A DNA stretch of 64,000 nucleotides from NCBI GenBank assembly GCA_030018895.1, contig JASEHM010000001.1:2199-66198 (forward strand). The letters run 5' to 3'. The translations under genes were made by a program, and so were the position numbers. The notes beneath the pieces were generated by a model. It made no database searches. It was not told where the DNA came from and saw only the letters and a program-made list of their open reading frames with translations. The DNA comes from Candidatus Omnitrophota bacterium. GTDB taxonomy: Bacteria; Omnitrophota; Gorgyraeia; Gygaellales; Profunditerraquicolaceae. Positions 1 to 64,000 of this stretch are shown here, in pieces (positions within the stretch are counted from its first letter, which is position 1; every line of letters starts with the position of its first letter).

Positions 1-3000
1 CTTCAGATTTTAACCTATCTTAAAGGTTTTCAGCTTGACGTCCCAGAGGGATGTGCTGGAAATCCCCTACCTTCTCAAGGTTGGATTAATAAAGGAAAAA
101 TATCAGTAGGAAAAATATCAAAAGACATAGAACTCACAGGCTATTTCTCCTTTATTATAAATCCTGTACAGACAAATAGACGTAAGTTTCAAGCACAGGC
201 AATAGCCACAATCCCTTCAGAATTTTTAGGTATGGCTAAAGAAAAGGATATTGAAAAAATTGAGGTTAATTCAGCTACTTTTGGAGGAAGCGCTAAAGAG
301 CCTCTGGCGCGTACTTTAGGTACAGCGGACATATTTAGTAAAAGCAAAGAGAATAAAAATGATTTTGTGAATAGAATAGACGTTGATATTATTGCCAATA
401 AGAAAAATAAGGAAGAGGCTTTTTGGAATGTAAATCAAAAAACGCATACGTATTTTCAGCAAGGAAAAAAAATAGAAGAGAAATACACAGGTTGGATTGC
501 TGATCCTGGTGTAGTATTTCAAGATAATTTAGAAGTAAAACGCAAGATTAAACAAGAATTGGAGGCAATAGGTCTGAACAATGTTAATATATATTCAGAG
601 CCGAACATAGGAGCACATGTCATTCCCGCGAAAGAGGGAATCCAAGCGTCCGTCGGTGACTGGATGCCCGCTTTCGCGGGCATGACATCCGTTCCCCCGT
701 TCACTGACATATTACCAGATATTATCAGTAACAGTATCACTGTATACAGTCGTGATTCTAAAGGCGAATATGGAAAAAACCCATTTTTCTTTGGCCAGGA
801 ATCAACGCAAGATCCCTCCAGTGGATGGAGCGGCGCTTTTGTTTACGCAGATTTTAAAGGCGGGAACTCCCAAATAATCTATGATTATAACAAAGAAAAA
901 GTTGATAAATTAATAATCGGCGGCTTAATCAATCAAAATTCTACTGATGTACGTCTTATAATAGGAAGGGAAGACAAAGGCATTGAATTAACCAAGGACA
1001 AAGGAATTATTATATCAGAAGGGAAAACAGGCCTTTTAAAGGCTGTGCTTGATCATTATAATGGTGACAATAAACTGTTGAATCAGGAAATTAATGATTT
1101 TATTGTTGTTGCTTTGCCTAAACCTAAACAGGGATTTTTGCCAAACGCAATTACCACTCAAGAAAATATTACAGCTGCCTATAATGTTTTTCATTCAAAA
1201 ATTAATCCAAATGAACAAGATGAACAAGCAAAGAGCCAAACAAAATCTATAGAGAATGCACTTGCGCATTTACAGGGTAGTTATAATGAAGGCCTGAAAA
1301 CAAAAGTAATTAGCAACTTATCTTCTGCTGATTCTTCAGCCACGATAGGCGTTTTGACTCATCTTTGGACAAGCGATAACTACAATTTTGCTGTTAGTGA
1401 AATTATTGGTAAGGTTACCTTGTTTAATATCGGCAGTGACTTTAATGTGTACACTGATAATAGTGTTTTGACAGTTAAGGGTTTTGCCCGTCCTTATGAT
1501 TCTCGGGTAGGCTTTGACAATACAAGAATCATTAGTACGGTTGAAAAAAAAGACGATGATTACAATGTTGACCGTAAAATAGCCGCACTCTCGGGTTCAG
1601 AGGCAATTAATGAGCCAAAGATGAAACTTTTTGCTGATTTTAAGTTTCCTCTTGAAATGTTAATTTTGAATAACGAGAATAACAAAATCATATCAGCAGG
1701 AAAATTAACAAAAACAATAGAGTTTGTTGCTCGTAAGCTTGAGGGATCTGAAAAAGAAGGTTTTCATGTGACTCAGGATAGTTGGTTTCCTGTTTTGTTG
1801 GGTCACTTATTTAACCGTGACAAAGTTAAAAACTTCACAAAAGAAGAAATAGAAACAGCAAACAAAATGATAAAAGAGTTTAAAGAACAGCATTTTACCG
1901 GTAATATTTATCCCCAAATCAGGTTTTCTACGGATGACAAAGGCAGGCCGGATATATCTACTATATCTACGCTTTTTGTCGCAGGTTTACCTGAATCAAT
2001 TTCCGAAGTAAGTGGAAAGAAAATATATGTTCCCTCAGGAGAAAATAAAACCAGCAAAGTAATTACTCTTGGCGGCTTGCTTGGAGATGAAGGCCAATAT
2101 CAAGCTTGTTTGACGCCTAGAAATTATATTGCTAATAAAGAGCTCTTAGAAATATCCGGTTTAGCAGAGTCTAATGCCGCAGTATTTTTCCCTACTGTAA
2201 CAGGATTTTATGGCCGTATACCTCAAATAGGAGAAGTAGAGAATTTAGTATGGTCAGATAAGAGGCCACAAGGCAATGTTTCTTTAAAAATAATTGAAAA
2301 CTCTCCTTTTGAGCCGCTTTTTTGGGGAAAAGGAGGAATGCTTGGTAATGAGAAGCCTTCTGACTTTGGCTATAACAAAGAGATTAAATATCAGCAGTTT
2401 AACAAGGTTTTAACAGACGCTAGAGTTAATCAGGATGAAAAAAGCGGACATAATGTGCTAATAGGTCTTTATGGCCGTATGCAAGAAGGTAATGCTCAGG
2501 ATAAAATTTTTAATAGCTATAATGCTATTTTTCAACCTTTCTCAAAAGAAAAAAAATATTTTTCCTCCCGGATTATTGACAATACTCCTTACACAGAAAA
2601 CTTAAATTTTGCTAGTTTTGAAGGCATTGGTTCTTCAGAAGGAGGCATTAACTGGAATAAGGGAGAGATTGAAACAAGCATATTTGAGGGCAAACAGGAG
2701 TTTATGAGTCAAAAGATTGTCCCTAAGATTATATCCAATATAGTGTTTTTAGACTGGGATATAAAGAATTTTAAGATTGAGAAGGATTTAGCCTCTGGGA
2801 AGAAGAATAAGTCAGAAGGGCCTGTTCTTGATGGTTTTCTTTATCTACGTTTAGCAGAAGCAGAAAAAAAAGGGCTTTTACGCGGGGTTGTTTCTAAACT
2901 GAATGTAGAAGCAAAAGATGCAGGAGGGTATGCTTTAGCTTCTGGGAAGCTCTGGGAGGGTTTTGATTTCTTTAGCCCATCCGGAGGAGAGATAAATCCT

Positions 3001-6000
3001 TATTTTAGAGGACAAACCTTTTTAACTAACAATGCTGAGTGGCAGGTTAATTGCTGGGATAAAGAATCAGTTGAAGGGTTCAAAGATGGTAAGGGTAAAA
3101 TTAATCATATAAAAACAAACTCGGATAAGAAATTCACTGGTATTGATTTTGCAAATAAAGGGATTAAGCTTATTGATAGTGCTTTTCTGGCTCTTTACAT
3201 AGGCGAGGCTAAGAAAATTAAGTTTAGTGCAACAGGAGAACTTACCTTAGGCAAGGATACAAATTATGCCTTAAGTTTGTGGATAAATAATACTAATAAA
3301 AAGATAAGTAAGTTTTTGAACAATGTTAATAAGGGTTTAGGGTATCAGCTTGTTGTTAACCCTAAAACCAGAGATTTGGCAATAGGTAATACCCCCGAAA
3401 GCATTCCTTTTATCAAAGATGAAAAAATTAATCCGAAAATTTTTGAGAATTTCGCTTTTTCAATTATAGAAGAGGGAAAGATTAAAATCAGCAGAAATTT
3501 TGGGATTAATAATAAGGAAACAAGAGATATTATTCCTTTAGAAAAAACAAAAAATATCGCAAGCCTAACATCAGGTAGTATTCTTCCTTGGTATAAGGGA
3601 ATAAGGCAGATTCCGATTACTGCAGGGTATAATGATATTGCCATAAAGATTGATTCTTCTGGCTCAGGTAGTAAACCTTCTACTTCTAATAAATTAGCCA
3701 ATAGCTATTTTGAAATAGATCATGTTGCCCAGATTACTGAAACTGCAAATGAAGGAAAATACGGAAAGATAGGAGTGGTTAAAAAAGGGGAAAAACTTCA
3801 TTTTTCGTTAGTTACAGAAGAAGGCAAGGTTAAACTGTTTGATTTTGCTTATAAGATTGTTCCTGGGTTTGAGGGGGTAAATGTTAATCTTCCTCGGCCG
3901 GAATACTTTGGCCGTAAGGAAGAAAATGACATTGCTGTGCGGACAAATGGAGGAGAGTTTCTCAAATACGCTTCGGATGTATATATGAATAAAGGAAGAG
4001 CCAATGCCAATGGAGAGTGGAAGTTCTATGGGCATCGTCTGATAAAAATAAAAACGACTACGGATTCTTCTATTTTAGGGGCAGACAAAGATAATGCTGT
4101 TTCCCGACAGAATCGTTCCATAATCTTTAAAGATGATGAAGGGAAATTTGAAGTGAAAGGGATTGTGCCGGTTTATAAGAAATGGGGAGGCGATGTTGAG
4201 AATATTGGCACAATTGAACAATTACAAGACTCAAGCGGCCTGAAATGGAAGCGCTTAACAGGAAACATAGCTAAGTATTTAACTGCGGATAGTCAAAAAA
4301 ACTATAGCTGTAAAGGAAAATGGCAGGTACAATTTCCTGCTATTCTTTTAGAGAAAACAGACGATAATAAATATAATATTACAGGGGTGCAAATGCTGGT
4401 TGGCAAGGGAGGAGCTCCTTATAAGCTTCCTTCTGCGTCTTTGTCTGAAGGCAAAAAAGTAGGAAAACGGGCTGACAAAGCTGACAAAAAGGAATTAATA
4501 ACCACGCTTCGGGGTTTAGGCAGAGATATTGTTGAGCTTCCTAGAGGAAGTTATAGCATAAGGCTTGAGAATAAAGATAATAAATTTTCTTTAGGTAACC
4601 TTGATTATTCAGAATTAGGCACAATGAAAATAATTTTCCAGAAAAACTTAGCCATTCCGCATAATCAAAATGAGGTTTCTTATTTTTATCCTAAAAATAG
4701 CAAAGGAGAGGTAGTTTTGCATTACTTAGGAGACAGCCCTGTTGTAGAAGGTGTTCAAGGCGTTAAAGATCTGGTTCATATTAAGCATGATTCTTCCCAA
4801 AACACAGGGAATATAATACAGACATCTTATCTGGGTTTAAAACCGGAAGAAGTTTTGAAATTAATAAAAGAGAATCCAAGTGCACTAATTAAGGTAGGTA
4901 AATTTGGAGGAATTAAATCCGGGGAAAAAGCAGAAATTACCTGGATTAAAATGAGTAAAAATAACCTTCAAGGGGCGTATGATCCCAATGCCCCTTCTGA
5001 GATTGTTTTCGTAGATGGCAATTCCAAGGGAATTTATATAACTCCCCAGGGAGTAACAATTTCTTCTCTTGCGGAAAAAATAGAGATAAATGGCAAAAAA
5101 GTTGAAGATATATCTCCTGTTGGTGTATATTTTTATCGAGATGAAAAAGGGCAAAAAGGATTTTACTCCTGGGGTCCTTTAGGGACAAAAGAAATTAGAA
5201 TGTTGAAAGACGGAGAATTTAAATATTATACTATTCTTCCTGACGGCAGAAAGATTAATGGGCGGATAAATCCTAATCTTTTTAGTTTAGAAAATGCCAG
5301 CCTGATTAGTTTTTCCTCAGGTCAACTTGCTTTTGTCTATCAGGGGAAATTTTTTGTAGGAGAGGAAGAAATAAAGGCTTTAAATAAACTTCCCCAAGGA
5401 GTTTTAAATACAATTTTAAATGGACAGCAAACCCAGAAGATGTTTTCTGAATATGTCAAGGGGATTAAGGAAGCAGGAAACCCCAAAAAAGCAGAAGAGC
5501 TTAACAAGCATTTATTGTTTAGGGGTGGGGCTATTATAGACGATGAAAACCGAGATAAAGAAGCATTAGGGTTTGATATTTTTAGCCAGGAAATTAAGCA
5601 AAAAAGATTTAAAGATTTAGGAATATCTAAAAAAGATGAAGCTTGGCTGAGAAAAGAAGCTACTGAGCGTTTGCAAGGTTTAAGCCCGGAAAGTAAAGAA
5701 TATAAATACGGATACAGTAAGCTCTTTTCTGAATTTACCAATAAATGCGGCAAGCAGATGCTCGCTAAAGGATTTGTTCCTTTGGCTGTAGTTGATGATG
5801 CAGTAACTTGGGCTGATGCAGGAGTAGGGGTAGGGGCAACTGCGCTTGTTGTTACGGGTTGTGTTTTTGCGGCTCCTGTGATACTAGCGGGAGGGGCGGT
5901 AGGGGCGGTAGGGACAATACTTATAGGAACAGGCGTGAGTATAATAACAGGACTTGCAAATGCGGAATTGTTAAAATACTATACCACAGGCACGCACTTA

Positions 6001-9000
6001 GACTTTCTCGATGGCGGCATTGTAGCTGGCCTATCAGTTATTCCTGGAGGAGGAGTAGTAGGCCGGCTTGCTGCTCCTGCAGTAAAACAGTTTACTAACT
6101 TGATACGGCCACTAGGAGGAATTTTAGAAAAAGCAAAGTGGGTTCCTGTTATAGGAAAAGCTTTAGGAAAATTAAAAGAAAAAGTTTCTCCTGTTACTGA
6201 GATAGGACAGAACATAGCGCAACACACTCCACAGGGCCTAAAAATCGGGCTTAAGGCTATTTCCTCTCCGTCTTCAATGGCTTATATTTCTTATCAAACA
6301 GGCAATATAGCAAAGATTACTACTTCTCCTTCTGTCTATTATTTAGATGGCCAGGTATATATCCCGGATAAACATAGGGCATTCCGGCCTTTAGGCTTCG
6401 GACAAGGAACATTTGCCTTAGCCACAGGTTATGTCTTAGGCGGGACCGGGCCCTTGGCAAGGGGAATTAGCACAACAGGAATTCCCGTAATAAGTAAGGT
6501 GGTATCTCAGGGATTGTTATGGGGTACGACTTCTACAATTGTAAGAACAGCAGGCCAATGTTTTCAAGGCAATGGCGCCAGACTTACAGCTGATGACATT
6601 GCAGGATTTTATTGGGATGGTTTTAAAAGCGGTATGATATTTGGCGGTATTTTTGCAGTGGGTTCTGGAGTAAGTAGATTAGGCGCTTTAGCCAAAAATC
6701 CTTTAACAAGTTCAACCATAGGGACAATAAGTCAATTCGGCGTTTTAGTTAACAAGTATCCTTTAATAAGCTCAACCATAGGAGGCGCAGTAGGATTTCC
6801 ATTAGCTAAGACAGTTATAGAAAGCGGATTTTCTTTAGACAACCTCTATTCTAATTATTCTGATCCTGTTAATTATCTTAGAGGAGCAATTATTGGCGCA
6901 GGAATAGGTTTTGGGTATGGAAATTATACTGGCATAGGCAAGGGTTTATTAAAATCATTAGGCGCGGGTGTGCTTAAGAATGGCAATTTCTTTAGCCGGG
7001 GACTCTATGGCGGGTCCGTAGGACTGGCAACAGGCATGACAGGAAATGTTTTACAGGGAAATTATATAGGAAAGGATCATTTGGGAATAAAGCTAGCAGT
7101 AGATAGCGCAGGGTATTTTCTGATAGGAGGTTTAACTGCGGCATATTTAGGTGGACAAGGTAAAAATATTGTTAAAGAATTAGCTGGAACAGAAGCTAGG
7201 GAAATAAAAGTGTTTCATACCTTTAAGCTTAAACCTGCTGTTGGCACAGAGCTTCTTTATAATCAGGCTTTGGCTGGCGCTATTGAATGGACTTTGGTTA
7301 GCCCTGCATTTACTGCAGGCGGCGCTTTTTGGGAAGGGTTAAAGGGAAGTTGGAAATATTATGGTAAGGAATTAAGCGCAAAAGATGAAAAGCTATTTAA
7401 GAATTTTGTTTGGTGGCAACCCGGGACATGGGTAATGCAGGTTCCAAGTGAAGATGGAGGGTATGGATTTAAGAATTTAACCTGGGGAAGCGTACTTGAG
7501 TCTGCAATTGCAGGGCCAGAATCAGGTTTATGGATGAAGCCAATGTTTGGGGTGTTTCAGACAAAAGGGAACAATCCGGTTATAGGAGAAGGAGGAATAA
7601 TCCGCAAAATTATAAATGTAACAACTTGGGGAGGTGCAAAGGTAGCTGACAAGTGGAAATCTGTAGGGAGAATAGCTGAGAAGGCATTCAAGATCAGCCT
7701 TAAACCAGGAGAAAGTTTTAGCGAACGATTTGTTTCCAGCAGGGCTTATTCTGCGCTTGCAGCTCAGTCTGTTTTTTCATCTCTCTGGAAACAAGGATTA
7801 AAAACAAAAGCTGTAATAAATGGTTTAACGCCTTTTGTTAGCTGGATTGATTCTTCGGTAATCTGGATGCCGGGGTTTGTTACTGGCATTGGGGCTGGTA
7901 TAGATATGGCTGACAAAGCAGCTGCAAAATCTGTTGGTGTTTATAAGGTTAGTCCTCAGGAAACTGAACAGGGAACTGTTTATTCCCGCACAGGCTATGT
8001 ACCAGAAGGAATAAAGTCTTATGTTAACTGGCTGTTATTTTTTATGATTCCTTCTTATGAGCCTTCTTTAAAAGAAAGATTAGGCAAAGCCTTGTCCTCT
8101 CCAGAAAAAGATAATTTTTATAGCTTAATGAACGCAATCAGAGAATCTGGCGCTGGCTCATTAGAGAACGTAGTAAAAAAGAGCCAGATTTATACTTCTT
8201 TTGAGCAGACTAATCAAGAACTAATACAAAGGATATTAAAGAAGACTTTTAAACTTAGTGAGGAAGATGTAAAAACAATTGCAGAAAGCGGTCCAGACTA
8301 CGTAGATGTATTACCTATATTAGAACAATCCGTAGGTAAAGTAAAAATAGATACCATAAAAGATTTTTTAAGCAAGTTCCAAAGCGCGCAGGAGAATTAT
8401 AACCGAACAGATGAAAATAATAAAAATATTCAGGATGCGGAAAAAGATATTAATGAAGCGTTAAATATTGCCGCAAAACAGCAGGATACAACGTTTAATT
8501 CTGCTGAAAAAACAAAAGCCCGCAAAATTCTCAAAGATGTTTTAGGCAATTTTGAGGTTTTACCTAAGCAGACTTATGAAAATTTAAATCTGATTAGAGA
8601 TAGTATAGCGAGAGGCACTGGGTTAAGGGGAGTTTTAGCGATGTCTTTGGATTCAGCGCTGAAATTAATGGAAGATTGTGCTACTCATAAAAAATTGAAT
8701 AATATTAAATCCGGCAATCCCAGGGAATTTGAATTTAAATTTGGCGGAGATTTAATAAAGTTAGAATTAGCAGTTACTAACGACCTTATTAATAAAGCTA
8801 CGGATATAATTAAAGAGAGGCTGCGCTTAAAAGGAGAGTTTAAAATAGATTTTAAGCAAAAGTTAACTGAGATTAAAAAGTTCTTTAACCGTATTTTAGA
8901 GAAAGATATTCCCAATGAAAAATTGCGTCAGGCAGAAGTAGAAGGCTTGATGATTAAAGTTGACTTCTTAAAGGAAGCTCAGAGCAAAGCAGAAAATAAA

Positions 9001-12000
9001 GACACAAGAGAATATAATAAAGAATACTGGAAAGCAGAAATAGCAGTACAATCAGCATATCTTGAAGGAAGGCCTTTTGAGAGCAAAGACGTTTTAAAAA
9101 AAGCTGTTTCAAAGGCGATTAAAGAATGCGCTAAAGGGGAATCCAATGAGTTGAAGGAGTTAGTAAATAAGATTAGCCAGCGGTATTTTGGAGTTGAGAT
9201 AGAAGAAGGAAAAATAAAGGCGTTTTTGGAAAAGGTTTTACTAGATCATGTAAAAGAAAATGGCGCGCATAAGCCAATAGAAGAAGTTGGGGATATTTTG
9301 GAAATGTTTGAAGCAGGGCATCTCCATGTGTCAGAGAAAATAGGCATTGAGGCATTACGTGGACTTTTAGAGAAGCATAATCTTACCAGAGTTTCAAAAG
9401 ATGCTGAAAAATTAATGAAATTAGAAGAATTAATAAAAAAAGATAAAAAAGAACTAAGTGAAGAAGAAAAAGAATTAATAGAAAATGAGCGGGTTAAAAG
9501 AGGAATAAACAGATCTAATACTTGGAACAAGTCTATATACAAAGAATGGCAAAAAATTAGCGAAGAAATCAGCAAAGAACCTACCATCACCATAAAGTCC
9601 AAGGGTAAAGAAGTAATGCTTTTGGTTCCTGTTTTAGCGCGGCTTTCTCCTAAGATTGGCCATATGTATAACTTACGCTATGTTAGGGAAGTAATAAATG
9701 GCTATAAAGAAATTCTCAGTAAGGTAGAAATTAAAGCAGGATTTGAAAATAAAAATGAAAAAGAAGTTTTGGAGTTTAAAAAAGACAATTTATCTAAAAA
9801 AGAACTTAAAAAAATGGGTATCTTTTTGGATAAAATAAATAAATATTTAGAGAAAACTGCAGAACAAAATGATAAACCTTTAGAGTTATTAAAGGAGATT
9901 CAAAATAAAGAAATAGAAGATTGTGTGGCTTTGGTTATGGCTGATTATTTTAACTTTGCAAAACAAAAACTCGAGAGTCTTGGGAAAAAATTTAGTCCAG
10001 AGATTGCTGTAGGCCAATTAAAAATGATTCTTGGGTTTCAAGAAGGATTTAATGTTCATCAAAAGGCAGGAGGCGCTAAAAGTGATGCGTTTTTGGTGGA
10101 AATGGTAATAAATAATCTTTTAGGGAGACAGAACGGAAGCATCCCAAATCAAATTTTAATAGCAAAATGCTCTGTTGAGCAAAAAGGCATTATTGAAGAC
10201 AACAAAGGTAATGTGCAAATGAAAAAGTTTGTAGAACGTTATGATCTTAGATTAGAAGATGGAGATAAGCTTTCTTTATCCAATGGCATAGATCGAGGAT
10301 TGACAAACGCTTTAAATACAGGGAAGAAAATTGTGGTATTTAGCATGGAAAATTTCGGGCATTTAAGAAATAAGCTGAAGGAAACGAGTTTGCAGGACGC
10401 TATTTGTAATCAGGATGTAGTTAGATTTGATGAATTTCACATACCTTTTTCTGATAAAGCTACCTTTATTCTTTCTGATCAGGAAACAGCAGCGCTTCAG
10501 GGAAAGTTTATTATAAGAGCAGAAGATGCGCATAAGAAGCTTACTAAGGTACTTAAAGAAGGAAAGTTGAAAGAAATCAAAAATCCTGAAGATGCAATAG
10601 AAAATAATGATAAAGAAGCATTAATTCTTCTTGATAGCCAGGGAAAATTCCTTGGTTTAACCCGGAAAGCAGTAGGTGATTTAAAACCGCTTGGAATAAC
10701 TGAGGCTGAGATAAGCGCGTTTTTTACTGCCCGGGACCAGAATAGGTGGACGTTAACAGAGACGGGAGATAAGATTATTCCTAAAGGCGCGAGAGGCACT
10801 GCTGAAAACTCAAAGATTTTTAGCGACAGATATTTTCTGGCTGCGGTGTATGCTAAAATAAAGACAGAAGGAGCAGGTATTTTAAATAGTAAAGGAGAAA
10901 AGATTCAGCTGGATAATAAAAAATTAGAGATAATAAAAAACAATTTAAAGGTTTCAGCAGCTTCTTCCCATGCAACATTATCTGAGGTCCTGCGATTTAA
11001 ACAAGGCGCTTCAGTGTTAGGCGCTTCTGGAACAATTGAGACACTTGAGTCTATGTTGCTTTTTAATTTAGGCAAAGGCATAGTTGTTGCCAGTGAAACT
11101 AAGGATTTAACAAGCGCAGAAGTAAAGAAAGTTGCGGATTTAGAAAAAGGCTATAAGGAGATAGAGAATTTGTTAAAATCAAGCACAAGCACTATAGTTT
11201 TTGTAAAGGATACCAAAGTAATGGAGGAGTTAATTCAAAGGGTAGGGTTATTGCAAGGAAGGAAGATTAAAATTATAAATGAACATACTACGGATAAAGA
11301 AATAAAGAAAATCGAGCAGGATATAGGCAAAAAGAAAAATAAGAATTGGATTGTCATTTCTAATCAGCGCGGAGCAACAGGCATAGATTACCAGGGAAAT
11401 TTTGATGTAGTGGTATTTGACGGGCATAACTGGAGCAATTCGGATTTATTGCAAGCAATTAATCGGAACTTAAGAAGCGTTGACGCAGTAGGAGAGAGAA
11501 AAGTTTTGTTTGAAAGTAAAAAGTTATTGTCAGAAAAGAATATCCCTGGGGAGACATGGAAAGAGTTAACAGAGAGAGTTAAGCTGGACAATAACTTAGC
11601 AAAAGACCCAGATAAAGCAGGCTTGGATTACAGCGCCCGGATGAGAGATGCTTTGGAGATTTCAGAGTCTTTGGTATTCCAGATTGGCGAAGCAGCGCTT
11701 TCGCGCGGTTTAATTGAACATCTAAAAAAGATGTATGATCTGGCGCAAACCAGCAACGAGACATTGCAGGCAAATAAAATTGAAGAACTGCTTAAGGAAG
11801 CAATTAAGTATGAGGAAAGATATCATCTGGAATTGGCAGATATTGGACAAAAACCCGAAAATAGGGTAAAGGCTGCATTGCAAAATGCGGCGAATAAAAT
11901 AAAAGAAACTATGAATAAAATTAAGGAAGATACAGATATGCCTGGTTCTATTAAAACGTATGCCAGCGAAGTTCTTAGTGAAATTGATTTTATCTTAACT

Positions 12001-15000
12001 AATGAAGGTTATAACGCCATATCTCCTAATTATAATTGGTCATTGCAGAATGCAGTAAGTCTTTTAGGCGTGGCTCGGGTAGCTAAAAGATTGGATTTCC
12101 TTAAAAATATCTATACTGAAGAGATTAAGAATTCTAGTGTTAATTCATATAGCGCTGTTATACAGATGGTAGAACATGCAATAAACAATGAATCTGGCGC
12201 ATCTAAGAAAGGAAAGGCAAAATTGCCTTTAGAAGGCAGGCAGGAAATTTTAAGAAATGCTGAACATTTAAGAAATATGTCTAATGGTTCCAGAGGAGCT
12301 CCTCTGGCAAGGCAGACTCTCATTGATTCCATTTTAAAATATATCCCTGCCTCAAGTTCAGGCTATAATACGCTTAATCTAAGCAGCATCATAAATAATC
12401 AGTTTGTCCCGTCTCAGAACAGCCAATTTAATCCTATAAATGCTAATTATACAACCTTAGAGGATTATCAAAAGTTAGTTAGTCTCATAAATACAATAAT
12501 AAATTCTGAAGCAATAAAAGAAATACCATCCTTAGATACTGCCCCGATTAATCGATATGCTATTGCTGATGCATTAGTTTCATTAGTTAATCCTAATCAT
12601 ACGTATTCTTCATTAAACAGTGCTTTAGATACCTATAATTTACTTACAAAAGGAGCGCAAAATGCTTTGAATACCGCCATTACATCCAATTCGTTTGTAT
12701 TAAATATATTTTTAGCCCAGCACCAGGATGTTTTAGATGATTTAACCGACCTTGAGAAATATAGATATGCTACTGATGCCTTTAGATCTGTTATCACCAA
12801 AGAAAATTTATTCACCTCTAATCAAATAACCCGGTTAAATAAGATTACGGACAAATTTGTTAATATAATGATGAAGTTAATTAAAAACCGCGATTCACTC
12901 CAGATAGAAAAATACAGAGAGCCTACTAGCAGTCAGGTTAAGGGTTTTGTAACCCAATTATTAAAATCTTTTGACAACAAGACTAATTATTTAGCAGCGT
13001 ATCAATTACTCTTTTCAAAGGTAATGTATAAAGAACCCAAGATTAAGGAGTATTTAAAGGAACTTATACTAAAGGCTAACCGCGACCAGACAGATTTTGA
13101 GAAAGAAATTATATTGCCTGTTTATTATTCTTCCTTTAATAATGCAAGCCTTAAGGAATTTAGCGCTGTCAGGCTAGATGTTTTATTGACAAACTATTTA
13201 CAAACAGAAGTTGATGAAGAGAAGAAAGAGTTAGAACGCAGGTATCTTTTCTTAAATAGGTTGAATAAAGATAAAGTAGAATCTATTAAAAAATATCTTA
13301 AGAAGGCGCAAGATTCATTAGAAACAAAAGGCGAAGTATTGGAAAATTTCTCAGGTAGATATGAACAATTTGCAAGAGATGTTAGCGAGATCAACAGCGG
13401 CTATAGCGCAGTAGAAATGGATTTCCTTGCAGATATGCTAAAGGATAGGTATTACAGGAGTTATTCGGTAATGGCAGAGTTAAACAAAAATGCGAAAGAC
13501 AGGATCTTCGAATTGTTTGATAAGTTGAATATATCTTATGATAAGAACAGCATAAATTTATCCACAGCAATAAAAACAATGAATATGCTCTTGGAAGGTA
13601 ATAAAAACATCAGCGAACAGAACCCTGACTTGTTAAGAACTTTAAAAACCTTTAAGTGGATTGATTATCACACAGGCCTTAGGGATAAAATGGGTATCTG
13701 GTATGCGCCATATTTTAGGGCTGAAATGATGCAAAGGTATATGCAGGGGCTGATTGATTATCCGCAAGAGCTTTTAGATGCAAGAGAGGAGTTGCAGAAA
13801 AAGGTAAAAGAGGAAGTATTAACCGGAGACATAAGCAAGGAGTATCTTAAAGAAGTAGCGCCGACTTTAGTTAGAAGGCTTAAGGAAATTTTAGATGAAG
13901 AAGAACAGGTTATATCGAAGATAAAAGATAAGTCCAGACAAGAACGAAAGAATAAAGAAGAACAATTGCGGAAGGCAAAAGACGCACTTGGAGAATTTGA
14001 AAAAAATCTTGAACAGGAAAACGTTACGCTTGAGAAACTTTATGCAGGGTTTAAGCAAATCAACCAAACCAATAAATCTTTGGAAGTTGAAATTCTTCCT
14101 TTTGAAGAGCAGGAAAAACCAGAAATAAACGGCAGGAATGATGATTTTGGAAGAGGTGATATTACACCTAACTGGCTGATAAGGCTTAATCTTAAGTTAT
14201 TTTATGACCCAGCTAAAGGCAGAGGTGTTTTATTAAACCCAGGCGATTGGAGAGAAGATGTAAAAGGAGTAGCGCTTTTCCATGAAATTACCCATAGTTT
14301 CTGCGATTGGTTAGGTGAACTTTCAGGTATTGAGCGCCTGAAAATAGGTAATTCTGATAATGAAGGCATAATTGATTCCATAACAAAGAAAGATAATCTT
14401 GGTTCTATGACTCCGTTTGCGCGTAAGGAATTTTTTAAGTTTGGTGATTTGGAAGATAAAGATGGGAGTTTTGCAAAAAAGTTACAAGGAGCATATGATC
14501 TAACAAAAGGAATCTTTATGGAGAAAACCAATCAGGTATCCAAAGATATAAACGCTAATATTTTTCAAGACCATACGAAAACCCCTTCTTCTAAAGAAGA
14601 ATATACTAAGCTGGGTAAGTTACTTGTAGAACAAAGAAAACTTAGAGAATTAAAAGAAGATGTATTTAAAGGAGAAAAGACTGCTAAAGAGGTTGAAGAA
14701 CTATTAAATGATAAAAAAGAATGGCAGAAAATAATTGGACAAGAGGTAAGAGAGGCAAAAGACGATAAAAAACACAGTGCGCTTTGTAATGAAAATGCCC
14801 CTTCCTCTGCAGTATCTTTTACTCAACAACCTAATAAATCTGATATTGGCGCGGCGATTCAGGCGTGTTCTATGCCAATTGAGTTTGAAGATGAGATGAG
14901 GATGCTTTGGGAGGAGTGGAAGGAGCGGCTTAAAAGTATTATTCCCGCAATCTTTAATTTTAGAACAGCCCTTCTTCTTCCTCAGGGAATATTAGTAATT

Positions 15001-18000
15001 AGCTTAGATTTGGCTCTGAATCAGCAGAAAGAGCGGATATTCTTTGTGATACAAGGCAGAGGAGATGAATTAAAGGAGATTTATAAGAAATTAAGTGTCA
15101 GGACTCTTCGCAATGACGCGTTAACATCAAGAAGTAAAATTTTAAAAGCGGCCTTAGAGGCAATAATAAGATTTGAGGTAACAGTTCAGCCCCCGGAAGT
15201 AACCGTGTCATTGCGAGGAGCGGCAGCGACGAAGCAATCTCTGGTTAAAAGAAATAATAATGTAAAAGTGCCGGTAGCATCGCTTCCTTCTTCTCCGGCG
15301 CTACCAGCTGGGGAGAACACAACTACACAGGCAGGGACATTTATGGCAACAGGTGGCTCAGTTCTTACTGGAAACGCGCTTAATGGCACTACGTCAATAT
15401 ATCCTGCTATTCCGTACTCAATAAGCGTTTATCATTTAGGCAATAGAACAACACAGATTCCCATTAATATAGGTTCAGTAACTATACTTGGCCCGCCTTA
15501 TGGTCCTTCGACTGAAATTTACTCAATTTTCAGCCAAGGTTTTAGCATAAATGGGCAATCGAATCAACTATTTGGCGCACTTGTAACAGTTTGTTCAAGT
15601 AGCATGGCTTTAGATAATACTAAAACCGTAGGTTCTGGAGTTGCAAGCAGGGAAAGCAACAATACAGAAGATGCCCAAAGTGTAATCGCAGGTTCTGTAA
15701 ACGGAACTGGTGATGCTAGTAGTGCGATTATTAGAAAGGTACCAGGATTAAGATTACCTGAACCTTTAAGCAGGTTACCAAAGTGGCTTAATATTACGAT
15801 AGCGCCTCTTGGATATTCCTCATGTACTACGGGTTCGCCTAAAAAAGGCGCATCAGGTGTGCTTGGCAAGTTTTTGTTGTCTGAAGTTTTTTCTTTGGGT
15901 AAAAAGGACGAAGTTAGTGGTGCCGGAAGTGCGATTGCTGCTAAAAAGCAACTAAAGGCTTGGAGTCTACCTAATAGAGCAGATAAAACTTCGGGTCATT
16001 CTTTAAATGTAACCAATTCTTTTTCAAATAGAATTCCTGCAACATGCGGTTCGAATAGTTTCCAAGTTAACGATTTGGGAAATACAGGACGTTTTCTGGG
16101 TATAAACAACATAGAACTGAATTCAGCCGCTAACCATAAGGCACATGGATCAGCTCCTCCTTGGAATGTATTTAATTCTCTGCCCAATAAAATTTCCGCA
16201 TTATTATTTGCAAAATTCAACAATCGCCCCTTTAATCGCATCCTTAATATAAGCACCGGCATTCCATTAGAAGCGCTAGATTCAATTCTTTTCAATAAAA
16301 ATCTATTCGTAGAAAATAGCGGCACACAGGGTCATAATTACTTTAAAAATTCCGCAAGAAAATCTAACGTAACAGATCAACTTTTGAATGTATCTCGTCA
16401 TTGCGAGGGCAAAGCCCGAAGCAATCTCAAAATAGAGATTGCTTCGCCTTCGGCTCGCAATGACATCAATTATGTTAGTGATACTGTCATTGCCAGGAGC
16501 GACAGCGACGAAGTAATCCTTCTGTATGTCATTCCGAGCGAGGCCGTAAGGCCGAGTCGAGGAATCTATGTTCTTTTTAGATCCCTCGACTCGCTTTGCT
16601 CGCTCGGGATGACAAGACAACTGTCGCTCGCTCGGGATGACAAAGCGCTTCCGAAGGCTGAACTGTTACCTATCGCGGGATTTGCCGCAGGCACTTTTTC
16701 AGGCACTTTCACTGTTTCTGCTGATAATGATTTGAACATTCTGGCGGTAAAGGTAAATGATACTGCTTTGGTTAAGGTGAGCGGCAGCACAATAACCGCC
16801 CAGAAAAGTGTTTTCAAAATAGGGAATGACATTGTCATTGGTCATGTTCTCTCAGCGCAAAACCAGGAAAAAGAAAGTGGTTCCCCGATGGCAAAAGGTA
16901 TACCTGTTGAACCGCTGAACTTGGTTCAAAGAGAGTTAGAACTGCAGGCAGTCCAGATTATAAATTATTTAGCTAAAGTGAAGAAGGTAAATTTTGCCCA
17001 GGCAAAATACAAAATAATAATAGAAGCTTTAATGTCTATATTTGAGATTATTGGCGCAATAGAAAAAATTACTTGTCAAGGCCCTCCTTGGTCTGTCCTT
17101 ATTTTCGTTATTTTAAAAGGTCAGTATAATCAAGGAGGAAAAAATGTTGAAACTAATAGAATTTTAAAATCAGATGAGAACCTTAGAAACTCAATATGCA
17201 ATTCAATATTTGAACCAAATGCGCCAAAATTGTCATCTCTGGGAACAAAAGGAAAGACAGCTCAAAGCTCTCTTAAGCAGATCTCAAACAATGTCAAGGA
17301 AATTAAATATAACTATGGCATAATAGAGTTAAATTTCTTACTCGCTTTCGCCACTGTTTTATTAATCAAGCCGCAAATGCTATTTACCAAAACAGGTATT
17401 TTAGTGTTTGCGGTTTTTGTTGTTTCTAGCAGCCTCCCAGCGACCCCCCTCCTGGGACTGACCTTCGCTACGGAGCTGCTAGAGCAACAAATAATATTTG
17501 GAGGTGCGCTATGTGTCCTATTAAGTTTAATGAATTACAATTTAACCACATTGTTGAATCTGCAACAGGACCCACAGTCTTTGCAGCGGCTCGTGAAAAT
17601 GGCAGCAGACATTTCAGGCTCTTCCTTATTAATGAAGAAACTGGCAGTGTTAGAGTTCGTAATGGCAGTGCTAATACCTGGGAAGAGCTTTGGGGCAGTG
17701 CTCACGACAGTATCATCAACTGTCTTATTGCAAGCCGTAATAGCTGCATCCTCACTTATAGGACTAGAACAGGTTTCTAAGCGGTTTTTTTCTCCGTGGG
17801 TAATTATAGGGATGTCTGGTATTGCTGGTGTTGGCATAGGTTTTGTTTCAGCAAATCCGGTTCTTTTAAATTTCGTAATTGGAATAGTGGCTGGTTGGTT
17901 ACTTATACGAGAAATAAATAAAAATGTATCCCAAAGACATTTACAATCTTATAGAAAAGCTTCAACACCATGGCCTTTCCTAAAAATTGCTGTTCCTCTT

Positions 18001-21000
18001 TTAATGATTTTTTATGCCTGTTCTGACCTTCTTGACGATAAATTTTTGAAAAATAGAGAATTTATAAGAGGTCCAACCGTAGAATTGGTTCTTGATGTTA
18101 ATAAGGATGGAAGAGGAGATATTCGTATATCTTATCCGGAAAAAGATAAAATCTTTTCTAATGATTGGAAAGTACTGAGTGAGGTTCTTAGCGGCATACC
18201 TCCAGAAGATTTACAAAAAATAAAAGTAGTGGAACTTCGTTGGGAGCATGGTTCTTATAATTATCGTCCTGATTATAGCAAGAAAGAAGGAAAAACTCTT
18301 TATCTTACCATACAGAGTCTCAGACATTATGAGTGGGATAATGGTTTGAATATTTCTATTGACGGCAGCCCTAAGGTGGATGCTTTACGAAAACAGATTG
18401 AGGAGTGCCTTAAAACTTCCAGCTCCGTTACCTCAGATAAACGTATCTTGAGCCTGTTTGATCTTGCAAACAACAGACGAAGAGCGCAAGTAATAATCGG
18501 TATCTTAGGTATTACTTTACTTTCTTTCTTAAAAATAGCTCCTTCTGTTGCCGCAGTGCCTGAGGCAGAACAAGTTTTAAGAAACCCACCTGTAGAGATA
18601 TTTTCTCATCATACCTCCACTGTTACGCCTGTTTTTCCATTAGAATCAGCTCAAGAAAAATTTTCTGATGATGAAATACATCAATTCTCTACATTTGAAA
18701 AATTTGAAAAAATAGATGAGTTTGAAAATGTTTTGACCAATTATAGAAGGAAGAATGAAGGGTTTAACAAATTATATAAGGAAATAATTGAAGAAAAAGG
18801 CGTTGAAATTGTCTTCTTAAATAAAGATTTTGGTTTTCCTGCTGAATATAGGGTGTGGGAAAGAGAAAATGGAACAATTTTGTTTGATTTGCCCCAGTTT
18901 AAAAGTGGAGAGGAAATGGTTGTTGCCCTGGCACAAGAGTTATTCCATGCAGAGCAATTTATAGGAATAGCCCAGAAGACAAAATGGATTTCTTTCGTGC
19001 CCTTACGTTTATATTTAAGGGGTTTATTCTTTAGTGTGGAAAATGCATTTTTTGGAAGGGTATTTTTTGAAAAACCCGCCTTTGATTACGCTGAGAAAAT
19101 TAGAAAAGATTTTGGCTTACCCCAGAAAGATAAGTGGGAGGATCTGGAAAGATTTTATCAATTTCAACGACCAATGGATATTGTAAAGCCTTTCGTTGCA
19201 TTATTCCTATTGGTGGCATTAATGGGGCTTGGATATTGTTTTGTATATTACTTTGTAAAGAAAAATAACTTTTCATTAAATACCTTTAAAAAAGTAATAG
19301 TTCAGCTCTTGGAAGCGTCTCGTCGTCATTGCGAGCGACCGAAGGGAGCGAAGCAATCTCAAAAACGTGATTGCTTCGTCGCTGTCGCTCCTCGCAATGA
19401 CAAAATGCTTCCAAGCGCTGAACTGTTACTTAAAAAAGGAAATACCTCCAGCTCCATTACCACAAACTTTATAGAGGAGATAGTAAGGTTTAATGAAGAT
19501 TTGGAGAAAGCTGAAAATATTCCGTATTTAGTAAAGAAAGATTCTTGTTCTGTTGGTTCTCCGATTATGGGTAAGGCGGGCTCTTATTTAAAACACGTCA
19601 TATTTCAACAAAAAGGATATTTAGTAATTCTTGCTTTTGTTGTTGCTTTTGCCGCAGCATATTTGATGTCTATCCCTGCTGGAAGTATAGCTGCTTTATA
19701 TGAGGCGGGGGCTGCTAAACTGATTTTTTTACAAAAATTACAGTTGTTCGGTTTGTTTATGGCTTGTATTACTTTGGCAGTAATTATGCTTCAGTATTCC
19801 TTTACAGCTGTGATAGGAGTTATGAAAATCAAGAAAGGTAAAAATGCAGTATGGAGATATAGCTATAGAGAAATCTTCGGTAAAAAAGATTACCAGGCCT
19901 GGAAATCGCGTCTCAACTATGGAGCGCGTCGTTTGACGTTTGAGTATTTAAAGAATAATTATAAGCCTGTTGAGCATGGCCCGGTTCGGGATATTATAAA
20001 TACATTTAAGAGCTGGAAAGTTTCAGTGATAGTGTTTCTAATAGTTTCACTTGTATTAATTACCGCTCCGGAAGCCGTACTAGGATTAGCGGTTTTTGTA
20101 AATGCTCTGATTGTTACCTTACTTTTTCGGATATTACTAAATGCTACGATTTGGTTCTTCTATGATTCCTTCCCGCGCCGTACTGCATTAGTTGACCTGG
20201 CATATGCGTATTATAAAAAAGATCTATCAGGTGTTGCCAATAAGTTTATAGTAATAGATGAGAATAATCCTGATGGCCGAGCAATAATCTTGACAGACAT
20301 TGAAAAAGAAGCAGATAAATTCAAAGCTGAACTTAGAATCGGGAGCAAAGGTTACCGTAGGCAGCTTTTTGTTACCCGGTTAATAGAAATGGCTCCGCTT
20401 GAATCAGCAGGGCTCAAGTTTGTGAAAAGCAGGATGACAATTATCCTGCTTAGCGCGATCATTGTCCCTGCGCTTATGCTGAAGTTTATGCCGGGAATGA
20501 GCAGCGAATCATTCCTTTCGGAAGGATGGCTGCAAAACTTCTTTATAAAGTATCACTTTCCTCATACCTGGAGCGAGCTTATGCATACGGCGTTCCTTGT
20601 ATACGGGTTCAGGTACTTTGATTTAAAAAGAATAGCTATGATGATCTGGTCAGCAATGCTGAATAAAGTCTTTCCGGGTATGCCTATTGATATAAGCGCG
20701 GCTTATGATTTATATAAAAGGAAAAATAATGATAAAAACGTGAAGAAGTATCTTAAGCTTGCGCTTGAAAGAGGACTTTTAAACTCCTGGGGCAGAAAGA
20801 ATTTGAAAACGATATTGCGCAGTGAAATGGAAATGAACAAAGTTGTATTTGAAAAAGTAGGTAAGTTTGAGCTTGGATGGTGGGTAATCTCTCGCCTAGT
20901 GGCAATTATCATTACAGCGTTTGTATTTATACCCTTGATCCCTGTTTTTGTCGTTTTTTATCCTTACGTTGCAGGAAAGAGAAAACAGGGAGTAAGAGTT

Positions 21001-24000
21001 AACCCGTTGATTAAACTTGCGGCTCAAGAAGGAAAGCAATTCTGGGCAAGCCTTGTTTATATGTCAACGATAAGCGCGGAAATAAGCGCAGTTATAAGCG
21101 GAACAGATTGGTTGGCTACGCATGCGCATCCGATTTTAAAGCCGTTTGGTTTTATAGCCCAGAAATTTGCCTATGCTTTGGAAAGTGAGTATGGCATTAT
21201 ATCTCTCGGCCAATATGCAAACTTAACCTTTACCGGTATGACGAATATTGACCTTACTAATGTGGCATATCACTGCATGGGAGGAAAAGGAGATTTTCAG
21301 GCAAATTATGAAATTAATGCGGCTTTTGGCTTAATCCAAGAAACAAAGATAAAGGAAGAAGCAAGAAGAATTGTAAAAGAAATATCGGAATTAGAGGCTG
21401 AAAAAGAGCTAAAGTTTAGCCAGCAATATAGGCTTGAGGAATTAAGGCATAAGCTAAAAGATATATTTGCTTTGGCTAAGGCTAAACAATTAGAGGAGGA
21501 GGTAAAGAGGCTCAATGACTCAGCTAAACCCAGACAAGGGAAGACGTTTGCTGATGTGGAGGAAAGGTTTAATGAGTTAAAAGGGCAGGGATTTCCTGGG
21601 TTTGATCCTGTTAATGGGGATGAGCCCTGGGTTAAAGAGGTTAAGGGATATTTAGGGCAATGTAATTCTCAGCAACTCCAAATTTTAGAATCTTTAATCA
21701 AATCAGGCAAATTAAGAGCTGGGCCTGATGAAAAGTCAGTTTTTTACGGTGCTAATAATGGCGAAATTATTCTTATTGACATCAATAACAATCCTGATTT
21801 AGCCGCAACTTTAATATACGAACTTAATGCCTTCCAAGGTGGCACTCCTGAAGAAAATCAAAAGGTAGAAAGAGAATTTGAGATTGCTTCGCTCACCAAG
21901 GACGCTCGCAATGACGAAAAGAAAGCGGACGTTCGCAATGACGAGGGGGCGCAAAATGCGGACGCTTGCAATGACGTGGGGGCACAAAATGCGGTCGCTT
22001 GCGATGACGAAAAAAAAGTTGACACTTGCAATGACGAAAAGGCGCAAAATGCGGTCGCTCGCAATGACGAGGCGTCTCTATCAGGCATTAATTGGCAGAT
22101 GCCTATACAAGGATTTGACCCTAAAAATATACTGTCTGAAGATGAATTTAACGCTCCTCGCTCTGGGGGTAATGGCCATGAAGGCCTTGATTTCCGTGCT
22201 TCTGAGGGCACACCTATTCACGTAGCTGAACAGGGGATAGTTTTTTATGCAGGAGAAGGGAATGGTTATGGAAAGGTAGTTATTATTAATCACAATAATG
22301 GCTATTTTACTTTATATGCCCATAATCAAGAAAATCTGGTTAAAATAGGTGATAAGGTAGAAAAAGGCCAGAAAATTGGCCTGGTAGGTAAGAGTGGTAA
22401 TGCTGAGCAAATTGGAGAAATGTTGCATTTTGAGATACGGCAGGTGGCTAAAGAAGGAATTATTAAGGAATATTCAGATTTGGTTGCTTCGGAGAATGAA
22501 GAAAATGGTACAGTTAAAATTTTAGATCCTGCAAAAGAATTAGAAGCCCTATCAGAGAAGCCGCAATTAATGGTGGATATGATGATGTTTTCGGGGAATA
22601 GTTATCAGCATTCTTTTTTAAATATACCAGTAGATGAATATCTTGTTAATAGTTATCTTTTGGGTGTTGAAGAAGAATATTCAGACTTAGTTGCAAAAGA
22701 GAATGAAGATAATAACACAGTTAAAATCCTGAATCCTGCAGAGAAACTTAGCGGACAAGATCCAGATAATGCCTATTTTGGCTGGTCCCATGAAGAAGTA
22801 AATAGAGAGATGAGTAAATATGCAAGGGAAAATGCGATAAGAGAGCCTAATTTTGAAGAGAAGAGGTTGATTGAGTCGGCTTTAGGCAAGGCTTTAAGAT
22901 ATTTTAGCAAGACTAATTTGGGCAGGAACCCGCCAGGGGTTAAGATTATTGAGACAGAAAAATTAACCTTTGGCGCAACTTATGGTGAATACAATCAAAC
23001 CACTTCTCAAAATAGCCTCCTCTATATAGAAAAGCCGCTTATTAACAGTCCTAAATATAATCTTGCCTGCGTATTTATCCATGAACTTAATGGAAAATCT
23101 CATTTCTTAAACTGCTTAGCAGAGTATGATTTTAAATTAAGACAGATTGGAGCAGAATTTAGCTTACAGGTAAGTTTATCTCTTGATTCTCTGGCTAAGA
23201 ATTACCAGGAAACAAAAGCCAACTTTAGCAGAAATACCAAAAACACCATTATTGCCACTGCTCTCTTAGCCAGTCAAATTATCTCTCAGTTTTCAGCTTT
23301 TGCTATTCCTGCTGTAGAAGCCGCCCCTTCCGCAGTACACAGGGTGGTCACCCCAGAAACTTATACTGTTCGGAAAGGCGATACATTATGGAGACTTTTT
23401 AAGGAAAAATGGAATGATATTTATCAGTTGAATCCTCAGATTCAGGGCCGCAAAGGCGAGAAAATAGACCCTGCATATCCTGATACTAAGCAAATAGTAA
23501 TTATCTATCCAGGGGAGAACATTAAGATACGCGGGGAACAGGAACAGGTTAAAGCATCTATAGATAAGACTAAGATAGACAGGGAAGAGGTTAAAGTATC
23601 TACAAAAGATAAGACTGAGACAGACAAGAAACAAGTTTCAGAAGTAAATCAGGGTGTCATTCCCACCCCTGTTTTCACGGGGGTAAACTCCAGCGGGAAT
23701 TCAAGAGGGGATGACAGAATGGATGCCCGTTTTCACGGGCATGACAAAAACAAGAGGCGAGAACTTCAGAAAGCTGAACTGTTACAGATAAAAGGAATTA
23801 GACAGGAAGGAATCAGCCCAACCTGTGCGCTTGAACAGGTTTTTGGCCAGGGTTATCAGAATTGTCAGCAAGAATTGGAAAAGAGATTTAATACCTTGGT
23901 TAAAGAATCAGGGGTTGAAGAAAAAGGGATAAAATACCATGAAGAAGGCCTGACTTTGGAGGATTTGAAGGAGAAATATTTAGAAGGTAAGCGCTGGAAA

Positions 24001-27000
24001 GAGGCAATCAAAAAATTATATGATAATAAAGAGGGGTTATTCGCAGTTTTGGTTTCTATGCAAAAAGGGGAGAGATGGCAGATAATGAAGAGTTTTGGAA
24101 CACATATTGATTTCCGTGAATTCGTGGATAATCCTAATCTTAAGGTTTCTGTATATGAATATCCGGCTTTAGGTGAGAGAGGCAATGAATTTGAAAGAGG
24201 GAGAAAATTAAATGCAGCAGAGGTTCGTGAGATTGAAAAAGACGGCATTCCTAAGATGGTTTTTGTCAAAGGCCAGGATGAGCAAGGCAAAGAATTTGAA
24301 TATCTTTTAATGACAGGTATTAATGCGGCTTTAGCAGTAAAGGAAATAAAGGAATCCTATGTTTTTAGCCGGAACTTGTTATTAAAGGCAACTAAGATAT
24401 TAAGTATGAATAATCCTGCAGAACAATTTGAGGCAATTAAAAAGAGCGGGTTATCGATTCTTAATATGCCCTCTAAGGTTTCTTCTCGCGCGTTTATGGC
24501 CGTAGAGGCAGAAAAGGATCAATACGGTAATTATAAAGGCATCAGGCGTTTTTATACTGAGGATGAAATGCATGCAAAGAGTAATCCGCAAGAAGGCGAA
24601 AGCATGGTTCTTTATGAGGGAAGAAATAAGGCGGGTGTTGCCAGGGCTTATGTTTATGAAGGGAGTAGCGGAAAATTAAGGCATAAACTTGTGGCTGGCC
24701 AGGCTGATGTAACTGTGTTAGTTGTAGACGGTACATTCAAGGATAAGCCGCAATTAGGCAATCAGATATTATTTGGCCGTAATCAAGCTGAATATAATGT
24801 GGCTTTAGCAGGTATGGGGCTTATTTTAAGCCAGTATCAGGAGAAAAATATCAGCTTGGCGCAGGAAAAAATCAAAAAGGATAAAACACTAGAGGGTGTT
24901 TTGGCAATAACTAATATCGTAGGCGGCGCATATGGCTGGGCACCTGCAAACATAGTAACTGGCGCAGGCAGGTTCCTGTATAATCTTTTTGTCAGCCGTG
25001 AATATCAGCCTCAGGCGCCAACAGTCTTAGAGCTTCAGGAATTAGTGGGAAATTATCTTAAGGAAAATTATCCTCAGGAAGATATCCAGGGTTTCTTAGG
25101 TAAGGTTAATGAGAAGGAAATTGAAGGGCTCCTGAGGTATGCTCAAGGCCAGGAGAATTTTGCTAAATACCAGTTATTTTTCAGCCTCCTGGCAGATGCA
25201 GCAAAGGCCGCAGAACTTAGCCGTTCAGGAATCCTTAAAGATATCTTTGCTAATCCGTATTTCTCTTTACCTGGGGCAAGTGTAGATGTCAAGAATGTTA
25301 TTGCTTCTGTTGTAGGCGAGAAATCAGTTATCCTGGGCAAAGGATCAAGTCTAAAAGACCTTTCAAGAGGCATAGGCGAGAATTCAAGCTGGATGCAATT
25401 CTTTGGCATAGAAGTAGATGCTGCTGCCTTTATAAATACCTTAAGCGATTTGGCAGGCAGGGATGTCAGCCAGAGGCCGCTTCCTTATCGGCCCAGCCTG
25501 TCTTCTTTGGCTGCTTATGAAATCAGGGCTTTTGGTTTTCCGTTTTTAATATTTGCCAAAGAGAAGATGCTGGAAAAATATGGCCAGGCATTTGAACAGG
25601 CATACGCGTTTAAGGTTAATGCGGGTTTTCCGGATAAATATGAGAGCTATACTATGGATCAACTTGATGGCTTAGTTGAGCAAAGAATAGTAGCGCCTGT
25701 GGGTTATATCAAGGTTCCTGGACCAGACGGGATAGAGCGTGCTTTGCTGCCGGTTTTTGCGCATAAAGACGGCGGCATTATTGTATATGGAGAAGAGGCT
25801 TATAAGGAACAATCTGAAAAGATGAAACGGGCTTTAGAGAGATTTGATCGTTATGCAAAAGGCCTGGACCAGGGTATGGTAATTACTAAAATTGAAAAAT
25901 CCATTCAGCCGATGTCCTTAGAAAAACGCGAACCGCAGATTAGTTTAGATGTCAAAGATAAGGAGCAGGCAATAAACTTACTAAAGTTGTTTTTAGAATT
26001 AAGGGATTTAGAGAGTGAAAAGAATATAACTTCCGAGGATAAGCAGAGGTTGAATGAAATAAAGGTAAAATTAGGCAATAAAAAACTTATTGATTATGAT
26101 ACGGAATTTTTTAGCAATTTCCGTTATCAGGATGAAGAAGGAAATGAAATAAGGGTAAGCATTATCTATTCCCTTCAAGAGTCAATCAGGGATCAGGAAA
26201 GGGCGAAAGAGAATCTAGAAGTGATAAACAATATTGGCAGAATGTTTAAAGAAGATGGCGGTGTTCTGCTTAATCAGGCTATAGTAAACAGTAGGGGTGA
26301 GTTAAAAATCGGCCCGCTTTTAAGAGACAGCCAGGATAAGATATCAGGCGTAAACATCGGCAAGGAGAGTTTAGAAGGGATTTTAGCTAAGATAGCTGAA
26401 TTGCCTAATAAAGAACAGGCGCAGATTCAATTTAATAATTTTAATCGGTTTATTCTTAATTTAAAAATAGGCGGCAAAGAGGAAAAGGTTTTTGTAACAG
26501 CAGTATTTCCTTTAGATAAAGAGATACGAAGCAGGTCTATTAATCCCCACAGCGGCAAAGAAGAGGTTAATATTTATAAAGAAGGTTTAAAGAGATATAC
26601 CATAGATAGGACGCGTATTACAGCCTATTTGTATAATCAATACCGTATAGAGGCTGAAACTAAACTATTTAAGAATCCTTTAGGAGTTAATTGGCAGGAG
26701 AAGGTATTAAAAGAGAATATTCCTATTGAGCCGTTAATAGAAAATCAATTAAGCATTGGCCGGACAGTAACTACAGAGTATTGGCTTAGAGATTTAGGCC
26801 TTGCGAATATTAATCCTGATGCTCCGATAATTGCTAAATTATCCGGTAATTTTAAAATCGGAGAATTTAGCAAGGATATTTATGGCCTATATTTTTATCC
26901 AACAGAGAAAATAGACGGCCGCTATATTACTAAGACAAGGTTTAATGACTATAGCATTATTAGATCTGCTATAGCATTAGACAATAATGGCAGTATACTC

Positions 27001-30000
27001 AATCCTGTTCCTGGCAAGCTAAGATTTATCTTTACCTCAACTATCCCTATAGATGTATTAAAAACCCTCTGGAATCTAAAGCCCTATGGATATAAAACCC
27101 CGGTGCAAAGACTTGATGTGATTAAGGATTTATCTAAGAATATTATTTTTGACAATGCCAATTACGGAAGAAAGGCAGAAGAATCCTATGCAGATTATTT
27201 TGATGGCACAAGGACGTTTAAGGTAAAGGTTAAATATGGATATCATGAGGATTTTGCATCTGGGCTTATACCCTGTATTAGCCGTATGCATAGTGTTGAT
27301 ACCGGCGAATTCTTAGCTGAGGTTTTAACTATCGGCTATAATCCTCTGACTCGCTACCTTATAGGCAGAGAAAGAGATTATAAAGGCAAAGTTACTATAA
27401 AAGAATTTGATTACCGCTGGGAGGCGCCAGTTAAGGCTAAGAGCGAGGATGGAAAGTGGGCTACTAAGTTTGCCCATAACAGAGAAGAGACTTACACTGA
27501 GGCGATCACTTATTATAATGGGATTGCAGTGATTCCTTCTGTTTTAAATTATAAAGACGGCCGCTGGGAAAAGGATGATCAGCTCTTTCATTGGGGAAAA
27601 GATGGAATTAAGGTTCCATTAATTAAAAAGAGCCTGCTAAGCTCTTATGGAAAATTGATTTGGGAGGAGAGTTGTTTTAAAGACGGTATATTCCGCAGAT
27701 ATAATCCGGGATATGATGCAAGCGGAAAAGAATTTGCCGGCAAAGGCTTTAAATTTGATACGCAAAAAAAAGATTGGGTGAATGAGCTTGATTATTTTAA
27801 TTATCGCTATAATCATGGAGAAGTTAGCATGGAGTGCATGGAATTGCACAATAGAAATAAAACCGATACCCTTGTTTTTGATGCGCAAGGCCGGGTAAAG
27901 GGAGAAATAATAACTCTTTATATATTAGAGAGTGGAAGGCTTATCCCTAATTGGGAATTCAAAGAGGAGGATAAGGATAAAGTTATTGGGACTGCTTTTA
28001 TAGAGGTGTCTTATATCTATGATGGCTCTATCCTAAATTGTCCGCTTATTGCTGATAGAGGCAAAACAGTAGTTTATGGCAAGATAAACGGGGAAAATTT
28101 CATGATAAATTGGAGTAAATCAGAGGCCGAGGATTTTAAAGATGGCTTCCTTGCCTTGAAATTGGAAGATCTTTTGTGGGGAAAAACCTGGTTTGAAACA
28201 ATGGACCTTTTAACCCGTAACAGAATCCATAAGGCCTGGTTTAAGCTTCCGGGAGGAATTAAGGTAGAAACAAGCTATTTTTATGAAACTAAATCTGTGC
28301 CAGGCGCTAAAAGGGATCTGGCTTTTTATGATAAAGCCTCAAAATCTGAAACCGAGGTTATTTTCTCTGATGGCACAAAACAGGAATTTTACGATTTAAA
28401 TGGCTTGCCCACTACTACATTTAACTCTTCAAAGGCCATAGATTATAACCCTAAGACAGGAAATTTAACTGCGCAGCTCATTGATCATGCTGGCGGCTAT
28501 ACTGATCCTTTAGTTCATCAGGAGATAAAGAATAACCGCGACCAAGTAGAAAAAATTATAAGAGGGAGCTTAAAAAAGAATAAATTTATTCCTGAGGAAA
28601 AAGAGGTTCAAGAATATAAAGGTATTCCGGGATTAGTTAATATACCCACTCTTAATCACGCAACACCCGTAAGCCCGTACCCATTTCCTAATGATACCTT
28701 ACAAAAAGTAGAAAGTAAATCCTGGGTCATAGGTGATGACGGTAAAAAGGTTGATATCTTGAATCCAAAAGCGCTTGAGCGGATAATTGATTTTCAAGGA
28801 AGGATCAGGTATCAGAAAGAAGATACATATAAAGTCTTTGATGAAGGCAAGTGGATAGAAAATACTTTTCGCTCTCAGGTGGTTAAAAACAAATACGGTA
28901 ACCCCGAAGAAATCTCATTTTTAGATGAAAATAAAAATATCATGTCTACACTTTATCTTTTCTATGAATATAGTAAGGATAAAATAGGCCAGTTAAATAG
29001 AGCCCAGTGGAGCAGGGTGGTAGTATTTGATGGAAAACGCCAATATATCTTTGCCGCTGCTAATTGTACGCAATTAGACAGAAAATCAGGAGAGCTTTAT
29101 TTTAAGGTAAAGAAAGGGTTGGAACTAAAAAACATAATAAAAGATGGCCAAAAAAGAATAGCTCATATTTCTTCAACGGGTGATTTATTAATTTGCCGAA
29201 ATGGCCTAACCTATGAAGATTTAGCAAAGCTGCATAATAACCTGGTTAACTTCTTTACAGTAACAGCCTATGATGAGGTTCAAAACAATCGCGGACAGCC
29301 AATAATCATAAAAAGCGGCCACTCTAAGATAAACAAACAAACCGGTTTTGCTGAAGGCGATCCTTGCTGGATTGATTTCTCACTTTATCCAAAATATCCC
29401 TATATCCCATTTAGCCTGGAAAGCTACACCTATAGATGGAATAAAACCAAAGGGAATGACTCTACAAACTACGCTCAACCTACCTGGTGGGCAAGGAATG
29501 TTGCTTCTCTCCGGAGAGATATTGATAGGTGGCAGGATAGTGATTGGGTTGCAATGACTTATGATTTAAGCACTGAGAAGGATGCTGAGGGTAGCTATTA
29601 TATGAAGTATAAAGTTATAGACCACAGATACGGCCCGTCTTTAATTTATAAAGCTAATTTATTCGATGGTAGAAAATTGTTTGAAGAATACAAAGGCAAA
29701 CCTGGAGAATCAGATAATATAAGGGTATATTATTCTGAAAATGAAATTTCTAAATATACTTTGGGTATTAACAAAGATGGCACATCGGAAATCTGGCGGT
29801 ATTATAAATTGGCTGCAATGAGAAACGATGGCCATAAATACCTAATTTTTGAAGAAATTGATCCTTTACGCGATAAGCACTCTTGGTACTATTGGCTGAG
29901 CAAGCAGATTTATCCGGAGTTGAGCTGGAGAGTAATTCGCGATGGTGTCTTTTTCGCACGCATCGATAAATGGGACTACTCTACAGAAGAATATAAGGGA

Positions 30001-33000
30001 AGCAGAAATCTTAACGATGATGTGGCGAATAGTATGCTATTTAGGTTATTTTCTGCCCATAGAGAACGTGTTAAAGAAAGTAGGGAAATTAGAGATGTGG
30101 CTTTAGATCAAAATAATTTTGTAATGATTGATAGTGGTAATAAGATGCAGTGGGATTTAGATAAGGCATGGCATAATCGCATAGACAGATTTTTGCATTC
30201 TAATGCTATAGTGGGATTGGTAATTGGTTTCATTGTTTGCTGGGTGTTTATTATGTGGTGGATATTGAAGTTATTTGTGCCTAAGGTGAATATTAACTCA
30301 GCAGATAAAGAAGAGCTGACCCAAGTATTTTCTCCACATGATGCTGGCAATATTATTTCTCTCAGAACAAAACTCGATGTTATAAAGAATATATCAGAGC
30401 TTGAAGGAGAGGACAGAGGAATACCTATATTTAGAGATATAACAGTCAAGAAAATAAAGAGAAAAATTCGTTTTGATGAAAAAACAGGAGGTATCACCAA
30501 CATAGCAATAAACGATCTCAGGAATACTACGCTTAAGACACTGTCAAATACTATTCTTGAGCCTGTGGCGGGGTATATCAACGATCTTATTGAACAGAAA
30601 TTTATTACTTTAGGAGAAGTAGAAAATATAATACATGATTTAGCGCGTAAACTATTTGAAAATGTTCTTCCTGTAGAGTTGGTAAGGGCGAAATTATTAA
30701 GCAAGATATTTATGCGCGCTTATTGGGATGATAATTTACTTTTTAAGAATAGTGTAAGAGAAAGTTTGCGAGTATCAATAGAGGGTATCTTCCGGAGAGT
30801 TGGCATGCCGATGTCGAAAGAGTCTGTCGACCTATACATTAATGAAATCATCCAGGAATTTTCCACGCAACGTCCTGGAGAATTTGTGTACCAAAATGAC
30901 AGAAGTAAATATAAAGACAGTAATAAACATGAAAGCGGTGATAATCTGTCGCTCAATACGCATCTTTGGGTTTTTGATCCAAAAATGGGCTTCCAACTGA
31001 TTTCATTGGAGGATTTTGTACTGCAATATAAAGTCGTCTATACCATGGTTCCTTTCTTCGGAGGCCATACGCCTGTAGTTCGTTGGTTCGCAATAGAGAT
31101 AAAGAAGCTCTTGGAAAGCAAGAGAGATAGTGAGGTAAAACCGTTCCTACAAGCACATCGTAAGTTTTGGTATCAGGTGCTAAAAGACCAATTAGATAAT
31201 AAATGGGAAAATATGCGCGATGACCGTAGAAAAGGGCCTGCGTATAAAGATGAAAAGACAAAGCAATGGCAGTATCTTTTAACGTGGGAAGAGTTCAATG
31301 ACCTATTCCGCTATTTATTAGAAGAAGATGATTATGGCGCGCCACTTGCTTTTAAGGATACCGCTGAGTTTTTGGCATACAAGAACAATGTTATGGAAAA
31401 TGTAATTAATAAGATTTACGTTCCTGTACAAACAAACGCCTCCAGTCCCTTTACAGATAGTATGTCTAAAGAAGAAATACAGGATTTAGGGAGCACTTAT
31501 CTCAAGTCATTTATCCTTTACTCAAGAGAGAATTTAGGAATACCTCGTTATGATAGAGATACATATAAAGAGAATGATAATCAAAGCAGATTATGGAATA
31601 AGATTAGGCAATATATTCCTATTGTTAGAAGATGGAGGAGTCCTGAACGAGGCGAATTAGGAGTGTGGGCATTTGTTGCGAGTAAGCTCCTATTTAATAA
31701 GAAATTCTGGAGCCAGGACAAACGAGATGAAAAAAGAAAATTAGGCGTCGAGAAAAATGAGGCGATTAGCAAGATTCCTGTTTGGTTAAGAATAGTTTTG
31801 TATATGGTATTATCGGCACTAAGTATTTGGTTAATCCCTTCATCTTTAAATATTGTTGGATTATCTTTAACCTTGCCCTGGTGGCTGAAGGGCATATTTT
31901 TTATTGCAATTGTCGCTACGGCAAGGCTTTTCTTGGGAGAGCGCACTTTAAAATCCCGCCGGTCATCCTTATTCTGGGGTGCAGTAAGTATAGTAACGCT
32001 CGGATTTATTGTTTATATCATTGGATTTGTTGCGGTCAATTGGATTTTTATGCCAATTCCTTTTGAAATTAACCTGTTCAGCTTAACTCTTTATCTGCCT
32101 TGGTGGACAAAGGCCGTTTTAGTTGCTCTATCAGTCTCACCTTTTCTGGATATGTTTTTTCTTACCTATTTCTCTATAGCAAACTTAATGAAGGCAGGTG
32201 TACGATGGTACATAGGTTGGAAATATAAGTTTTATAAAGTTAGGACATTTGAACAAGCAATGCAAATTTTACCAGAGATTCTAAAGAATAAAGAGAATTG
32301 GAATAAGTTTAAAGATATTGTGGATGATTATTATGAAATATATCGTCTGACAACAGCCGAACACGGTATGTTTATTAAGGTTTTAGAGGATATTCAGACG
32401 AATGCTTCTAGAAAGGATAACGAACCCAAAGAAATTAAAAAATTAAGGATTAAAATTACAGAACAGGAAATCAAAGATTTTGTAAATAAGAAATTCCGTA
32501 AAGATATGTCTTCCGAACCAAGAGACCTTTCTGAGTTGCGTTCTTTTGTAATACAGATAAGTGGTTTTGGCGAAGCTCCGTATTTCCTTTTCACGGATAT
32601 TAATAAGCTAGATGCAGGCAAGATTCAGACCCAACTGGGGATGTTTGCTAAATCTTATCCTGACCAGTGGCAGGTGTTTGTGGAGAGATTGGAAGAAGAG
32701 AAAAATATCATTAATGAAAAACAAAAGCAAGAATTATTGAAACTAATTGAGAATCCCGATTATGTCCTTAAGTTGTTTAATGACGCAGATTCACAAAAAG
32801 CAAGAGAAAAAATTGAAGAGTGGTTTAACCTGAATATACAGTCAGGTTATGCCAATATAAAATCAGCACTTAAATTAAAAGAAGTATACAAACATTATAT
32901 AAAGAAATTTGTTCCTGGCTTGGATGACGTAAAGGTTGAAGCTTTAGTAAATGATTATCTCCAGTTTGTTTTTATTTATGATCAATGGGCGCAAGAGATA

Positions 33001-36000
33001 GAGATTATCCTAAGAAGAGAATTAAACAAGCCAGAATTGAATTTAGACGAATTCATAAAATCTTTATCCGAGGAGAAGGCGAAGGTAGTGTTAAATACAA
33101 TAACTACCATATGTTACGACCGCAATGCAAATGATGAAAAGAAGAAATCCGATACTATTATGCACAAGTATTTCCTTCTAGCTTTAGTGAAGAATAAGGT
33201 AACTATCTCAAAAGGAGGTATTTTCAAGCCGGATAATTTACCTATTTCTGAAAAAACCAATATTCATGACGCAAAATATACAAGCTGGATGAGCTTTATG
33301 TCCAGAATGAGAGGAGAAATCAATTTTTCTCTTGACTGGGACCACATTCATCCATTCAGCGAACTTTGGTTTATACCTAATGCAGGAATGGAGTTTCTTT
33401 TTGATGACTGTCTCGTAGGCGGTCCTTACAATAGCGATATTTTTTCTCGCCCGATTTCTACGACTGCCAATGTTTTTGGTTTGATGGAAGAAGGCTGGCT
33501 TGACGGAGAGCAACCAGTTAAGGACGAGATTGATTCAATTCTTTTCTATGGGAAAGGTTTTCAAAAAGTAGCAGCTTTGAGGAACTTTGAGATGCTGGCT
33601 GCAGATGATAGCGTGCAGGAAGATGCTTTTGGTTTTGCAAAAGCCCTAATGCAAGGAGGCAGGTCAAGGGCATTTCACTTCTTTAAAATATTAAAAGGTT
33701 TAAGTAATCTTGTATTGGGAGCATTAATTCCATTGAAAAAATGGAGCGGTGATTCTTCAGAAGCAGTAAGATTACCAGCAGGCATTAAATTCTTTTTGAG
33801 CCCTAATATTTCCTGGACGAAAAAATTAGGGAATCTCATCAACTGGGGATTCTATATGAAAAAGCCCTCTGTAATGAGGGTAACAGTTTGGGTTATTATT
33901 CTTTATTATCTCGCTAATCTCAATCCTTGGTTTGGATTAGCTTTCTCTTTATGGTTTACTAGTATTCTTCTTGCTCAGGCAATTTCCTATGGCGGATTCT
34001 TTAAGTATACAAGTAAATTTGGAAGGATAAAAGGGGCATTGTTCTTTTTGCGGGATTTACTTACCAAGTTCTTTATCTTTTCCACTGGCATTATCCCTTC
34101 TTATGCTGATAGTGTAAAACGCGGTTTTAGCGCCTTTTGTAAGTTTATTAGGACAGGTGGCAAAGCCGGCACATTAGGCCGAACTAAAGGGAGTGAACTT
34201 TATATCTTTGGACATAAAGGAATCAGTGTAGCAGCTGCGCTGTTACTGTTTATTGCTTTTGCATCTTTTGATCCTATGAAATTTATAGTCTGGCTTCCTC
34301 AAATCGCTACAATCGTGGGCTGGTTAACGTTTATCTTCTTATTGGAACCGGTAAGTTCTAAAAAGCACGTACTTCTGAATATTGCTAATGTCGGATTAGG
34401 GTTTATATTAGGAATAGTAGATTTTGTTGCCAATATTATGACTAATTCTAAGGTTTTAAGTATCCTTACCGGCATACTATTATTATCACTTCCGGACTCT
34501 TTACCTGCCTGGATTCTTATATCTTGTATTGCTATAGCAGGTAGTATTGGCTTTGGCTTAAAATGGAGCAGGATGCTCTTTAATAAAAAAGTTTGTGAAG
34601 AGGCAAAGACTGTGCTAAAGCTGGCAAAGGATTATAAGATAAAGGGATATGCAGTTACTATACTTGAATCTTTTGTTTTGTCTACCGGATTTCATTACGC
34701 TTTAGAAGGTTATATTGAAGGAAGAATTAAAGGCTTACCTTCATTTATTATGGTATTACGTATTCTGTGGTTATCAAGAGATAAAGCACTTAACGAAAAT
34801 ATTAAAAAATCAGAGTTAGAAAATAAGCAAAAGGAAGAGGAAAAGAAGAAAGCAGAAGAGAGACAGAATGCAAAAGGCTCGTCTCCGGTAACGACTTCTT
34901 CACCTATTCCAACTCTAAATAATACTCAGCCAGATCAAATAATAAATACCGATAATGCGAACAACGAGCGCTTTGGCATTGCCAGAGAGCTTACCAAGGG
35001 CTTGGTAGCAGAATTACCCCAAGTATTAGGTAAGGTAGATATCTACGAGTTACTTAAAGCAGCTAATGGCATTCTGATTCTTGACCGTAACCGCTCACCC
35101 ACTGACATAGATGCTCATGCGGATAAAGAACGTAACTCTATTTGCGTCACTGTGCGTTCTGATGAAGACTTCCTTAATTTATCTATCCCAGAAGTAGCTA
35201 CCACCCTTATCCATGGAGCCATAGAGCTTGCCACAAAACAAGAAGCCTTAAGACGTAATATCGATTGGGAACAAATCGCATCGCTTGCCCAACAAACTGC
35301 CCTTAACTTTGCCCAGAAATATCAAGAAGTCATTACCCACAGATATGACCGCTTGCTGATGAGACAAGATATGCAGGTTGCCTTTAAAAATGGCTGGCGC
35401 GTAAAGAAGATTTACCAGACTGCCTTTAACCATGTTCAGGCTGATATGTATGCCTCCCAGGTTAATCCTGAAGATTATCCTCAAGACACTGAAGTCATCC
35501 CTGTAGCGGACCCCCCTCCTTATTATAATAAGGTAAGGGCTTTTGGTAATGGCTTAGCTAACCTGAATATAGTAAGGAACTTTGTAGAAAGGCTAATCCA
35601 GGAATTAAAATTAGAGCCGGGAACCTATAATTTAGTAGAACTTCTGGGTAATACCTTAATTATCGGCTTGCACGGTGGCGGCCAATCAGCCAGGAATCCT
35701 AAATATACCCAGATTGGTAAATTTAATGGTTATCTGCCTATAAGGAGCTTAAACAAAGACTTACCCGCTACCCTGCAGGAAGAACTCCTGGTGCCAGCAG
35801 CGGTCTTAAGCAGAATCTATCCAGACAACTTACCCGGCTACATCAATATCTACGGAGATGCCTTAATTACCTTTAATCCAAGAGAAGTAGAAAAAATTAT
35901 TAAGGCTAATCCTGAAATGGCCCAGGGTTTGATGATCTTCTTAAGAAAAGTTCCTGCTCGCGAAGCTTCTACTTGGGGTGCAGGTGCCGTAGATGAATCC

Positions 36001-39000
36001 TTGCGCATTCACCAATTTGTAGAAAAGGCCTTCAAGAGCACAGGTGAAATATCCAAAGGTATTATCCATGTGAATGAAGAGGGCTTTGTAATAGACACAG
36101 ATTTAGATAAAGCCAAACAACTTCTTGCCAATAAATACAGGCTCTTAGTAGAAGACCAGTATATTCTTATGAACACTGCCTTTGCCATATTAGGCCCACT
36201 TGCCCTTGTGCGCTGGGCGATTCTTTCAGGCATTGACATAGATACAGAAGGTAATTTTATCATTACAGAAAAAGCCAAGGCTTCTTACAACACAAAGAGC
36301 TTTTATGACTTAGTCCTAACCTATGGCTCAAGTGTAGATACCTTTGGTGATTTAGTGCCTCCTATGGGCGAAGACTTAAATATCATTGACTTTATCTTCT
36401 CTGTTGGCACCAAACAGCTTGAAGAGGCCAAGAAGAAAATCCACGCTGAAGCCTTACCTATCATAGAAGACATGGAAGGTAGGCTACAGGATTTACGCCG
36501 AGACTTCAAAGAAGATAGTTTCTCCTTGAAAAAATTAGAGGACAGTTTGAATAGCCTCTTAGAATCTCTTAAGAAAAGAATCCAAGAGGTTCAGGATGAG
36601 AAGACTGTTTCTGTGTTAAATGTCTGTGTATCTAGCATCTCTCAAATCCTGCTGCGTCAGATGCTCATTGAGGTTTTACGCCGCGGTGGCGCTGGCTCAA
36701 AAGCATGGGCTATACCCATAGAGGGTGAGTGGTTGGATACTGGAAGAACCATCGAGGAAGCACAAATCATTCTGGCCGAGGGAAAAGCCAACAGGCAGAT
36801 AGCCTCGGTGTTTGACTTTGAGAAGTCCATTGCCGCAAAGACCAATGTAGCAAGCCACTCTTTTGTCAGCATCATTGAGGCAGAACCTAAATCTCAAGTT
36901 GCCACAGATTCCATTCAGATTGCCTCTTATCTGAAAGGCAAAATTCATATGGACTCCAGATCTCAGGTGCACCTTGTAGACTGGCAAGGCGATTTACACC
37001 TCAACTCAGACGTGGTGATGTCTGAGGCAACCACCAGATATCAAGAGAAAGAATGGGTCGTGCACCTGCTCTGGGGATTACAGGATGGAGAGACCAATAA
37101 AATCAAGACCCACATAGGCCGTTCCTTAGAGGAATGGTTCACTGAGTTAAGTATTGACATAGATAAGATTTGGCCTCCTGCAACTGCGCATCTCTTAAAC
37201 ACTGCCAGAATCTTCCCTGGCTTAAGTCAGCAGATTTTAGAGCAAGGAAAGCAAATAGATGACTTGGATAGAGAGCTCTTTGACTCTATGAATGATATCT
37301 GGGGCTTCTTACAAGGACATACTGCCCCAGTTCCTGTTGCCTGGCTGAAAGCTTTAGAAGCAGAACGCCTCTTCTCTATGACTGATGCCTACAGTAAACC
37401 CGCCACTGAACTGATGCAACAGAGAAGAGAAGGATTGATGAGGAAGAAGAAAGCAGAAGAGAGACAGAATGCAAAAGGCTCGTCTCCGGTAACGACTTCT
37501 TCACCTATTCCAACTCTAAATAATACTCAGCCAGATCAAATAATAAATACCGATAATGCGAACAACGAGCGCTTTGGCATTGCCAGAGAGCTTACCAAGG
37601 GCTTGGTAGCAGAATTACCCCAAGTATTAGGTAAGGTAGATATCTACGAGTTACTTAAAGCAGCTAATGGCATTCTGATTCTTGACCGTAACCGCTCACC
37701 CACTGACATAGATGCTCATGCGGATAAAGAACGTAACTCTATTTGCGTCACTGTGCGTTCTGATGAAGACTTCCTTAATTTATCTATCCCAGAAGTAGCT
37801 ACCACCCTTATCCATGGAGCCATAGAGCTTGCCACAAAACAAGAAGCCTTAAGACGTAATATCGATTGGGAACAAATCGCATCGCTTGCCCAACAAACTG
37901 CCCTTAACTTTGCCCAGAAATATCAAGAAGTCATTACCCACAGATATGACCGCTTGCTGATGAGACAAGATATGCAGGTTGCCTTTAAAAATGGCTGGCG
38001 CGTAAAGAAGATTTACCAGACTGCCTTTAACCATGTTCAGGCTGATATGTATGCCTCCCAGGTTAATCCTGAAGATTATCCTCAAGACACTGAAGTCATC
38101 CCTGTAGCGGACCCCCCTCCTTATTATAATAAGGTAAGGGCTTTTGGTAATGGCTTAGCTAACCTGAATATAGTAAGGAACTTTGTAGAAAGGCTAATCC
38201 AGGAATTAAAATTAGAGCCGGGAACCTATAATTTAGTAGAACTTCTGGGTAATACCTTAATTATCGGCTTGCACGGTGGCGGCCAATCAGCCAGGAATCC
38301 TAAATATACCCAGATTGGTAAATTTAATGGTTATCTGCCTATAAGGAGCTTAAACAAAGACTTACCCGCTACCCTGCAGGAAGAACTCCTGGTGCCAGCA
38401 GCGGTCTTAAGCAGAATCTATCCAGACAACTTACCCGGCTACATCAATATCTACGGAGATGCCTTAATTACCTTTAATCCAAGAGAAGTAGAAAAAATTA
38501 TTAAGGCTAATCCTGAAATGGCCCAGGGTTTGATGATCTTCTTAAGAAAAGTTCCTGCTCGCGAAGCTTCTACTTGGGGTGCAGGTGCCGTAGATGAATC
38601 CTTGCGCATTCACCAATTTGTAGAAAAGGCCTTCAAGAGCACAGGTGAAATATCCAAAGGTATTATCCATGTGAATGAAGAGGGCTTTGTAATAGACACA
38701 GATTTAGATAAAGCCAAACAACTTCTTGCCAATAAATACAGGCTCTTAGTAGAAGACCAGTATATTCTTATGAACACTGCCTTTGCCATATTAGGCCCAC
38801 TTGCCCTTGTGCGCTGGGCGATTCTTTCAGGCATTGACATAGATACAGAAGGTAATTTTATCATTACAGAAAAAGCCAAGGCTTCTTACAACACAAAGAG
38901 CTTTTATGACTTAGTCCTAACCTATGGCTCAAGTGTAGATACCTTTGGTGATTTAGTGCCTCCTATGGGCGAAGACTTAAATATCATTGACTTTATCTTC

Positions 39001-42000
39001 TCTGTTGGCACCAAACAGCTTGAAGAGGCCAAGAAGAAAATCCACGCTGAAGCCTTACCTATCATAGAAGACATGGAAGGTAGGCTACAGGATTTACGCC
39101 GAGACTTCAAAGAAGATAGTTTCTCCTTGAAAAAATTAGAGGACAGTTTGAATAGCCTCTTAGAATCTCTTAAGAAAAGAATCCAAGAGGTTCAGGATGA
39201 GAAGACTGTTTCTGTGTTAAATGTCTGTGTATCTAGCATCTCTCAAATCCTGCTGCGTCAGATGCTCATTGAGGTTTTACGCCGCGGTGGCGCTGGCTCA
39301 AAAGCATGGGCTATACCCATAGAGGGTGAGTGGTTGGATACTGGAAGAACCATCGAGGAAGCACAAATCATTCTGGCCGAGGGAAAAGCCAACAGGCAGA
39401 TAGCCTCGGTGTTTGACTTTGAGAAGTCCATTGCCGCAAAGACCAATGTAGCAAGCCACTCTTTTGTCAGCATCATTGAGGCAGAACCTAAATCTCAAGT
39501 TGCCACAGATTCCATTCAGATTGCCTCTTATCTGAAAGGCAAAATTCATATGGACTCCAGATCTCAGGTGCACCTTGTAGACTGGCAAGGCGATTTACAC
39601 CTCAACTCAGACGTGGTGATGTCTGAGGCAACCACCAGATATCAAGAGAAAGAATGGGTCGTGCACCTGCTCTGGGGATTACAGGATGGAGAGACCAATA
39701 AAATCAAGACCCACATAGGCCGTTCCTTAGAGGAATGGTTCACTGAGTTAAGTATTGACATAGATAAGATTTGGCCTCCTGCAACTGCGCATCTCTTAAA
39801 CACTGCCAGAATCTTCCCTGGCTTAAGTCAGCAGATTTTAGAGCAAGGAAAGCAAATAGATGACTTGGATAGAGAGCTCTTTGACTCTATGAATGATATC
39901 TGGGGCTTCTTACAAGGACATACTGCCCCAGTTCCTGTTGCCTGGCTGAAAGCTTTAGAAGCAGAACGCCTCTTCTCTATGACTGATGCCTACAGTAAAC
40001 CCGCCACTGAACTGATGCAACAGAGAAGAGAAGGATTGATGAGGAAGTTGAAGAAAACCTCATCCCCTATTTCCACCCCTATTTCTAACTTCTCAGATAT
40101 AAAGACATTAATAAAAGCTTGTAGAAATGCAAATCCACAGGCAAAAATATTTGTTCCAGAGAAATCGAGTTTTGGAAAACTCTCTTTAAAAGAAATTCTC
40201 AGTTTAACAACCTCCAGTTCCCTGATACTTTCCTTAGAATCTAGACTAGTAGCAGCCATCGCCAAGAAGAATTCTTTTATCCAAGGCTCCAGCCCGCTTT
40301 CAGAAGTTATCCTGCCTGGTTTAACGTGGGGATTTTATGTTTTTGAGATTCGCGAATCAAAGGTAGGTGGAATTGCCGATGTCGCTGAAGGCCTTCCGGA
40401 AGCAATAGTAAGGGCTAAGACGCTTGATGGAAAGCCTCATACAGTTTATCGGGTGACCCCGTATTATAGAGATATATTCACTATGACTAATAAAATTCGT
40501 TTGGAAGACCAGAAATTAGTAGCTCAACTATGCATTCCTTATCAGCACCAAATAATTACTGTGGATGTATATAAAAGATTGCATGTTTCTAATATGGTTG
40601 ATTATCTGCTTGTAAACGAAATATTTAGCCGCCCATATGATAAATCAGATACCAAGAATCAAACTGAATCTGAAGAAGAGGTAGTAATATTTAATATTGT
40701 TTCAGCAATACTCATTATTTTAGGGGAAACTCAACCTGATGTGCTGCTTCTATCAGATTGGCAGACAGGTTTACTGCTTTCCTATTTAGAAGAAAGTGTT
40801 TCAGAGCCAACCGCGATATTAAGGAAGGTTGTTGTTAAGACAGAGAAAGGCAATGTTTCTGGTGAAGAATTAGTAAACGAATTTGTACGTTTAAAAGTAT
40901 ATGAATGGATGATACCGATTTGTTGGATTAATAATGAAGCTTATAGAGGGCAATTTCCTGTAAAAAATAGAGCGGACTTTAAGGCAAAAACAGGATTAGT
41001 TTCTCAGCATGGCTTTGAGTATGCAAGATGGATTACCCCAACAAGAGAAAGCGAACAATTTATGATTATGCTTAAGTTAGGGATAGAAAGCACTAATCGT
41101 TGTGGAGGAAAAATAGTCACAGTTAGCCAGGCTTATGCCAGAGAAATTATGGGTATAAACCTTAAACCAGAAAATCATCCTGGGATGCTTCACGGTATTT
41201 TAAAAAGAACAGAGGTTACAGGAATACTAAACGGCACTCCTAAAGAATGGAAATACATTACGGATTTAAAACAGAAGAGAGAGGCGAAGCGGTTGTTACA
41301 AGAAATATTAGAGTTAGATAAGTTTGCCTCTGCAATGTGCGGAGGGGAAATAGAACGATTAAAGCGAAAAAATTTTTGCTGTTTGGGAAAACGCTTGCGT
41401 TTTAGTTATAGTTATCTTAGCTCCTTGCCTTCTGGCTCCTTATTATACCTCGCCGTGGCTGGTGGGATACAAGGCGTTGTTGGTTCAAGCCAGAGGGCAG
41501 GGAGTTTTTTGATAAAGGAGTTTATTAATAAGGTAAAAAAATTATTACCACAAAAAGGAGGCGCAGGATGTATAGACTCAGAGAGGTGCAGATTAGGTCT
41601 TTTGAGGTGTTGCAGGAAAACAAGGGAATTTTTGTTCTGGCAGGGTTTCCGGGTTGGCATTCTACTTATGATTTCCTTATTCAGTCTAATGGAGAAGTTA
41701 AGGGAAGAACACACGATAATTGGCAGCTCCTTACAGATGAGACAGCTGAGATTATTAAAGGGAAGTTTAAAGAGGTACTTACAAGGAATTGATTTAGCGT
41801 TTGAAAGCAGCTCGGCGAGGTTGACGCAGGCACAGAAAAGAGTTACTAACTCGCCGTTAAGGTTGGAGAAAGAAACAGAAAAGATAAACAAAAATTTGAA
41901 TGAGCTTACGAAAAATGCAGTGGCATTATCAGACCAAAAAAAATTTTCAATTGAGGAGGATATACTTCTTATTGAGACTAACCTTAAGGAAATAGGGCGG

Positions 42001-45000
42001 TTGGGGTCTTTAGCAGAAGATTCACAAAAAATAGAAAATGACATTGATTTTATTCAATTACTCAATGAGGTAATAGATGATTTTAAAAAGAGGTTTCCTG
42101 ATATTACTTTTGTGGTTGAGAATAAGGCAGATGAAATTAAATTACCTGGTATTCGAAAAATAATAGAACACATCTTAAGGGAAATTTTCCAGAACAGTGT
42201 TAAGCATGAAGGTAAACAGATTAATATAGAGATTTCAAGAACAGAAGGCAAAATAGAGATTAGTATAGAGATTAGCATAATTGATAATGGTGAGGGTATT
42301 TCTAAAGAGAAACTGGAGAGGATTCGTAAAGTTTTGGCGCAGGCAGATACAAAGCAAAGCGAAAAAGAGAGTAGGGGCAGAGGCCTTTCTTATTTAAATA
42401 AACTTCTTTATGAGTACACTTTAATTGAAGAAAACCTAGAAATATATTCTGAAGGTGAAGGCAAAGGCACAAGGGTAAGATTCTTTTTACCTTTAGCTCA
42501 AGAAAAATACAGGGTGCCAGATATTCATAATCGGATAAAATTTATTATCCATGAGATAAACAATATTCTATGTACAGTGCAAAAAGCTTTTTTAAATGAA
42601 AAAAATACTGTGTTGGCAGATGCAACCAAAGGCACAATTTTAGTAGTGGATGATGAAGAAAACATTTGCGTCATATTACAAATGTGTTTCGAACAAGTTG
42701 GTTATACGGTTGTTACTGCTGCCACAGTAGAACAAGGATTGGAGACTTTCAAAGAAAGGCAGAAAGAAATAGGATTAGTTTTAATAGATTATACATTACC
42801 TGGTGGAGATGGATTACAATTAACAGGGAAGATTAAAGAGGTTTCTAAAGATATTCCTATATTTATTATGACAGGAAGGAGTCTACGCGAAGAAGATATT
42901 TTAAACTCAGGAGCAAAAGAAGTAATTCCTAAGCCTTTTAAATTTGAGGAATTACTAAAAAAGGTAGAAGAAGCGGTAACAGTTCAGCGTTCAGAAGTAA
43001 ATCAGGGTGTCATTCTCGCCCCCGTTTTCACGGGGGTAAACTCCAGCGGGAATCCAAAGATGGTTGACAGAATGGATGCCAGTTTTCACGGGTATGACAA
43101 AAACGGGAGGCGAGAACTTCCGGAAGCTGAACTGTTACAAGAAGCGGTATCTTCAGCAGTAGAGATTGTTAAAATGTTGTCATTGCGAGCCCGCCACACT
43201 TTGTGGCGAGGCGAAGCAATCACTTTTTTGAGATTGCTTCTTGCTTCGGTTTCGCCTCGCAATTGCAATGACGCGAAAATGGATTTTTTCAGCGTTTTCC
43301 TAGAATATCACTTGATACAACAAGCCTTAAAGGGTTTTTTCGGTCGACTTAATTCAGACTTTTCTAAACAACTTTTAAGCTCTCGCCAAACAATTCCTTT
43401 AGCAGGTTCTCCTTTTACAGAATTAGTTTCTAGTTCTTTGTTTGTTTTTAGTCTAACAGAGGCTATTAAGTTGATTCAGATTTTTGTTAAGGAGAAGGAA
43501 GGGGCTGAGATTGGAGAGAAGATAGGGAGCCTTAGTTCTGAAGAACTAAACGTCCTTACGGAAGCGATTATTGCTTGGAAAGAGTTGGAAGAGATTGAAG
43601 TAGGAGAGAAAGAAAAGAAAAGATTCATTGATATCTATTCTTCTAATTGCCAGTTCAGTAGTTTTGTTGGTTTTTTAAAAGATGCTATGCAGTCAAGGTT
43701 AGTAGAGCAGAGGGCAGAAAGAGAAAGTATTCTTTATGAAATTGTCGAGGAAATTGGGAAATTAGAGGGGGTTAGCCCGGATAAAATAGAGGAAGAGTTC
43801 GCTAGATTTAAGATGAAGGCATTAGAGGAGCTTCTTAAGGCATGGGGGTATAGCTATGAGATAGATGAGGAAGATAACTTAAGCCTTATTTGTTCAACAG
43901 ATGGACTAAAGGAGTCGAGTTATAAATTAACACCGCGAAAGCCTAATGACCCGGAAAAGAGTTTTCTTTGGGATTTTCTTAAAAAGTATTGGGAGCAGAA
44001 AAATACCCTTTCTGGGCAAAAGAAATTATTGGAAGGATTTAAGAAAAAATTGCCTATAGAGATAGTAGAAGTAATTATCTGGGATGGCGTTTTTCGGGGG
44101 CTATGGATTAAAGATAGATTCGCCTTTCTTAAGAAATTTTATCCGGAAAAAGTAGATAATGGAGTTTTAGATCAACTTGCCTCTGGCCATATCTTCTCAA
44201 GATTACAAAATATTTGCCTTCCTCAAAATTTAAAAGACGACTTAACTTGTTATCAAGGAGTTTTGCCTAAAGAGCTTATTTTTCTCCTTCCTCTCCCGGG
44301 AAAAGGAAAATATATTTATATGTTACATAACTGGGCTCAGGCCAGTATTGAAAATAAGCAATTTATCCCTCTAATTAAAGAAAAAAAGATTTTTTTCTAT
44401 TTGTTTAGGGCAATAGATGTCATTATTAGAGAAAAGGAAAAGATAAAACAAAGGATAACTGATAGCCGTACAGGTTTGTATAATGCCTGGTATTTAAAAG
44501 AAGAGCTGGAGAGACAAATAGGTTTGGCCAAAAGGCATGATAATCCCCTGGCGATATTAATGCTGGACATAGATCATTTTAAGAATTTTAATGATACATA
44601 TGGCCATTTAATAGGCGATATGGTTTTAAAGTATGTTGCTGAGGTGTTTAAGAGGATGGCAAGGAAAACGGATATTGTTTGCCGTTATGGCGGGGAAGAA
44701 TTTATGATTATCCTGTCTAACGCGGATTTAGAAGGAGGGGTGGTTGCCGCAGAGAGAATTAGGGAGGCGGTGAAAGAAATGAAAATTAAAAATATTAATG
44801 AAAAAATAACTATAAGCATTGGCGCAGCTTCTTTAGATAAGAGTTTAAGAAGTATCTCTGACTCTGAACAATGCCAAAAGGCATTTATTAAAGAGGCTGA
44901 TCAGGCGGTTTATATAGCCAAGGCAAAGGGGAGAAACCGAACAGAATTTACTATAAAACAGGTAATCCCTTATTTAGAGCCGGAAGAAGAATTATTTCCT

Positions 45001-48000
45001 GAGAAGTCTGTTTCTCTTTTGTATAAGGTGAAGGCGGAGTTCAAAGGAGGCAAGGAAGGGGAGAAATATACAGCATTGGAAAGGTGCTATATTATTAAGC
45101 GGCCTAAGCTGACTGTGCGCGATAATCGAGGCGAAAGGCTTTTGATAGAGAAGGTTGATGATATGCTTTTAGAAGAATTTGCTTATTGGGTTAGCCAAAA
45201 AGCAGGGTTGGGCTGGAAAAAAGATGGAAGGATTTTTCCTGTTGCCGAGGTGATTCAGAATGAAGAAATTTTAGAGAAATGCTGGATAGGAGCAGGGAAT
45301 GAGGCGGCGGTAATCATTGAGGAAATACCGGATATTAAAAAAAAAGAAATAATAGTGGATTCTCTTCTGAAAAGGAACCTTACTAAAGAAGAAAAGGAAG
45401 ATATCTGTGATATTATTATTCTTCATGCCTATTTGGCTAGCCAGGATTTAGAAACCCACCTTATATTATTTGATGAGGAAAATAGGATTGGCACCCTTGA
45501 TTTGGGAGCAGGGACATTGTTTCATTCGCGAAATCTTAATTCTATTTTGGAAGAACTTTTGAGTTACGTATCTCCTTTTATAAAAAAAGGGATAATAACA
45601 GCGAACGGCCTTGAAAAGTCTATTAAAAAGATAGAGCAGAATATTACTCGCAAGGATTTAGAAGAATTTTTTCAGGTGCTTAGGCAGAGGCGTTTACTTG
45701 ATAAAGGCTACGAAAAAAAAGCAGTAAAAGAATTATGGGAGCGGATTGCAAAACTACAGGGTTGCCTAGAATGGTATTTTGGCCTTAAGGAAACCTCAAA
45801 AGAGTATATTTGGAATATTGAAAGGCTATCAGAGAAAGAAAATTTTGAGCCACTTTTTTTAAAGCAATATATCATAAGGGCGATAGAGAGAATGGAGAGA
45901 GAAGGCCTTCTTAAAAGAAGCTTTAAAGAGTTAGAGATAGAAAATTTATCTGAGGAAATAACAAAAGTAGAGATTAGGTATCTTTCTTTTGAAGAAGATA
46001 TTTTGATTAATAGATTAAAATTTAAACTTATTTTTGGTGATGCGGTAGAGCATCAAGCAGAATTAGTCTTAACCCTGTATGTGAATAAGGGTTTTGGTGT
46101 ATTAAAAGAGAGCTTAGATATTTCTTATATGGCTGAGGAAATAAAAAAAGAGGTTTCTTTAAAAGAACCTCATGACCGCTGGCTCTGGGAGCCTGTTGGG
46201 CATTATCTTTGCTTAACCTTATCTGCCGCTTCAGCAGTGGTTTTTATAAATAGACTTATTACACAAAGATTTGGCAGGAAAGTAGGCTCTTGTCTTTTGT
46301 CTGTTAATTCGCCAATAAGAGGGCCCAATAATATATCAACGGATGAGCGTAAAAAATTTTCGGGAATTCCTAAAGAAGAAAAAATTAAGCTTATCAAAGA
46401 GTGTTATGGCAATTGTCGGGAGATTGCTAAAGCTGTTAAAGAATTGGGTGTTGAGATAACTTTTCAAGGGGTTGCAAGTTATATTCAGGGGGAGGAAGAG
46501 TTAAAACAGATTTGTATTGAGGCAAGAAAAAATCGTCCTTCAAGAGACATTAGAAAGCTTATTTTGAAACGTTGGAAGGATGAGAAATCAGGCTCAAGAA
46601 AGACTTTTATTGCGGCAAGAAAAAATCGTCTTTTAGGAAAATCTAAAGCACCTATTTTGGAATCTTTGGATAGTGTAATTGCAGAATGGATAAAGAATGA
46701 TTTCCAAAAAACTCCAGAGTTTTTTATTAGCGATAGAAATGAAGAAGATCTTCTTGCTCTCCCTGATTTGTTAATAAAGTGTTTTAAAACTGCTCAGACG
46801 CGACGCCAACGCGATAATTTAGCTAAGGCTGTTGAGTATGCCAGGTGCGTTTTGCGCTTACCTTCTTGTGATTGGCCAAATTACTATGGTTTAATAAAGA
46901 CAAAAGAAGACGCAGAAGGAGACTTTCTTGGCTTATTACAGGTAGTTTTAACTACTCAAGATGAAGAGGAGCGAATAACTGCAAGGATTCGCCTTGTTGA
47001 TATCATTGAGATTATTCCAGAAAAGTATAAAATTTTCTTAGTGGGCTATGAATTTGCAACGGATCCTAAAATTAAGGATAGGTATAGCGAACTAATAAAA
47101 TTTGGTATTGAACCATTTATATATTCGTCCCGCCTTAAGGCGGGGGGCTTTAGTATTTTGCCCCAAGAAACCTCTCTTATGGCGAGGGAGAGCTTCATAA
47201 TTGCTAACCAGGATGTTGAAAACTACCAAGACCTATTTAAGCGGATAGCCGGATTGTTTATATCTTTGCCTTACTTTAAGATGGGGCAGAGTTTCATTGG
47301 GGCTTCGCAGACTCAAAAAAATAATCTTCTAAGTAGCCTTAATTCTATTAGCATATATGTGCCTAAACATATTGCCAGTCTAGGAAATCTTGATCTCAGT
47401 CTCAAATGCTTTTATTGTGTTGAAACTGTTTCTCAGAGAAATACATTATGTTTTGTGATTAAGAATATTATCCGCGTGATTGGGCCTGGAAATATTCATT
47501 CTGATTGTATTGAAAAAATAAAAGAGCTTCTCTGGGATAATTGGCCTCAAGGAAAGACGATTTTCTTTGCTTCAGAAGCAGTGCTTAGGGAGAAATTTGA
47601 CTTATTGAAACTAGGAAGGGCAGGCTCTGCAATAAGCATGCCCAATAGGGCTATTCTTTGTTTAATTTTGCTGCTCTTGTCATTGCCAAATCGCAGTTTT
47701 GGCCAGATTGGGACATCTGCAGAAATATCTCTAGGAACATCTCCAGGAATATCCAAGGAAATATCTGTGAGAACATTTACAGAAGCGCCCCAAGGGTATC
47801 AAGATAAATACAAAGAACCAGTAGTAAATAAGCGGCTCCAGAAAGAAATAGAGCGGGCTTTGGAGCCAAAGAATGTAAAAAGGACAGAATATGCAGCAAA
47901 TAATCCAACAAGACTAAAAAATTCAAAGTCGCTTCCTATAAATTGCGGGGCTTTGCTTAGCTGGTTTTCATCTATTATATTTGAGGGCATAGTGAGTAAT

Positions 48001-51000
48001 CAGGTAAATGCGATTATAAAATTAGGCCTTTTTGGTGCGGGTTGGACATTGCCAATAAACTTATGGAAATCCGGATGGGAAATATCGTATAAAATGGAAA
48101 ATAATCTTCCTTTAGAAGAACAAATTGTTTTGCATGCGCTGGAACAGGCCATAGAAGAAGAGTATCAGAGGCTTTGTAAGAATAAGGAACTCTCTACTAG
48201 AAATATAATGAGTATTCTTAGAAATGAAAAGATTCAGATCAGAGAATATCTTCCTGATAGCTGGAAGGATTTAGCTAATGTGTATAAAGGGAGCCTGAAA
48301 AATATTTATTGGCAGATTTTTGAAAAAGTAGAATTTCCTCATTATTTTCTTAAAGATATAAGGCCTTTGTGTGTCCTGTGTTTTTATTATCCGGATTCAC
48401 TATATCTAGCAGATGCTTCTTTAAAGGGCAAAATAGTTAAAAATGATGTAGTCGGTTCTGTTGAGCAATCTATGAATAATTTTAGGAATACCCATGTGGG
48501 AATGGTGGTTGAAACAGAAAAAAAAGAGTTTTTTCATCCAGCAGGGACGCAAAAGATCGCTTTAAAGGAATTTTTAAAACAAAAATATGGCTTACAAAAG
48601 GACTCTTCATTAGATGCCCTGCTTATTTATTCCTTATATCAAGGAGAATACAAAGAGATAATATTAAATGAAGAAGGGGAGGGATTTTGTTTTGTTGATC
48701 AGGCTATTAATTGTCCTGTTATCTGGAAGCCTGGGGTATGTATAAAAGTAATTTCTCAGATTGTTATTCATGAATTTGCAGGAAAAGCAAGAATAGAGAA
48801 TTTAGCTAAAACTATTGATGACGACAAAGAAGGATTTAAGTTATGCGCGGTAATAAGGCTGGATGAAAAAAGAATCGAAGAGCTGTTTAATGAACAGGGC
48901 AACAACAGCCTAATAGATACGCCCCCTAAAAAAACAAATTCGCCGCTATATAAACAGCTGCCTTGTTTTTCGTCTTCTCCTGTAAGAACTTTCGCACATA
49001 ACCCTGCTGAAGAGTTAAGCGGTGAGGGTTCTAAATTAGAAGAAGGTATAAGAGAAACTGGTGAGTATAAAAAAAGAATGAGGCATATTAGAATAGTGGA
49101 TTTTAAAAGAGAGATTATAAAAAAAGATTTTATGAAAATAGATCCGGAATTAAAAAGCGCTCAAGTGGATGAGATAAATATTTTGGAATTAGGAAAAGGG
49201 CAGGAGTTTATTTTTAAAGATGTTTTGCCTATAGGTGAACTTTATGAATTATGCAATATTTCGGCTCGTTTGGCTGCAAGGTCTTTGAGATATTTAAGTA
49301 AGAATAGGAATAACTTTAATATTTTTAGAAAGGTATTGGCTGATTTGCAATGGATACGGAGAATTTTAGGAAAAGATCTTAAGTATTTTTATTCAGTATC
49401 TTGCGCAAGGACAAAACCTGGTCAGGCTGGATTGGAGCCAGGAGAGATACTTGGTTATGGAGAAAATAAGATTTGCATGGTTTATTTGCCTTTAGAGTTT
49501 TCCCAGGGATTAATTACTTCTGGCTGGATGGGAACAACAATTGGGTTTTTGTTTGCCAAAGATATAAAAAACTTGCCGCCAGGATACTTTTTTAAGGTAG
49601 TAACTCCTAAGAAGATAAACCTAAGCGAGATTTTAAAAAAACATTACGGTAAAAAAGATTTCTGTTCTTTGGTATTTAAGGAAATAAAGAAAGAAATACC
49701 TGAATTTAGGCCGCTTGTTTTGTTTAGAGAGTACAATCTTCCCGTAATAGAAGCGATATCCGGAGAAAAGGTAGAAGATTATTCAGCATTAAAGAAACGG
49801 CTGGAACGTAACAAGGGAAGGCTTTGGTATAAGGGTATGCTTCTGGTGCTAAATGATGATTGGTCAAGATTAGATTTAGGATTAGGGGAGAAGGTTAATG
49901 GGGTTATGGGTATAGGAGGCATGCCTCAGGCATTGTGGTCAGCAGCGCAAATATTAAAATTAGAAAAAAAGAATTTAGATTTTGCCGGTTTTTTTGTAAC
50001 TGAAAAAGGCGGGTTGCCCTGGGAAAACACTTTTTTACTTGAAGAAAAAGAAATATTCAAACGATATGGAATAACCTTGGATACAGTTTTTAAGGCAAAA
50101 GAGTTGATTCCCTGCCTGCCAGAGGAAATATTAATGATTCTGAGCGTAATAACCCCTTATCGTTTCAAAGATAAGATTATCCCTGGGCCAAAAATAGATG
50201 ATAGCGGAAAAGAGACAGTTCATATAGTAATGGTAGATATAGATGGAGGTATATTAGACATCCCTGTAACTTATACAACAGGGATTTGTTTTAATCGTAA
50301 CGTTAAGAAGATTTTAAGCCTTGCTGAATTTGGTTTATTTTTTCCGGGGCTAGAAGAACTTAAGAAACTAAAAGGCCTTAATTTGTCTTTTATAGAATAT
50401 CGAATATTAAGGTATTACCTCTTAGGATTATGGAGTTTAAATTTTAGCCGAAAAGACCCTAATCAAAAAGCTTTAAAAAGTTTTGAGCAGGCCATTGAAT
50501 TAATAATAAAACATAACATTAAAATATTCAAAGGGTTGAATTTATCAGGAAAAATAGCCAGGATTTACCAATTTTTAAGAGATGAAGAAGACAGAAAGGG
50601 AAATCTTGAGAAAGCCTTAGAGTCTGCTGAGCTGGCAGTTAAGCATAAAACAGATTTGGAAACAGTGAGGAGGTATTATCGTTTATTGTTAAAAGATGTT
50701 GTATCCGGCTATAAAAATGAGAGTGATTTAGAGAAGGGTTTAGAAAAGCTGTCCCAGCTCAAATGTCCTGGCTTAGAAAACAAAGATAAAGATTGTTTAT
50801 TTTTTGCTTTCTTGCTAGAGACATTCCTTTTAGAAAAGCATCCTCTTGAACAGGTTAAAATTGTAAAGGGGCTATTAAGATATAAGCAGGAGCAGATAGG
50901 AAAAGATGGCAGATTAGTAGATTCATTTTTAAAAAATAACAACCCGGGCATTATTTCTTGGATTAATAATCTTCAGGAAAATTTTATGTTTAAGATATTA

Positions 51001-54000
51001 AACTTTCGTTTCTTGGAGAGGCTGGGATATTTTCCTGTTACAGATACTCAATTGAACCATTTTTCTCGAGAAGTTCAGGACTTACTGGATGCGCATCTGG
51101 AGTTGGGCATGATGCCTCAAGAGGCAGTCTTTTCTTTAGGAAGCATGTATTATTTGCAAGGAATATTTTTGCTGGCTTTAGATTATAAAGAAATGGCAAG
51201 AAAAAATATCAACAAGGCTATTGACCAATTTGGTTTAATTATATTTAAAAAGGGGGGTCCTTTTGGGCTGATGGCATACCAATTAATTCTAGAAATTCAT
51301 CAAGAGATGCCGTTATTCTTTGGCCAGCTTATTCACAATGGTGGAATGGAATTAACGTTAGATGGGTTAGCTGAAAAGTATGGGAAACATTGTCCTGAAG
51401 AGATTATAAAAGGCCAGACAGAGTTCATAAAGAATTTGACAGAACAGTCCCAGTCGGAGAATGAACTCGCAACTTCTTCTTCTGCAAGGAGTTGTGTAGA
51501 AACGGTACTATTAAATTCACTAAACTCTTCAAGCCCTGTTAAGCGGGTAGGTCCTGTTGGATCCGTCTCGAAATTTGAGTCTCTGCTACGAAAAGAGTTG
51601 GCCGCGATGAAGGATTCCGGGGGAACGAAGTTGTACCCGTCCAATGTGTCGCGTCAGAATAGGGTCACGATTGCGCCGTGTCGGGTGGATAGGGTCACGA
51701 TTAGTAAAGAGGCCCGGGAGATATTCAAAAATGCAAGGCCCAAGTCCAGCCAGCCGTCGATCATGTCGGAAAAAGACCTTAACGGCAATCTTGATTTCAT
51801 ATCGTCCCTGTGTGAGTTCGTAAAGCAGTTTATAGAGGTATTTTGGACAGTGAAATCTTCTGAGGATACGGATCACGAGAACAAGGATGGCGTTTCTGCG
51901 TCTTCTGTCAAGGAAGGATCTTCTTCGGTCGTTTATTCCAGCAGTCCGAAGGCTTCTTCCTCATTTAAGCAGGCACGAAGCCGCGCTCCGCCCTTTGTAG
52001 TTGTGTTATTAATAGTTCCCTTCATATTTTGTGAAGGAGAGACAAGGAATTTATCAAAATCCCTGCCCCCATCTTTACCTTCGTTTTCAAAGCACAGTAG
52101 AGTTCTTGAAACAAAATCTCTACCCACATCTTTATCTTCGTTTTTAGATCATAGTAGAGTTCCTCCCCTTTCAAATTACAGTGGAGTTCTTAAAAACGCG
52201 CGCATTAATTCAAAAGATCGATTTGGAATAAAGGCATGGACAGCCTATACAATGTTGGATGAGATTACTAAGAAGCTGTATTCTGAAAAAACAGTATCAG
52301 AGCGTCGTTTAATAAATAAATACGTATTAACCAATATTTATCATGAATCGCTTTTGATATATAGGAGGCCTATATATCGTGGCGGGACTGAGCGCGGCTT
52401 GGCTCAAATAAAGGTGGGCACTGCCAGGGATATCCTTGAGAGGCTTGTAAAGGGAAAAGCTAATTGGGAGGAGTTTATTGCAGATATTAGCGGTTATTCC
52501 TTCTATGCAGACCTTTTAAACGAGAATAATGCTGTTCTTGGCAAGATGTTAGAAGATAATGATGGGTTTAGTTTTATTCTTTCAACAATATATAGTATGA
52601 ATAGGTTAGATAAGGAATCTCTGCCTGTAGATTTAGAGGGGATGACAAAGTGTTGGGCCAATTATAATGGGATTGGGAAAAAGCAAAGAACGCCTCCAGA
52701 GGAAAAAAGATTAAAGGATTATAAAGTTCATGCAGAGATAATTAAGCCTATTCTTGAAAGAATCATTTCTTTAGAAAGGTTCTTAAATTTTGAAGAGTTT
52801 CTGAATCCTCCAAAAAATATTGGAAACTGTTTCCGTCCCAATCGGGAAACTGTTTCCAGCGCAATCGGGACAGTGGGATGCAGTGAAGTTGACATAAGCT
52901 GTTCTGCTTTGAAAATGAAGGGGTTTGTCGGTTCGCCAGTTAGCCGGTTGCTTGAAATTGCCGGCTCGCCGGTGAAATATAGCTTGTTAGTTGATATGTT
53001 GTTAATACTTGTTGATTTTGATGGTTTTTGCAAGGCAGGGATGGAAGATGTTCACGGTCTTGAGGATAGGATTAGGGTCTCCTCGCCCGTATTTTCGATA
53101 CCGAAAGATACCGAAGATTTGGATTTTGCTTGGAATTTGATGGAATTAAATGCTTTTAACCCCGGATTAGAACATAAAATTTCTTTTGTCTCCAGTCCAA
53201 TTTTTAAAATGCGGCCGAAGGTAACAGTTCAGCGTTTGGAAGTTCCAAGCGCTGAACTGTTACCTTCGGAGACTGAAATTGGGGGTAAGAAAAGGAAGGA
53301 AGAGAATGATCTTTTTATTGAGATGGATACGTTAAAAAAGAAATTGATGGGTTGTCTTAGAAAAAGTCCTTTACTTGCAAAAATATTACAATGGATTTTA
53401 GATGAATTAGAAAAAAAGAACAATAATAATGGAATCATAAAAAATAAACTGTCTTTTTTTAGTCCACACCAGAAGCGTAAAGTAAAACAAGAAATTTTTG
53501 CTTGGATGAATAAGGAGCATTGTGAAGTGGCAGCCGAGTTTTCTACGGAGTTAATTTTTCTAGTTGTGGATTTGGTTAAAAATATAATCTTTTCTATAAA
53601 AAACGAAAAAATAAATAAAGATAAATTAGAGGAGATTCAGTCTTCTTTGGATGAGATTGTCGCTTTGAATAACAAGATTGAGAAAATAGCGGAACTGTGG
53701 CGAAAGATAAAAGAGGAGATAGTGGAACAAAATGTAGGCATAGTAACATCTATCGTGACTAAAAACTATTTTAATGGGGCTTTATTCTTTGAGGAGCGGA
53801 TACAGGCAGGGTTGATTGGGCTAGCTGAGGCTGTAGAGAGGCACGACTACAGAAAAGGTATATTATTTTCTACCTATGCTGATTGCTGGATTAAGCGGGA
53901 AATACTAATGGTTATGCAAAAGGAGAGTAGTGATATCTGGATTCCCGTGTATATGCAAGAGAAGCATACAGGGCTTGAGAATAAAAAGACAGAATTAATC

Positions 54001-57000
54001 CAGAAACTTCTAGGAGACCCGACAATTGGCCAACTTGCTCAAGCCTTAGGATGGCCAGTTGAGGAAGTAAAAGAAGTTTTAAATGTTCCGATGCATGTAG
54101 TTTCTCTATCTACACCTGTGGGTAAGGAAGGAGAAACTTCTCTTGGCGAGCTTATAGAGAGTCCACAGGCACGGGATTTGGAGGGTTCAATCATAGAAGA
54201 ATTGAGTGCTGAACGGCCTGAAGAGACCCTTAAAAAGGCCTTGCATCAACTTCTTCTCATCGATAGGCTAATTGTATGTTTGCATAATGGCTTGTCTATT
54301 ACTGGAGAAGTAGTTAGCAATGAAGAAATTAATCAACTTAAATCATCTATTAAAAAAGAAGCACTAAATAAGGCTATTATGAACATGAACCCCTTAAGTT
54401 ATCGCAAGATTGGTGAGCTATTGGGATACACCGGGGAACGCATACGTCAACTCAAAAAACAAGCGTTACTAGATTTAAAACAACTAATAGGGGGAGGTAT
54501 AATCTTAACCGATAGTATGATACTTAGCAAAGTTAAGCCTATTAAGAAGATCCCTGGTGTAATCAGAATTTTAATGGAAGAAAAAGGAATTATTATTCCA
54601 TCTATGGTTGTTAAGTCGTTAGGGATTTCTATTCCGACACTTACTAAATATATTAAAGATAATCCTTCTGATGAGATAAAAGATTTGATGAGGCAGCTAG
54701 GTATTCATAATCAGATTCTTCGGGCGATAAAAAGGCTAGAGAGGCTGCCCAAAGCGAAACAAAAACTAATTACGGTAAAGATGCTTGTTCAAGAAATAAA
54801 GTTTTTTTCTTTAACAGACATAGAAAAAGCAAAAAATGAAATAAATAAACGTATAGAAAAACATCTCGGGGCGAGAAAAGAAATATTAAAACATGTGGGA
54901 GCGGTGCCAATATTCAATTGGGAAACTGTCAATTGGGAAACTGTTTCCAGCTTAATCGGGACAGTGAGACGCAAGGTCAAAATCGCCGGCTCGGAAGTGG
55001 ATTTATCTCTAACTTCTTCTTCCGTAAGCAGTTCCGTTATTAATTCAGCAGGCCAAAGCAACAACGCGCCGGAAAAAATTGAAATAATTGAATTTTCGTT
55101 TCTGAAAAATACTATGGGTTGTATCATAGAAGCTGGTAAAAGAGATATGCAAAAACAGAAGATTGAGAAAATTTTGATTTTGCGTAATTTAGGATTTATT
55201 TTAAAGGAACTAAAAGAGTTAAAGAATATGAATGCTATTTTGAATAAATGGGCCATAGAAATTATTATAAGGTTTAGAAGACAGCTTATTGAAGAATTTA
55301 GAAAAACAGAGAATTCTATTTCTAATGGCAAAGAAAGCAGTAATGACATAAATATTAAGGAGCAGTTTAAAAAAATAAATATTAGAGAAAAAATAATATT
55401 AAATTTTTATTGGGTAGGAAAGAATCGGTGCTGGAAGATTTTAGAAGAAGGATTGAGTAAGCCTTGGTTTATTCCTGATATTGGAAGAGTGGATGAAGAG
55501 CTGGTGCAGGAGAAAAAAAGAAAAGAGGAGTTGATAGCCACCATCTTAGGGCAGTTACAAACAGGCACAATGATTCAACGTCAGATAGAAGAGGAGCAAG
55601 ATTTAAGACAATATATACCGCGAATAAAGATAAAGATTGAGTCTGCGGAAGAAAATCTGGGAGAGGCAGCAGTATGGGCAGAGGAGGTTTTCGCAAAAGG
55701 AGTAGATAGTTTTAAAAAAGATGCAGATACAGTGGAGAATAGGCAACTCAAGGCATTTGCTATGGAGTTAGGGGGCGTATTGGAGAATATGATTTGGCTG
55801 GGAGTTCGTGCTTATGATTATCAAGATGAAGAGACGATAGATTTTATAGGTAAGGCCAAAAAGGAGGAAATGATTAAAGATTTAGTCAAAGGATTGATAA
55901 GTAGTATTGATCAAGGCCTTAGTAAAGAGCCTGAAATTATGCAATATACTTTGCAAATTATAAGACAATATTTGCAGGGGCTTCTTTTAGAGGATTTAGC
56001 CTTAGGATATGAAAACGTGCTTATGCAAAAAAGGGTTAAGTATGCATTAAGAGAAGCATTTATAGGTTTCAAGAGGCTAAAAACAGAGATGCTTGATTAT
56101 CTGCATGAGCTTTTGAAAGAAAAAAAAGAAAAAGTAGATGTTAATAAGTATTTCAAAGAAGGCATTGAAAGAATGCTTCAGGGTATAGGAAATTATCTTA
56201 TTAATAAAGTAGAATATCAAACAGCGCATTATGAAGGAGAAGACTCAGTGATTTTAAAATTGAATTATATACCTACTCCACAAGAATTTTTAAATTGCTT
56301 TATAAAGGTTTATGGCAAAAAATTGGCTGCAATTATTACTTGTGCAGGAACGCCGCAGGCACATTATGCTTTGTTGGCTGAGTCTGAAAGAATACCAGTT
56401 TTTATTATTGCCAGGGAAGATACGGATTTAATTAAACAAAATGATAAAGTTGTGATTTTTAGTAATGGAGAGGTGATTATTAATCCTAGTCCGCAAACAC
56501 AAGACGAATTTGCCGTTGCACAAGGAGTTCAACAAAAGATTGACGAATTTTATAGTGAAAAGGCGCCGGAGTTGTTAAAAATACCGGTTGAAATGAACGC
56601 TGATTCTAAAGATGAGATAGAAGTAGCAGTGAATATTGTCCAGGGTATTGGCCTGGTAAGGACTGAGAACTTATGCCAGGGAATTTTACCTTTTTTAATT
56701 ACTGAATGGCAGGATTTATTCAGGGAAATTTTAAAATCTGCAAAAGGAAAAAGAGTTACTTTTAGAGTCATTGATTATCAACCGGATAAAAAGCCTTTGC
56801 CTTTTGCTTATCAACGCTACCTAAGGCCTAAATGGTGGAAAGATCATCCCCTGGGCAGAGCAGTGGCATTACAGATATTACAGGCTCTCATCAGATTGGG
56901 AAAAGAAGGGTATGGTTTTTTTCGAGTAATGTTTCCTATGGTAGAAGATGTTAGTGATTTGCAGGCAATAGAGCAGATAATAAAAAAAGCGCAAGAGAAG

Positions 57001-60000
57001 GAAGGCCAAGGGACAGAGCTTACTATAGGCATTATGGTAGAAACTAAAAAGGTAGTTAATAATATAGATCTAATAATTAAGACTATAGAGAAAATCCCCG
57101 CAATAAAGTTTTTTAGTGTTGGATCCAATGATTTAATTCATTTCTTTTACAATATCCACAGGGATAATCTCCAAGATTATAAAAAGTATTATGAGGGGAT
57201 TGCCCCCCCGCTTATTCTCAAAAAGATTTTAGAAGTTGTAAAAAAAGCCAAGGAAGCCGGTTTAGAAAGTAGTTTATGCGGAGACTTAGCAAGGAATGAG
57301 CAATTCTGGCTGGTCTGGTATTATTTTAAGCATAATTATAATGTAGAAATTCTTTTAAGTATGCCGGATATAAAGATCGCAGAGAGATTTAAGGTTTGGA
57401 TAAATTATATTGATAATCATTTAGAGCAGATACCATGCTGGAAAAACTTAACTGATTTATTAAAGAAGATGTTTGTTTATAAATATGATGATGAGATTGA
57501 TGAAAAATATTGGGATGCGTTAAAGAAACAACTAAATGCTGTGATTAGCGAAATACAAGCGGTTTTAAATAAGGCTATAGAGAAAGACAAAAATGTAAAG
57601 ATAGAACTAAAAACAAAAGAAGAACTGCCTAAAGCAGAAGAGGAGAAAAAGTGGTCTGATAATGAAGGTAATATAATTGGGTTATTAAAAGGTTTCCATG
57701 CTTATGCCCAGGGTCATCTAAGTGGTTTGATTAACTCATATTGGGAGAAAGAGTTGCGAGTAAAGATAGAGTGTTTAAAAGAAGAGCAATGGCAGGAGTT
57801 TTATGATGGTAGCGTTTTATGGGACATATTTGATTTTATGGAAGCCGAATTTATTGTGGGTAGTTCTAAAGAATTTAGATTTAGCGCATCTGAGCATTGT
57901 TCATTAGGCAAAGAAAAAGCAGACTCTCTTTTGAAAGGGTTTTTAGATGAGTTTGTAAAACAGCTTTGCGGAAAAGACGATGAATTTGGAGGCAGAAGGT
58001 TTGATTTAGAGGTTCAAGAAGAAGATGCTGTAAAAGAAACAGAACAAACGCAATGTAATAAGCTCCCCCTAGTAGAGATAGTACGTATTTTTGAGATCAA
58101 TCCAGGCAAAAAAGCGGCTTCTTCTCTGATGTCGCTAGAAAAGCATGTGGTGGATATAAAAGAGTATGCGGATATAATAGCCAGGCTTTTGCTTTGCAGT
58201 ATGAAATATAAGGGGAATAATAGAAACGAGTTGAATTGCTATTCTCTACGCGCTGATCTTATTCAAGTATTACAAGAAAAGCTTGGTTATGACAAGATAA
58301 AAAATATAAAAATTATAGGAATGAGCGGTGGGCGTAAGAAGTTGCCTCTTATACCAATAGATACGGAATTGGGGGTAGGCCCTGAGAAAATATATTACTT
58401 AGGGTTGCCGCTTGATAAATTAGGAGGATTGGGAGACCCTCATCAGAAAGGGCCTATTACTGGCCATGCATGGTGCTCAAAAAAAATAAATAGTTTGCCG
58501 GATTGTTATTTCCTTAAAATTGAGGTTGGTTTTAACAAAAATGCTGAAAAATTAAAAGCTCTTATCACTAATAATATAAACCCATGCATTGGAAAGGTTG
58601 ACTGGGATTCATTAGCTAAGGGTTATCTTGAATTTTGTTTAACAGGATCAGGTAAATCCATAAAAGATCTTAAGATAGGGGTTTTGTGCCGGCCTTATAA
58701 CCGGCAGTTAATTGAGGCATTGATAAGGGCTTTTAAAGCCAAAGGCGCAGGTGTTCCAATTAAAGATTATGTTCGGATAGCCAAAAAATGCAAGAGACAA
58801 GGTTCATTTAATAATGGCGGGATTTTTCTTTATCAAAATGACGATTGGTCAAGTAGTATAGATATGGATGAGAAAGATGGTTTAGATGGCTTTATGGGAA
58901 TAGGCGGTTATCCTGAAAAAGGAATGAGCAGCTTGATAATTAGAAAAAAAGGTAAAGGGGCATTGACTGGCCGTTTTATCAGCCAGGAGTATATTGAAAA
59001 AACAAATAGAGCGGTAACTGCGCCAGAACCTTTTGTCCTGACGAACTTTAGTCCTGGGGAGTTGGCAAATTTTGATAAAACGGGTATTAAAACTGAAAAT
59101 AAAGAGCATCTCAGGGTTTTTACTGACAAGGATATTATCTCTGCGGATATAAAGGGAGAAGATATTATTTTACTAATTGGGTTAATCGGAGATGCTGCTT
59201 ATTTTGGCTGTCGTATTTCAGGAATTACTGTGGATGCTCGGAAAGGATATATAAAAGCCAATCTCTTAGAGATTAATGAGAAAAAGAAGGCTTGTGTAAT
59301 TGAAATAAAATACCCTTTAGTATCTATTCAAAAATATTTAAAAGAGCTTTCTTATGCAAAAGATCCAAAAGTTTATAAAAAGTTAGCTTTTGCCTGCGCT
59401 GAAGCCGGGGACTATCATCTGGCAAATGAATATCTTAAGAAGGCTCTCAAAGACAAAGAGTCTCAAATATTATTTTACTATATTAGGGGTATGAACATTC
59501 AGGCGCAGAGTAAAATAAACCCTAATATTAGGGCATTAAGACTATATATGAAGGCTTTTGCGATTTGGAAAAAGCTGGTTCCTCAAGGACAAGCAGCGCT
59601 TGAAGAATTAGGTTTGGACCTGATAAAAACGATTCGGCGCACCCGGGTTTTCTTAAGAATTCAATACCAGCTTAAAGGAAATTGGCTTGAAGCAGTAAAG
59701 CATTCTTGGCCAGCAGTAAGGATTTCACAAGAGGAGTTTGAAACCATTTTTCAGCATAATCGGCTTGTTTTAATGTCCATTGTTGAAGAATATTACAGGC
59801 TTATTAAAGATGTAGACGAATCCAATATTAAAGCCAAGATTGAATTAGCCTATGAAGCATATCTTAATTGGGAAGAAAAGGCAACGAATAAGACCAGATC
59901 TTGCATGGAGGATTATAGAAAATTTTTAGAATTCTATCAAGGAGATTTCTTTGTCTGCTTGCTTTTTGAAACTGTTTTTAGGGGATTTAAATCTTCTGAA

Positions 60001-63000
60001 AGGGCAATTATTTGTTGGAAGATTTTGTATATGAAATTAAATAAAAACTACCGCGAGGATTTATTATGGGTTATGCGGAATGAGTCTGAAAGAAATAACC
60101 TTATAAATGATTTAAAGCAGACAATAAATTTTACCGATGAAGAAAAAGAAGATTTTAGGATTCCTTTAGAAGAAGGGATATCTACTCGTACGAGCAAAAA
60201 AATTCTTTCCCAATTATTACGGTTTTATAGTAAAGAACCAGTTATTTATTTAAGGAACCAGGAAGTAGCTTATAGTATATTTAGGCAATATTTTAGCGAA
60301 GCGCTGTTTTTAAGAATCTTTGGTCATTTTCAGAGCAGCCAAAAACATGTTGAAAAAGCTATCCATGCCTGCGAGCAGATATATAAGGTAAAGGATTTAG
60401 GCCTGTTTATGACAACCTTGCCAAGGGATACAATCAATTTTTATCTAAGATTAGCTGATATAGAAGAAAATTCAGATAGAAAAAAACAATTCTTGCAAGA
60501 GGCGCAAGGATTGTGCTGCGGGTTTTTAACTGGTGATTATTTTAAAGAGATTATAGCAGAAGCTGATTCCCAATTAGCTTCTAGAGAGTTTATTAAATTA
60601 ACAGCATGGAAACCTGAAAGTTTGTGGGAAGGCCTTGCAAAAACTTCATTAGAAGGACTGCTTAGGAAAAAAATTCAGCTATATGTTTTTGATATGAATG
60701 GGGTCAAGAATATTCAGAAAAAGATAGAAGAAATATTATTTAAAAAATCAATAATATTCTTCGGAGGGACAAGCAGAAGAGCAGGCCTTAAACCACTTCG
60801 CAATTATCCTGTTTCTACTAATATAAATATAAAAACATCAGAAATAAATCAGGATAATGTTTTTTTATCTATTGACCTAAAGAAAAAGGTAGACTATTTT
60901 AAGGGAATAATTTTTTCTATCTTACTTGAAAAGAAATGTGAAGAAAATTGGGATATAAAAGGCAAAATAATTCCCTATTTTCAAGGGCCCTTGATATTAA
61001 TAACAAAAAAGAAAGAGCAAATTCCTGAAGTATGTAATGATTTGGTAGAAGAATTACAGGGGGCCGTTGAAAATCAATATACAGTAGAGACAACAAGTAT
61101 TGGTATGGAAGTTTCGTCGATTGACCGAGGAGATGTACTGCTTTATTTAGCAGAGCAGATTGCTAATAAAGACAAAAAGAACCTTATAGATTTATTAGTG
61201 CAAACCTTTGTCGTAGGCAATAGCCGCGCAGATCTATTTATGCTCAATATTGTAGCCAGTCATGGCGGGTTAGCTATATTTGTGGGCCAGAATATTCCAG
61301 AGGGCCTATCTAAAAAGGTTCTTGTAATTCCGCTACAAAATCCTCAAGGAATAGAATTTCTTATAGAGTTAATTGCTAAGGCCTCCAACTCGGCAGGTAT
61401 AGAAAATCATCTCCAGAGCCTGCAAAATTCTGTTAGTGAAGAGGAAACTGTTTCCAGCGCAATCTTGGCAGTGGGATGCAGTGAAGTTGACATAAGCTGT
61501 TCTGCTTTGTTGAAAATGAAGGGGTTCGTCGGTTCGCCAGTTAGCCGGTTACTTGAAACCGCCGCCTTGGCGAAGGGGGATGGGGGTCAGTTCTGTTGTA
61601 ATTCTTTGCCTATCAATGGGGGAATTCTGGGGACACAAGACTTAATTCGGAGTACTGATTTGCCATCCGCTATTGCTATCGCCTCGCCGGTGAGGGATTT
61701 GTTTGCAACTTCTTTTCCCATAATAGATTCCGCAGAAACGACACTAAATATACTGTTTTTATCTCGTTTAGGCGCTCTGCGTACAGGTACAAATGCCCCG
61801 CCATTAGTTGTTAATAATGCCGCCTTTGTCTCGGTATTATTTCGCACCTATTTAGAGACCTCATCACAACCTACCCCTTCTATTACTATTCCAGAACTTA
61901 TTGTCTGCTATTTATTACTTGCTACTATTAAGGTATCCTTTGCTTCGTCGGCGGTGGAGAATTTATCTACAAGTTTTTCTTTCGCAGGCATTTTTTTGAC
62001 TATTAAGAAAGTGTTTAAAGGGTCGAAGATAATAATAGATAAGGTTATTGGAGTCGGCGAAAATGGATATAGAAAAATAGAAAAAATTATCTGGCAATTT
62101 TTACAGAAAGCTTGGCAATGTATACAGAAAATTCCGGTCGGCTTTGCGCCGGACAGTGAAGGCCGGGTTACCGTTGATGCTCTCATAAAATATCTTTCTG
62201 TGGCTCCTTTCGCAGTAGATGCGACGTTGGAAGCCTTCTTTTCGCAATTGAAAAATCCCAAAGCTCAGGCAGCAATTGCTTCCGGTGGCCTTGGTTTTCT
62301 TGCCGGAGAAACCCTTAATGCTTGGGTCAAGGTATCTCAGCGGGTAGTCGGGTTTATGCCTCTTTATGAAGGTAATATTAACTGGGATAGTGAGGCAGGG
62401 ATACAGCCGATTATCGGGTCAGGCGGCAAACCGCTTACTCTGGAAGTCAATTTTAAGGAGGTCGGGCAATTACAGGAGAAGCCATATAAGGTTAGCTACT
62501 ACATTATTAACGCCAATGGCACTCCGGTAATCCTGGCGCGCCAGCCGAAGATTAACTACGCGCTTTATCCTTGTGATTCGGATAAATATCGGCAGATGGC
62601 TTTCTTAGGTAGGGCATATACGGAATTTTTTAAATATTTAGGCGTTGTCCCGGATATCTTGCGCTTCAATGAGGCGCAGGTATTTTTCCTTCTTACTGCG
62701 ACTGATAATGATGTTGATTGGTTTGCTCGGGAGAGAGAGAGAACTAAAACCGAAAGCCGCAGCGTTCATGAGAATACCAAATACATCCTTTTTACCACGC
62801 ATACCCCGGAAGTAGCCGCTTTACCGAGAGAAAACGTAGGCCGGTTAAAGAACCTTATCGGTAGCGGGATGATTCCGAAGAAAGCAGATGGAAGTGATTA
62901 TGCGGATGGGGAAGAATTGGATTTTGTTCATCATTTAGTTAACGACTCGCGGGTCGTCGTTATCAATGGCGTTTCCCAGGAACACGGGGAAGTAACTAAG

Positions 63001-64000
63001 CTGGTGATTGTACCGGAGGCAAGGGGAAAAATTTTAGCTATAACCAATAGTTCGGATTCCGAGCTATGGCTTAATGAGGAGCTGGCAAAGTTAAAGAAAA
63101 AAGGCACGAAAATAACAGGTCGGATACTTTTCAATGCCGGACAAGAGGCCAAGGAAAAATTAAATGAGTTCCTTGAAAGGGAAATAGGCATCAAATTCAC
63201 CGATCTGAAAAGGCCGTTAGCCGGGTTGGTGCGCCGCTGGGTGGAATACAAAGAGCAGATTATATTCCGCGATATCATGGAATGGTTGGTTGGCGATAGG
63301 GAAGATACCGAGAAGATATACTATTTGCCTTGGAGTGTTGCTGCCGAGCAGATACTTTTCGAAGCGAGGCTGGATGTGGATAGGATTTTCGAAGAGTTGG
63401 TCAAAAAAAATTATATAACGCAGGAATTTTGCGTTAAAGATATCTCCCGAAAATTAGACCAGGATTTTAAAGCCGCTTTTCCGAAATACGGCGAGTCGGA
63501 ATTTGATAAAATTGAGGCTGTTTTACAGTCTGCTATTGAAGGTAAGAAGCTTGCGGTGAATCATGGGTTAGGTATGAATGTCCTTTTAGGCGGGGTTGGG
63601 CGCGACGAGGTCGGCAAGAAATGGTTTGAGCAATTTGAACAGTTAGCTCAAGAAGAGAAATTCAAGGGTAAGTTTATAATGCTTAAAGGTTTGGATATTG
63701 AAAAAATGAAGCTTGCCACGCAGGCAGTTGATGTATGGGTAAGCGAGCCGCGGTCGACGAGAGAGGCAAGCGGGACCAGCGATCATCGCCCTGCCTTTAA
63801 CGGCCATCTTAATATCGCTACCTTAACCGGCGGACCAATGGAATACATTAAGCACGGGACTAATGGCTGGCTGATGGATGTTTTTGCTGGGACAGGTTAT
63901 TCTTTTGTCGATCTTGTCTGCGCCATGCAGGGAGGTGATCGGTATGCGGAGGTGGTACAGCTGTATCGAGCGCGTTCACAGCGGCTCCTCGGTAAATACT
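1..64000 (+). CDS. Internal fragment of a giant multi-domain membrane-associated protein gene. Frame +1 is open across the whole window, at least 21,333 codons, with both ends outside the window.
   Basis: Frame 1 (positions congruent to 1 mod 3) has no TAA/TAG/TGA in any of more than 60 lines I checked, including all repeat regions. The ORF track lists no frame-1 ORF; every minus-strand ORF is 210 aa or shorter and looks like shadow noise. The frame-1 translation is K/E-rich and contains recognisable domain motifs (M23, LysM, HATPase_c, REC, GGEEF, sigma-70, PEP-utilizing, phosphorylase). Confidence 0.8.
619..686. repeat. Palindromic hairpin module of the GTCATTCC...GGGAATGAC / GATGCCCGCTTTCGCGGGCATGAC type. 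It is internal only, without the outer termini.
   Basis: Two adjacent perfect or near-perfect hairpins (ttccc-gcgaaaga-gggaa; gcccgc-tttc-gcgggc). Same module type as at 23,652 and 43,008. In-frame in the giant ORF. Confidence 0.55.
5800..7200 (+). other. Glycine-rich hydrophobic region of the giant protein containing predicted transmembrane helices.
   Basis: Frame-1 translation includes VGATALVVTGCVFAAPVILAGGAVGAVGTILIGTGVSIITGLA, followed by G-rich segments with small-xxx-small (glycine-zipper-like) spacing. Confidence 0.5.
9600..11500 (+). other. Degenerate SF2 helicase-like ATPase domain (DExH-type motif II, C-terminal helicase motifs V/VI).
   Basis: Motifs in order: QKAGGAKS (weak Walker A-like); VVRFDEFH (DExH motif II, about 10,420); LGASGT (motif III-like, about 11,010); ISNQRGATGIDYQGNFDVVVFDG...LLQAINRNLR (helicase C motifs V/VI, about 11,340-11,480). 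Confidence 0.4.
14270..14300 (+). other. HExxH (HEITH) zinc-metallopeptidase-like motif.
   Basis: Frame-1 VALFHEITHSF. Motif-only evidence. Confidence 0.2.
15178..15242. repeat. Truncated left half of the palindromic element (left terminus GTAACAGTTCAGCCCCCGGAAG plus left arm GTCATTGCGAGGAGCGGCAGCGACGAAGCAATCTC).
   Basis: Matches the left end of the complete copy at 19,294. No right half is present. In-frame. Confidence 0.6.
16370..16669. repeat. Composite palindromic element made of several nested hairpin modules, with right terminus CTTCCGAAGGCTGAACTGTTAC.
   Basis: Hairpin gtcattgcgagggcaaagcccgaagcaatctc/gattgcttcgccttcggctcgcaatgac; hairpin gtcattccgagcgagg.../...tcgctcgggatgac; degenerate left terminus gtaacagatcaac. 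In-frame and stop-free. Confidence 0.65.
17330..18040 (+). other. Cluster of predicted transmembrane helices.
   Basis: Long hydrophobic runs, e.g. ILVFAVFVVSSSLPATPLLGLTF, LAVLEFVMAVLIPGKSFGAVLTTVSSTVLLQAVIAASSLIGL, VIIGMSGIAGVGIGFVSANPVLLNFVIGIVAGWLLI. Confidence 0.5.
17511..17780 (+). CDS. Hypothetical 89-aa ORF in frame 3, nested out-of-frame inside the giant ORF, with a canonical Shine-Dalgarno sequence.
   Basis: GGAGG at 17,500-17,504, 6 nt before ATG at 17,511. The ORF is listed in the track. This may be coincidental or a relic start of a captured gene. Confidence 0.12.
   Translation: MCPIKFNELQFNHIVESATGPTVFAAARENGSRHFRLFLINEETGSVRVRNGSANTWEELWGSAHDSIINCLIASRNSCILTYRTRTGF
19294..19429. 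repeat. Complete palindromic (MITE/RPE-like) element with terminal inverted repeats and a central GTCATTGCGAG...CTCGCAATGAC hairpin.
   Basis: gtaatagttcagctcttggaagcg ... gtcattgcgagcgaccgaagggagcgaagcaatc tcaaaaacgt gattgcttcgtcgctgtcgctcctcgcaatgac ... cgcttccaagcgctgaactgttac. The terminal inverted repeats have 1 mismatch. In-frame. Confidence 0.75.
19610..20180 (+). other. Cluster of predicted transmembrane helices. A further helix lies at about 20,860-20,960.
   Basis: YLVILAFVVAFAAAYLMSIPAGSIAALY, LFGLFMACITLAVIMLQYSFTAVIGVM, VSVIVFLIVSLVLITAPEAVLGLAVFVNALIVTLLF. Confidence 0.45.
21880..22075. repeat. Degenerate tandem array (about 6 units of 27-36 bp) built from the ...GCTCGCAATGAC arm of the palindromic element. 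All six frames are open here.
   Basis: Repeated cgcaatgac-gaRRRGgcgcaaaatgcggWcgctYg units. The track shows overlapping ORFs on both strands (21811..22047, 21858..22211 on -; 21878..22225 on +), as expected for a low-complexity repeat. Frame 1 reads ARNDE/ACNDV-type peptide repeats. Confidence 0.7.
22100..22445 (+). other. Peptidase M23 (LytM/lysostaphin-like) domain.
   Basis: NGHEGLDFRA (HxxxD), GIVFYAGEGNGYGKVVIINHNNGYFTLYAHN, GQKIGLVGKSGNAEQIGEMLHFEIR (G-S-G...HxH-like). The motif order and spacing are canonical. Confidence 0.85.
23350..23540 (+). other. LysM-like peptidoglycan-binding domain.
   Basis: YTVRKGDTLWRLF...YQLNPQI...IIYPGENIKI matches the LysM consensus (YtVkkGDTLwsIA...N.l.......i.pGq.l.iP). 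Confidence 0.6.
23627..23785. repeat. Palindromic element, GTCATTCC subfamily, about 90% identical to the copy at 42,976-43,138. Right terminus GAACTTCAGAAAGCTGAACTGTTAC.
   Basis: ttcagaagtaaatcagggtgtcattcccacccctgttttcacgggggtaaactccagcgggaattcaagaggggatgacagaatggatgcccgttttcacgggcatgac...gctgaactgttac. In-frame. Confidence 0.7.
31770..32200 (+). other. Cluster of predicted transmembrane helices.
   Basis: IPVWLRIVLYMVLSALSIWLIPSSL, GIFFIAIVATARLFLG, FWGAVSIVTLGFIVYIIGFVAVNWIFMPIPF, AVLVALSVSPFLDMFFLTYFSIANLM. Confidence 0.45.
33850..34760 (+). other. Large polytopic membrane segment with 8 or more predicted transmembrane helices.
   Basis: VTVWVIILYYLANLNPWFGLAFSLWFTSILLAQAI, ISVAAALLLFIAFASF, IVWLPQIATIVGWLTFIFLLEPV, LLNIANVGLGFILGIVDFVANIM, LSILTGILLLSLPDSLPAWILISCIAIAGSIGFGL. 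Confidence 0.5.
34846..37446 (+). repeat. Copy 1 of the in-frame tandem duplication. The unit is 2,601 bp (867 codons) and has higher GC3 codon usage than its flanks.
   Basis: The offset to copy 2 is exactly 2,601 bp, which is 3 x 867. All five minus-strand track ORFs in the unit recur at +2,601 with identical translations (e.g. 35248..35484 = 37849..38085). Confidence 0.9.
37447..40047 (+). repeat. Copy 2 of the in-frame tandem duplication.
   Basis: See copy 1. Junction ...gaaggattgatgaggaag|aagaaagcagaagagag... The unit begins with a K/E/S/T-rich linker (KKAEERQNAKGSSPVTTSSPIPTLNNTQPDQ). Confidence 0.9.
40290..41340 (+). other. N-terminal half of a glycogen/starch synthase (GT5, GlgA-like) domain.
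   Basis: KVGGIADVAEGLPEA (compare KTGGLADVVGALP); LLLSDWQTGLL (compare HAHDWHTGL), about 130 aa downstream as in GlgA; VTVSQAYAREI...GILNGTPKEWKYITD (compare TVSPTYAEEI...GIvNGiD...WnP.tD). Confidence 0.6.
41340..41830 (+). pseudogene. Decayed continuation of the GT5-like domain. The ancestral reading frame has shifted to frame 3, while frame 1 remains open as atypical Cys/Arg/Leu-rich 'linker'.
   Basis: Frame-1 translation here (GGAGCIDSERCRLGLLRCCRKTREFLFWQGFRVGILLMISLF...) is unlike the rest of the protein. The frame-3 ORF 41568..41792 reads ...EVLQENKGIFVLAGFPGW...SNGEVKGRT...AEIIKG, resembling the GlgA C-domain LLEQGGQLALLGAGDP...YPGQVGV...AHRIYAG. The expected distal GT5 motifs (SRFEPCG, TGGL) are missing. 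Confidence 0.35.
41568..41792 (+). CDS. 74-aa frame-3 ORF with a strong Shine-Dalgarno sequence (AAAGGAGG, 6-nt spacer). It is probably a fossil fragment of the GT5 C-terminal domain rather than an independent gene.
   Basis: SD at 41,554-41,561; ATG at 41,568. The product is globular-looking and GlgA-C-domain-like (see the pseudogene entry). Confidence 0.2.
   Translation: MYRLREVQIRSFEVLQENKGIFVLAGFPGWHSTYDFLIQSNGEVKGRTHDNWQLLTDETAEIIKGKFKEVLTRN
42130..42500 (+). other. Histidine-kinase-type ATPase domain (HATPase_c).
   Basis: N-box IRKIIEHILREIFQNSVKH; G1 IIDNGEGI; G2 GRGLSYLNKLL; followed by the G3-like GEGKGTRVRFFLP. Confidence 0.8.
42630..42975 (+). other. Response-regulator receiver (REC) domain, preceded by an H-box-like segment (FIIHEINNILCTV, about 42,540-42,580).
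   Basis: ILVVDDEENICVILQ...LVLIDYTLPGGDGLQL...IPIFIMTGRS...KPFKFEELLKKV has the acid pocket DD...D, the T/S and the K of the canonical REC fold. Confidence 0.85.
42976..43138. repeat. Complete palindromic element (GTCATTCC subfamily) with both termini, inserted exactly at the C-terminal boundary of the REC domain.
   Basis: gtaacagttcagcgttcagaagtaaatcagggtgtcattctcgcccccgttttcacggggg...gatgccagttttcacgggtatgac...gaacttccggaagctgaactgttac. In-frame (163 bp). Confidence 0.75.
43184..43272. repeat. Adjacent GTCATTGCGAG...GAAGCAATC/GATTGCTTC...CTCGCAAT(TGCA)ATGAC hairpin module without outer termini.
   Basis: gtcattgcgagcccgccacactttgtggcgaggcgaagcaatc acttttttga gattgcttcttgcttcggtttcgcctcgcaattgcaatgac. 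In-frame. Confidence 0.6.
44440..44950 (+). other. GGDEF diguanylate-cyclase domain with an intact GGEEF active site and an RxxD I-site.
   Basis: DSRTGLYNAWYLKEEL...[27 protein letters not shown]...RKTDIVCRYGGEEFMIIL...ADQAVYIAKAKGRNR. Confidence 0.85.
52822..52975. repeat. Second repeat family, full copy. It begins with tandem GGAAACTGTTTCC palindromes and translates in-frame to a Cys-containing peptide (ETVSSAIGTVGCSEVDISCSALKMKGFVGSPVSRLLEIAGSPV).
   Basis: About 95% identical over about 125 bp to the copy at 61,444-61,570. The partial copy is at 54,918-55,000. Confidence 0.65.
53214..53270. repeat. Solo-termini form of the palindromic element: a 55-bp near-perfect palindrome CCGAAGGTAACAGTTCAGCGTTTGGAAG|TTCCAAGCGCTGAACTGTTACCTTCGG with no internal module.
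   Basis: Read directly. In-frame, encoding RPKVTVQRLEVPSAELLPSE. Confidence 0.65.
53690..54480 (+). other. Sigma-70 family domain (regions 2, 3 and 4) embedded in the giant protein.
   Basis: Region 2: GLIGLAEAVERHDYRKGILFSTYADCWIKREI (compare [32 protein letters not shown]). Region 2.4/3: SDIWIPVYM (compare RTIRIPVHM). Region 4.2: SYRKIGELLGYTGERIRQLKKQALLDLKQL. Confidence 0.7.
54918..55000. repeat. Second repeat family, internally deleted copy (caattgggaaactgtc aattgggaaactgtttccagcttaatcgggacagtg...gccggctcggaagtgg).
   Basis: Shares the start (ggaaactgtttccagc.taatcgggacagtg) and end (gccggctcg) with the copy at 52,822. Confidence 0.5.
56280..57330 (+). other. PEP-utilizing enzyme domain (PtsI/PPDK/PEP-synthase-like): phosphohistidine mobile domain plus C-terminal TIM-barrel.
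   Basis: CAGTPQAHYALLAESERIPVFII (compare GGRTSHAAIVARELGIPAVVG; the His is present). GIGLVRTENL (signature GlGLfRTEfL). MFPMVEDVSDLQAI. IGIMVETKKVV. FFSVGSNDLIHF (compare FFSIGTNDLTQY). LCGDLA. Confidence 0.7.
61444..61570. repeat. Second repeat family, third copy (GGAAACTGTTTCCAGCGCAATCTTGGCAGTGGGATGCAGTGAAGTTGACATAAGCTGTTCTGCTTTGTTGAAAATGAAGGGGTTCGTCGGTTCGCCAGTTAGCCGGTTACTTGAAACCGCC).
   Basis: Near-identical to 52,845-52,975. In-frame. Confidence 0.65.
61650..64000 (+). other. Alpha-glucan/glycogen phosphorylase (GT35)-like domain, running off the window end. The PLP-binding lysine is replaced.
   Basis: AIASPVRDLF (compare LAxAVRDRL); ASGGLGFLAGE (compare GNGGLGRLAAC); ILFTTHTPEVAALP (compare VFTTHTPVPAG); DVWVSEPRSTREASGTSDHRPAFNGHLNIATLTGG (compare [34 protein letters not shown]). 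The MK of ...GTSGMK... is HR here. Confidence 0.65.

Follow-up and report, generated by a model that had tools for sequence, protein, structure and literature searches.

A 64-kb stop-free reading frame is probably an internal fragment of an Omnitrophota-type giant gene

Omnitrophota are tiny, probably predatory bacteria, and their giant genes occupy a large share of very small genomes. The closest described systems are the Archaeovorin-type giants of Ca. Omnitrophota, whose type is a 39,678-aa ORF of Velamenicoccus archaeovorus LiM and which belong to a set of genes longer than 90,000 bp (West-Roberts et al. 2023, bioRxiv 10.1101/2023.11.21.568195), and the Class 1 'multi-enzyme metabolic cluster' giants of up to 147,155 aa (Nielsen & Lui 2026, bioRxiv 10.64898/2026.06.07.730766). 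The published giants of the 'Archaeovorin' and 'multi-enzyme' kinds reach 85,804 and 147,155 aa; proteins of at least 10,000 aa are known by the thousand. The published classes are defined by PF08323, PF00534, PF02518, PF00072, GGDEF, PPDK/PEP-utilising, SecA-like and N-terminal C39 domains and by many TM helices. Peptides from the giant ORF of V. archaeovorus have been detected, and complete long-read genomes have confirmed giant ORFs of this architecture.

We analysed a stretch of 64,000 nucleotides, here called the window, and counted its stop codons programmatically over the whole length. Frame +1 contained no TAA, TAG or TGA in 21,333 codons, just as the original prediction had said; the five remaining frames contained 1879, 2205, 1494, 1229 and 726 stops, and the longest open stretch outside frame +1 was 213 codons. 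Apart from frame +1, the longest complete ORFs lie on the minus strand and encode 210, 198 and 186 aa, which agrees with the earlier statement that no minus-strand ORF exceeds 210 aa. Frame +1 itself was missing from the ORF list, as had also been pointed out, because it continues past the window on either side. At the base composition of the window (A.338, T.285, G.224, C.154; GC 38%), stops are expected at about 7.5% of the codons of a random frame, and the probability of finding none in 21,333 codons, calculated from this composition, is about e^-1670.

When windows of 300 nt were slid along the sequence, 422 of the 425 had a codon log-likelihood in favour of frame +1 (mean +24.5), and by the same score the linkers between modules also showed coding signal. 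The first codon position is purine-rich (65% A+G) and the translation has the amino-acid composition of an ordinary protein. Since 64 kb are stop-free with coding signal throughout, a single CDS exceeding the window is supported as the only reasonable reading, and the prediction that the window is internal to one enormous CDS stands. Neither tRNA genes nor Rfam matches were found in the 64-kb window. One stop-free linker of odd composition had a low coding score (Table 1); a frameshift or an embedded antisense gene at this position was considered and rejected, no alternative frame being open or coding, and its sense and antisense products gave no Pfam match.

Table 1. Features located in the 64-kb window; aa positions refer to the frame +1 translation
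Feature	Position (nt)	Strand	Basis
Single stop-free coding frame, 21,333 codons, open at both window ends	1..63999	+	stop count, composition, codon score
Variable N-proximal region, aa 1-1939	1..5817	+	no Pfam domain; no similarity to L007/L008
Pair of GC-rich hairpins, REP-like palindromic element, translated as ...VIPAKEGIQ...WMPAFAGMT...	618..690	+	nucleotide comparison
Gly/Ala-rich conserved membrane module, aa 1940-2790; two strong hydrophobic segments at aa 1949-1986	5818..8370	+	hydropathy, alignment
SecA-like (weak likeness) SF2 ATPase module, conserved, aa 3201-4250	9601..12750	+	Pfam, shared motifs, profile, fold search
Conserved module aa 4470-4811, HEITH...(23 aa)...NE..D, HEITH at aa 4761-4765	13408..14433	+	alignment
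Main TM-like cluster, ~16 hydrophobic segments, aa 5672-6985	17014..20955	+	hydropathy
Array of CGCTCGCAATGACG-type repeats, in-frame (...ARNDE...)	21892..22072	+	alignment
Peptidase_M23 (LytM), aa 7392-7482	22174..22446	+	Pfam, NCBIfam
Window-specific ~400-aa insertion relative to L007	22549..23856	+	alignment to L007
Most conserved module, function unassigned, aa 7953-8123	23857..24369	+	71% identity to L007
Region with three smaller TM-like clusters, aa 10070-10088, 10589-10724, 11402-11519	30208..34557	+	hydropathy
Perfect tandem duplication, 2 x 2601 nt, 867 codons each, 0 mismatches	34843..40044	+	self-comparison
Glycogen-synthase-like GT5, aa ~13449-13790	40345..41370	+	Pfam, NCBIfam
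Stop-free linker, odd composition, low coding score	41338..41880	+	codon score
Hybrid kinase/receiver: HATPase_c, aa 14053-14166, and response-regulator receiver, aa 14213-14323, phospho-acceptor pocket intact	42157..42969	+	Pfam, NCBIfam
REP-like repeat R1b, 90% identical to R1a, frame shared	42990..43139	+	self-comparison
GGDEF diguanylate cyclase, aa 14820-14980, GGEEF and RxxD I-site	44458..44940	+	Pfam, NCBIfam
Repeat R2a, two copies of palindrome GGAAACTGTTTCC and TTGACA-16-GAAAAT match	52816..52971	+	self-comparison
Sigma-70 regions 2, 3, 4, aa 17908-18160, RpoD/SigA-like	53722..54480	+	Pfam, NCBIfam
Partial repeat R2c, same palindrome as R2a (GGAAACTGTTTCC)	54930..54973	+	self-comparison
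PEP-utilising / PTS enzyme-I-like domain, aa ~18773-19101	56308..57315	+	Pfam (PEP-utilizers_C), NCBIfam
Repeat R2b, 89-96% identical to R2a	61437..61572	+	self-comparison
Second GT5-like stretch, aa 20759-20891, and alpha-glucan-phosphorylase-family / GT1 stretch, aa ~21079-21293	62275..63876	+	Pfam, NCBIfam; GC3 0.48

Very probably the window is a piece from the interior of a genuine Omnitrophota-type giant gene ('Archaeovorin' or 'multi-enzyme metabolic cluster' class), with the frame open on either side. This grading applies to its identity as a real giant gene of a known kind; the mechanistic steps proposed below are much less certain. The sequence of the window is new and the category is already described. 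The size had been called comparable to the largest bacterial genes reported, which was overstated: with at least 21,333 aa the fragment is mid-range, against up to 147,155 aa in Nielsen & Lui, and in terms of the Archaeovorin size range the window shows at least 63,999 nt of open frame with both ends lying outside.

With the Archaeovorin type the window shares one stop-free ORF of tens of kilobases, numerous TM segments (29–39 by hydropathy), what may be a divergent SecA-like DEAD motor without scaffold and wing (in the window Helicase_C only, with a weak SecA match), cell-wall-directed domains, and GT5 glycogen-synthase-like, GT1, HATPase_c, CheY-like receiver, GGDEF and PEP/pyruvate-dikinase-type domains. 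The N-terminal C39 domain was seen in relatives of the window, not inside it. The two differ in that the window matches no Pfam SecA_DEAD and that no HEAT, TPR, NUDIX, methyltransferase, radical-SAM or SLT domains were detected in the fragment, whereas its M23 domain and sigma-70 regions 2–4 are mentioned in neither giant-gene preprint. With Class 1 it shares a chain that is membrane-anchored, tiled by many Pfam families none of which dominates, and dark to Pfam over most of its length, with a sugar-metabolism module (PF08323, PF00534) beside a signalling module (PF02518, PF00072). The mosaic of membrane, cell-wall hydrolase, signalling and enzyme domains announced in the original prediction was recovered with Pfam and NCBIfam.

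The window contains a conserved core, in which a Gly/Ala-rich membrane module, a SecA-like ATPase, an HExxH-motif module, M23 and a strongly conserved module without assigned function follow one another. The core is collinear with two independent metagenome contigs, the closest sequences found (ERZ1292640 'Hain-H43-02um' contig, here L007, and Ga0233421_10000163, here L008), at 50–52% identity over about 1,900–3,100 aa. L007 has 7,346 stop-free codons, is 52% identical to the window over a 3,090-aa alignment and carries M23 and the following module in the same order; judged from the contig name, its sample was groundwater filtered at 0.2 µm. In L008, which is 50% identical, the true gene start is visible: a Met start codon, a TM segment serving as membrane anchor and a Peptidase_C39 domain (3.8e-9), followed by 4,545 open codons. 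At 52% identity to the nearest relative found, the fragment is a divergent member of its kind.

Both contigs hold huge open frames with shared module order, but their N-proximal 1,900–2,700 aa are unrelated to those of the window. The stretch that separates the HExxH module from M23 contains a receiver domain in L007 and a large TM cluster in the window, and insertions of about 49 and 400 aa with REP-like elements in the window are absent from L007. The gene appears to evolve by module swapping around a conserved core. The collinear core itself points to parts that may be indispensable, namely the membrane module, the SecA-like motor, HExxH, M23 with its His-to-Met change and the 71%-identical module. 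The N-proximal segments had no relatives when aa 1–350 were compared with GTDB species representatives and aa 251–650 with JGI metagenomes, and scans of IMG/VR gave no match. The gene itself turned up in none of the collections searched, which were the GTDB representatives, the JGI metagenomes, IMG/VR and a set of 5.8 billion proteins. For aa 7950–8650, no match was found in PDB sequences or in the same set of 5.8 billion proteins.

Corroboration by these contigs, which come from other samples, covers aa 1940–8123 of the window, and the enzyme- and signalling-rich 3' two-thirds are known here from the window alone. This bears on the reading that the 64-kb frame, wholly or in part, is chimeric or mis-expanded from related loci and that the real gene is shorter or rearranged. 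Such an artefact would be in keeping with the corroboration stopping short of the 3' two-thirds, with the zero mismatches of the tandem duplication and with the uneven GC3 (0.25–0.36 in most modules, 0.43–0.48 in some). However, random joins keep the frame only one third of the time each and rarely avoid stops, the coding signal is continuous across all junctions, and the internal repeats are all spaced by multiples of three. Order and content of aa 1940–8123 are reproduced in both contigs, and similar giant ORFs have survived verification in long-read genomes. We consider an assembly artefact very unlikely.

More distant homologues of the core were found among large proteins of Candidatus Omnitrophota MAGs at 21–35% identity, and the conserved modules are collinear in them. 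The Gly/Ala-rich membrane module has five homologues at 24–35% identity. A profile of the motor module had only 52 matches among 1.84 billion representatives, mostly proteins of 1,300–7,800 aa, and a protein search with the motor segment returned one fragment, 37% identical. The attribution to Omnitrophota made in the original prediction is supported indirectly, because the core is homologous to these MAG proteins and the domain repertoire matches the published classes; the window carries no marker gene of its own.

The lack of a marker gene could also suit a giant gene from another phylum. SecA-like giants are reported from Actinobacteriota and Firmicutes as well (West-Roberts et al., bioRxiv 10.1101/2023.11.21.568195), and Actinobacteria giants with SecA_DEAD, GGDEF and receiver domains have been reported. 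Among the seven relatives with an organism label that were looked up, one was labelled Deltaproteobacteria, but the labels of the other six read Ca. Omnitrophota/Omnitrophica or Ca. Gygaella obscura, and two (P0004 and P0016) are named 'C39 domain-containing'. The GC content of 38% and the repertoire rich in GT5, GT1, HATPase and REC domains also fit the Omnitrophota classes, and the closest relative appears from its name to come from 0.2 µm-filtered groundwater. An origin outside Omnitrophota is very improbable.

The motor module shares SF2 motifs with its relatives: in the window AGGAKS lies at about aa 3356–3361, DEFH at 3477–3480, GASGT at 3674–3678 and Helicase_C at 3720–3825. The Walker A of the window copy reads AGGAKS, not GxGKT. 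At E <= 10, Helicase_C was the only Pfam match in the module, SecA_DEAD and SecA_PP_bind giving none, and neither the single sequence nor a two-sequence profile matched any PDB sequence. A 12-sequence profile matched T. maritima SecA weakly (E = 0.02, from motif III through NBD2), and a fold search with the AF2 model (pLDDT 76.8) also pointed weakly to SecA. Identity to SecA/SecA2 is about 13–15%, generic SF2 helicases score nearly as high, and the helical scaffold and wing domains of SecA/SecA2 were not detected in the window motor. These matches weakly suggest a divergent SecA-like ATPase. Such a built-in motor might help to insert or export extracytoplasmic stretches of its own product.

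The TM segments were called by Kyte–Doolittle hydropathy alone, with 29 segments above 1.8 and 39 above 1.6 over the whole translation. They cluster at aa 1949–1986, 5672–6985, 10070–10724 and 11402–11519, and their density of about one per 550–730 aa is similar to the published value of roughly 2% of residues. Several of these clusters may anchor the product in the cytoplasmic membrane. The HEITH...NE..D motif of the module that follows the motor is invariant in four relatives at 28–67% identity, and by this motif the module is a putative zincin-type protease. No peptidase family was matched by profile or Pfam, and a three-sequence AF2 model was unusable (pLDDT 44).

In the M23 domain the HxxxD motif is kept (HEGLD), but HxH reads M-x-H (GEMLHFE). 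The motif set of an active LytM metallopeptidase is therefore incomplete, the first His of HxH being replaced by Met, and L007 carries the same change (GEMVHFE). The best NCBIfam matches were factors of the DipM, ActS, NlpD and EnvC type, all far below their cutoffs. M23 and its neighbours might face the envelope or the wall of a host cell.

Downstream of the core lies a long array of intact-looking domains of cytoplasmic type. About 14 distinct Pfam families scored above thresholds in the window, and the highest copy number was 2–3, for a fucose-pyrophosphorylase-like domain copied by tandem duplication, so that many families are present and none dominates, as in Class 1. Dockerin, TSP3, WD, NHL and lectin repeats were absent from the window translation, which is therefore not a giant of the tandem-repeat-scaffold kind. 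The GGDEF domain matched TIGR00254 above cutoff (1.2e-49), with RKTD five residues upstream of GGEEF, and has the motifs of a diguanylate cyclase. The sigma-70 module is embedded in the long chain and is not free-standing; its region 2 is well preserved, region 1 was not detected in the window, and with 133 bits against cutoffs of 354–580 it is about 30% identical to any RpoD. The C-terminal half might form a scaffold tethered to the membrane, on which carbohydrate storage metabolism is coupled to signalling by c-di-GMP and two-component systems.

It is difficult to see how a sigma-70 module and glycogen enzymes could work normally while tethered within a chain of over 21,000 aa, unless they are set free. 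As in a polyprotein, built-in proteases might split the single chain into separate working proteins, namely enzymes, membrane pieces and an untethered sigma factor; this would refine the giant-gene reading and does not exclude it. The candidate proteases are the N-terminal C39 of the relatives, found at the N-terminus of L008 and in the names of P0004 and P0016, and the HExxH module with its invariant motif. Sigma-70 regions 2–4 and the EI-like, GlgA-like and phosphorylase-like domains are normally free cytoplasmic proteins, and cleavage by C39/S8 domains was raised as a possibility by West-Roberts et al. (bioRxiv 10.1101/2023.11.21.568195). Nevertheless, the HExxH module has neither a family match nor a usable model, no cleavage-site pattern was identified, there is no C39 domain inside the window, and the usual roles of C39 are leader-peptide processing or as a transporter accessory. 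We regard cleavage of this kind as possible but doubtful. Even so, a handle on product processing is given by the co-occurrence of protease-like motifs with domains which, like sigma-70, should have to be released to work.

A wider version would make the giant ORF an accreting, self-processing 'polyprotein genome segment', grown by in-frame tandem duplication, whole-gene capture (sigma factor, PTS-EI-like, glycogen enzymes, c-di-GMP signalling) and tolerated palindromic insertions, with parts later released by built-in C39 and HExxH proteases. This is an unlikely proposal; if it were true, a sigma factor set free in this way could tie transcription directly to contact with a host at the membrane.

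Separate proteins could in principle also arise without cleavage, if the long frame were incidental, an operon without stops, and each module were expressed from internal promoters and start codons at its boundary. Many modules do resemble complete stand-alone proteins. In addition, a palindrome, an in-frame ATG and a match to TTGACA-16-GAAAAT occur in the R2 repeats that precede the sigma-70 and the terminal GT modules. Terminator-like hairpins were modestly above expectation (24 vs 13.8 ± 3.6). However, promoter-like sites were at chance level (50 vs 53 ± 8 expected), and pairs of Shine–Dalgarno sequence and in-frame ATG were not enriched over synonymous shuffles and tended to depletion (AAGGA, 4 vs 7.8 ± 2.2; AGGAG, 1 vs 3.4 ± 1.8), on which grounds internal promoters and starts were rejected. 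The coding signal in the linkers also speaks against this reading, and 21,333 stop-free codons require selection for read-through translation. An operon without stops is hardly credible. One long product is favoured over many small ones because the promoter-like sites are at chance and the start pairs are not enriched, and the giant gene would then be translated as one very long polypeptide.

Self-comparison of the window revealed one large duplication only (Table 1), each 2601-nt unit of which carries a fucose-pyrophosphorylase/fucokinase-like domain, with a GC3 of 0.43. It is a perfect tandem of 2.6 kb at the nucleotide level, whereas Nielsen & Lui found strict tandems to be rare and small. 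This in-frame duplication, the palindromic elements inserted relative to the orthologue and the differences in GC3 offer handles on how such genes grow.

Compared with L007, the CGCTCGCAATGACG array is cleanly inserted and adds about 49 aa. The insertion of about 400 aa holds the REP-like repeat R1a (nt 23637–23786) and a sub-threshold, partial LysM-like match. Near the 5' end of the window, the palindromic element was the sole match when GTDB species representatives were scanned with aa 1–350; it is kept at the nucleotide level in unrelated Alphaproteobacteria and Nitrospiraceae contigs, in which the flanks are unrelated. We also noticed that the duplication, the in-frame palindromic insertions, the uneven GC3 and the HExxH module together hint at growth by accretion and possible processing.

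Counting TAA, TAG and TGA codons in frame +1 of the whole 64,000-nt window gave none in 21,333 codons, as had been claimed from inspection of the sequence. Each of the five remaining frames contained 726-2205 stops, with a longest open run of 213 codons. At the GC content of the window (37.8 %), a stop is expected at ~7.5 % of codons in a random frame, and the chance of a stop-free run this long, computed from base composition, is ~e^-1670; the open run is therefore not due to chance. It is clear that frame +1 is coding and not just open: its product has an ordinary amino-acid composition, codon position 1 is purine-rich, and a self-trained codon model preferred this frame in 422 of 425 300-nt windows (mean log-likelihood ratio, +24.5). 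Two of the three windows that did not favour it were TM-rich stretches; the third was nt 41401-41850, where an alternative open or coding frame was sought and none was found. Only three complete ORFs of at least 150 aa were present, all antisense and 186-210 aa long, which agrees with the original statement that no minus-strand ORF exceeds 210 aa. Neither tRNA genes nor Rfam matches were found across the window. We also noticed that the linker at nt 41338-41880 (+), stop-free and rich in Cys, Arg, Leu and Ser (GC3 0.44), scored lower as coding sequence than any other part of the window. The longest antisense ORF (210 aa, nt 41412-42044 (-)) overlaps it, and neither product matched a Pfam family.

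When the segment carrying the SecA-like ATPase (the motor) was used as a query, the window protein proved absent from a collection of 5.8 billion proteins, and the single match was a 664-aa fragment with 37 % identity. A two-sequence motor profile, run exhaustively against 1.84 billion representatives, found 52 matches, mostly very long proteins of up to 7,803 aa, and BLAST of these matches against the whole window translation showed a collinear conserved core (first three rows of the table). Seven of the ten relatives looked up carried an organism label: six were Candidatus Omnitrophota/Omnitrophica or Ca. Gygaella obscura, and one was Deltaproteobacteria. Two of the relatives looked up were named 'cysteine peptidase family C39 domain-containing protein'.

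Scanning metagenomes with the motor profile led to two loci far closer than the relatives from protein collections, L007 (a contig of ERZ1292640 'Hain-H43-02um') and L008 (Ga0233421_10000163). The whole 22,040 nt of L007 are open in one frame (7,346 codons), and in L008 stops are confined to the first ~140 nt, with 4,545 open codons from nt ~152 to the contig end; both are themselves fragments of giant ORFs. L007 shared 52 % identity with window aa 1940-4852 (3,090 alignment columns), then 36 % with the M23 region and 71 % with aa 7953-8123, the order being kept, and L008 shared 50 % with aa 2687-4540. Corroboration by independent contigs spans window aa 1940-8123 only. The L008 product has a true start: it begins at a Met, which is followed by a TM segment and then by a Peptidase_C39 domain. 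Window aa 1-~1,900 resembled neither locus and no C39 domain was found inside the window, and the true start therefore lies upstream of it. The stretch most conserved with L007, aa 7953-8123 (nt 23857-24369), had no match in PDB sequences or among the 5.8 billion proteins, where the products of L007 and L008 were not found either. Giant ORFs thus seem to be represented in protein collections by pieces, if at all, and this leaves a gap in what homology searches can see.

Pfam was searched with overlapping 1000-aa tiles of the translation and NCBIfam with selected segments only. The domain picture is a sparse mosaic, the greater part of the length being dark to Pfam. Together with 29-39 TM-like segments, identified by hydropathy alone and clustered at aa 1949-1986, 5672-6985 (~16 segments), 10070-10724 and 11402-11519, the hits bear out the predicted mosaic of membrane, cell-wall hydrolase, signalling and enzyme domains.

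Features of the frame +1 translation
Feature	Position (aa)	Position (nt)	Strand	Source
Gly/Ala-rich membrane module	~1870-2790		+	BLAST of relatives
ATPase module	~3200-4250		+	BLAST of relatives
Third conserved module	~4480-4811		+	BLAST of relatives
Helicase_C	3720-3825		+	Pfam
Peptidase_M23	7392-7482	22174-22446	+	Pfam/NCBIfam
Fucose-pyrophosphorylase/fucokinase-like stretches	11882-13275		+	Pfam/NCBIfam
Glycogen-synthase-like GT5	~13449-13790		+	Pfam/NCBIfam
HATPase_c	14053-14166		+	Pfam/NCBIfam
Response-regulator receiver	14213-14323		+	Pfam/NCBIfam
GGDEF	14820-14980		+	Pfam/NCBIfam
Sigma-70 regions 2, 3, 4	17908-18160	53722-54480	+	Pfam/NCBIfam
PTS enzyme-I / PEP-utilising domain	~18773-19101		+	Pfam/NCBIfam
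Second GT5-like stretch	20759-20891		+	Pfam/NCBIfam
Alpha-glucan-phosphorylase-family / GT1 stretch (window end)	~21079-21293		+	Pfam/NCBIfam

Inspection of motifs revealed that the GGDEF domain keeps both GGEEF and the RxxD I-site, that in the receiver the acidic pocket and the phospho-Asp, Thr and Lys residues are intact, and that the kinase ATPase keeps the N, G1 and G2 boxes; an H-box was sought for the latter and not found. The sigma-70 module, embedded ~18,000 aa into the frame, is RpoD-like with a well preserved region 2 (GLIGLAEAVERHDYRKGILFSTYADCWIKREI), and the proteins closest to it, with only ~30 % identity, are ordinary RpoD proteins that stand alone. The domains in this long array look intact and of cytoplasmic type.

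The ATPase relatives have in common the motifs AGGKT (Walker A), DEFH, G-A-S-G-T, GATGIDY and QAINRNxR; in the window, Walker A reads AGGAKS instead of AGGKT. Between motifs II and III there is a ~195-aa insert, the place where the preprotein-binding domain of SecA sits. No SecA domain was detected in the module by Pfam, which even at E <= 10 gave Helicase_C alone. A 12-sequence profile matched DEAD-box RecA2 domains at E = 3e-4 and Thermotoga SecA at E = 0.02, the latter giving the longest alignment, from motif III through NBD2. The AlphaFold2 model of aa 3335-3894 had a pLDDT of 76.8 and a pTM of 0.69. On this mixed evidence the module is described as SecA-like, short of claiming strict SecA membership.

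In the M23 domain, HxxxD is intact; of the two His residues in HxH, the second is kept and the first is replaced by Met (M-x-H). The same M-x-H occurs in the M23 domain of L007 (aa ~6990-7080 of its frame), so the change is conserved and not a recent decay; for this reason the domain may bind or activate in the manner of LytM-type factors instead of cutting as a peptidase.

These features suggest how the protein might work. The frame would give a single membrane-anchored polypeptide whose SecA-like motor could help to insert or export those of its stretches that lie outside the cytoplasm, as proposed by West-Roberts et al. 2023 (10.1101/2023.11.21.568195). The M23 region would face the envelope or a host wall, and at the membrane the C-terminal half would tether the metabolism of glycogen and alpha-glucan, a domain for PEP-dependent phosphotransfer, and signalling through c-di-GMP and two-component systems. 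Alternatively, many independently expressed products might come from the one frame. Terminator-like hairpins were indeed modestly enriched (24 versus 14 +/- 4 expected), but promoter-like sites were at chance level (50 observed, 53 +/- 8 expected) and pairs of a Shine-Dalgarno sequence with an in-frame ATG showed no enrichment over synonymous-codon shuffles. The product may be processed after translation. Hints of this are the C39 domain at the N-terminus of relatives and the module at aa 4470-4811 (nt 13408-14433), in which HEITH...(23 aa)...NE..D, with gluzincin/zincin-like spacing, is invariant in the window, L007 and two protein relatives of the core (P0022 and P0026). However, this HExxH module matched no peptidase family, and its AF2 model (pLDDT 44) was too poor for use.

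ORFs longer than 20 kb occur in most Velamenicoccia genomes (Seymour et al. 2023, PMC10066038), and the V. archaeovorus ORF cited there encodes 39,678 aa with 42 TM segments, its peptides being up three-fold in attached cells. The giants described by West-Roberts et al. 2023 reach 85,804 aa; they have numerous TM regions, divergent SecA DEAD domains and, at the N-terminus, C39/S8 peptidases, and their 'Archaeovorin' repertoire includes GT5, GT1, HATPase_c, GGDEF and pyruvate-dikinase-type domains (10.1101/2023.11.21.568195). Nielsen & Lui 2026 reported 5,761 proteins of at least 10,000 aa, the longest of 147,155 aa; 94 % of their catalogue is membrane-targeted, with PF08323, PF00534, PF02518 and PF00072 among the commonest families of their 'multi-enzyme metabolic cluster' class (10.64898/2026.06.07.730766). 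The window appears to fit the Archaeovorin and multi-enzyme metabolic cluster descriptions closely and falls outside the dockerin and tandem-repeat classes; sigma-70 and M23 domains are mentioned in neither of these two preprints. The gene is a new, divergent member of a kind already described, and its assignment as a single giant gene of Omnitrophota type is supported, given the continuous coding frame and core homologues mostly labelled Omnitrophota. The accompanying statement that it is comparable to the largest bacterial genes was too strong; with 21,333 codons or more, the gene lies in the middle of the known size range and sets no record.

Taken together, a duplication, in-frame palindromes, insertions relative to L007, R2 repeats and an old paralogy suggest that the gene grows by modular accretion round the conserved core. 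Nucleotides 34843-37443 are repeated in tandem at nt 37444-40044 (2601 nt, 867 codons, 0 mismatches). The repeat either arose by in-frame duplication very recently or is an artefact of the assembly. Each unit carries the fucokinase/fucose-pyrophosphorylase-like domain; its GC3 is 0.43 and its GC skew is zero, compared with 0.25-0.36 and about +0.2 in most modules; GC3 of the terminal GT/phosphorylase module is 0.48. An array at aa ~7298-7343 forms a clean ~49-aa insertion relative to L007 inside conserved sequence, and a patch at aa 7878-7929 lies within a ~400-aa insertion specific to the window; no palindromic repeat patches were found in L007. The hairpin GGATGCCCGnTTTCnCGGGCATGA occurs in four copies (0 expected), and there are three perfect GC-rich hairpins against 0.4 +/- 0.7 in codon shuffles. 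An element pair at nt 618-690 matched Alphaproteobacteria and Nitrospiraceae contigs at the nucleotide level, with unrelated flanks. The spacings of all repeats are multiples of 3. The segments aa 16413-17074 and 19385-20121 (nt 49237-51222 and 58153-60363; roughly 660-740 aa) are ancient paralogues with ~23-29 % identity. The ~155-nt R2 repeat, with copies at nt 52816-52971, 54930-54973 and 61437-61572, brackets the sigma-70 module and precedes the terminal GT module; its perfect 13-nt palindrome GGAAACTGTTTCC is present in four exact copies (0.1 expected). The in-frame duplication and repeat insertions, the embedded sigma-70 module, and the conserved core modules, protease-like or unknown, could offer ways to test how giant genes grow and are processed.

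GC-rich palindromic (REP-like) elements are read through in frame at nt 618-690, 16417-16446, 19306-19395, 21892-22072, 23721-23744 and 43074-43097, giving peptides such as VIPAKEGIQ...WMPAFAGMT, MDARFHGHDKN, RSNLKIEIAS, HCERPKGAKQSQ..RDCFVAVAPR and ...ARNDE... The paralogous module is without a known domain; its first copy precedes the sigma-70 module, and its second follows the PTS-EI-like domain. R2 also contains a match to TTGACA-16-GAAAAT, with an in-frame ATG after it.

Follow-up and report, generated by a model that had tools for sequence, protein, structure and literature searches.

A MITE with IS66-type ends and REP-like hairpins lie in frame within a giant gene of an Omnitrophota bacterium

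About ten small hairpin-forming elements lie inside one giant gene in a 64,000-nt stretch of Omnitrophota DNA, which was analysed as a whole (the window). The gene has very probably been hit repeatedly by selfish elements of two kinds, both small and palindromic: a MITE of IS66 type and REP-like hairpins. This reading builds on the observed anatomy of the elements, their target duplications, the family membership of a transposase and the dispersal of the elements in other genomes.

Palindromic elements within a giant reading frame

Frame +1 of the window contains no stop codon over 21,333 codons, whereas the other five frames contain 726–2,205 stops. Pfam domains in this frame include Helicase_C, Peptidase_M23, four copies of Fucose_pyrophosphorylase, Glyco_transf_5 and HATPase_c, together with Response_reg, GGDEF, Sigma70 r2/r3/r4 and PEP-utilizers_C. 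The giant gene has 38% GC and the elements 50%. Every copy lies between recognised domains, in a Lys-rich linker. We infer that the giant ORF is translated together with the inserted peptides; the inserts make up about 2% of the window, and their predicted peptides are 14–103 residues each. No ortholog of the giant gene was found in the protein database. The window also contains true internal repeats, namely a 2.6-kb tandem duplication and a 125-nt direct repeat.

Allowing up to two mismatches, GTAACAGTTCAGC occurs at 11 sites in the window against 0.98 expected, a count that none of 100 shuffles reached. Ten of these sites are termini of the loci in a preliminary description of this DNA, and the remaining one, at 34234, looks like a chance occurrence. 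With up to one mismatch, GTCATTGCGAG has 14 sites in the window (0.45 expected), and GAAGCAATC has eight (0.92 expected). All eight loci of the preliminary description are present, with bounds within 1–5 nt of those it gave, and, in line with it, they include complete, half, composite and minimal copies (Table 1). What it presented as a single family is a real dispersed repeat family but consists of two layers, the IS66-type MITE and the REP-like hairpins, the latter standing without the outer terminal inverted repeat (TIR) at 619–686, 43184–43272 and 21878–22072. It had also proposed folding the consensus; six of the eight loci were folded (all except 15178–15245 and 23627–23785), and they folded far better than shuffled sequences (z = -5.5 to -11.8).

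Table 1. The giant ORF and the elements found in it (TSD, target duplication)
Position	Strand	Feature	Evidence and remarks
1–64000	+	Interior of giant ORF, multi-enzyme type	>21,333 codons, both ends beyond the window; 0 stops and Pfam domains
616–690	.	Inverted dimer of two canonical CGTC-1-type REP hairpins, without outer TIR	Fold z = -6.8; hairpin 1, TGTC-ATTCCCGC-GAAA-GAGGGAAT-CCA; hairpin 2, reverse complement of TGTC-ATGCCCGC-GAAA-GCGGGCAT-CCA
15104–15117	-	Isolated REP-A unit fragment (GTCATTGCGAA)	Motif site; absent from the preliminary description
15178–15245	.	Half MITE: one TIR and the constant REP-A unit, other half gone	Starts in codon phase 0; matches many full copies outside the window at one of their ends (95% identity over 63–64 nt)
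16369–16669	.	Composite MITE, 301 nt	Left TIR degenerate (GTAACAGATCAAC), right TIR perfect; interior, REP-A dimer and further REP-like units; fold -145.7 kcal/mol, z = -11.8; 301 + 8 = 309 = 103 codons
19286–19437	.	Canonical 136-nt MITE (19294–19429) with 8-bp TSD	Adds 48 codons; direct repeat TTAAAAAA at 19286–19293 and 19430–19437; full-length alignment with 20 copies on other contigs; 119 near-full-length matches in fetched loci; fold z = -11.4
21878–22072	-	Intact REP-A unit (21878–21915), then tandem amplification of its tag end	Motif sites and tandem repeats; period 33 nt = 11 aa, 4.7 copies; ~100 nt upstream of Peptidase_M23 domain; absent from the preliminary description
23627–23785	.	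163-type MITE with CGTC-1-type hairpins	Right TIR perfect, left TIR minus outer 13 nt; left end adjoins 45-nt tandem repeat (TRF row 23541–23637); 90% identity over 150 nt with the 42976 copy
42968–43146	.	163-nt MITE (42976–43138) with 8-bp TSD	Adds 57 codons directly after the Response_reg domain; direct repeat AAGAAGCG at 42968–42975 and 43139–43146; fold z = -5.5
43176–43272	.	REP-A inverted dimer without outer TIR	REC-GGDEF linker; fold z = -5.9
53214–53270	.	Minimal TIR-TIR palindrome, 43 nt (53221–53263), with 6 complementary flanking bases	27-nt arms, 96% complementary; 42-nt analogue in metagenome locus L220; fold z = -11.6

The outer element and its IS66-family relatives

Beyond the window, 115 metagenome loci yielded 77 unique copies with paired TIRs, on Omnitrophota-type contigs and with a modal length of 136 nt. 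The outer TIR is 22 nt long (GTAAYAGTTCAGCnnnnnGAAG). The duplication measures 8 bp; it is perfect in 55 of the 70 copies with readable flanks and has one mismatch in six more. The target sites are 77% AT, against a background of 56%. Copies in Omnitrophota MAGs (L019, L083 and L032) are intergenic and flanked by 8-bp duplications. These shared elements, together with the type of gene, are indirect signs of the phylum to which the window belongs. When sought elsewhere, the termini turned up in many other genomes, mostly intergenic and with duplications; this runs against the outcome that the preliminary description had named as refuting and agrees with its proposal of a mobile, non-autonomous palindromic family inserted in frame in the giant coding sequence. 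In the window, two copies (19294 and 42976) have perfect 8-bp flanking repeats, which had escaped that description, and no target duplication was seen at three of the six TIR-bearing loci (16369, 23627 and 53221).

It is extremely improbable that the elements are ordinary protein-internal repeats or assembly artefacts of a repeat-rich metagenome. The window does hold true internal repeats (the 2.6-kb tandem and 125-nt direct ones), and many matches lie at contig ends, indicating that MITE copies break short-read assemblies. The similarity among copies, however, is palindromic, at the DNA level, in both orientations and common to the non-coding DNA of other genomes; the flanks are unique, the frame runs on through every copy, and the duplications are exact.

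Two autonomous relatives of ~2 kb have the same ends as the MITE and encode an IS66-family DDE transposase. The first (L009, 3485–5477) has the TIRs GTAATAGTTCAGCTCTGGGAAG and GTAACAGTTCAGCTCTGGGAAG and is flanked at either end by the duplication GTTAATAG; its ORF hits the Pfam models DDE_Tnp_IS66 (E = 8.6e-34) and zf-IS66, and scores 236.9 bits against the NCBIfam IS66-family transposase equivalog (NF033517; cutoff 180). The second (L165, 681–2671) encodes a transposase that is 62.5% identical to that of the first and has an internal stop; no duplication is visible around it, and REP-A units lie directly inside both of its TIRs. The presence of such hairpins at both extremities of an autonomous IS suggests that the MITE derives from it by internal deletion.

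Members of the IS66 family have inverted repeats of 20–30 bp starting with GTAA and 8-bp direct repeats (PMC11946415; PMC12888890). The relatives found here resemble them in their DDE_Tnp_IS66 and NF033517 matches, their ~22-nt inverted repeats starting with GTAA and their 8-bp duplications (PMC11946415). They differ from classical IS66 in lacking TnpA/TnpB and carrying a DUF6788 ORF, and their inverted repeat starts with GTAAC and continues with GTAACAGTTCAGC, whereas the typical IS66 start is GTAAGCG. The window element, unlike IS66-family ISs, carries no transposase. A limited literature search found no described IS66-derived MITE.

Judging from these other contigs, the MITE was most likely moved in trans by an IS66-type DDE transposase. 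The MITE, usually 136 nt long but also present in forms of 163 and 301 nt, would share its ends with the ~2-kb IS, whose transposase would act on it in trans and duplicate 8 bp of AT-rich target; an internal deletion of the IS would have produced the MITE and brought together the two hairpin units inside the IS ends. The 64-kb window contains no transposase gene or autonomous IS, and a search for an empty site of the 42976 copy found none; insertion into the giant gene is deduced from the duplications and the homology to intergenic copies. With the closest copies only 84–90% identical, and with neither an empty site nor, in the window, a transposase found, the suggestion that the element is active or recently active is a weak one.

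REP-like units inside and outside the MITE

Of 259 REP-A units, 216 carry a TGTC tag and 40 a CGTC tag. Their perfect inner GC stems come in many versions, with pairing kept as they vary. The units are found about equally inside (127) and outside (124) MITEs. Canonical CGTC-1 hairpins occur three times in the window, against 0.065 expected. By the published definition, the inner hairpins qualify as CGTC/TGTC-tagged REPs, a superfamily that has Neisseria dRS3 and Rickettsia RPE-4 and RPE-6 among its members (PMC3733652). They share with the CGTC-tagged REPs (dRS3 being CGTC-1) a TGTC/CGTC tag, an 8-bp stem starting with AT, a 4-nt loop and a CCA tail; as in dRS3, window units read ATTCCC-N8-GGGAAT, and as in REP dimers/REPINs, they form inverted dimers foldable into one long hairpin. 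REP-A, with its 5-bp outer stem, internal loop and variable GC-rich inner stem, belongs to none of the four published CGTC families. The units here also differ from CGTC-tagged REPs in being embedded in a DDE-type MITE, with no known RAYT association. They probably also spread or persist alone, as single units and inverted dimers.

The preliminary description had pointed to an IS200/IS605 TnpA as the mobilising enzyme; for the TIR-bounded element this did not hold up, the transposases of its two autonomous counterparts being IS66-family DDE enzymes. We regard as very unlikely the wider idea that a tyrosine (HUH) transposase, whether of IS200/IS605 or of RAYT type, mobilises the entire family as a REP/REPIN system, even though the inner units are REP-like hairpins in inverted dimers, about half of them without TIRs, and the idea may still hold for these units alone. 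To our knowledge, HUH transposases (IS200/IS605) make no 8-bp target duplications, which the TIR-bounded element has. Moreover, its ends are common to IS66-family DDE elements, an unsystematic look revealed no RAYT-like gene, and the tag is CGTC/TGTC, a class with no known dedicated transposase (PMC3733652).

In other bacteria, a role at the RNA level has been proposed for REPs (PMC3733652), and the hairpins could have been exapted in a very long mRNA or DNA as pause, RNase-processing, stabilising or module-boundary recombination sites. The very stable folds (z down to -11.8), the location of every copy between recognised domains and the inner stems of REP-A, which differ yet stay paired, would suit such a role. 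We nevertheless consider it improbable: in other genomes these elements lie mostly between genes and bear transposition scars, none of 37 long-range pairs showed a compensatory change, the window copies are decaying (lost TIRs, half copies, tandem slippage), and their positions follow no regular spacing.

In-frame insertion and its counterparts

Two of the three phases of the MITE ends are closed by TAA or TGA, and the TIRs in the window all lie in the one that is open. Complete copies in the window are 301, 136, 163 and 43 nt long, all four lengths being 1 mod 3, so that together with an 8-bp duplication they add whole codons. Copies elsewhere are spread over the three residue classes (41/19/17), and only 35–40% of those of standard size are stop-free in the permissive phase in any one orientation. 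The earlier statement that frame 1 stays open through every copy is correct but trivially so, the whole window being open, and the open frame is no special property of each copy. We infer that the in-frame copies are survivors of a selective filter. The gene would stay open only if an insertion starts at codon position 1, has a length of 1 mod 3 and is free of stops inside; afterwards, copies would decay or be reshaped in multiples of three (truncations, the 11-aa tandem amplification).

The peptide of the 42976 copy recurs at 76–85% identity in three Omnitrophota proteins. A 163-type peptide lies within a ValRS, at the very place where the T. thermophilus enzyme has four residues, and a 136-type insert lies within a LigT-like gene, both in other Omnitrophota. 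As read from these sequences, in-frame insertion is general across genes and not confined to the giant gene.

The giant gene resembles a chain of ordinary modules (sigma-70, REC-GGDEF, PEP-utilising enzyme, glycosyltransferases) and MITE copies elsewhere are mainly intergenic, as would be expected if the elements had once lain in intergenic spacers and been taken in as adjacent genes merged to form the giant frame. There is little chance that this is so. The 42976 copy lies within a standard REC-linker-GGDEF arrangement, and its excision with one copy of the duplication restores a continuous frame; the phase and length of every complete copy are those expected of an insertion into a frame already in place; and the same subfamily lies inside ValRS, a single-domain housekeeping enzyme.

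Repeated insertion into the gene itself has a counterpart in the Rickettsia RPEs, especially RPE-4 and RPE-6, small palindromes that likewise lie in frame in protein genes, adding a peptide without destroying the gene (PMC3733652; PMC10969869). The comparison with RPEs in the preliminary description was apt and probably goes beyond analogy, since the inner hairpins meet the definition of CGTC-tagged REPs that takes in RPE-4 and RPE-6 (PMC3733652), a likeness set by that published definition. The two cases differ in phylum and lifestyle, in the IS66-type TIRs and 8-bp duplications of the larger units here, which are undescribed for RPEs, and in the presence of about ten copies in a single gene. 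Coxiella burnetii QMITE2 is a MITE of 150–190 bp with 7–11 nt direct repeats and a REP hairpin inside; its truncated copies resemble bare REPs, and QMITE1 overlaps ORFs and encodes peptides (PMC5896051; PMC10969869). The elements described here are alike in enclosing a REP hairpin, in their short direct repeats and REP-like truncations and, as with QMITE1, in their peptide-coding overlap. In contrast, the REP of QMITE2 is GTAG-tagged and an IS1111 target, no parent IS has been identified for it, and it lies mainly in 3′ UTRs and not in frame. The phenomenon is thus one known from Rickettsia, here in a new lineage and with what is most likely a new parent transposon.

Outer elements and their IS66-family relatives

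All eight palindromic loci listed in the preliminary description were found in the window, and the motifs given for them proved genuine. The motif GTAACAGTTCAGC occurred at 11 sites with up to two mismatches (0.98 expected), GTCATTGCGAG at 14 sites with up to one mismatch (0.45 expected) and GAAGCAATC at 8 sites (0.92 expected), all counts being far above chance. Folding of six of the listed loci, leaving out 15178-15245 and 23627-23785, gave structures far better than those of shuffled sequences in every case (z = -5.5 to -11.8). Three features had been overlooked, namely a hairpin unit and its tandem amplification, a short fragment and the direct repeats that flank MITE copies. Summed, the elements amount to 1,253 nt, or 2.0% of the window, and have a GC content of 50% as compared with 38% for the gene.

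Table. Coordinates of repeat features in the window and in loci fetched from other genomes and metagenome contigs (L numbers)
Feature	Position	Strand	Description
MITE copy 19294	19294-19429		136 nt; 8-bp duplication, TTAAAAAA on either side
MITE copy 42976	42976-43138		163 nt; 8-bp duplication, AAGAAGCG on either side
CGTC-type unit	618-641	+	TGTC-ATTCCCGC-GAAA-GAGGGAAT-CCA; fits tag, stem, loop and CCA tail
CGTC-type unit	664-687	-	fits tag, stem, loop and CCA tail
CGTC-type unit	23723-23746	-	fits tag, stem and loop; TCC, not CCA, follows on its own strand
REP dimer	616-690		
REP-A dimer	43176-43272		outside paired-TIR MITEs; in REC-GGDEF linker
Hairpin unit with tandem amplification	21878-22072		overlooked; ~100 nt before M23 peptidase
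33-nt (11-aa) array	21925-22072		tandem amplification of hairpin end
Fragment	15104-15117		overlooked
45-nt tandem repeat	23541-23637		2.2 copies; abuts and overlaps degenerate left end of MITE copy 23627
Tandem duplication	34843-37452, 37444-40056		2,613 nt; 99.9% identical; offset 2,601 nt (867 codons)
Direct repeat	52845-52966, 61443-61567		125 nt; 91% identical; same reading frame
GC-rich stretch	41416-41512		z = -6.1, mononucleotide shuffles
GC-rich stretch	17401-17497		z = -4.4, mononucleotide shuffles
Autonomous-type element	L009, 3485-5477		1,993 bp; Omnitrophota MAG
Autonomous-type element	L165, 681-2671		1,991 bp
REP-A outside MITEs	L019, 7021-7168		
MITE left end (3430-3463) with ISL3-family element	L086, 3430-4965		
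Element with same 13-mer ends	L048, 536-827		292 nt; deltaproteobacterial MAG
Muricomes TIR-bounded elements	L014, 5825-5922; L101, 542-639		98 nt

The outer element carries a terminal inverted repeat (TIR) of about 22 nt, consisting of GTAAYAGTTCAGC, five variable bases and GAAG; the 22-nt form GTAAYAGTTCAGCnnnnnGAAG is present at both ends of the window copies starting at 19294, 42976, 16369 and 53221. Being small (43-301 nt), transposase-free, multi-copy and dispersed, with TIRs, duplications of fixed length and, in other contigs, an autonomous element with the same ends, it has the properties that define a MITE.

Copies elsewhere were counted in other contigs, the window's own contig having been recovered from neither of the public collections searched. 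The genome collection (one genome per species, 596 Gb) was scanned with a loose 16-base pattern, for which we estimate ~277 chance matches. Among the matches listed, most were unrelated Lachnospiraceae repeats having the 13-mer in common, and the same element was found in Omnitrophota MAGs, in non-coding DNA and each time with its own 8-bp duplication (TCATATTG in L019, AAAAATTA in L083 and CTAAGATC in L032). A stricter pattern gave 115 metagenome loci, many of which came from two sources, a groundwater data set and a JGI metagenome. Viral contigs gave no match. From the fetched metagenome loci we extracted 77 unique paired-TIR copies, most commonly of 136 nt (29 copies), 135 nt (15) and 137 nt (10). 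The 8-bp duplication was perfect in 55 of the 70 copies with readable flanks and had one mismatch in 6 more, and its targets were AT-rich (77% versus a background of 56%). Copy 19294 could be aligned with the family over its full length; its identity to individual members was 84-90%, and the fetched loci contained 119 near-full-length matches to it. The element itself is the only DNA common to the window and the fetched loci.

These results refute the reading of the elements as protein-internal repeats, since their similarity is at the DNA level, palindromic, in both orientations and to non-coding copies elsewhere, whereas the window's true internal repeats are neither palindromic nor dispersed. 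The preliminary description had considered that the termini might occur nowhere else and the loci be diverged protein repeats; the outcome was the opposite, with the same element dispersed elsewhere together with its duplications. A contrast case to the MITEs is the 125-nt direct repeat (ETVSSAI..GCSEVDISCSAL..KMKGFVGSPVSRLLE), an ordinary internal protein repeat that is non-palindromic and absent from all fetched loci. The possibility that the elements are introns has no support from Rfam: the whole window gave no match at the gathering score, and a search of 15000-24000 at E <= 1 gave just three matches, at chance level and away from the elements, so that neither a self-splicing intron nor a curated RNA family is supported.

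The L009 element is bounded by TIRs GTAATAGTTCAGCTCTGGGAAG and GTAACAGTTCAGCTCTGGGAAG and has the duplication GTTAATAG at both sides. It contains two ORFs, encoding a 131-aa DUF6788 protein and then a 458-aa transposase with Pfam DDE_Tnp_IS66 (E = 8.6e-34) and zf-IS66 domains, which scores 236.9 bits against the NCBIfam IS66-family equivalog NF033517 (cutoff 180). The transposase of the second autonomous-type copy, L165, is interrupted and 62.5% identical to that of L009, and a hairpin unit (GTCATTGCGAG...GAAGCA) lies immediately inside each of its TIRs. Removal of the middle of an L165-type element leaves exactly the layout of the 136-nt MITE, namely TIR, hairpin unit, short loop, inverted hairpin unit and TIR. 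Judged from this correspondence of layouts, the MITE is likely to have originated by internal deletion of an insertion sequence with hairpins at both ends.

Published marks of the IS66 family are inverted repeats of 20-30 bp starting with GTAA(GCG) and 8-bp direct repeats (PMC11946415, PMC12888890). The element conforms to them with 22-nt inverted repeats starting with GTAAC or GTAAT and 8-bp direct repeats, although the GCG continuation is not shared. The enzyme of the IS200/IS605 type proposed earlier is at odds with the target duplications of the element and with its ends, which are common to IS66-family DDE elements. A REPIN/RAYT system does not fit either, the tag being YGTC rather than GTAG and the TIR element making 8-bp duplications. 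The classical IS66 tnpA and tnpB genes are absent, with only the 131-aa DUF6788 ORF ahead of the DDE gene; the ISBst12-like subgroup of the IS66 family is likewise not known to carry tnpA and tnpB. The window contains no IS66-type element, so that mobilisation in its own organism is what we infer from the parent found in other contigs.

Several related arrangements were seen among the fetched loci. In L086, a MITE left end is interrupted by an element that starts with GGCTCTTTCC and has its transposase divided between two ORFs (zinc ribbon and DDE); we rejected it as an autonomous relative of the MITE, as it is an unrelated ISL3-family element within a MITE end. The L048 element has 20-nt perfect TIRs, an unrelated interior and no visible duplication, and lies inside a 223-codon open stretch. 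The 13-mer GTAACAGTTCAGC is identical in gut Firmicutes (L001-L108: Fusicatenibacter, Muricomes and other Lachnospiraceae), where it is found in two settings: a tight hairpin GTAACAGTTCAGCnnGCTGAACTGTTAC, often beside a second palindrome, and the end of a different repeat (GTAACAGTTCAGCCATGCGAAGATTCAGACAG...), which includes the Muricomes elements. No transposase was found within these 8-kb loci, and their ends are possibly related IS66-type ends in a distant phylum. In many metagenome contigs (L110-L224) a MITE copy lies no more than ~100 nt from the start or end of the contig, suggesting that the family breaks short-read assemblies of these organisms.

CGTC-tagged hairpins inside and outside the MITEs

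In CGTC REPs the tag, CGTC or often TGTC, is unpaired and accompanies a stem of 8-9 bp that starts with AT, a loop of 4-5 nt and a CCA tail; inverted dimers are frequent, intragenic copies occur and a dedicated transposase is absent (Di Nocera et al. 2013; PMC3733652). Neisseria dRS3 and Rickettsia RPE-6 have been assigned to CGTC-1, and RPE-4 to CGTC-4 (PMC3733652). A scan for tag, stem and loop identified three canonical CGTC-1-type units in the window (Table), as compared with 0.065 expected, and 17 more in related loci. Dimers are formed by the two REP pairs listed in the table and inside MITEs, in agreement with the inverted-dimer and intragenic occurrence of CGTC REPs.

The abundant hairpin type, REP-A, has the layout YGTC-ATTGC-GAG-[variable GC stem-loop]-GAA-GCAAT-C, with the motifs GTCATTGCGAG..GAAGCAATC. 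We found 259 units in the Omnitrophota-type loci and the window, with the tag TGTC in 216 and CGTC in 40. Their inner segments are of 96 different kinds and include many distinct perfect stems (e.g. GCCCCgtaGGGGC, GGCACgaaGTGCC and GCCACCgcaGTGGC); in REP-A it is therefore the pairing that is conserved and not the sequence. The stem starts with AT as in the CGTC definition, but it has two parts (5 bp and the variable GC stem, with an internal loop between them), and CCA is not the tail; REP-A departs in this from the four published CGTC families and is a possible rather than a clear member of the superfamily. About half of the units lie outside paired-TIR MITEs (124, versus 127 inside), so that the hairpins constitute a second layer and have had their own history. 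Among the 109 genome-scan loci listed, the exact 11-mer GTCATTGCGAG was present in four of the six Omnitrophota loci and in none of the 103 others.

That the elements are exapted RNA or DNA structures is unlikely, and nothing requires it. None of 37 long-range pairs showed a compensatory change, all being invariant in the family alignment, where covariation is uninformative, and the window copies are decaying.

Permissive insertion into the giant frame

Frame +1 of the window has no stop in 21,333 codons, as against 726-2,205 stops in each of the other five frames; the window is a single ORF, part of a multi-enzyme giant gene with both ends outside it. Pfam domains in this frame are Helicase_C, Peptidase_M23, Fucose_pyrophosphorylase (four stretches), Glyco_transf_5, HATPase_c, Response_reg, GGDEF, Sigma-70 regions 2-4 and PEP-utilizers_C, the same make-up as that of the multi-enzyme giant genes of Omnitrophota (bioRxiv 10.1101/2023.11.21.568195). 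MITEs or palindromes in giant genes are mentioned neither in that study nor in a 2026 preprint on complete Omnitrophota genomes (bioRxiv 10.64898/2026.06.07.730766). A 1,700-aa query (14800-19899) had no homolog at E <= 1e-3 among 5.8 billion proteins, a collection from which the window's own product is absent. An ortholog search with an 800-aa query (42601-45000) returned generic REC/GGDEF relatives only (<=40% identity), and the exact 28-mer of the empty site of copy 42976 had no match in metagenome contigs.

Two other features of the gene were noted. The tandem duplication spans nucleotidyl-transferase / fucose-pyrophosphorylase modules and is very recent, unless it is an artefact of the assembly. 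The two GC-rich stretches have unusually strong folds, contain no element motifs and are not dispersed repeats.

The phase in which the MITEs are read is constrained by their own termini. The left TIR gives a stop when read as G|TAA and the right TIR when read as GC|TGA; when the length plus 8 is divisible by three, only a start at codon position 1 escapes both stops, and it yields a peptide VTVQ...AELL in either orientation. The permissive phase is that of every terminus in the window, five left and five right, and the four complete copies (301, 136, 163 and 43 nt) are all 1 mod 3, whereas the lengths of copies elsewhere are spread over the three residue classes (41, 19 and 17). For a given orientation, 35-40% of the standard copies elsewhere are stop-free in the permissive phase, as compared with 10% for shuffles, and phase 1 is never open. 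By our arithmetic, ~1 in 10 random insertions would leave a gene intact. The copies seen would then be the survivors of a filter on phase, length and stops, a survivorship that implies selection to keep the very long frame open.

The copies lie outside recognised domains: copy 42976 directly follows the receiver domain (Pfam end at nt 42969), and the REP-A dimer and the 21878 array are located as given in the table. Later changes have also occurred in threes, namely the amplification of a hairpin end in the 11-aa array and the retention of frame in a copy missing its outer left TIR. The predicted peptides encoded by the inserts include VTVQRSEVNQGVI... and ...DCFVAVAPRNDK... The 45-nt tandem repeat beside copy 23627 may be the cause of the loss of its left TIR.

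In-frame insertions in other proteins and their significance

In-frame insertion with an added peptide, the Rickettsia-like behaviour claimed for the window in the preliminary description, was found in the window, in a valyl-tRNA synthetase (ValRS; P0027) and in a LigT-like protein (P0001). A query from the REC-GGDEF region matched three NCBI Omnitrophota proteins in the 57-aa MITE peptide only (76-85% identity). In the Omnitrophota ValRS the peptide is internal (...FAKNH|ATVQRSEV...PEAELL|QNHS...). Residues 3-205 and 277-494 of this protein align with residues 2-203 and 208-427 of the Thermus thermophilus enzyme (1gax_A), which places ~67 extra residues exactly at the MITE peptide; on this alignment, the T. 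thermophilus enzyme serves as the protein-level counterpart of an empty site. Two more segments absent from the T. thermophilus ValRS, STLRLHSGSMVSEVPSLSRDEVEPS... (residues ~495-530) and CADESAHRLTGSSAHRLTDE (~569-588), may be further repeat-derived insertions. The LigT-like gene (L133) has a copy of the 136-nt type inside it, with the duplication AAACAATA.

The ValRS insertion contradicts the alternative that the elements are old intergenic spacers absorbed by gene fusion. Such an origin is also unlikely for copy 42976, which lies within a standard REC-GGDEF architecture and excises cleanly.

The MITE peptide was found in only five proteins among 5.8 billion, indicating that called genes seldom contain in-frame copies; no further giant protein with MITE peptides is recorded in that collection. 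In P0004, P0018 and P0021 the peptide is N-terminal and is probably upstream of the true start.

That MITEs and REPs can form in-frame fusions is established for Rickettsia RPEs, Coxiella QMITE1 and intragenic ERIC, BOX and REP sequences (PMC10969869, PMC5896051, PMC3733652). The closest structural parallel to the window MITE is Coxiella QMITE2, a MITE with a REP inside and direct repeats of 7-11 nt. The Rickettsia RPEs are linked to the window hairpins through the shared CGTC-REP definition. A limited literature search turned up neither an account of these elements from Omnitrophota nor a described MITE of IS66 origin. What is new is the lineage, the IS66-family parent with the likely deletion origin, the REP-A hairpin type and the presence of about ten copies in one gene.

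An unnamed but abundant Omnitrophota-type repeat can now be connected with the IS66 family, as the likely product of internal deletion in an insertion sequence with hairpins at both ends. In practical terms, short-read assemblies appear to break at these repeats, and gene calls are probably extended upstream past the true start, as in the three proteins with an N-terminal peptide. In-frame palindromic insertions are best known from Rickettsia, which are obligate intracellular bacteria; here they are seen in another phylum, where they affect an essential enzyme and, repeatedly, a single giant gene. With a single permissive phase and length class, the insertions provide independent evidence of selection on the giant frame, an issue of current interest where giant genes are known from metagenomes only. 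We raise, as a tentative and rather speculative proposal, that Omnitrophota have an RPE-like biology of their own, in which IS66-derived MITEs and CGTC-type hairpins would routinely insert in frame into proteins as different as the essential ValRS and the products of giant genes, where they would be a source of new linkers and repeats such as the 11-aa array. If this is true, the phase and length filter would be natural evidence, akin to transposon mutagenesis, that a frame of >64 kb is selected as one unit, and it would suggest that mobile palindromes add to the growth of giant genes.

Follow-up and report, generated by a model that had tools for sequence, protein, structure and literature searches.

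The window, which is the whole 64-kb stretch of DNA analysed, shows a host reading frame of 21,333 codons on the forward strand (1-63999) with no stops, which is part of a giant gene; the other five frames contain between 726 and 2205 stops each. The Pfam domains found in the host frame are Helicase_C, Peptidase_M23, Fucose_pyrophosphorylase, Glyco_transf_5, HATPase_c, Response_reg and GGDEF. A full 136-bp copy of a palindromic MITE is located at 19294-19429 within this frame, recognised by a family HMM, by the z-scores of its DNA and RNA folds and by its 91% identity to a copy at another locus, L019. The copy matches positions 1-137 of the HMM (E=1.5e-34), whose model contains 38 related copies belonging only to other genomes, and because the match runs from end to end the limits given in the initial annotation are exact to the base. 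The element shows no transposase gene and is shorter than the ~500 bp criterion for MITEs, and no transposase was found within the 64-kb window. Its GC content is 51%, versus 34-36% in the flanks.

The left terminal inverted repeat, GTAATAGTTCAGCTCTTGGAAGC, is at 19294-19316 on the forward strand, as defined by the comparison of the arms and the alignment with IS ends, and is followed on the same strand by a subterminal module A at 19325-19358 (GTCATTGCGAG-CGACCGAAGGGAG-CGAAGCAATC). A central loop of 10 nt, TCAAAAACGT (19359-19368), links the two IS-end halves. On the reverse strand, module B (19369-19401) is inverted and shows GTCATTGCGAG-GAGCGACAGCGA-CGAAGCAATC as reverse complement, and the right terminal repeat (19407-19429) shows, also as reverse complement, GTAACAGTTCAGCGCTTGGAAGC. 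Both GTCATTGCGAG and CGAAGCAATC are invariant in the alignment of the MITE halves with the IS ends, and GAGCGACAGCGA is the most frequent module core of the family, with 50 occurrences. The palindromic element described initially is real, but several details of its repeats and hairpin needed correction: the 24-nt terminal arms have three mismatches instead of one (GTAATAGTTCAGCTCTTGGAAGCG versus the reverse complement GTAACAGTTCAGCGCTTGGAAGCA), the right arm reads tgcttcc and not cgcttcc, and the central hairpin, which was considered perfect, pairs perfectly only in its outer 11 bp (GTCATTGCGAG/CTCGCAATGAC) and inner 10 bp (CGAAGCAATC/GATTGCTTCG), its 13/12-nt cores, CGACCGAAGGGAG and GAGCGACAGCGA, being two different module variants. 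The predicted single-stranded DNA fold of the 136-bp element has -51.2 kcal/mol, versus -18.1 +/- 2.8 for shuffled sequences (z=-11.9; none of 200 shuffles folded as well), and its RNA fold has -83.3 kcal/mol (z=-14.4), with a duplex of ~60 bp.

Both ends of the element adjoin an 8-bp sequence, TTAAAAAA, whose left copy (19286-19293) and right copy (19430-19437) show no mismatches, so that the target-site duplication suggested as possible in the initial annotation is present and perfect. Among 82 distinct copies from other genomes and metagenomes, 61 are flanked by a perfect 8-bp repeat and a further eight by a repeat with one mismatch, and none of the 82 shows control adjacent 8-mers with one mismatch or less. 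The duplicated target sites of these copies are 78% A+T. The symmetry of the arms was taken to imply a recent insertion, which holds only in part: the differences between the arms, those of module A and module B, recur in the copies of other genomes and are therefore family features rather than decay. Better arguments than arm symmetry are the GC contrast and the fact that the duplication is intact, which suggest a fairly young insertion.

The element and one copy of the duplication add 136 + 8 = 144 bp, or 48 codons (not the 45 residues first estimated), and the host frame is preserved. This insert reads KK-VIVQLLEASRRHCERPKGAKQSQKRDCFVAVAPRNDKMLPSAELLL-KK and is located in a hydrophilic loop, 12 residues past a membrane helix predicted from the hydropathy plot; an AlphaFold2 model of 333 aa around it, made without alignment, shows a mean pLDDT of 44 and is uninformative on disorder. 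Besides the phase read through by the host ORF, the element shows only one stop-free frame, a 42-aa antisense ORF. In either orientation, phase 0 is the only one in which copies of 136 bp contain no stop, and the translated copies of L035 and L019 use this phase too. The window contains five left ends (15178, 16369, 19294, 42976 and 53221), each of them at codon position 1, and the right ends are all in one shared phase. Each separate insertion had at best a one-in-three chance of leaving the frame open; since the frame is intact and every copy is in the sole stop-free phase, the continuity of the giant frame has been under selection since the insertions.

The window contains at least eight copies or fragments of the family, that at 19294-19429 included, ranging from intact to decayed. 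A half copy at 15178-15245 on the forward strand (HMM 1-65, E=3e-18; in-frame reading VTVQPPEVTVSLRGAAATKQSL) has one terminal repeat and module B, and its other end is missing. A composite copy of 301 bp (16369-16669) shows the family terminal repeats around a complete module hairpin and extra modules of a second type (GTCATTCCGAGCGAG.../...CTCGCTCGGGATGAC); no duplication is recognisable at its ends, and 301 + 8 = 309 bp corresponds to 103 codons. At 21877-22072, on the forward strand, a module fragment is followed by ~4.7 tandem units of 33 bp in which one module arm, CGCAATGAC, has been amplified; the peptide repeats that they encode are ARNDE-like and lie shortly before the M23 peptidase domain. 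Two copies belong to a 163-bp subfamily. The one at 42976-43138 shares the terminal repeats but not the interior, and its 8-bp duplication, AAGAAGCG, is perfect (42968-42975 and 43139-43146; 163 + 8 = 171 bp, or 57 codons). The other, at 23637-23785, is truncated at its 5' end and keeps the right terminal repeat intact; in its alignment with 42960-43150 the mean column identity is 86% overall, and the similarity extends from about 23637 to the right end. An older copy at 43154-43277 (HMM E=2.6e-9) shows decayed terminal repeats and an intact module hairpin, and a mini-palindrome of 43 bp at 53221-53263 contains two terminal repeats only, with 27-nt arms that are 96% complementary and no interior (43 + 8 = 51 bp). 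Modules of the GTCATTGCGAG...CGAAGCAATC type without terminal repeats are found at 43177-43270, with related forms at 603-702. The loops of the giant protein tolerate local additions of 17 to 103 residues.

Outside the window, the family was searched with an end-specific pattern that combines repeat and module, GTAACAGTTCAGCN{10,30}TCATTGCGAG. The pattern was tightened to this form because the seven matches to the terminal repeat alone in a viral-contig scan were false positives: all seven are in one and the same unrelated coding context (peptide PVTVQRFEE, probably of ribonucleotide reductase), with no partner arm. Among 185,579 GTDB species genomes it was found at 31 loci, all of them titled Omnitrophota or Omnitrophica, and it was also found in at least 120 metagenome contigs. 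The terminal arms are common to all family copies. The commonest copy length is 136 bp (28 of the 82 distinct copies), and since copies of 135 and 137 bp are also frequent, a length in multiples of three after duplication is modal and not a rule of the family. Copies elsewhere are found in both orientations, mostly in intergenic regions, and most of them are not read through by any ORF; in-frame copies in ordinary Omnitrophota genes are rare, about one to three of some 80. The long-range repeat pairs of L068 and L156 are separate MITEs on either side of ordinary genes. A literature search in the searchable library gave no prior account pairing Omnitroph* with MITE, ISBst12 with MITE, or IS66 with MITEs. 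This MITE family is restricted to Omnitrophota and previously undescribed.

The same terminal repeats and modules are found 2,274 bp apart in contig L011, where they enclose genes encoding a 456-aa IS66-family transposase (NCBIfam NF033517, 240 bits versus a cutoff of 180; Pfam DDE_Tnp_IS66 PF03050, 1.6e-32), a DUF6788 protein and a GIY-YIG protein. Since L011 is a short contig of 2.4 kb with a segment duplicated at one end, its exact termini could be affected by the assembly. A second full-length copy, L109, is diverged and shows the same gene order, with a transposase 61% identical and a GIY-YIG protein 76% identical to those of L011. Both halves of 19294-19429 align with both ends of L011 and of L109, and all of them share the blocks GTAA.AGTTCAGC and GAAG without variation. 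Since in both L011 and L109 these ends enclose an IS66-family transposase, the element is a MITE built of two IS ends. Another candidate parent with family ends, L132 (1,212 bp), was rejected, being a MITE split inside one module by a Mutator/IS256-like ORF.

As a general rule in ISfinder, the ends of the IS66 family start with GTAA. The outer end of the element, GTAACAGTTCAGC, matches the end GTAACTGCTCAGCA of ISDge4 at 11 of 13 positions. ISDge4, of the ISBst12 group, has been observed to transpose in Deinococcus geothermalis; its transposase has 449 aa, its direct repeat 8 bp, and its ends are GTAACTGCTCAGCA and GTGACTACTCAGCA (PMC12898284); ISPpa5a and ISPpa7 also show 8-bp direct repeats (PMC3281130). 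The Omnitrophota elements resemble this group in ends that begin GTAAC..TCAGC and in the 8-bp repeat (PMC12898284), and their parent, like ISDge4, has a single transposase of ~450 aa, which in L011 is above the NCBIfam IS66 cutoff. Unlike the ISBst12-group ISs, the 136-bp element lacks a transposase; in its full-length relatives the ends, at ~65 bp, are unusually long and include a subterminal module, and DUF6788 and GIY-YIG ORFs are additionally present. The ISBst12 group is defined by one transposase ORF with no tnpA or tnpB. The DUF6788 and GIY-YIG ORFs are present instead of the tnpA and tnpB domains typical of classical IS66, none of which was detected in the full-length elements. Judged from these sequence features, the parent is an IS66-family element, probably similar to the ISBst12 group.

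No empty allele or orthologue spanning the 19294-19429 site was found in the protein and metagenome searches, and the insertion is therefore deduced from the duplication and the family instead of being seen directly. With the insert removed, the 488-aa flank gave no matches in a word-indexed protein search, and 163 pattern matches without any relative in a metagenome locus search. An exhaustive HMMER search with 550 aa, insert included, gave only six matches: four correspond to the insert peptide and two to pieces of the flank, neither of which spans the site. A single homologue of the flank could be detected, L159, which lacks the MITE and shows 36-54% identity downstream of the site; upstream it is unrelated, not collinear and broken over three frames, and for this reason it provides no base-level empty site. 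The reconstructed empty junction reads ...AATACCTTTAAAAAAGGAAATACC.... A sibling copy in L035 is in frame within thpR, a conserved enzyme gene. Residues 1-149 of this ThpR align with residues 1-147 of PDB 1vdx and residues 206-232 with residues 157-183, which gives a net insert of ~47 residues exactly at the element, that is, an empty site at the protein level; in the homologues of solved structure the gap is of roughly 48 residues.

These data were weighed against three other explanations. That the segment is a conserved protein-coding module, a repeated peptide or a duplicated linker whose palindromy is incidental, is scarcely credible, even though it is in frame and related peptides (RHCERPKGAKQSQ... 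and ...APRNDK) recur in the giant protein and in four other database proteins. The lack of any ORF through most copies elsewhere, their two orientations and their 8-bp duplications all contradict it, and one and the same DNA module is read in differing frames, as RHCERPKGAKQSQ or SLRGAAATKQSL, and as DCFVAVAPRND or IASSLSLLAMT. Because the module frame differs between copies, conservation follows DNA and pairing and not the peptide; the conservation at the protein level that the initial annotation named as an argument against insertion is not seen, and its proposal of a mobile element inserted in frame in a coding sequence is borne out by the duplication, the family copies and the IS66-family parent. 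It is very unlikely that a non-IS66 enzyme moved the hairpin, either a RAYT on a palindrome of the REP/BIME type or a GIY-YIG nuclease, the IS66 copies of L011 and L109 being merely nested in it. The GIY-YIG ORF does adjoin one module in both L011 and L109, modules without terminal repeats are present at 43177-43270 and in related form at 603-702, and the Mutator/IS256-like ORF inside the L132 copy indicates that other ISs can nest. However, a regular 8-bp duplication is a signature of DDE transposases, which neither RAYT nor GIY-YIG enzymes would be expected to leave, GTAACAGTTCAGC matches the ends of the experimentally mobile ISDge4 at 11 of 13 positions, and in L011 the stretch from the module to the GIY-YIG stop codon is too short to contain a second set of ends. 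In addition, L011 and L109 retain the same ends and gene order at 61% protein identity, which is better explained by co-inheritance than by two chance nestings.

A third explanation, compatible with a MITE origin, is that the hairpin has been co-opted as a functional RNA or DNA structure, such as an RNase III site, a ribosome pause or a recombination hotspot. The stable RNA fold (-83.3 kcal/mol, ~60 bp duplex), the presence of several such hairpins along one ORF longer than 64 kb and the analogy with the Correia elements, which when transcribed in Neisseria are RNase III substrates, are in its favour. It is nevertheless unlikely: no Rfam family was found, the sole match being the MIR2646 plant miRNA precursor with 28.7 bits versus a gathering score of 245, the promoter and terminator scan gave no signal attributable to the element, in-gene copies are present at every stage of decay, as neutral insertions would be, and two IS ends arranged as inverted copies explain the pairing in full.

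By analogy, the closest behaviour appears to be that of the Rickettsia palindromic elements (RPEs), a likeness of working and not of membership or consensus sequence. Both are palindromic repeats of ~100-150 bp in protein-coding genes, in frame and free of stops, which add ~45-50 residues to otherwise unrelated proteins and range from intact to decayed copies; for the RPEs these properties are those of Ogata et al. (2000), as far as they are relayed in PMC10969869. The present family differs from the RPEs in that it belongs to Omnitrophota and not to Rickettsia, its terminal repeats are clear, its 8-bp duplication is regular and its IS66-family parent is identified; its copies are also mostly intergenic, the in-frame ones being exceptional save in the giant gene. 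The bacterial MITEs Correia (CREE) of Neisseria, ERIC and MITEAba12 differ from it in their parent families and in the length of their duplications, which is TA in Correia and 9 bp in MITEAba12. They share with it a short, non-autonomous structure with terminal inverted repeats and target duplication, multiple copies, long hairpins and a sometimes intragenic location with read-through ORFs (PMC10969869). No report of any of the three in Omnitrophota or inside giant genes was found in the searchable library. REP and BIME elements are imperfect palindromes of ~20-40 nt without target duplication, tied to a Y1 transposase of the IS200/IS605 type, from which the element is set apart by its 136 bp, its regular 8-bp duplication and its IS66 parent.

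The element is very probably a non-autonomous MITE derived from two ~65-bp ends of an IS66-family, ISBst12-group-like IS, and inserted in the giant gene with its frame preserved. Two such ends, each with a 23-bp terminal repeat GTAA(C/T)AGTTCAGC....GAAG and then a module GTCATTGCGAG-variable core-CGAAGCAATC, would have been joined through the 10-nt loop to form the 136-bp element. The DDE transposase of a full-length IS66-family copy elsewhere in the genome would recognise these ends in trans, and a staggered cut at the AT-rich site TTAAAAAA, followed by repair, would duplicate 8 bp. The copy would survive in the gene because it adds 144 bp and starts at codon position 1, the sole stop-free phase, with a gain of 48 codons. 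The insert is presumably translated, and is probably tolerated rather than useful.

The definition of this MITE family and of its IS66-family parent aids the annotation of Omnitrophota genomes, where translation of the element now yields spurious 'hypothetical protein' fragments. In-frame 'selfish DNA in genes' was known from Rickettsia, and with this family it is seen also in a phylum far removed from that host and in genes that are the largest among bacteria. A further and rather doubtful proposal is that MITEs collect in the giant gene as in a sink, and that it repeatedly gains new coding sequence from stop-free insertions that keep the frame. Under this proposal the ~60 bp hairpins could punctuate the mRNA, which is very long, as sites of RNase III cleavage or of pausing and, if it were general, MITE capture would add to the growth and linker diversity of the giant proteins of Omnitrophota.

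The palindromic element at 19294-19429 shows two nested levels of inverted symmetry within its 136 bp: outer arms of about 23-24 nt each at the ends, and a pair of inner segments of 33/34 nt around a 10-nt loop. The boundaries proposed in the initial annotation are exact, and a family profile trained on 38 distinct copies from outside the window matches the element over model positions 1-137 (E=1.5e-34). The terminal inverted repeats, described there as having one mismatch, differ at three positions of the 24-nt arms, and the right arm had been quoted with one base wrong. The central hairpin, described as perfect, pairs perfectly in its outer 11 bp and inner 10 bp, but its cores, CGACCGAAGGGAG and GAGCGACAGCGA, differ. 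GC content is 51%, versus 34-36% in the flanks, and the copy folds at -51.2 kcal/mol as single-stranded DNA, versus -18.1 +/- 2.8 in dinucleotide shuffles (z=-11.9), and at -83.3 kcal/mol as RNA (z=-14.4). A target-site duplication, suggested earlier as possible, is found at 19286-19293 and 19430-19437, which both read TTAAAAAA (8 bp). Element and duplication together span 144 bp, or 48 codons instead of the 45-aa insert reported; the copy is translated as KK-VIVQLLEASRRHCERPKGAKQSQKRDCFVAVAPRNDKMLPSAELLL-KK, and deletion of the copy and the duplication gives back ...N T F K K G N T.... The insert follows a strongly hydrophobic segment of 22 residues at a distance of 12 residues and is part of a hydrophilic region, about 110 residues long, that precedes the next hydrophobic pair.

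The element belongs to a palindromic family restricted to Omnitrophota. The family pattern, in which the outer arm is joined to the inner segment (GTAACAGTTCAGCN{10,30}TCATTGCGAG), matches 31 loci in a scan of 185,579 species (one genome each), all titled Omnitrophota or Omnitrophica and belonging to at least 15 assemblies; about 18 of them belong to one groundwater MAG. At least 120 metagenome contigs also match. Among the matches listed, 82 distinct copies have both flanks after removal of duplicates: 61 show a perfect 8-bp flanking direct repeat and eight more show one mismatch, versus 0/82 with one mismatch or fewer for neighbouring 8-mers used as control. In this set, the duplicated sites have 78% A+T, the commonest length is 136 bp (28/82 copies), and lengths of 135, 137, 146, 163 and 169 bp are also common. 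The listed match closest to the window copy, L019, is 91% identical to it. Over all loci, the module GTCATTGCGAG-X-CGAAGCAATC shows 107 distinct cores X in 331 occurrences, often perfect mini-hairpins with varied stems, such as CCCC-GTA-GGGG, GCAC-GAA-GTGC, GGCCGC-GAA-GCGGCC and a 9-bp stem in GAGTCCGCCA...TGGCGGACGA. This variation looks like covariation keeping a small stem-loop, but the two commonest cores of these miniature elements (MITEs) form no hairpin.

Two loci contain full-length elements with the same ends. L011, a 2,382-bp contig of an Omnitrophota MAG, shows the same outer arms as the window copy at a distance of 2,274 bp, and the same GTCATTGCGAG...CGAAGCAATC module follows each arm. 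Between the arms it encodes a DUF6788 protein (107 aa), an IS66-family transposase (456 aa; NCBIfam NF033517, 240 bits against a cutoff of 180; Pfam DDE_Tnp_IS66, 1.6e-32) and a GIY-YIG protein (98 aa). L109 is a second, diverged full-length copy with the same ORF order; relative to L011, identity is 61% over 366 residues for the transposase and 76% for the GIY-YIG protein. In both, the DUF6788 ORF is upstream of the transposase, in the position of tnpA/tnpB, and the stop codon of the GIY-YIG nuclease ORF, of about 95 aa (125-421 in L011, about 745-1038 in L109), abuts the subterminal module. Both halves of the window copy align with both ends of L011 and L109, with the invariant blocks GTAA.AGTTCAGC, GAAG, GTCATTGCGAG and CGAAGCAATC; the 136-bp element is therefore a left IS end, a loop and a right IS end, and the central hairpin is just the two subterminal modules brought together. 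Published IS66-family behaviour fits: ISDge4 (ISBst12 group), which was observed transposing, encodes a transposase of 449 aa, has the ends GTAACTGCTCAGCA / GTGACTACTCAGCA and shows an 8-bp direct repeat (PMC12898284), and two captured Paracoccus IS66 members also show 8-bp repeats (PMC3281130). By descent, the element is best described as a probable IS66-family (ISBst12-like) derivative.

The possibility that the window copy is a conserved coding module is excluded, since target duplications, intergenic copies and frame switching all contradict it. The 19294 and 15178 copies share a module that gives RHCERPKGAKQSQ in the former and SLRGAAATKQSL in the latter, and the opposite module gives DCFVAVAPRND in the window and IASSLSLLAMT in L035, a copy in another Omnitrophota locus; these differing frames bear out the view of the segment as inserted DNA, and point to conservation at the DNA rather than the protein level. 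Most copies outside the window show no read-through: among the matches listed, 0/75 metagenome copies have an open frame running 40 codons on both sides, and read-through among genome copies is limited to L035 and perhaps L019. Co-option of the hairpin as an RNA structure is improbable and finds no support: the element has no Rfam family, promoter and terminator signals are absent from it, and copies are present at every stage of decay.

It is unlikely that a RAYT or the GIY-YIG protein mobilises the family and that the IS66 genes are simply nested. An 8-bp duplication is a DDE signature, and the outer ends agree with those of ISDge4 at 11/13 positions. Chance nesting is also opposed by the L011 and L109 transposases, which are only 61% identical, yet the ends and gene order are kept. 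L132 shows what true nesting is like: this 1,212-bp element (1874-3085), bounded by family arms and a perfect 8-bp duplication, TAACTTAT, contains an ORF for a 296-aa Mutator/IS256-like transposase that interrupts one module, and it is therefore a nested insertion into a MITE.

No empty site for the 19294-19429 locus was found in protein, metagenome-locus and HMMER searches with the flank. The word-indexed protein search and the metagenome locus search showed no relatives of the flank; the exhaustive HMMER search gave two partial flank matches, neither spanning the site, and four more that are the insert peptide itself. One flank match is annotated from an Omnitrophota MAG, which supports the host assignment. 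The other led to L159, a 10.6-kb metagenome contig with 36-54% identity over about 700 residues downstream of the site, unrelated upstream of it and containing no family copy. This only detectable downstream homologue (L159 2715-4911) is spread over three reading frames, which reflects either frameshift errors or an organisation of this giant-gene part as several genes. The L035 copy is inside thpR, in phase 0, and the product aligns with the 184-residue Pyrococcus enzyme (PDB 1vdx) at 1-149 to 1-147 and 206-232 to 157-183, which is a clean protein-level empty site for this sibling copy: about 47 residues net are inserted where the element lies.

The window contains several other copies and fragments: a half copy (15178-15245), a 301-bp composite with extra second-type modules (16369-16669), a truncated copy (23637-23785), an intact copy of a 163-bp subfamily with its own perfect duplication, AAGAAGCG (42976-43138), a decayed copy (43154-43277) and a 43-bp palindrome of two arms alone (53221-53263). 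The truncated copy is related to the 163-bp one (mean column identity 86%). In the composite, second-type modules (GTCATTCCGAGCGAG...CGAGGAATC / ...CTCGCTCGGGATGAC) are nested beside the usual ones at 16477-16640, and it seems that the element can gain or exchange modules as units. At 21877-22072, directly upstream of the Peptidase_M23 domain, a module fragment shows about 4.7 tandem copies of a 33-bp unit around the module arm CGCAATGAC, translated as ARNDE/VRNDE/ACNDV-like repeats; a piece of a transposon seems to have been expanded into a peptide repeat. Coding tandem repeats of about two copies each are found at 23541-23637 (45-bp period), directly adjoining the truncated copy, and at 52055-52162 (57-bp period). 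A strong hairpin at 603-702, with 42-nt arms 79% complementary and a related yet different module pair (GTCATTCCCGCGAAAGAGGGAATCC / GGATGCCCGCTTTCGCGGGCATGAC), has no GTAACAGTTCAGC arms and may represent a second family of palindromic elements within this ORF.

All these copies are within + frame 1, which is open across the whole 64,000-base window (1-63999, +; 21,333 codons, zero stops), versus 726 to 2,205 stops in the other five frames. Its Pfam domains include Helicase_C, Peptidase_M23, fucose pyrophosphorylase, Glyco_transf_5, HATPase_c, Response_reg and GGDEF; the frame appears to be part of a giant gene of the Omnitrophota type, and the domain mixture resembles the multi-enzyme giant proteins of this phylum (10.1101/2023.11.21.568195; 10.64898/2026.06.07.730766), papers in which palindromes, hairpins and MITEs are not mentioned. 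Two stretches near the fucose pyrophosphorylase region, 36047-36353 and 38648-38954, lie 2.6 kb from each other and contain identical 16-nt inverted-repeat pairs whose 275-nt spacing is also identical, which implies a segment duplicated within the giant ORF.

Phase 0 of one orientation (GTA ACA GTT CAG...) is stop-free in 13/13 136-bp copies examined (twelve from the genome scan and the window copy), and phase 0 of the opposite orientation in 11/13; the remaining four frames show 1-4 stops each. Because 136+8 is divisible by three, about one third of insertions into genes neither shift nor stop the frame. In the window, all five left ends (15178, 16369, 19294, 42976 and 53221) start at codon position 1, all right ends (16669, 19429, 23785, 43138 and 53263) share one phase, and the four paired copies (136, 163, 301 and 43 bp) each give a multiple of three when 8 is added. 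Splicing out or bypass of the elements would not be expected to impose this constraint, so translation is the simplest reading.

The closest systems in behaviour are the Rickettsia palindromic elements, whose insertions into unrelated genes are in frame (PMC10969869); the Omnitrophota family differs in its host, clear terminal repeats, fixed duplication, identified parent and mostly intergenic copies. No paper linking Omnitrophota or ISBst12 with MITEs was found in the searchable literature library. Given the several copies and fragments in the window, the giant gene took insertions repeatedly, with the frame kept each time, and the location of the element in this gene bears on the giant reading frame.

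Follow-up and report, generated by a model that had tools for sequence, protein, structure and literature searches.

M23B, or LytM-type, peptidase domains are directed at murein in all of the characterised cases cited, and broad specificity is known for some M23A enzymes such as beta-lytic protease; activation of the hydrolytic water has been proposed as the role of the first His of the HxH motif (PMC9662197). In C. jejuni Pgp3, His216 and His247 were described as strictly conserved and central to catalysis, the H247A variant is catalytically inactive, and the authors regarded either His as capable of abstracting the proton (PMC6978369). In classical degenerate LytM factors one or more of the zinc ligands are missing, and the crystal structures contain no zinc (PMC8416486). 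ActS lacks two catalytic residues and has no peptidoglycan hydrolytic activity; it activates AmiC, and its function requires both its LysM and the Asp of the Zn site (PMC9238320).

Giant proteins of the Omnitrophota, the "Archaeovorins", have been tied to cell-wall degradation in a preprint that also suggests that their peptidase domains might cut them into smaller polypeptides, and a cultured relative is a predator of an archaeon (bioRxiv 10.1101/2023.11.21.568195). Degradation of prey walls by giant Omnitrophota genes has been proposed mostly from lists of domains. The window analysed here, 64,000 nt of a Candidatus Omnitrophota contig (JASEHM010000001.1), is a single ORF of more than 21,333 codons (nt 1..63999, + strand) that is open at both window ends: frame +1 contains no stop across the window, against 726-2205 stops in each of the other five frames. 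Pfam domains lie in-frame along its whole length, together with 38 hydrophobic segments, and by its size, transmembrane (TM) segments and characteristic domain set this multi-domain, multi-pass membrane protein is of the Archaeovorin type. It also encodes sigma-70, GGDEF, histidine-kinase/receiver, PEP-utilising and glycosyltransferase domains; with these and dozens of hydrophobic segments in one ORF, the "giant surface protein" of the original prediction is too simple a description. We focused on the region around an M23 domain and a LysM-like piece, whose nearest relatives are Omnitrophota giant-gene fragments.

The M23 domain itself was correctly recognised. It lies at nt 22174..22446 (+; aa 7392-7482), where the match to Pfam PF01551 reaches 98.9 bits (cutoff 28.7, E 1.9e-28) over profile positions 2-90 of 96, within the open frame that spans the window. 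PDB alignments, motif columns and NCBIfam models agree with this assignment: 40 PDB M23 chains match the domain at E <= 1e-3, the best being C. jejuni Pgp3 with 60 bits. The HxxxD motif is present as predicted (H7393-E-G-L-D7397, nt 22177-22191) and supplies the His and Asp zinc ligands. The mid-domain His, equivalent to LytM His260, is kept as H7441 in LYAHNQ, in a column that is His in 81 of 84 aligned sequences, and the second His of HxH, also a zinc ligand, is kept as H7476 in MLHFE (His in 83/84). All three zinc ligands (His, Asp, His) are thus conserved. The original prediction had staked itself on the survival of these residues on alignment (the H of HEGLD, the D and the H of HFE), and the ligand loss that was to count against it did not appear.

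The original prediction of an apparently intact domain with HxxxD and HxH is otherwise not borne out, for the HxH is incomplete. The sequence at this position reads M-L-H (in G-E-M-L-H-F-E), so that the first HxH His is replaced by Met7474, which aligns to Pgp3 His247 (GEMLHF vs GPHLHF), the residue that is Ala in the deposited Pgp3 variants. The active-site pentad is therefore H-D-H-M-H (H7393, D7397, H7441, M7474, H7476). Met is the commonest residue in this column (44 of the 84 aligned sequences), and an intact zinc site combined with a substituted first HxH His is found in roughly 13% of the M23 domains most similar to this one. Because Met7474 occupies the place of Pgp3 His247, and H247A is inactive, catalysis may well be impaired. 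Residual or altered activity is nevertheless plausible, because the mid-domain His is kept and, according to the Pgp3 authors, either His may serve as the base.

When the M23 domain was ranked against NCBIfam models, the amidase activators ActS (76 bits), DipM (72), NlpD (69) and EnvC (62) came ahead of Pgp3 (60), ShyC (54), ShyA (50) and MepM (48). These scores are far under the full-length equivalog cutoffs (ActS 76 vs 375, NlpD 69 vs 311, EnvC 62 vs 270, DipM 72 vs 740), so the ranking is a similarity trend at the domain level only. Read in this way, the nearest named families by score appear to be the amidase activators ActS, DipM and NlpD. The YAHNQ and MLHFEIR signatures are also those of the JGI-named NlpD proteins among the matches, which carry N or S at the His of HxxxD and have an NlpD-type pentad N/S-x-H-M/K/Q-H. 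One of the five active-site residues has been lost here (the first HxH His, now Met), by a substitution seen in many NlpD-named matches. The zinc site of this domain has lost none of its three ligands, and the layout of the activators, a small envelope protein that starts with a LysM or coiled coil and ends with a LytM domain, is not found.

The LysM-like piece predicted about 900 nt downstream is a real but divergent LysM domain, located at nt 23362..23529 (+; aa 7788-7843) and beginning 916 nt past the end of M23. It stays under the Pfam cutoff of 20.9 bits: in context, 12 of the 43 positions of PF01476 are matched with 13.9 bits, and the isolated segment reaches 20.4 bits over profile positions 1-27 only. 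Its pair of start and end motifs occurs once in 21,333 aa, with ~0 expected. An hhalign comparison with canonical LysM gave 97.8% probability (E 1e-12, 44 columns), a score somewhat inflated by the choice of the LysM units through a start-motif regular expression. Homologous units in three relatives pass the Pfam cutoff (P0088 30.4, P0119 26.6 and P0086 21.6 bits). An insertion of 13 residues lengthens its alpha2-beta2 loop in the domain of this ORF. An AlphaFold (AF2) model built from an alignment of 5 sequences only has a pLDDT of 75 and the elements E3-6, H13-27, H29-32 and E57-60; its Foldseek matches in the PDB are almost all LysM, with a probability of up to 0.99 and a TMq of 0.56, and with every E-value at least 0.06.

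M23 is flanked by two paralogous modules with a zincin-like fold, which we call module X. Copy 1 (nt 21520..21897, +; aa 7174-7299) matched no Pfam family, is 45-56% identical to modules in Omnitrophota giant-gene fragments, and in the family alignment has the motif LIYELNAFQGG, in which Tyr replaces the His of the HE motif. Copy 2 (nt 22762..23151, +; aa 7588-7717) has the motif FIHELNGKSHFLNCLAEYDFKLRQ. Neither copy contains a canonical HExxH, the corresponding residues being YELN and HELN. For these flanking modules the closest relatives come from Candidatus Omnitrophota MAGs, as partial proteins, with one labelled Desulfobacteraceae. The zincin-like structure model also resembles the membrane-associated zincins BlaR1, HtpX and Ste24.

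A tandem-repeat linker of 33 bp x 4.7 copies (nt 21925..22072, +; TRF score 135) lies directly before M23 and encodes 11-aa units rich in Cys, Asp and Asn, and another of 45 bp x 2.2 copies (nt 23541..23637, +) directly follows LysM. A local duplication at nt 22468..22740 (+) consists of 66-nt direct repeats (22468-22533 and 22675-22740, 79% identity) that encode EYSDLVA.ENE..N.TVKIL.PA, which corresponds to the C-terminal tail of M23 and a second copy of this tail.

The relatives have a conserved backbone cassette that runs from a zincin-like module through a hydrophobic segment to LysM. P0086, P0091 and P0119 carry this cassette without any M23, and two of the three share a common junction (query ~295 to ~711); here M23 sits between the two zincin-like modules, with tandem-repeat linkers on the flanks. 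From these alignments M23 appears to be an optional insert in a conserved zincin-like/LysM cassette of Omnitrophota giant proteins. Because three relatives carry LysM without M23, LysM is not specifically coupled to M23. The original prediction had called the pair typical of peptidoglycan endopeptidases, but the arrangement is not that of the classic adjacent LysM-M23 pair: the order is reversed, and about 300 aa, including a zincin-like module and a hydrophobic segment, intervene.

A further relative, P0088 (MDD5044839.1, annotated as [quoted passage not shown], from a Candidatus Omnitrophota MAG), is a giant-gene fragment in which a zincin-like module, M23 and LysM follow each other in the same order. 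Its M23 is 42% identical to the one described here and has the same MLHFE and the same loop length (2 residues longer). Conservation of the Met and of the longer loop in a domain that is only 42% identical argues for a maintained state and not for recent decay. P0088 differs in several respects. It has just one zincin-like module and lacks the hydrophobic segment ahead of LysM; its linkers are rich in Pro, Thr and Val where this gene has tandem repeats; and its LysM, from which the 13-residue insertion is absent, passes the Pfam cutoff.

We tentatively favour, with a probability of roughly 0.45 and on the basis of sequence comparison, the reading that this region serves for murein docking or regulation, with catalysis impaired, and is not an autonomous lytic endopeptidase. 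It would form a variable accessory block within the conserved Omnitrophota giant-protein cassette. Its M23, with a kept zinc site and mid-domain His and a Met at the position of the water-activating His, would, like NlpD, ActS or DipM, function chiefly as a LytM domain for murein binding or regulation. M23 and the downstream LysM could together dock a TM-bounded stretch of ~3,000 aa onto peptidoglycan, either the cell's own sacculus or that of a bacterial target, and M23 may in addition position or activate a separate hydrolase. Several observations count against this reading. The zinc ligands are all kept, unlike in the classical degenerate LytM factors (PMC8416486), as is the mid-domain His, and about 13% of close M23 domains likewise combine an intact zinc site with a substituted first HxH His. 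Domain searches found no amidase domain in the window, so that no partner is seen there for an activator-like function, and the NCBIfam ranking rests on scores far under the family cutoffs. The signal-anchor-like charge pattern of the hydrophobic segment between M23 and LysM, like the K/R-rich stretch after the last strong TM helix, also sits less well with it.

The main competitor is an active DD- or glycyl-endopeptidase of peptidoglycan that LysM would bring to its target and that would cut prey or host walls, or the cell's own sacculus so as to accommodate the giant protein. In our view it is unlikely. The M23 match is strong, with three zinc ligands and the mid-domain His in place, and either of the non-ligand His residues has been proposed as general base (PMC6978369); HDH-x-H, found in about 13% of close M23 domains and in P0088, may be a working variant, and the succession of M23 and LysM recurs in P0088. 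The preprint's link between giant proteins and cell-wall degradation (bioRxiv 10.1101/2023.11.21.568195) also fits. Against it stand the Met at the first HxH His, where an equivalent Ala inactivates Pgp3, the non-hydrolytic activators as nearest named families, and the three relatives with LysM and no M23. Domain searches over the whole 21,333 aa detected no peptidoglycan-hydrolase domain other than M23, so no further lytic domain accompanies it. The prey of the cultured relative is an archaeon without murein. Prey-wall degradation, one of the roles that the original prediction considered for such genes, is possible, but the residues do not favour it.

The docking or regulatory reading places M23 and LysM on the same side of the membrane. 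The last strong transmembrane-type helix before the region lies at nt 20899..20955 (+; aa 6967-6985; Kyte-Doolittle 2.92, rough insertion sum -1.1), and the next one found in the hydrophobicity scans at nt 30208..30264 (+; aa 10070-10088); they bound a stretch of ~3,084 aa that holds both domains. A K/R-rich stretch (4 K/R) right after the first of these helices hints at the cytoplasmic side. Between module X/M23 and LysM there is a moderately hydrophobic, signal-anchor-like segment (nt 23248..23316, +; aa 7750-7772; KD 1.58) with 3 K/R before it and 1 after. Its rough insertion sum is +4.2, compared with -3.3 to +1.0 for clear TM helices, and it is marginal as a membrane span. Equivalent segments are found in P0086, P0091 and P0119. 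In P0088 no hydrophobic segment interrupts the succession of X, M23 and LysM, which supports one shared, probably extracytoplasmic, compartment, and we infer that the M23/LysM stretch lies outside the cytoplasm.

Were the segment at 23248-23316 a true span, M23 and both zincin-like modules would be cytoplasmic and LysM alone outside, and M23, cut off from murein, would be a protein-protein interaction fold or a relic. We regard this topology as improbable. Its signal-anchor-like layout, with the 3 K/R, about 23 hydrophobic residues and an A-x-A-like end, its counterparts in P0086, P0091 and P0119, the four K/R directly after the last strong TM helix and the resemblance of the zincin-like model to BlaR1, HtpX and Ste24 would all suit it. 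Both hydrophobicity measures leave the segment marginal, though, P0088 does without it, and that the zinc site and the Met variant are conserved is at odds with a relic.

A more ambitious version of the regulatory reading is somewhat more doubtful still. Here the whole block, from the first zincin-like module through M23 (H-D-H-M-H) and the second module to LysM, would be a self-contained regulatory hub, in which a zinc-loaded, non-hydrolytic LytM domain binds murein stem peptides and switches on either a hydrolase or the zincin-like modules next to it. If so, the logic by which NlpD acts on an amidase would be found, in cis or in trans, on one giant polypeptide of a predatory or episymbiotic bacterium, and the modules would represent a previously undescribed zincin-like domain family with a HELN motif. 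It is very improbable that the substrate of M23 and the zincin-like modules is protein, such as the giant polyprotein itself, which they would cut into pieces: the preprint suggests cleavage of giant proteins by peptidase domains (bioRxiv 10.1101/2023.11.21.568195), two zincin-fold modules flank M23 and some M23A enzymes such as beta-lytic protease are broadly specific (PMC9662197), but YELN and HELN are not canonical HExxH motifs, M23 lacks one catalytic His, the characterised M23B/LytM-type domains cited are all murein-directed (PMC9662197), and a LysM at the end of the cassette points to glycan binding.

This case illustrates how a list of domains can mislead, since the sole domain of murein-hydrolase type in 21,333 aa is without one catalytic His and most resembles non-hydrolytic activators. 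If the pattern is general, part of the "cell-wall degradation" signal of giant genes may reflect wall docking or the regulation of hydrolases. The analysis also flags an uncharacterised zincin-like module as a conserved partner in the cassette. Its value lies in a sharper annotation and a testable hypothesis, and not in a new principle.

Among known systems, the Archaeovorins (bioRxiv 10.1101/2023.11.21.568195) are matched in the giant ORF with many TM segments and, by comparison with the preprint text, in the domain set (GT5/GT1, GGDEF, HATPase_c, receiver, PEP-utilising/PPDK-like and helicase). The main text of the preprint names peptidases and an SLT-like domain, and never M23 or LysM. The active M23B endopeptidases (Pgp3, E. 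coli MepM, V. cholerae ShyA, and S. aureus LytM and lysostaphin) share the fold and the profile with our domain, which has also kept their HxxxD, mid-domain His and zinc-ligand HxH His; the differences are the Met at the first HxH His (Pgp3 His247) and a preceding loop that is 2 residues longer. The LysM-LytM activators (E. coli NlpD and ActS/YgeR, Caulobacter DipM) are lipoproteins of ~250-400 aa, whereas the ORF here exceeds 21,000 aa, its zinc ligands are all kept, its LysM follows on the C-terminal side at a distance of about 300 aa and is part of another cassette, no amidase partner is seen in the window, and the scores fall far beneath equivalog cutoffs of 311-900 bits. It is with these activators that the domain shares its top NCBIfam similarity (69-76 bits), the YAHNQ and MLHFEIR signatures, a residue other than His at the first HxH position, and the co-occurrence with LysM.

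Frame +1 has no stop codon across 63,999 nt, against 726 to 2,205 stops in each of the other five frames; the window is therefore the interior of a single ORF of more than 21,333 codons. Within it we found a PF01551 match at nt 22174-22446 (98.9 bits, cutoff 28.7), and this M23 domain matches 40 solved M23 chains, the best being C. jejuni Pgp3 (60 bits). The HxxxD motif (H7393-EGL-D7397) is present, as is a mid-domain histidine (H7441, within LYAHNQ), and every zinc ligand named in the original prediction is conserved on alignment. The domain had also been called apparently intact, with an HxH motif, and this part does not stand: the site reads G-E-M7474-L-H7476-F-E, with methionine for the first histidine. 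In the HMMER alignment, Met7474 falls in the column of Pgp3 His247, where the wild type has GPHLHF and the deposited variants have GPALHF. His247 and His216 are described as strictly conserved and central to catalysis, and H247A serves as a catalytically inactive variant (PMC6978369). A review of M23 peptidases describes the first HxH histidine as a non-zinc-ligand whose proposed role is to activate incoming water (PMC9662197).

The best-supported reading, to which we give a probability of roughly 45%, is a LytM domain that keeps its zinc site but is catalytically impaired; with a LysM of the protein backbone it would help this part of the giant protein to dock onto murein, and it may also regulate a hydrolase. 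An active endopeptidase, as first proposed, would agree with the conserved zinc ligands and less well with Met7474, and we consider it unlikely, if the strongest of the alternatives. Apart from M23, Pfam detected no murein-hydrolase domain in the 21,333 aa, whether amidase, SLT, NlpC/P60 or of another kind, so the window adds little evidence of its own for a wall-degrading machine.

The five active-site residues (H7393, D7397, H7441, M7474, H7476; canonical HDHHH) were compared with those of other M23 domains. Among 84 aligned sequences from a word-indexed search, H-D-H-M-H was found in the window alone; 24 were canonical and the remainder mostly NlpD-named, with N/S-x-H-M/K/Q-H, and the window domain resembles the two groups to about the same degree (44-48% identity). 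In the 140 closest representatives from an exhaustive search, 265 M23 domains were counted. Of these, 132 carry HDHHH and about 35 retain the zinc site and mid-domain histidine with another residue at the first HxH position, which makes this a recurring variant. NCBIfam models of amidase activators scored 76 (ActS), 72 (DipM), 69 (NlpD) and 62 bits (EnvC), and those of active enzymes 60 (Pgp3), 54 (ShyC), 50 (ShyA) and 48 (MepM); every score is far under its full-length cutoff, and the apparent trend toward activators is one of similarity, not membership.

The LysM-like motif predicted some 900 nt after the M23 domain is present at nt 23362-23529 (YTVRKGDTLWRLFKEKWNDIYQLNPQIQGRKGEKIDPAYPDTKQIVIIYPGENIKI), starting 916 nt past the M23 end. 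On this segment the Pfam LysM profile gives 13.9 bits in context and 20.4 bits in isolation (cutoff 20.9; profile positions 1-27 of 43). The pair of LysM start and end motifs occurs once in the ORF, with about 0 expected from shuffles, and the segment aligns with two annotated LysM repeats of the protein P0084 and with units of Omnitrophota relatives. Three of the latter exceed the Pfam cutoff alone (P0088, 30.4 bits over 43/43 positions; P0119, 26.6; P0086, 21.6). A profile of five Omnitrophota units matched the canonical LysM of NlpD-type hits over 44 columns (97.8% probability, E 1e-12), values somewhat inflated by the choice of units with a start-motif regex. An AF2 model (pLDDT 75) gives strand, two helices and strand, with a low-confidence insertion; the structures it retrieved are almost all LysM (probability up to 0.99, TMq about 0.56, all E-values >=0.06). 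We conclude that the segment is a genuine LysM that has diverged, its alpha2-beta2 loop carrying an insertion of 13 residues.

GTDB representatives and JGI metagenomes yielded no close orthologs. Exhaustive HMMER searching with 1,200 aa (nt 20956-24555) returned 15 proteins below 1e-30, the best of which cover the flanks and not the M23 domain. The best relatives are 'partial' proteins, each on a contig that is a single ORF, and nearly all come from Candidatus Omnitrophota MAGs (e.g., MDD5044839.1, which is P0088, MFH0856098.1, MEW6170266.1, MBU2436343.1, MBU3933617.1); one is labelled Desulfobacteraceae. They share a module of about 125 aa, here module X, with the consensus ...GKLRAGPD...FYGAN...IIL-IATNNNPDLAATLIHELNA..G..H.EN..AE..F. 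and no matching Pfam family. Two paralogous copies (nt 21520-21897 and 22762-23151) flank the M23 domain, and copy 2 gave an AF2 model with pLDDT 81 and pTM 0.76. The motif is a true HEIHG in the relative P0126a, HELN in most and YELN in window copy 1; module X is thus modelled as a zincin fold whose canonical second zinc ligand is missing from most copies.

Three relatives (P0086, P0091, P0119) contain module X, a moderately hydrophobic segment and one or more LysM units in this order and no M23 domain; against the window, P0086 and P0091 make the same jump, from query ~295 to ~711. The M23 domain is best described as an optional insert in a cassette, and the LysM therefore as a backbone part and not a dedicated M23 targeting domain, which speaks against the pairing originally suggested. 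A captured NlpD-type gene as the source of the M23-then-LysM order was rejected, since the LysM belongs to the backbone. About 17 hydrophobic segments cluster directly before the region (nt 17014-20955, aa 5672-6985). P0086, P0088 and P0091 have comparable clusters ahead of module X, and the conserved unit may be a TM cluster, then the zincin-like module, then LysM.

P0088 has the order X, M23, LysM. Its M23 domain is 42% identical to that of the window over 108 aa, both having MLHFE and a preceding loop longer by two residues, which suggests a maintained Omnitrophota subtype. Two Omnitrophota MAG fragments, P0087 (M23 at ~aa 877-975) and P0238, carry another non-canonical form, PHLDFG, with the first HxH histidine retained and the zinc-ligand histidine changed to Asp. 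All three giant-gene M23 domains examined depart from the canonical pentad.

In-frame tandem repeats bracket the M23-to-LysM block: 33 bp x 4.7 copies between the X copies just before M23 (nt 21925-22072), encoding 11-aa units with a Cys in each (e.g., ADACNDEGAQN), and 45 bp x 2.2 copies just after LysM (nt 23541-23637), which are Lys/Glu/Thr-rich. These are probably flexible linkers, and their copy number may differ between strains. Also between the X copies, a 66-nt direct repeat (nt 22468-22533 and 22675-22740; 79% identity, 207 nt apart) duplicates the M23 C-terminal tail (EYSDLVA.ENE..N.TVKIL.PA) and may be the scar of a rearrangement that put M23 between two zincin-like modules. A segment of about 150 nt occurs twice in frame on the + strand, 19 kb apart (nt 23636-23787 and 42989-43140), with about 90% nucleotide identity, 77% protein identity over 52 aa and unrelated flanks. 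GTTTTCACGGG appears two times per copy, each time inside a short palindrome; the predicted RNA fold (-50.2 kcal/mol, z = -3.4) was equalled in 0/200 shuffles and the segment has no Rfam match. Candidate explanations are a repeat element, a structured site in the mRNA and a linker that was copied recently.

The region is bounded by strong TM-type helices (aa 6967-6985 and 10070-10088). A cytoplasmic M23, separated from LysM by a membrane span, would need aa 7750-7772, between X copy 2 and LysM, to cross; its charge pattern resembles a signal anchor, and its hydropathy is marginal (Kyte-Doolittle 1.58). Its rough insertion sum is +4.2; clear TM helices range from -3.3 to +1.0, and the equivalent segments of relatives from +3.3 to +4.0. 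P0088 has no hydrophobic segment there, and Pro/Thr/Val-rich spacers join its X, M23 and LysM. We favour a single extracytoplasmic compartment as the probable arrangement, and regard a cytoplasmic M23 as quite improbable. A protein-processing role for the domain seems very improbable.

Along the whole ORF, Pfam detected Helicase_C (nt ~11158-11475), Peptidase_M23, Glyco_transf_5, Glycos_transf_1, HATPase_c and Response_reg (nt ~42157-42969), GGDEF (nt ~44458-44940), Sigma-70 regions 2-4 (nt ~53722-54480), PEP-utilizers_C and four fucose-pyrophosphorylase-like stretches, all on the + strand, and a hydropathy scan gave 38 hydrophobic segments. The ORF fuses domains that usually belong to separate cytoplasmic proteins, and a complete sigma-factor core within a giant membrane protein is an oddity. 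A 19-residue stretch, AFAILGPLALVRWAILSGI, is identical at nt 36178-36234 and 38779-38835, 867 aa apart in the repeated fucose-pyrophosphorylase-like region, and points to a likely recent internal duplication of an enzyme domain. Other ORFs over nt 21900-23700, in alternative strands and frames, are 70-117 aa and low-complexity, and no Rfam family reached gathering score anywhere in the window. By its predicted domains, the ORF fits the 'Archaeovorin' giant-protein class of Omnitrophota (bioRxiv 10.1101/2023.11.21.568195). The main text of that preprint mentions neither M23 nor LysM, and neither do a 2026 complete-genome preprint and one supplement of it.

The giant-gene class is already described, M23 and LysM are ordinary domains, and the NCBI pipeline already labels relatives 'peptidoglycan DD-metalloendopeptidase family protein' and 'LysM peptidoglycan-binding domain-containing protein'. 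Only a little is new: an M23 subtype that conserves Met in place of His, the location of this domain with one copy of an uncharacterised zincin-like module on either side, and a LysM belonging to the backbone. Degenerate LytM factors are generally regulators (PMC8416486). ActS lacks two catalytic residues and has undetectable PG hydrolysis, and its activation of AmiC depends on both its LysM domain and its Zn-site Asp (PMC9238320). On the favoured reading, the window M23 would work by a logic like that of NlpD, ActS or DipM, but it falls outside these families, because its zinc ligands are kept, its architecture differs and its scores are far below their cutoffs.

Follow-up and report, generated by a model that had tools for sequence, protein, structure and literature searches.

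How does a gene that fills a 64-kb stretch of DNA with one open frame come to hold two identical enzyme modules head to tail, and why do the codons of this module differ from those of its remainder? The window, that is the entire stretch of 64,000 nucleotides analysed here, is a single uninterrupted open reading frame of 21,333 codons (frame 1) that is open at both ends; a six-frame count gives zero stop codons in frame +0 versus 726-2205 in the five other frames. Giant Omnitrophota multi-enzyme genes of at least 30,000 amino acids have been described as Archaeovorins (West-Roberts et al., 2023, bioRxiv 10.1101/2023.11.21.568195); within the window, the present gene reaches at least 21,333 codons. 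Pfam matches along the frame comprise Helicase_C, Peptidase_M23, Fucose_pyrophosphorylase (twice), Glyco_transf_5, HATPase_c, Response_reg, GGDEF, Sigma70 r2-r4, PEP-utilizers and a second GT5/GT1, and 36 hydrophobic segments are found across the window, while tRNA and Rfam scans of the 64 kb returned zero matches. As in Archaeovorins, a single frame of more than 64 kb thus unites GT5 starch-synthase (two modules), GT1, HATPase_c, response regulator, GGDEF and PPDK/PEP-utilising domains with scattered clusters of transmembrane-like segments. HEAT repeats, the commonest Archaeovorin domain (West-Roberts et al., 2023, 10.1101/2023.11.21.568195; 2026 preprint, 10.64898/2026.06.07.730766), were not detected within the window, and are present in the related locus L001.

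Homologues of the duplicated module are very rare (32 matches among 1.84 billion representatives). Nine related loci were fetched, and each of them is part of a giant open frame. The MAGs from which they come carry the label Candidatus Omnitrophota in eight cases and Planctomycetia in one, and the module family is almost restricted to Omnitrophota giant genes. These labels point indirectly to an Omnitrophota origin of the window, as does a block of about 1,900 amino acids upstream of the module that is shared with three of the loci (L005, L006, L009) at 33-65% identity per segment (BLASTP) and 43-46% overall. The C-terminal end of this block holds about five hydrophobic transmembrane-like segments (Kyte-Doolittle peaks; aa 11400-11510, nt 34198-34530). 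In the overall explanation that we consider likely, the window would be a piece of an Archaeovorin-type multi-enzyme giant gene of Omnitrophota, membrane-anchored and with low-complexity linkers between its enzyme modules. The features to which we refer below are the following, all on the forward (+) strand.

1-64000 (+): giant-gene open reading frame, zero stops in frame, part of a multi-enzyme giant gene
29059-34791 (+): upstream block (aa 9687-11597), conserved with L005, L006 and L009, collinear in BLASTP
34843-37443 (+): copy 1 of the 2601-nt unit (linker 34843-34959, adaptor 34960-35322, pyrophosphorylase core 35323-37443)
37444-40044 (+): copy 2, 100% identical to copy 1 (linker 37444-37560, adaptor 37561-37923, core 37924-40044)
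37432-37455 (+): junction made by the duplication, at which ...GGATTGATGAGG meets AAGAAGAAAGCA..., purine-rich and Arg/Lys/Glu-coding
40045-40047 (+): AAG microhomology of 3 nt, common to the unit start and the first bases past copy 2
40045-40344 (+): second Ser/Thr/Pro/Lys linker (KLKKTSSPISTPIS...) and a short spacer into the next module
40345-40806 (+): start of the glycogen/starch-synthase-like GT5 module (PF08323, E 2.2e-16; native C3 0.097)
34948-40044 (+): compositional island with C-rich, G-poor third positions, covering the folded parts of both copies, with a dip at the copy-2 linker (37444-37560)

Self-comparison of the window at an offset of 2601 yields one unbroken run of matches of 2604 nt (34843-37446). 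The two copies stand head to tail and in frame, with 0 mismatches in 2601 nt and identical 867-aa translations; this amounts to a tandem duplication of 2 x 2601 nt (867 codons) at 100% identity, with one junction and a frame-preserving length. Tandem Repeats Finder did not report the repeat because its longest period is 500. An earlier, sequence-only reading had described two identical copies with identical translations at 34846-40047, and the event is as it said, while the coordinates are 3 nt off owing to the AAG microhomology and become 34843-40044. That reading also placed a Ser/Thr/Pro/Lys linker at the end of each unit, which is wrong: the junction fixes the phase, so that the linker (KKKAEERQNAKGSSPVTTSSPIPTLNN...) lies at the start of each unit. 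It was right, on the other hand, in setting the module boundaries in flexible linkers of this composition. Copy 2 is followed by a different linker of similar type (KLKKTSSPISTPIS...).

On these data, the duplication either took place very recently or is being homogenised all the time. We consider it likely that the whole module (linker, adaptor and pyrophosphorylase) was copied head to tail very recently, probably by illegitimate recombination or template switching at microhomology. The breakpoints lie in purine-rich, Lys/Glu/Arg-coding linker DNA and have only AAG in common, and only an in-frame, linker-to-linker product would leave the frame of more than 64 kb open. No repeat longer than 3 nt that is common to both breakpoints was found.

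Perfect identity over 2.6 kb is, however, also what is expected when an assembler or a curator walks a repeat loop twice; the genome might then have one copy or some other number, or else the island might be a chimeric join from a co-occurring strain. Giant-gene assemblies are error-prone and often hand-curated (West-Roberts et al., 2023, 10.1101/2023.11.21.568195), the boundaries of the compositional island nearly match those of the repeat, and the collections searched hold no independent assembly of this contig. On the other hand, a false tandem needs reads that run from the end of the unit to its start, and with just 3 nt in common between the breakpoints no k-mer overlap could invent the junction. 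Assemblers tend to collapse perfect tandems rather than to expand them, and an unbroken frame across 64 kb speaks for a consensus of high quality. Independent assemblies of relatives display similar near-perfect intragenic repeats: in L008, a 1744-nt repeat of 99.83% identity flanks the clade I module (see below), and in L004 perfect repeats of 422 nt flank the module. In L005, also assembled independently, the homologous module forms an older tandem pair, whose two members are 81.5% identical and group as sisters with 100% bootstrap. An assembly artefact hence appears distinctly unlikely to us, and we infer that the genomic copy number is real as assembled.

Homology to L001 spans amino acids 43-866 of the 867 in the unit, and the repeat unit can therefore be read as exactly one whole module, consisting of a 39-aa Ser/Thr/Pro/Lys linker, an adaptor of about 120 aa and an NDP-sugar pyrophosphorylase of about 700 aa. 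It is flanked by a transmembrane block on one side and by a glycogen-synthase-like GT5 module on the other; the latter scores 76 bits against TIGR02095 (glgA), which is under the cut-off of that model. The HMM search of the 867-aa unit that the sequence-only reading had suggested places it above the gathering score of PF07959 (66 bits for one unit versus a cut-off of 34; 119.5 bits for the pair). Conserved FKP-type motifs of the module are HGGGxSxRNPxYxxxGK, YGDALxTFNP and FxEK; in the unit, LHGGGQSARNPKYTQIGK, YGDALITFNP and FVEK align with HSGGDSRRxPQYSxxGK, SGDxLLxFxP and FLxK of classic FKP, and the nucleotide-binding loop as well as the catalytic GD and (E/Q)K motifs of PF07959 members are present. 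The C-terminal part fits the last 150 positions of the profile. Classic FKPs are distant matches, with identities of just about 24-37% over short stretches. Unlike them, the module has large insertions, one of them a coiled-coil-like stretch of about 100 aa, and is embedded in a giant polypeptide with the kinase half absent. A bifunctional FKP was rejected as identity of the module, as the GHMP-kinase (fucokinase) domain has no Pfam match in the unit, which reaches 22.8 bits with PRK13412, a model whose cut-off is 721. Sequence matches in the PDB are weak (GlgC, ADP-glucose pyrophosphorylase, E 0.008) and the AF2 model is of low confidence (pLDDT 45.8), so that fold and substrate are read from sequence profiles.

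Within the same likely overall explanation, the module would be an FKP-N-terminal-like pyrophosphorylase (fucose-pyrophosphorylase family) with a beta-helix-like C-terminal part. It would presumably work on the cytoplasmic side, beside the GT5 module, and turn NTP and a sugar-1-phosphate into an NDP-sugar. Two copies in cis would double the capacity for forming NDP-sugar, and could provide an oligomerisation partner within one polypeptide.

Third codon positions set the unit apart from the remainder of the gene, with C3 of 0.263 and GC3 of 0.437 versus 0.128 and 0.328. Among all 867-codon windows its C3 of about 0.26 is an outlier (0.125 +/- 0.023; z 5.6), and by the G statistic of codon usage it is the strongest outlier (209-222 versus 59.6 +/- 13.8; z about 10.8). 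Enrichment in the unit is about 2-3-fold for each of GCC, ACC, ATC, GAC, CAC and GGC, and G-ending four-fold codons are scarce (GGG 0.00 versus 0.19, CGG 0.00 versus 0.11, ACG 0.02 versus 0.13). By maximum likelihood, the change-point at which the island begins is 34948 (support 34915-34969), and its end is compatible with the end of the unit. The preference for C-ending codons, the GC3 that is unequal inside and outside the unit, and an island start at about 34,960 had all been anticipated from the sequence, and the numbers given here agree. By part, C3 is 0.05 in the linker, 0.28 in the adaptor and 0.26 in the core. Composition is thus atypical with sharp boundaries, as in a genomic island; mobility genes, inverted repeats or target-site duplications flanking the island were not found.

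In the neighbor-joining tree of the modules, the window groups with L001 (100% bootstrap) inside clade I (window, L001, L002 and L008b; 100%), and window and L001 have an insertion of about 17 aa in common. The relatives that share the upstream block (L005, L006, L009) carry clade II modules instead, within about 0.3-1.2 kaa downstream of that block. Codon usage of the unit (RSCU, r) is closer to the genes of L001 (0.85) and L008 (0.84) than to its own gene (0.745). Because the clade differs from that of the syntenic relatives, the third positions have not yet drifted to those of the host, and the codon usage is like that of the genes of the closest relatives, an import comes into consideration: before the duplication, the module variant may well have replaced or joined a native one via recombination with another Omnitrophota giant gene, a scenario for which we see the balance as about even. 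The sequence-only reading had spoken of a horizontally captured cassette. The variant indeed looks imported, but not from outside such genes, as the family is at home in Omnitrophota giant genes; the exchange of a module for one out of another giant gene is a better fit than the capture of an outside gene, and a source inside the phylum is suggested because window and L001 unite at full bootstrap while the block-bearing relatives carry the other clade. As to the donor and mobility features of a lateral segment, the nearest module relative is 65% identical in amino acids and 68.5% in nucleotides, the collections searched hold none above 65% amino acid identity, and with that no pre-duplication or pre-import allele and no nameable donor, and flanking repeats were not found. 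Also weighing against the import reading, synonymous sites are saturated at amino acid identities of 48-65%, so the C-richness common to clade I modules cannot simply be inherited.

The tree also admits a reading that does without import. L008 holds both module clades (II then I), and an ancestral gene may likewise have had both, with differential loss of ancient paralogues later on. The module would then have been inherited vertically and duplicated at an earlier time, gene conversion having kept its copies identical, and GC3 and C3 might have been lifted by recombination or GC-biased conversion in this repeat-rich region. Across relatives, 10 of 12 module instances have a higher GC3 than their host gene, and the whole repeated pyrophosphorylase cluster of L008 is a C3-rich island. 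In L008 and L004, near-identical repeats stand beside diverged modules, which suggests that conversion is still at work. Since the module family is a compositional outlier in most relatives, a bias linked to recombination or to the module itself could make such an island without any import. However, the copies are 100% identical as far as either edge of the unit, the sequence right outside being unrelated, and conversion tracts rarely match duplication endpoints exactly. Moreover, the bias is C-rich and G-poor rather than plainly GC-rich, it goes towards G in L005 and L009 (G3-rich modules), the L004 module is GC3-poorer than its gene, and by codon usage the unit of the window is nearer to the genes of L001 and L008 than to its own gene. 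We regard this reading as unlikely.

NNC codons of two-fold families, GCC, ACC, GGC and ATC belong to a class that is often translationally preferred. The codons enriched in the unit are of this class, the non-folding linker lacks the bias, and three different hosts have C3-rich clade I modules. It may be argued that the bias was selected, for instance because it makes translation faster or more accurate or helps the module to fold while it is being translated, in which case it would be uninformative on origin. Against selection, all other conserved enzyme domains of the giant gene, presumably on one transcript, have C3 of 0.07-0.12 (M23, GT5, HATPase, Response_reg, GGDEF, Sigma70, PEP-utilizers), and the homologous modules of L005, L009, L004 and L002 are not enriched in C3 or tend the opposite way. 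Selected codon bias thus appears very improbable as explanation of the island.

Strict identical nucleotide tandems have been reported in 17% of long genes, were judged short, and the repeat architecture was held not to derive from recent expansion (2026 preprint, 10.64898/2026.06.07.730766). In contrast to these short tandems, the window duplicates a complete 867-codon enzyme module with zero substitutions. The terms "horizontal" and "recombination" are absent from the texts of both West-Roberts et al. (2023) and the 2026 preprint (10.64898/2026.06.07.730766), "lateral" from the former, and "codon usage" and "GC3" from the latter. The finding of a module duplication is real but modest, and looks like a snapshot of giant-gene growth by swapping and copying of modules, not like a new kind of system.

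In NRPS/PKS megasynthases, linker-bounded catalytic modules are tandem-duplicated and swapped by recombination, giving rise to mosaic genes and phylogenetic incongruence at the level of modules. The likeness is one of analogy, with no claim of homology, and lies in the duplication and exchange of whole linker-bounded modules; unlike those of NRPS/PKS, the modules of the giant gene are metabolic enzymes of free-standing type, not carrier-protein-linked assembly-line domains. By this analogy we tentatively propose, at somewhat less than even confidence, that Omnitrophota giant genes may evolve like modular megasynthases, whole enzyme modules bounded by linkers or adaptors being traded among giant genes across lineages and tandemly amplified afterwards, and that the window captures both steps before their decay. 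If so, it would show an unameliorated imported module together with a duplicate of zero divergence, and the sugar-nucleotide-forming region past the transmembrane block would be a hot-spot of turnover, because this region differs in every relative examined.

The whole window is a single open frame: all 64,000 nt (21,333 codons) are read without a stop, and the other five frames contain 726–2205 stops. No tRNA or Rfam family was found in the window. Pfam domains along the frame, of mutually unrelated enzyme and signalling types, are Helicase_C, Peptidase_M23, Fucose_pyrophosphorylase (twice, corresponding to the duplicated unit), starch-synthase GT5, HATPase_c, Response_reg, GGDEF, Sigma-70 regions 2–4, PEP-utilising domains and a second GT5/GT1 pair. 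Transmembrane-like hydrophobic segments are clustered, with one cluster directly upstream of the unit (aa 11400–11510). This architecture matches the one described for the Archaeovorin-type, multi-enzyme giant genes of Omnitrophota (West-Roberts et al., 2023; 10.64898/2026.06.07.730766).

Deep within the giant open reading frame, and in frame with it, lie Sigma-70 regions 2, 3 and 4 (PF04542, PF04539, PF04545; window 53722–54480); the polypeptide also holds histidine-kinase ATPase, receiver and GGDEF domains. A sigma factor inside a protein of more than 21,000 amino acids is unusual, and one may ask whether it is released by proteolysis.

Self-comparison of the window at an offset of 2601 displays a single unbroken run of identity at 34843–37446, and a repeat search reports the same pair. 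The two copies of the unit show 0 mismatches in 2601 nt, and both 867-aa translations are identical. The duplicated locus is laid out as follows:

34843–37443: unit copy 1 (offset self-comparison)
37444–40044: unit copy 2 (offset self-comparison)
40045–40047: AAG, the same triplet with which the unit begins
Left flank into copy 1: ...GGAAGAGGAA, breakpoint, AAGAAGAAAGCAG...
End of copy 2 into right flank: ...GATTGATGAGG, breakpoint, AAGTTGAAGAAAA...

The sequence-only reading had placed the duplication at 34846–40047, and rightly so: as the unit begins with AAG, the triplet also present at 40045–40047, this interval and 34843–40044 describe the repeat equally well. Tandem Repeats Finder reports nothing at the locus, for the sole reason that its maximum period is 500. 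The two breakpoints have only AAG in common and both lie in purine-rich sequence coding for Lys, Glu and Arg; no longer repeat linking them was found.

In our judgement the duplication is probably real. An assembly artefact appears unlikely, since an assembler could not create the end-to-start junction from k-mer overlap, and therefore reads containing this junction should exist. Moreover, independent assemblies of relatives behave alike, with repeats in L005, L008 and L004 (three of nine related loci, L001–L009, which carry homologous modules). The copy number could still have been misjudged. An old duplication homogenised by gene conversion fits less well than a single recent duplication, as identity is 100% up to both edges of the unit and the sequence beyond is unrelated, which favours the latter. 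Such a recent duplication would most likely have arisen at microhomology, through illegitimate recombination or template switching. To survive in a gene that must stay open over more than 64 kb, products presumably had to be in frame and to run from linker to linker.

The unit is exactly one module, followed by a glycosyltransferase:

Unit residues 1–39: Lys-rich and S/T/P-rich linker (KKKAEERQNAKGSSPVTTSSPIPTLNN...)
Unit residues about 40–160: adaptor domain, which also precedes related modules at other loci
Unit residues about 161–867: NDP-sugar pyrophosphorylase
Directly downstream of the unit: second linker of the same type (KLKKTSSPISTPIS...), then a GT5 glycogen-synthase-like module

The fucose pyrophosphorylase family (PF07959) scores 66 bits for one unit (curated cut-off 34), and alignment displays that the nucleotide-binding and catalytic motifs of the family (LHGGGQSARNPKYTQIGK, YGDALITFNP and FVEK) are kept. 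When 1.84 billion representatives were searched exhaustively with HMMER, classic bifunctional L-fucokinase/GDP-fucose pyrophosphorylases (FKP) appeared as distant matches. Assignment of the unit as a bifunctional FKP was rejected, as the GHMP-kinase half is absent and the NCBIfam equivalog reaches 22.8 bits where the cut-off is 721. A PDB profile search returned only weak ADP-glucose pyrophosphorylase matches (E 0.008) and no FKP structure, and an AlphaFold model of the unit, built on a shallow 5-sequence alignment, is unusable (pLDDT 45.8). As a predicted role, we reasonably infer that the unit may supply activated sugar to the adjoining GT5 glycosyltransferase.

The motif SSP[VIL] occurs 15 times (3 expected) and is clustered in module-border linkers, at window aa 11627–13430 and 16325–17731 (nt about 34879–40290 and 48973–53193). 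It is present in the linkers of both unit copies, in the one that follows copy 2 and in the one immediately preceding the GT5 domain. The motif perhaps marks linkers, or serves as a site of processing or modification. In the adaptor, a motif H-E-[AS]-[IV]-E-L is kept in L001, L002, P0001 and P0002; the window reads H-G-A-I-E-L at 35122–35139 (unit aa 94–99) and again at +2601, and L008b reads H-A-A-I-E-L. Should this Glu be catalytic in relatives, the window copies would have lost it. The adaptor as an HE-motif protease for polyprotein processing was rejected, with HG replacing HE in the window and no profile support, as was its homology to a recurrent inter-module domain of the relatives (hhalign probability 0.5%). 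This latter domain of ~130 aa (...AKPRxGFTxxDVVxEA...RLRxxIxAGHLRAGPMxxAFGAN...LIATNDNPNP..IHENNGGTHxEN...), which has no Pfam name, precedes many enzyme modules in L003, L004, L005, L006, L008 and L009. It reaches up to 5 copies per 22-kb locus, sometimes 100% identical (L004), and has two weaker copies in the window (aa 7167–7295 and 7591–7713; nt 21499–21885 and 22771–23139).

The foreign-looking codon usage that had been ascribed to the unit is confirmed: among all 867-codon windows of the de-duplicated gene, which served as background, none deviates more strongly. Its G statistic for synonymous codons is 209–222 versus 59.6 ± 13.8 (z about 10.8), and the C content at third codon positions (C3) has z = 5.6, with 0.26 in the unit versus 0.128 in the rest of the gene. 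The corresponding G+C content (GC3) is 0.44 versus 0.33. Codons of the type NNC are enriched two- to three-fold (GCC 0.49 vs 0.15, ATC 0.37 vs 0.12, CAC 0.56 vs 0.19), and four-fold families hardly use their NNG codons (GGG 0.00 vs 0.19, CGG 0.00 vs 0.11). A two-boundary likelihood scan places the start of this C3-rich island at nt 34948 (support 34915–34969), and allows it to end where the unit ends. Searches around the island for inverted or direct flanking repeats, tRNAs and RNA families found none.

That conserved enzyme domains simply use better codons was rejected for this gene, in which seven other Pfam domains have native C3 (M23 0.11, GT5 0.10, HATPase 0.12, Response_reg 0.07, GGDEF 0.12, Sigma70 0.12, PEP-utilizers 0.10); the bias is therefore not general to its folded enzyme domains. 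A donor gene of the same genome on the opposite replication strand is unlikely, as total GC3 differs by 0.11 and not only the G/C skew. The second GT5/GT1 module coincides with a further compositional island (window about 61200–64000; aa 20759–21293), with GC3 0.48, C3 0.20, a G content at third positions (G3) of 0.28 and a G statistic of 141; as an outlier it ranks directly behind the unit. This island may represent one more exchanged module.

Members of the module family are very scarce. A word-indexed database of 5.8 billion clusters yielded 4 matches, and an HMM search of the unit against the 1.84 billion representatives yielded 32 at E <= 1e-3, the best with 47% identity; the strong matches of this exhaustive search are nearly all long multi-enzyme fragments. 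Scanning GTDB species genomes and JGI metagenomes provided the nine loci L001–L009. At each of them (9/9) the module lies in an open frame that crosses the entire fetched locus, up to 23 kb, and the MAG labels are Omnitrophota for 8/9, L004 being labelled Planctomycetia. The nearest relative, L001 (Lac Pavin MAG, JAPLLU010000087.1), displays 65% aa and 68.5% nt identity, and no relative above 65% aa identity was found in the genome and metagenome scans. The 559-aa upstream flank, used as protein query for close relatives or a pre-import allele, gave 0 matches in the database that gave 4 for the unit.

Directly upstream of the unit, a collinear block of ~1,900 aa (window aa 9687–11597) is common to L005, L006 and L009 at 43–46% identity. 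In these loci a homologous module follows within 0.3–1.2 kaa of the block, and hence this type of module belongs at this gene position. In a neighbour-joining tree of the modules (100 bootstraps), all modules of the syntenic loci fall into a second clade, from which the window's variant differs: clade I unites the window's module with L001, L002 and L008b (100% bootstrap), the window's module and L001 being sisters (100%). An insertion of ~17 aa is common to these two and absent from the other modules.

L005 carries its own tandem pair of the homologous module; as the copies are 81.5% identical and sisters at 100% bootstrap, this was a separate, older event. The same locus has a repeat with a period of 1,988 aa and 77–98% identity; the repeated regions of L005 lie at aa 2401–4154 and 4024–7323. 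In L008, a 1,744-nt repeat with 99.83% identity lies on both sides of the clade I module (8095–9838 vs 12436–14179), and in L004 perfect 422-nt repeats lie on both sides of the module (9687–10108 vs 12141–12562). In related giant genes from independent assemblies, diverged pyrophosphorylase modules are thus flanked by long direct repeats that are nearly perfect, and tandem module pairs of greater age occur as well. The flanking B-type modules of L008 are 99.83% identical, whereas the adjoining A-type modules are 44% identical and belong to different clades, a pattern not easily accounted for unless modules were replaced or conversion was targeted.

The relative codon usage of the unit correlates with that of L001 (r = 0.85) and L008 (r = 0.84), the two fetched ~20-kb loci that carry clade I modules and were used as whole loci, versus r = 0.745 with its own gene. 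Synonymous sites are saturated at 48–65% protein identity, and therefore the shared bias is not passive inheritance. Of the horizontally captured cassette that had been proposed, the idea of a module swap retains compositional and phylogenetic hints, while capture from outside is not favoured by tree and codon usage. Composition and tree taken together therefore favour recombination with another Omnitrophota giant gene, by which the module would have been replaced or inserted, and we give such an import about an even chance. However, the module family is often a compositional outlier within its host in relatives too: module GC3 exceeds that of the rest of the locus in 10/12 instances, and the whole pyrophosphorylase cluster of L008 has C3 0.25–0.32 versus 0.11–0.18 in its flanks. 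This may suggest that either exchange is frequent, or this repeat-prone region is subject to a process tied to recombination, for example GC-biased gene conversion. The modules of L005 and L009 are rich in G3 (0.41–0.42 vs 0.25–0.31).

How bacterial genes reach 30,000–150,000 codons is explicitly open in the literature, and the role of duplication and domain incorporation was left open by West-Roberts et al. (2023). A 2026 preprint (10.64898/2026.06.07.730766) lists strict identical tandems in 17% of long genes and regards them as short; according to this work, repeat architecture is not due to recent expansion and most repeats are ancient. By term search, "horizontal" and "recombination" are absent from both texts, "lateral" from the former, and "codon usage" and "GC3" from the latter. 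Tandem repeats in giant genes of Omnitrophota are already documented; the duplication of an entire enzyme module with zero divergence adds an unusually clean case to them. The locus is a concrete, datable example of a gene growing by duplication of a whole module, with not one substitution in 2.6 kb, and composition and phylogeny hint that a different giant gene had supplied the duplicated module shortly before. Such module exchange, which is suggestive but unproven here, would be analogous to the shuffling of modules in NRPS/PKS genes. If the duplication is true, it would provide a before-and-after system for module copy-number polymorphism in populations, for linkers as recombination-permissive joints, and for tandem enzyme modules as intramolecular oligomers. 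It reveals no new type of system and is unsurprising in kind, yet useful to studies of giant-gene evolution.

The window contains further repeats. REP/MITE-like nested palindromic elements of the form CGTCATTGCGAG...GAAGCAATCTC-loop-GAGATTGCTTC...CTCGCAATGACA lie inside the giant open reading frame and leave the frame unbroken:

15106–15218: palindromic element
16396–16465: palindromic element
19324–19402: palindromic element
21900–22072: palindromic element, with a half-site in a 33-nt tandem array
43178–43255: palindromic element

With up to 2 mismatches allowed, the 13-mer GCTCGCAATGACG is found 14 times where 0.5 would be expected, and its sites often form inverted pairs; stretches of 81 nt and 91 nt of these elements have folding z = -7.2 and -6.6.

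A DNA segment of ~135–200 nt at 52816–52971 recurs at 61437–61572 (also 54930–54973), 8.6 kb apart and with 89–96% identity, whereas the protein around it is only ~25% identical, reflecting an old duplication (aa 16413–17074 vs 19385–20121). The segment contains the palindrome GGAAACTGTTTCC and a TTGACA...TGAAAAT stretch, and may represent a tract of conversion, an element that was inserted, or a regulatory or RNA element internal to the gene. Finally, a 150-nt direct repeat (23637–23786 vs 42990–43139) has 90% identity at a distance of 19.3 kb. It encodes aa 7878–7929 and 14329–14380, with 77% aa identity in otherwise unrelated protein context, and its second copy adjoins one of the palindromic elements.
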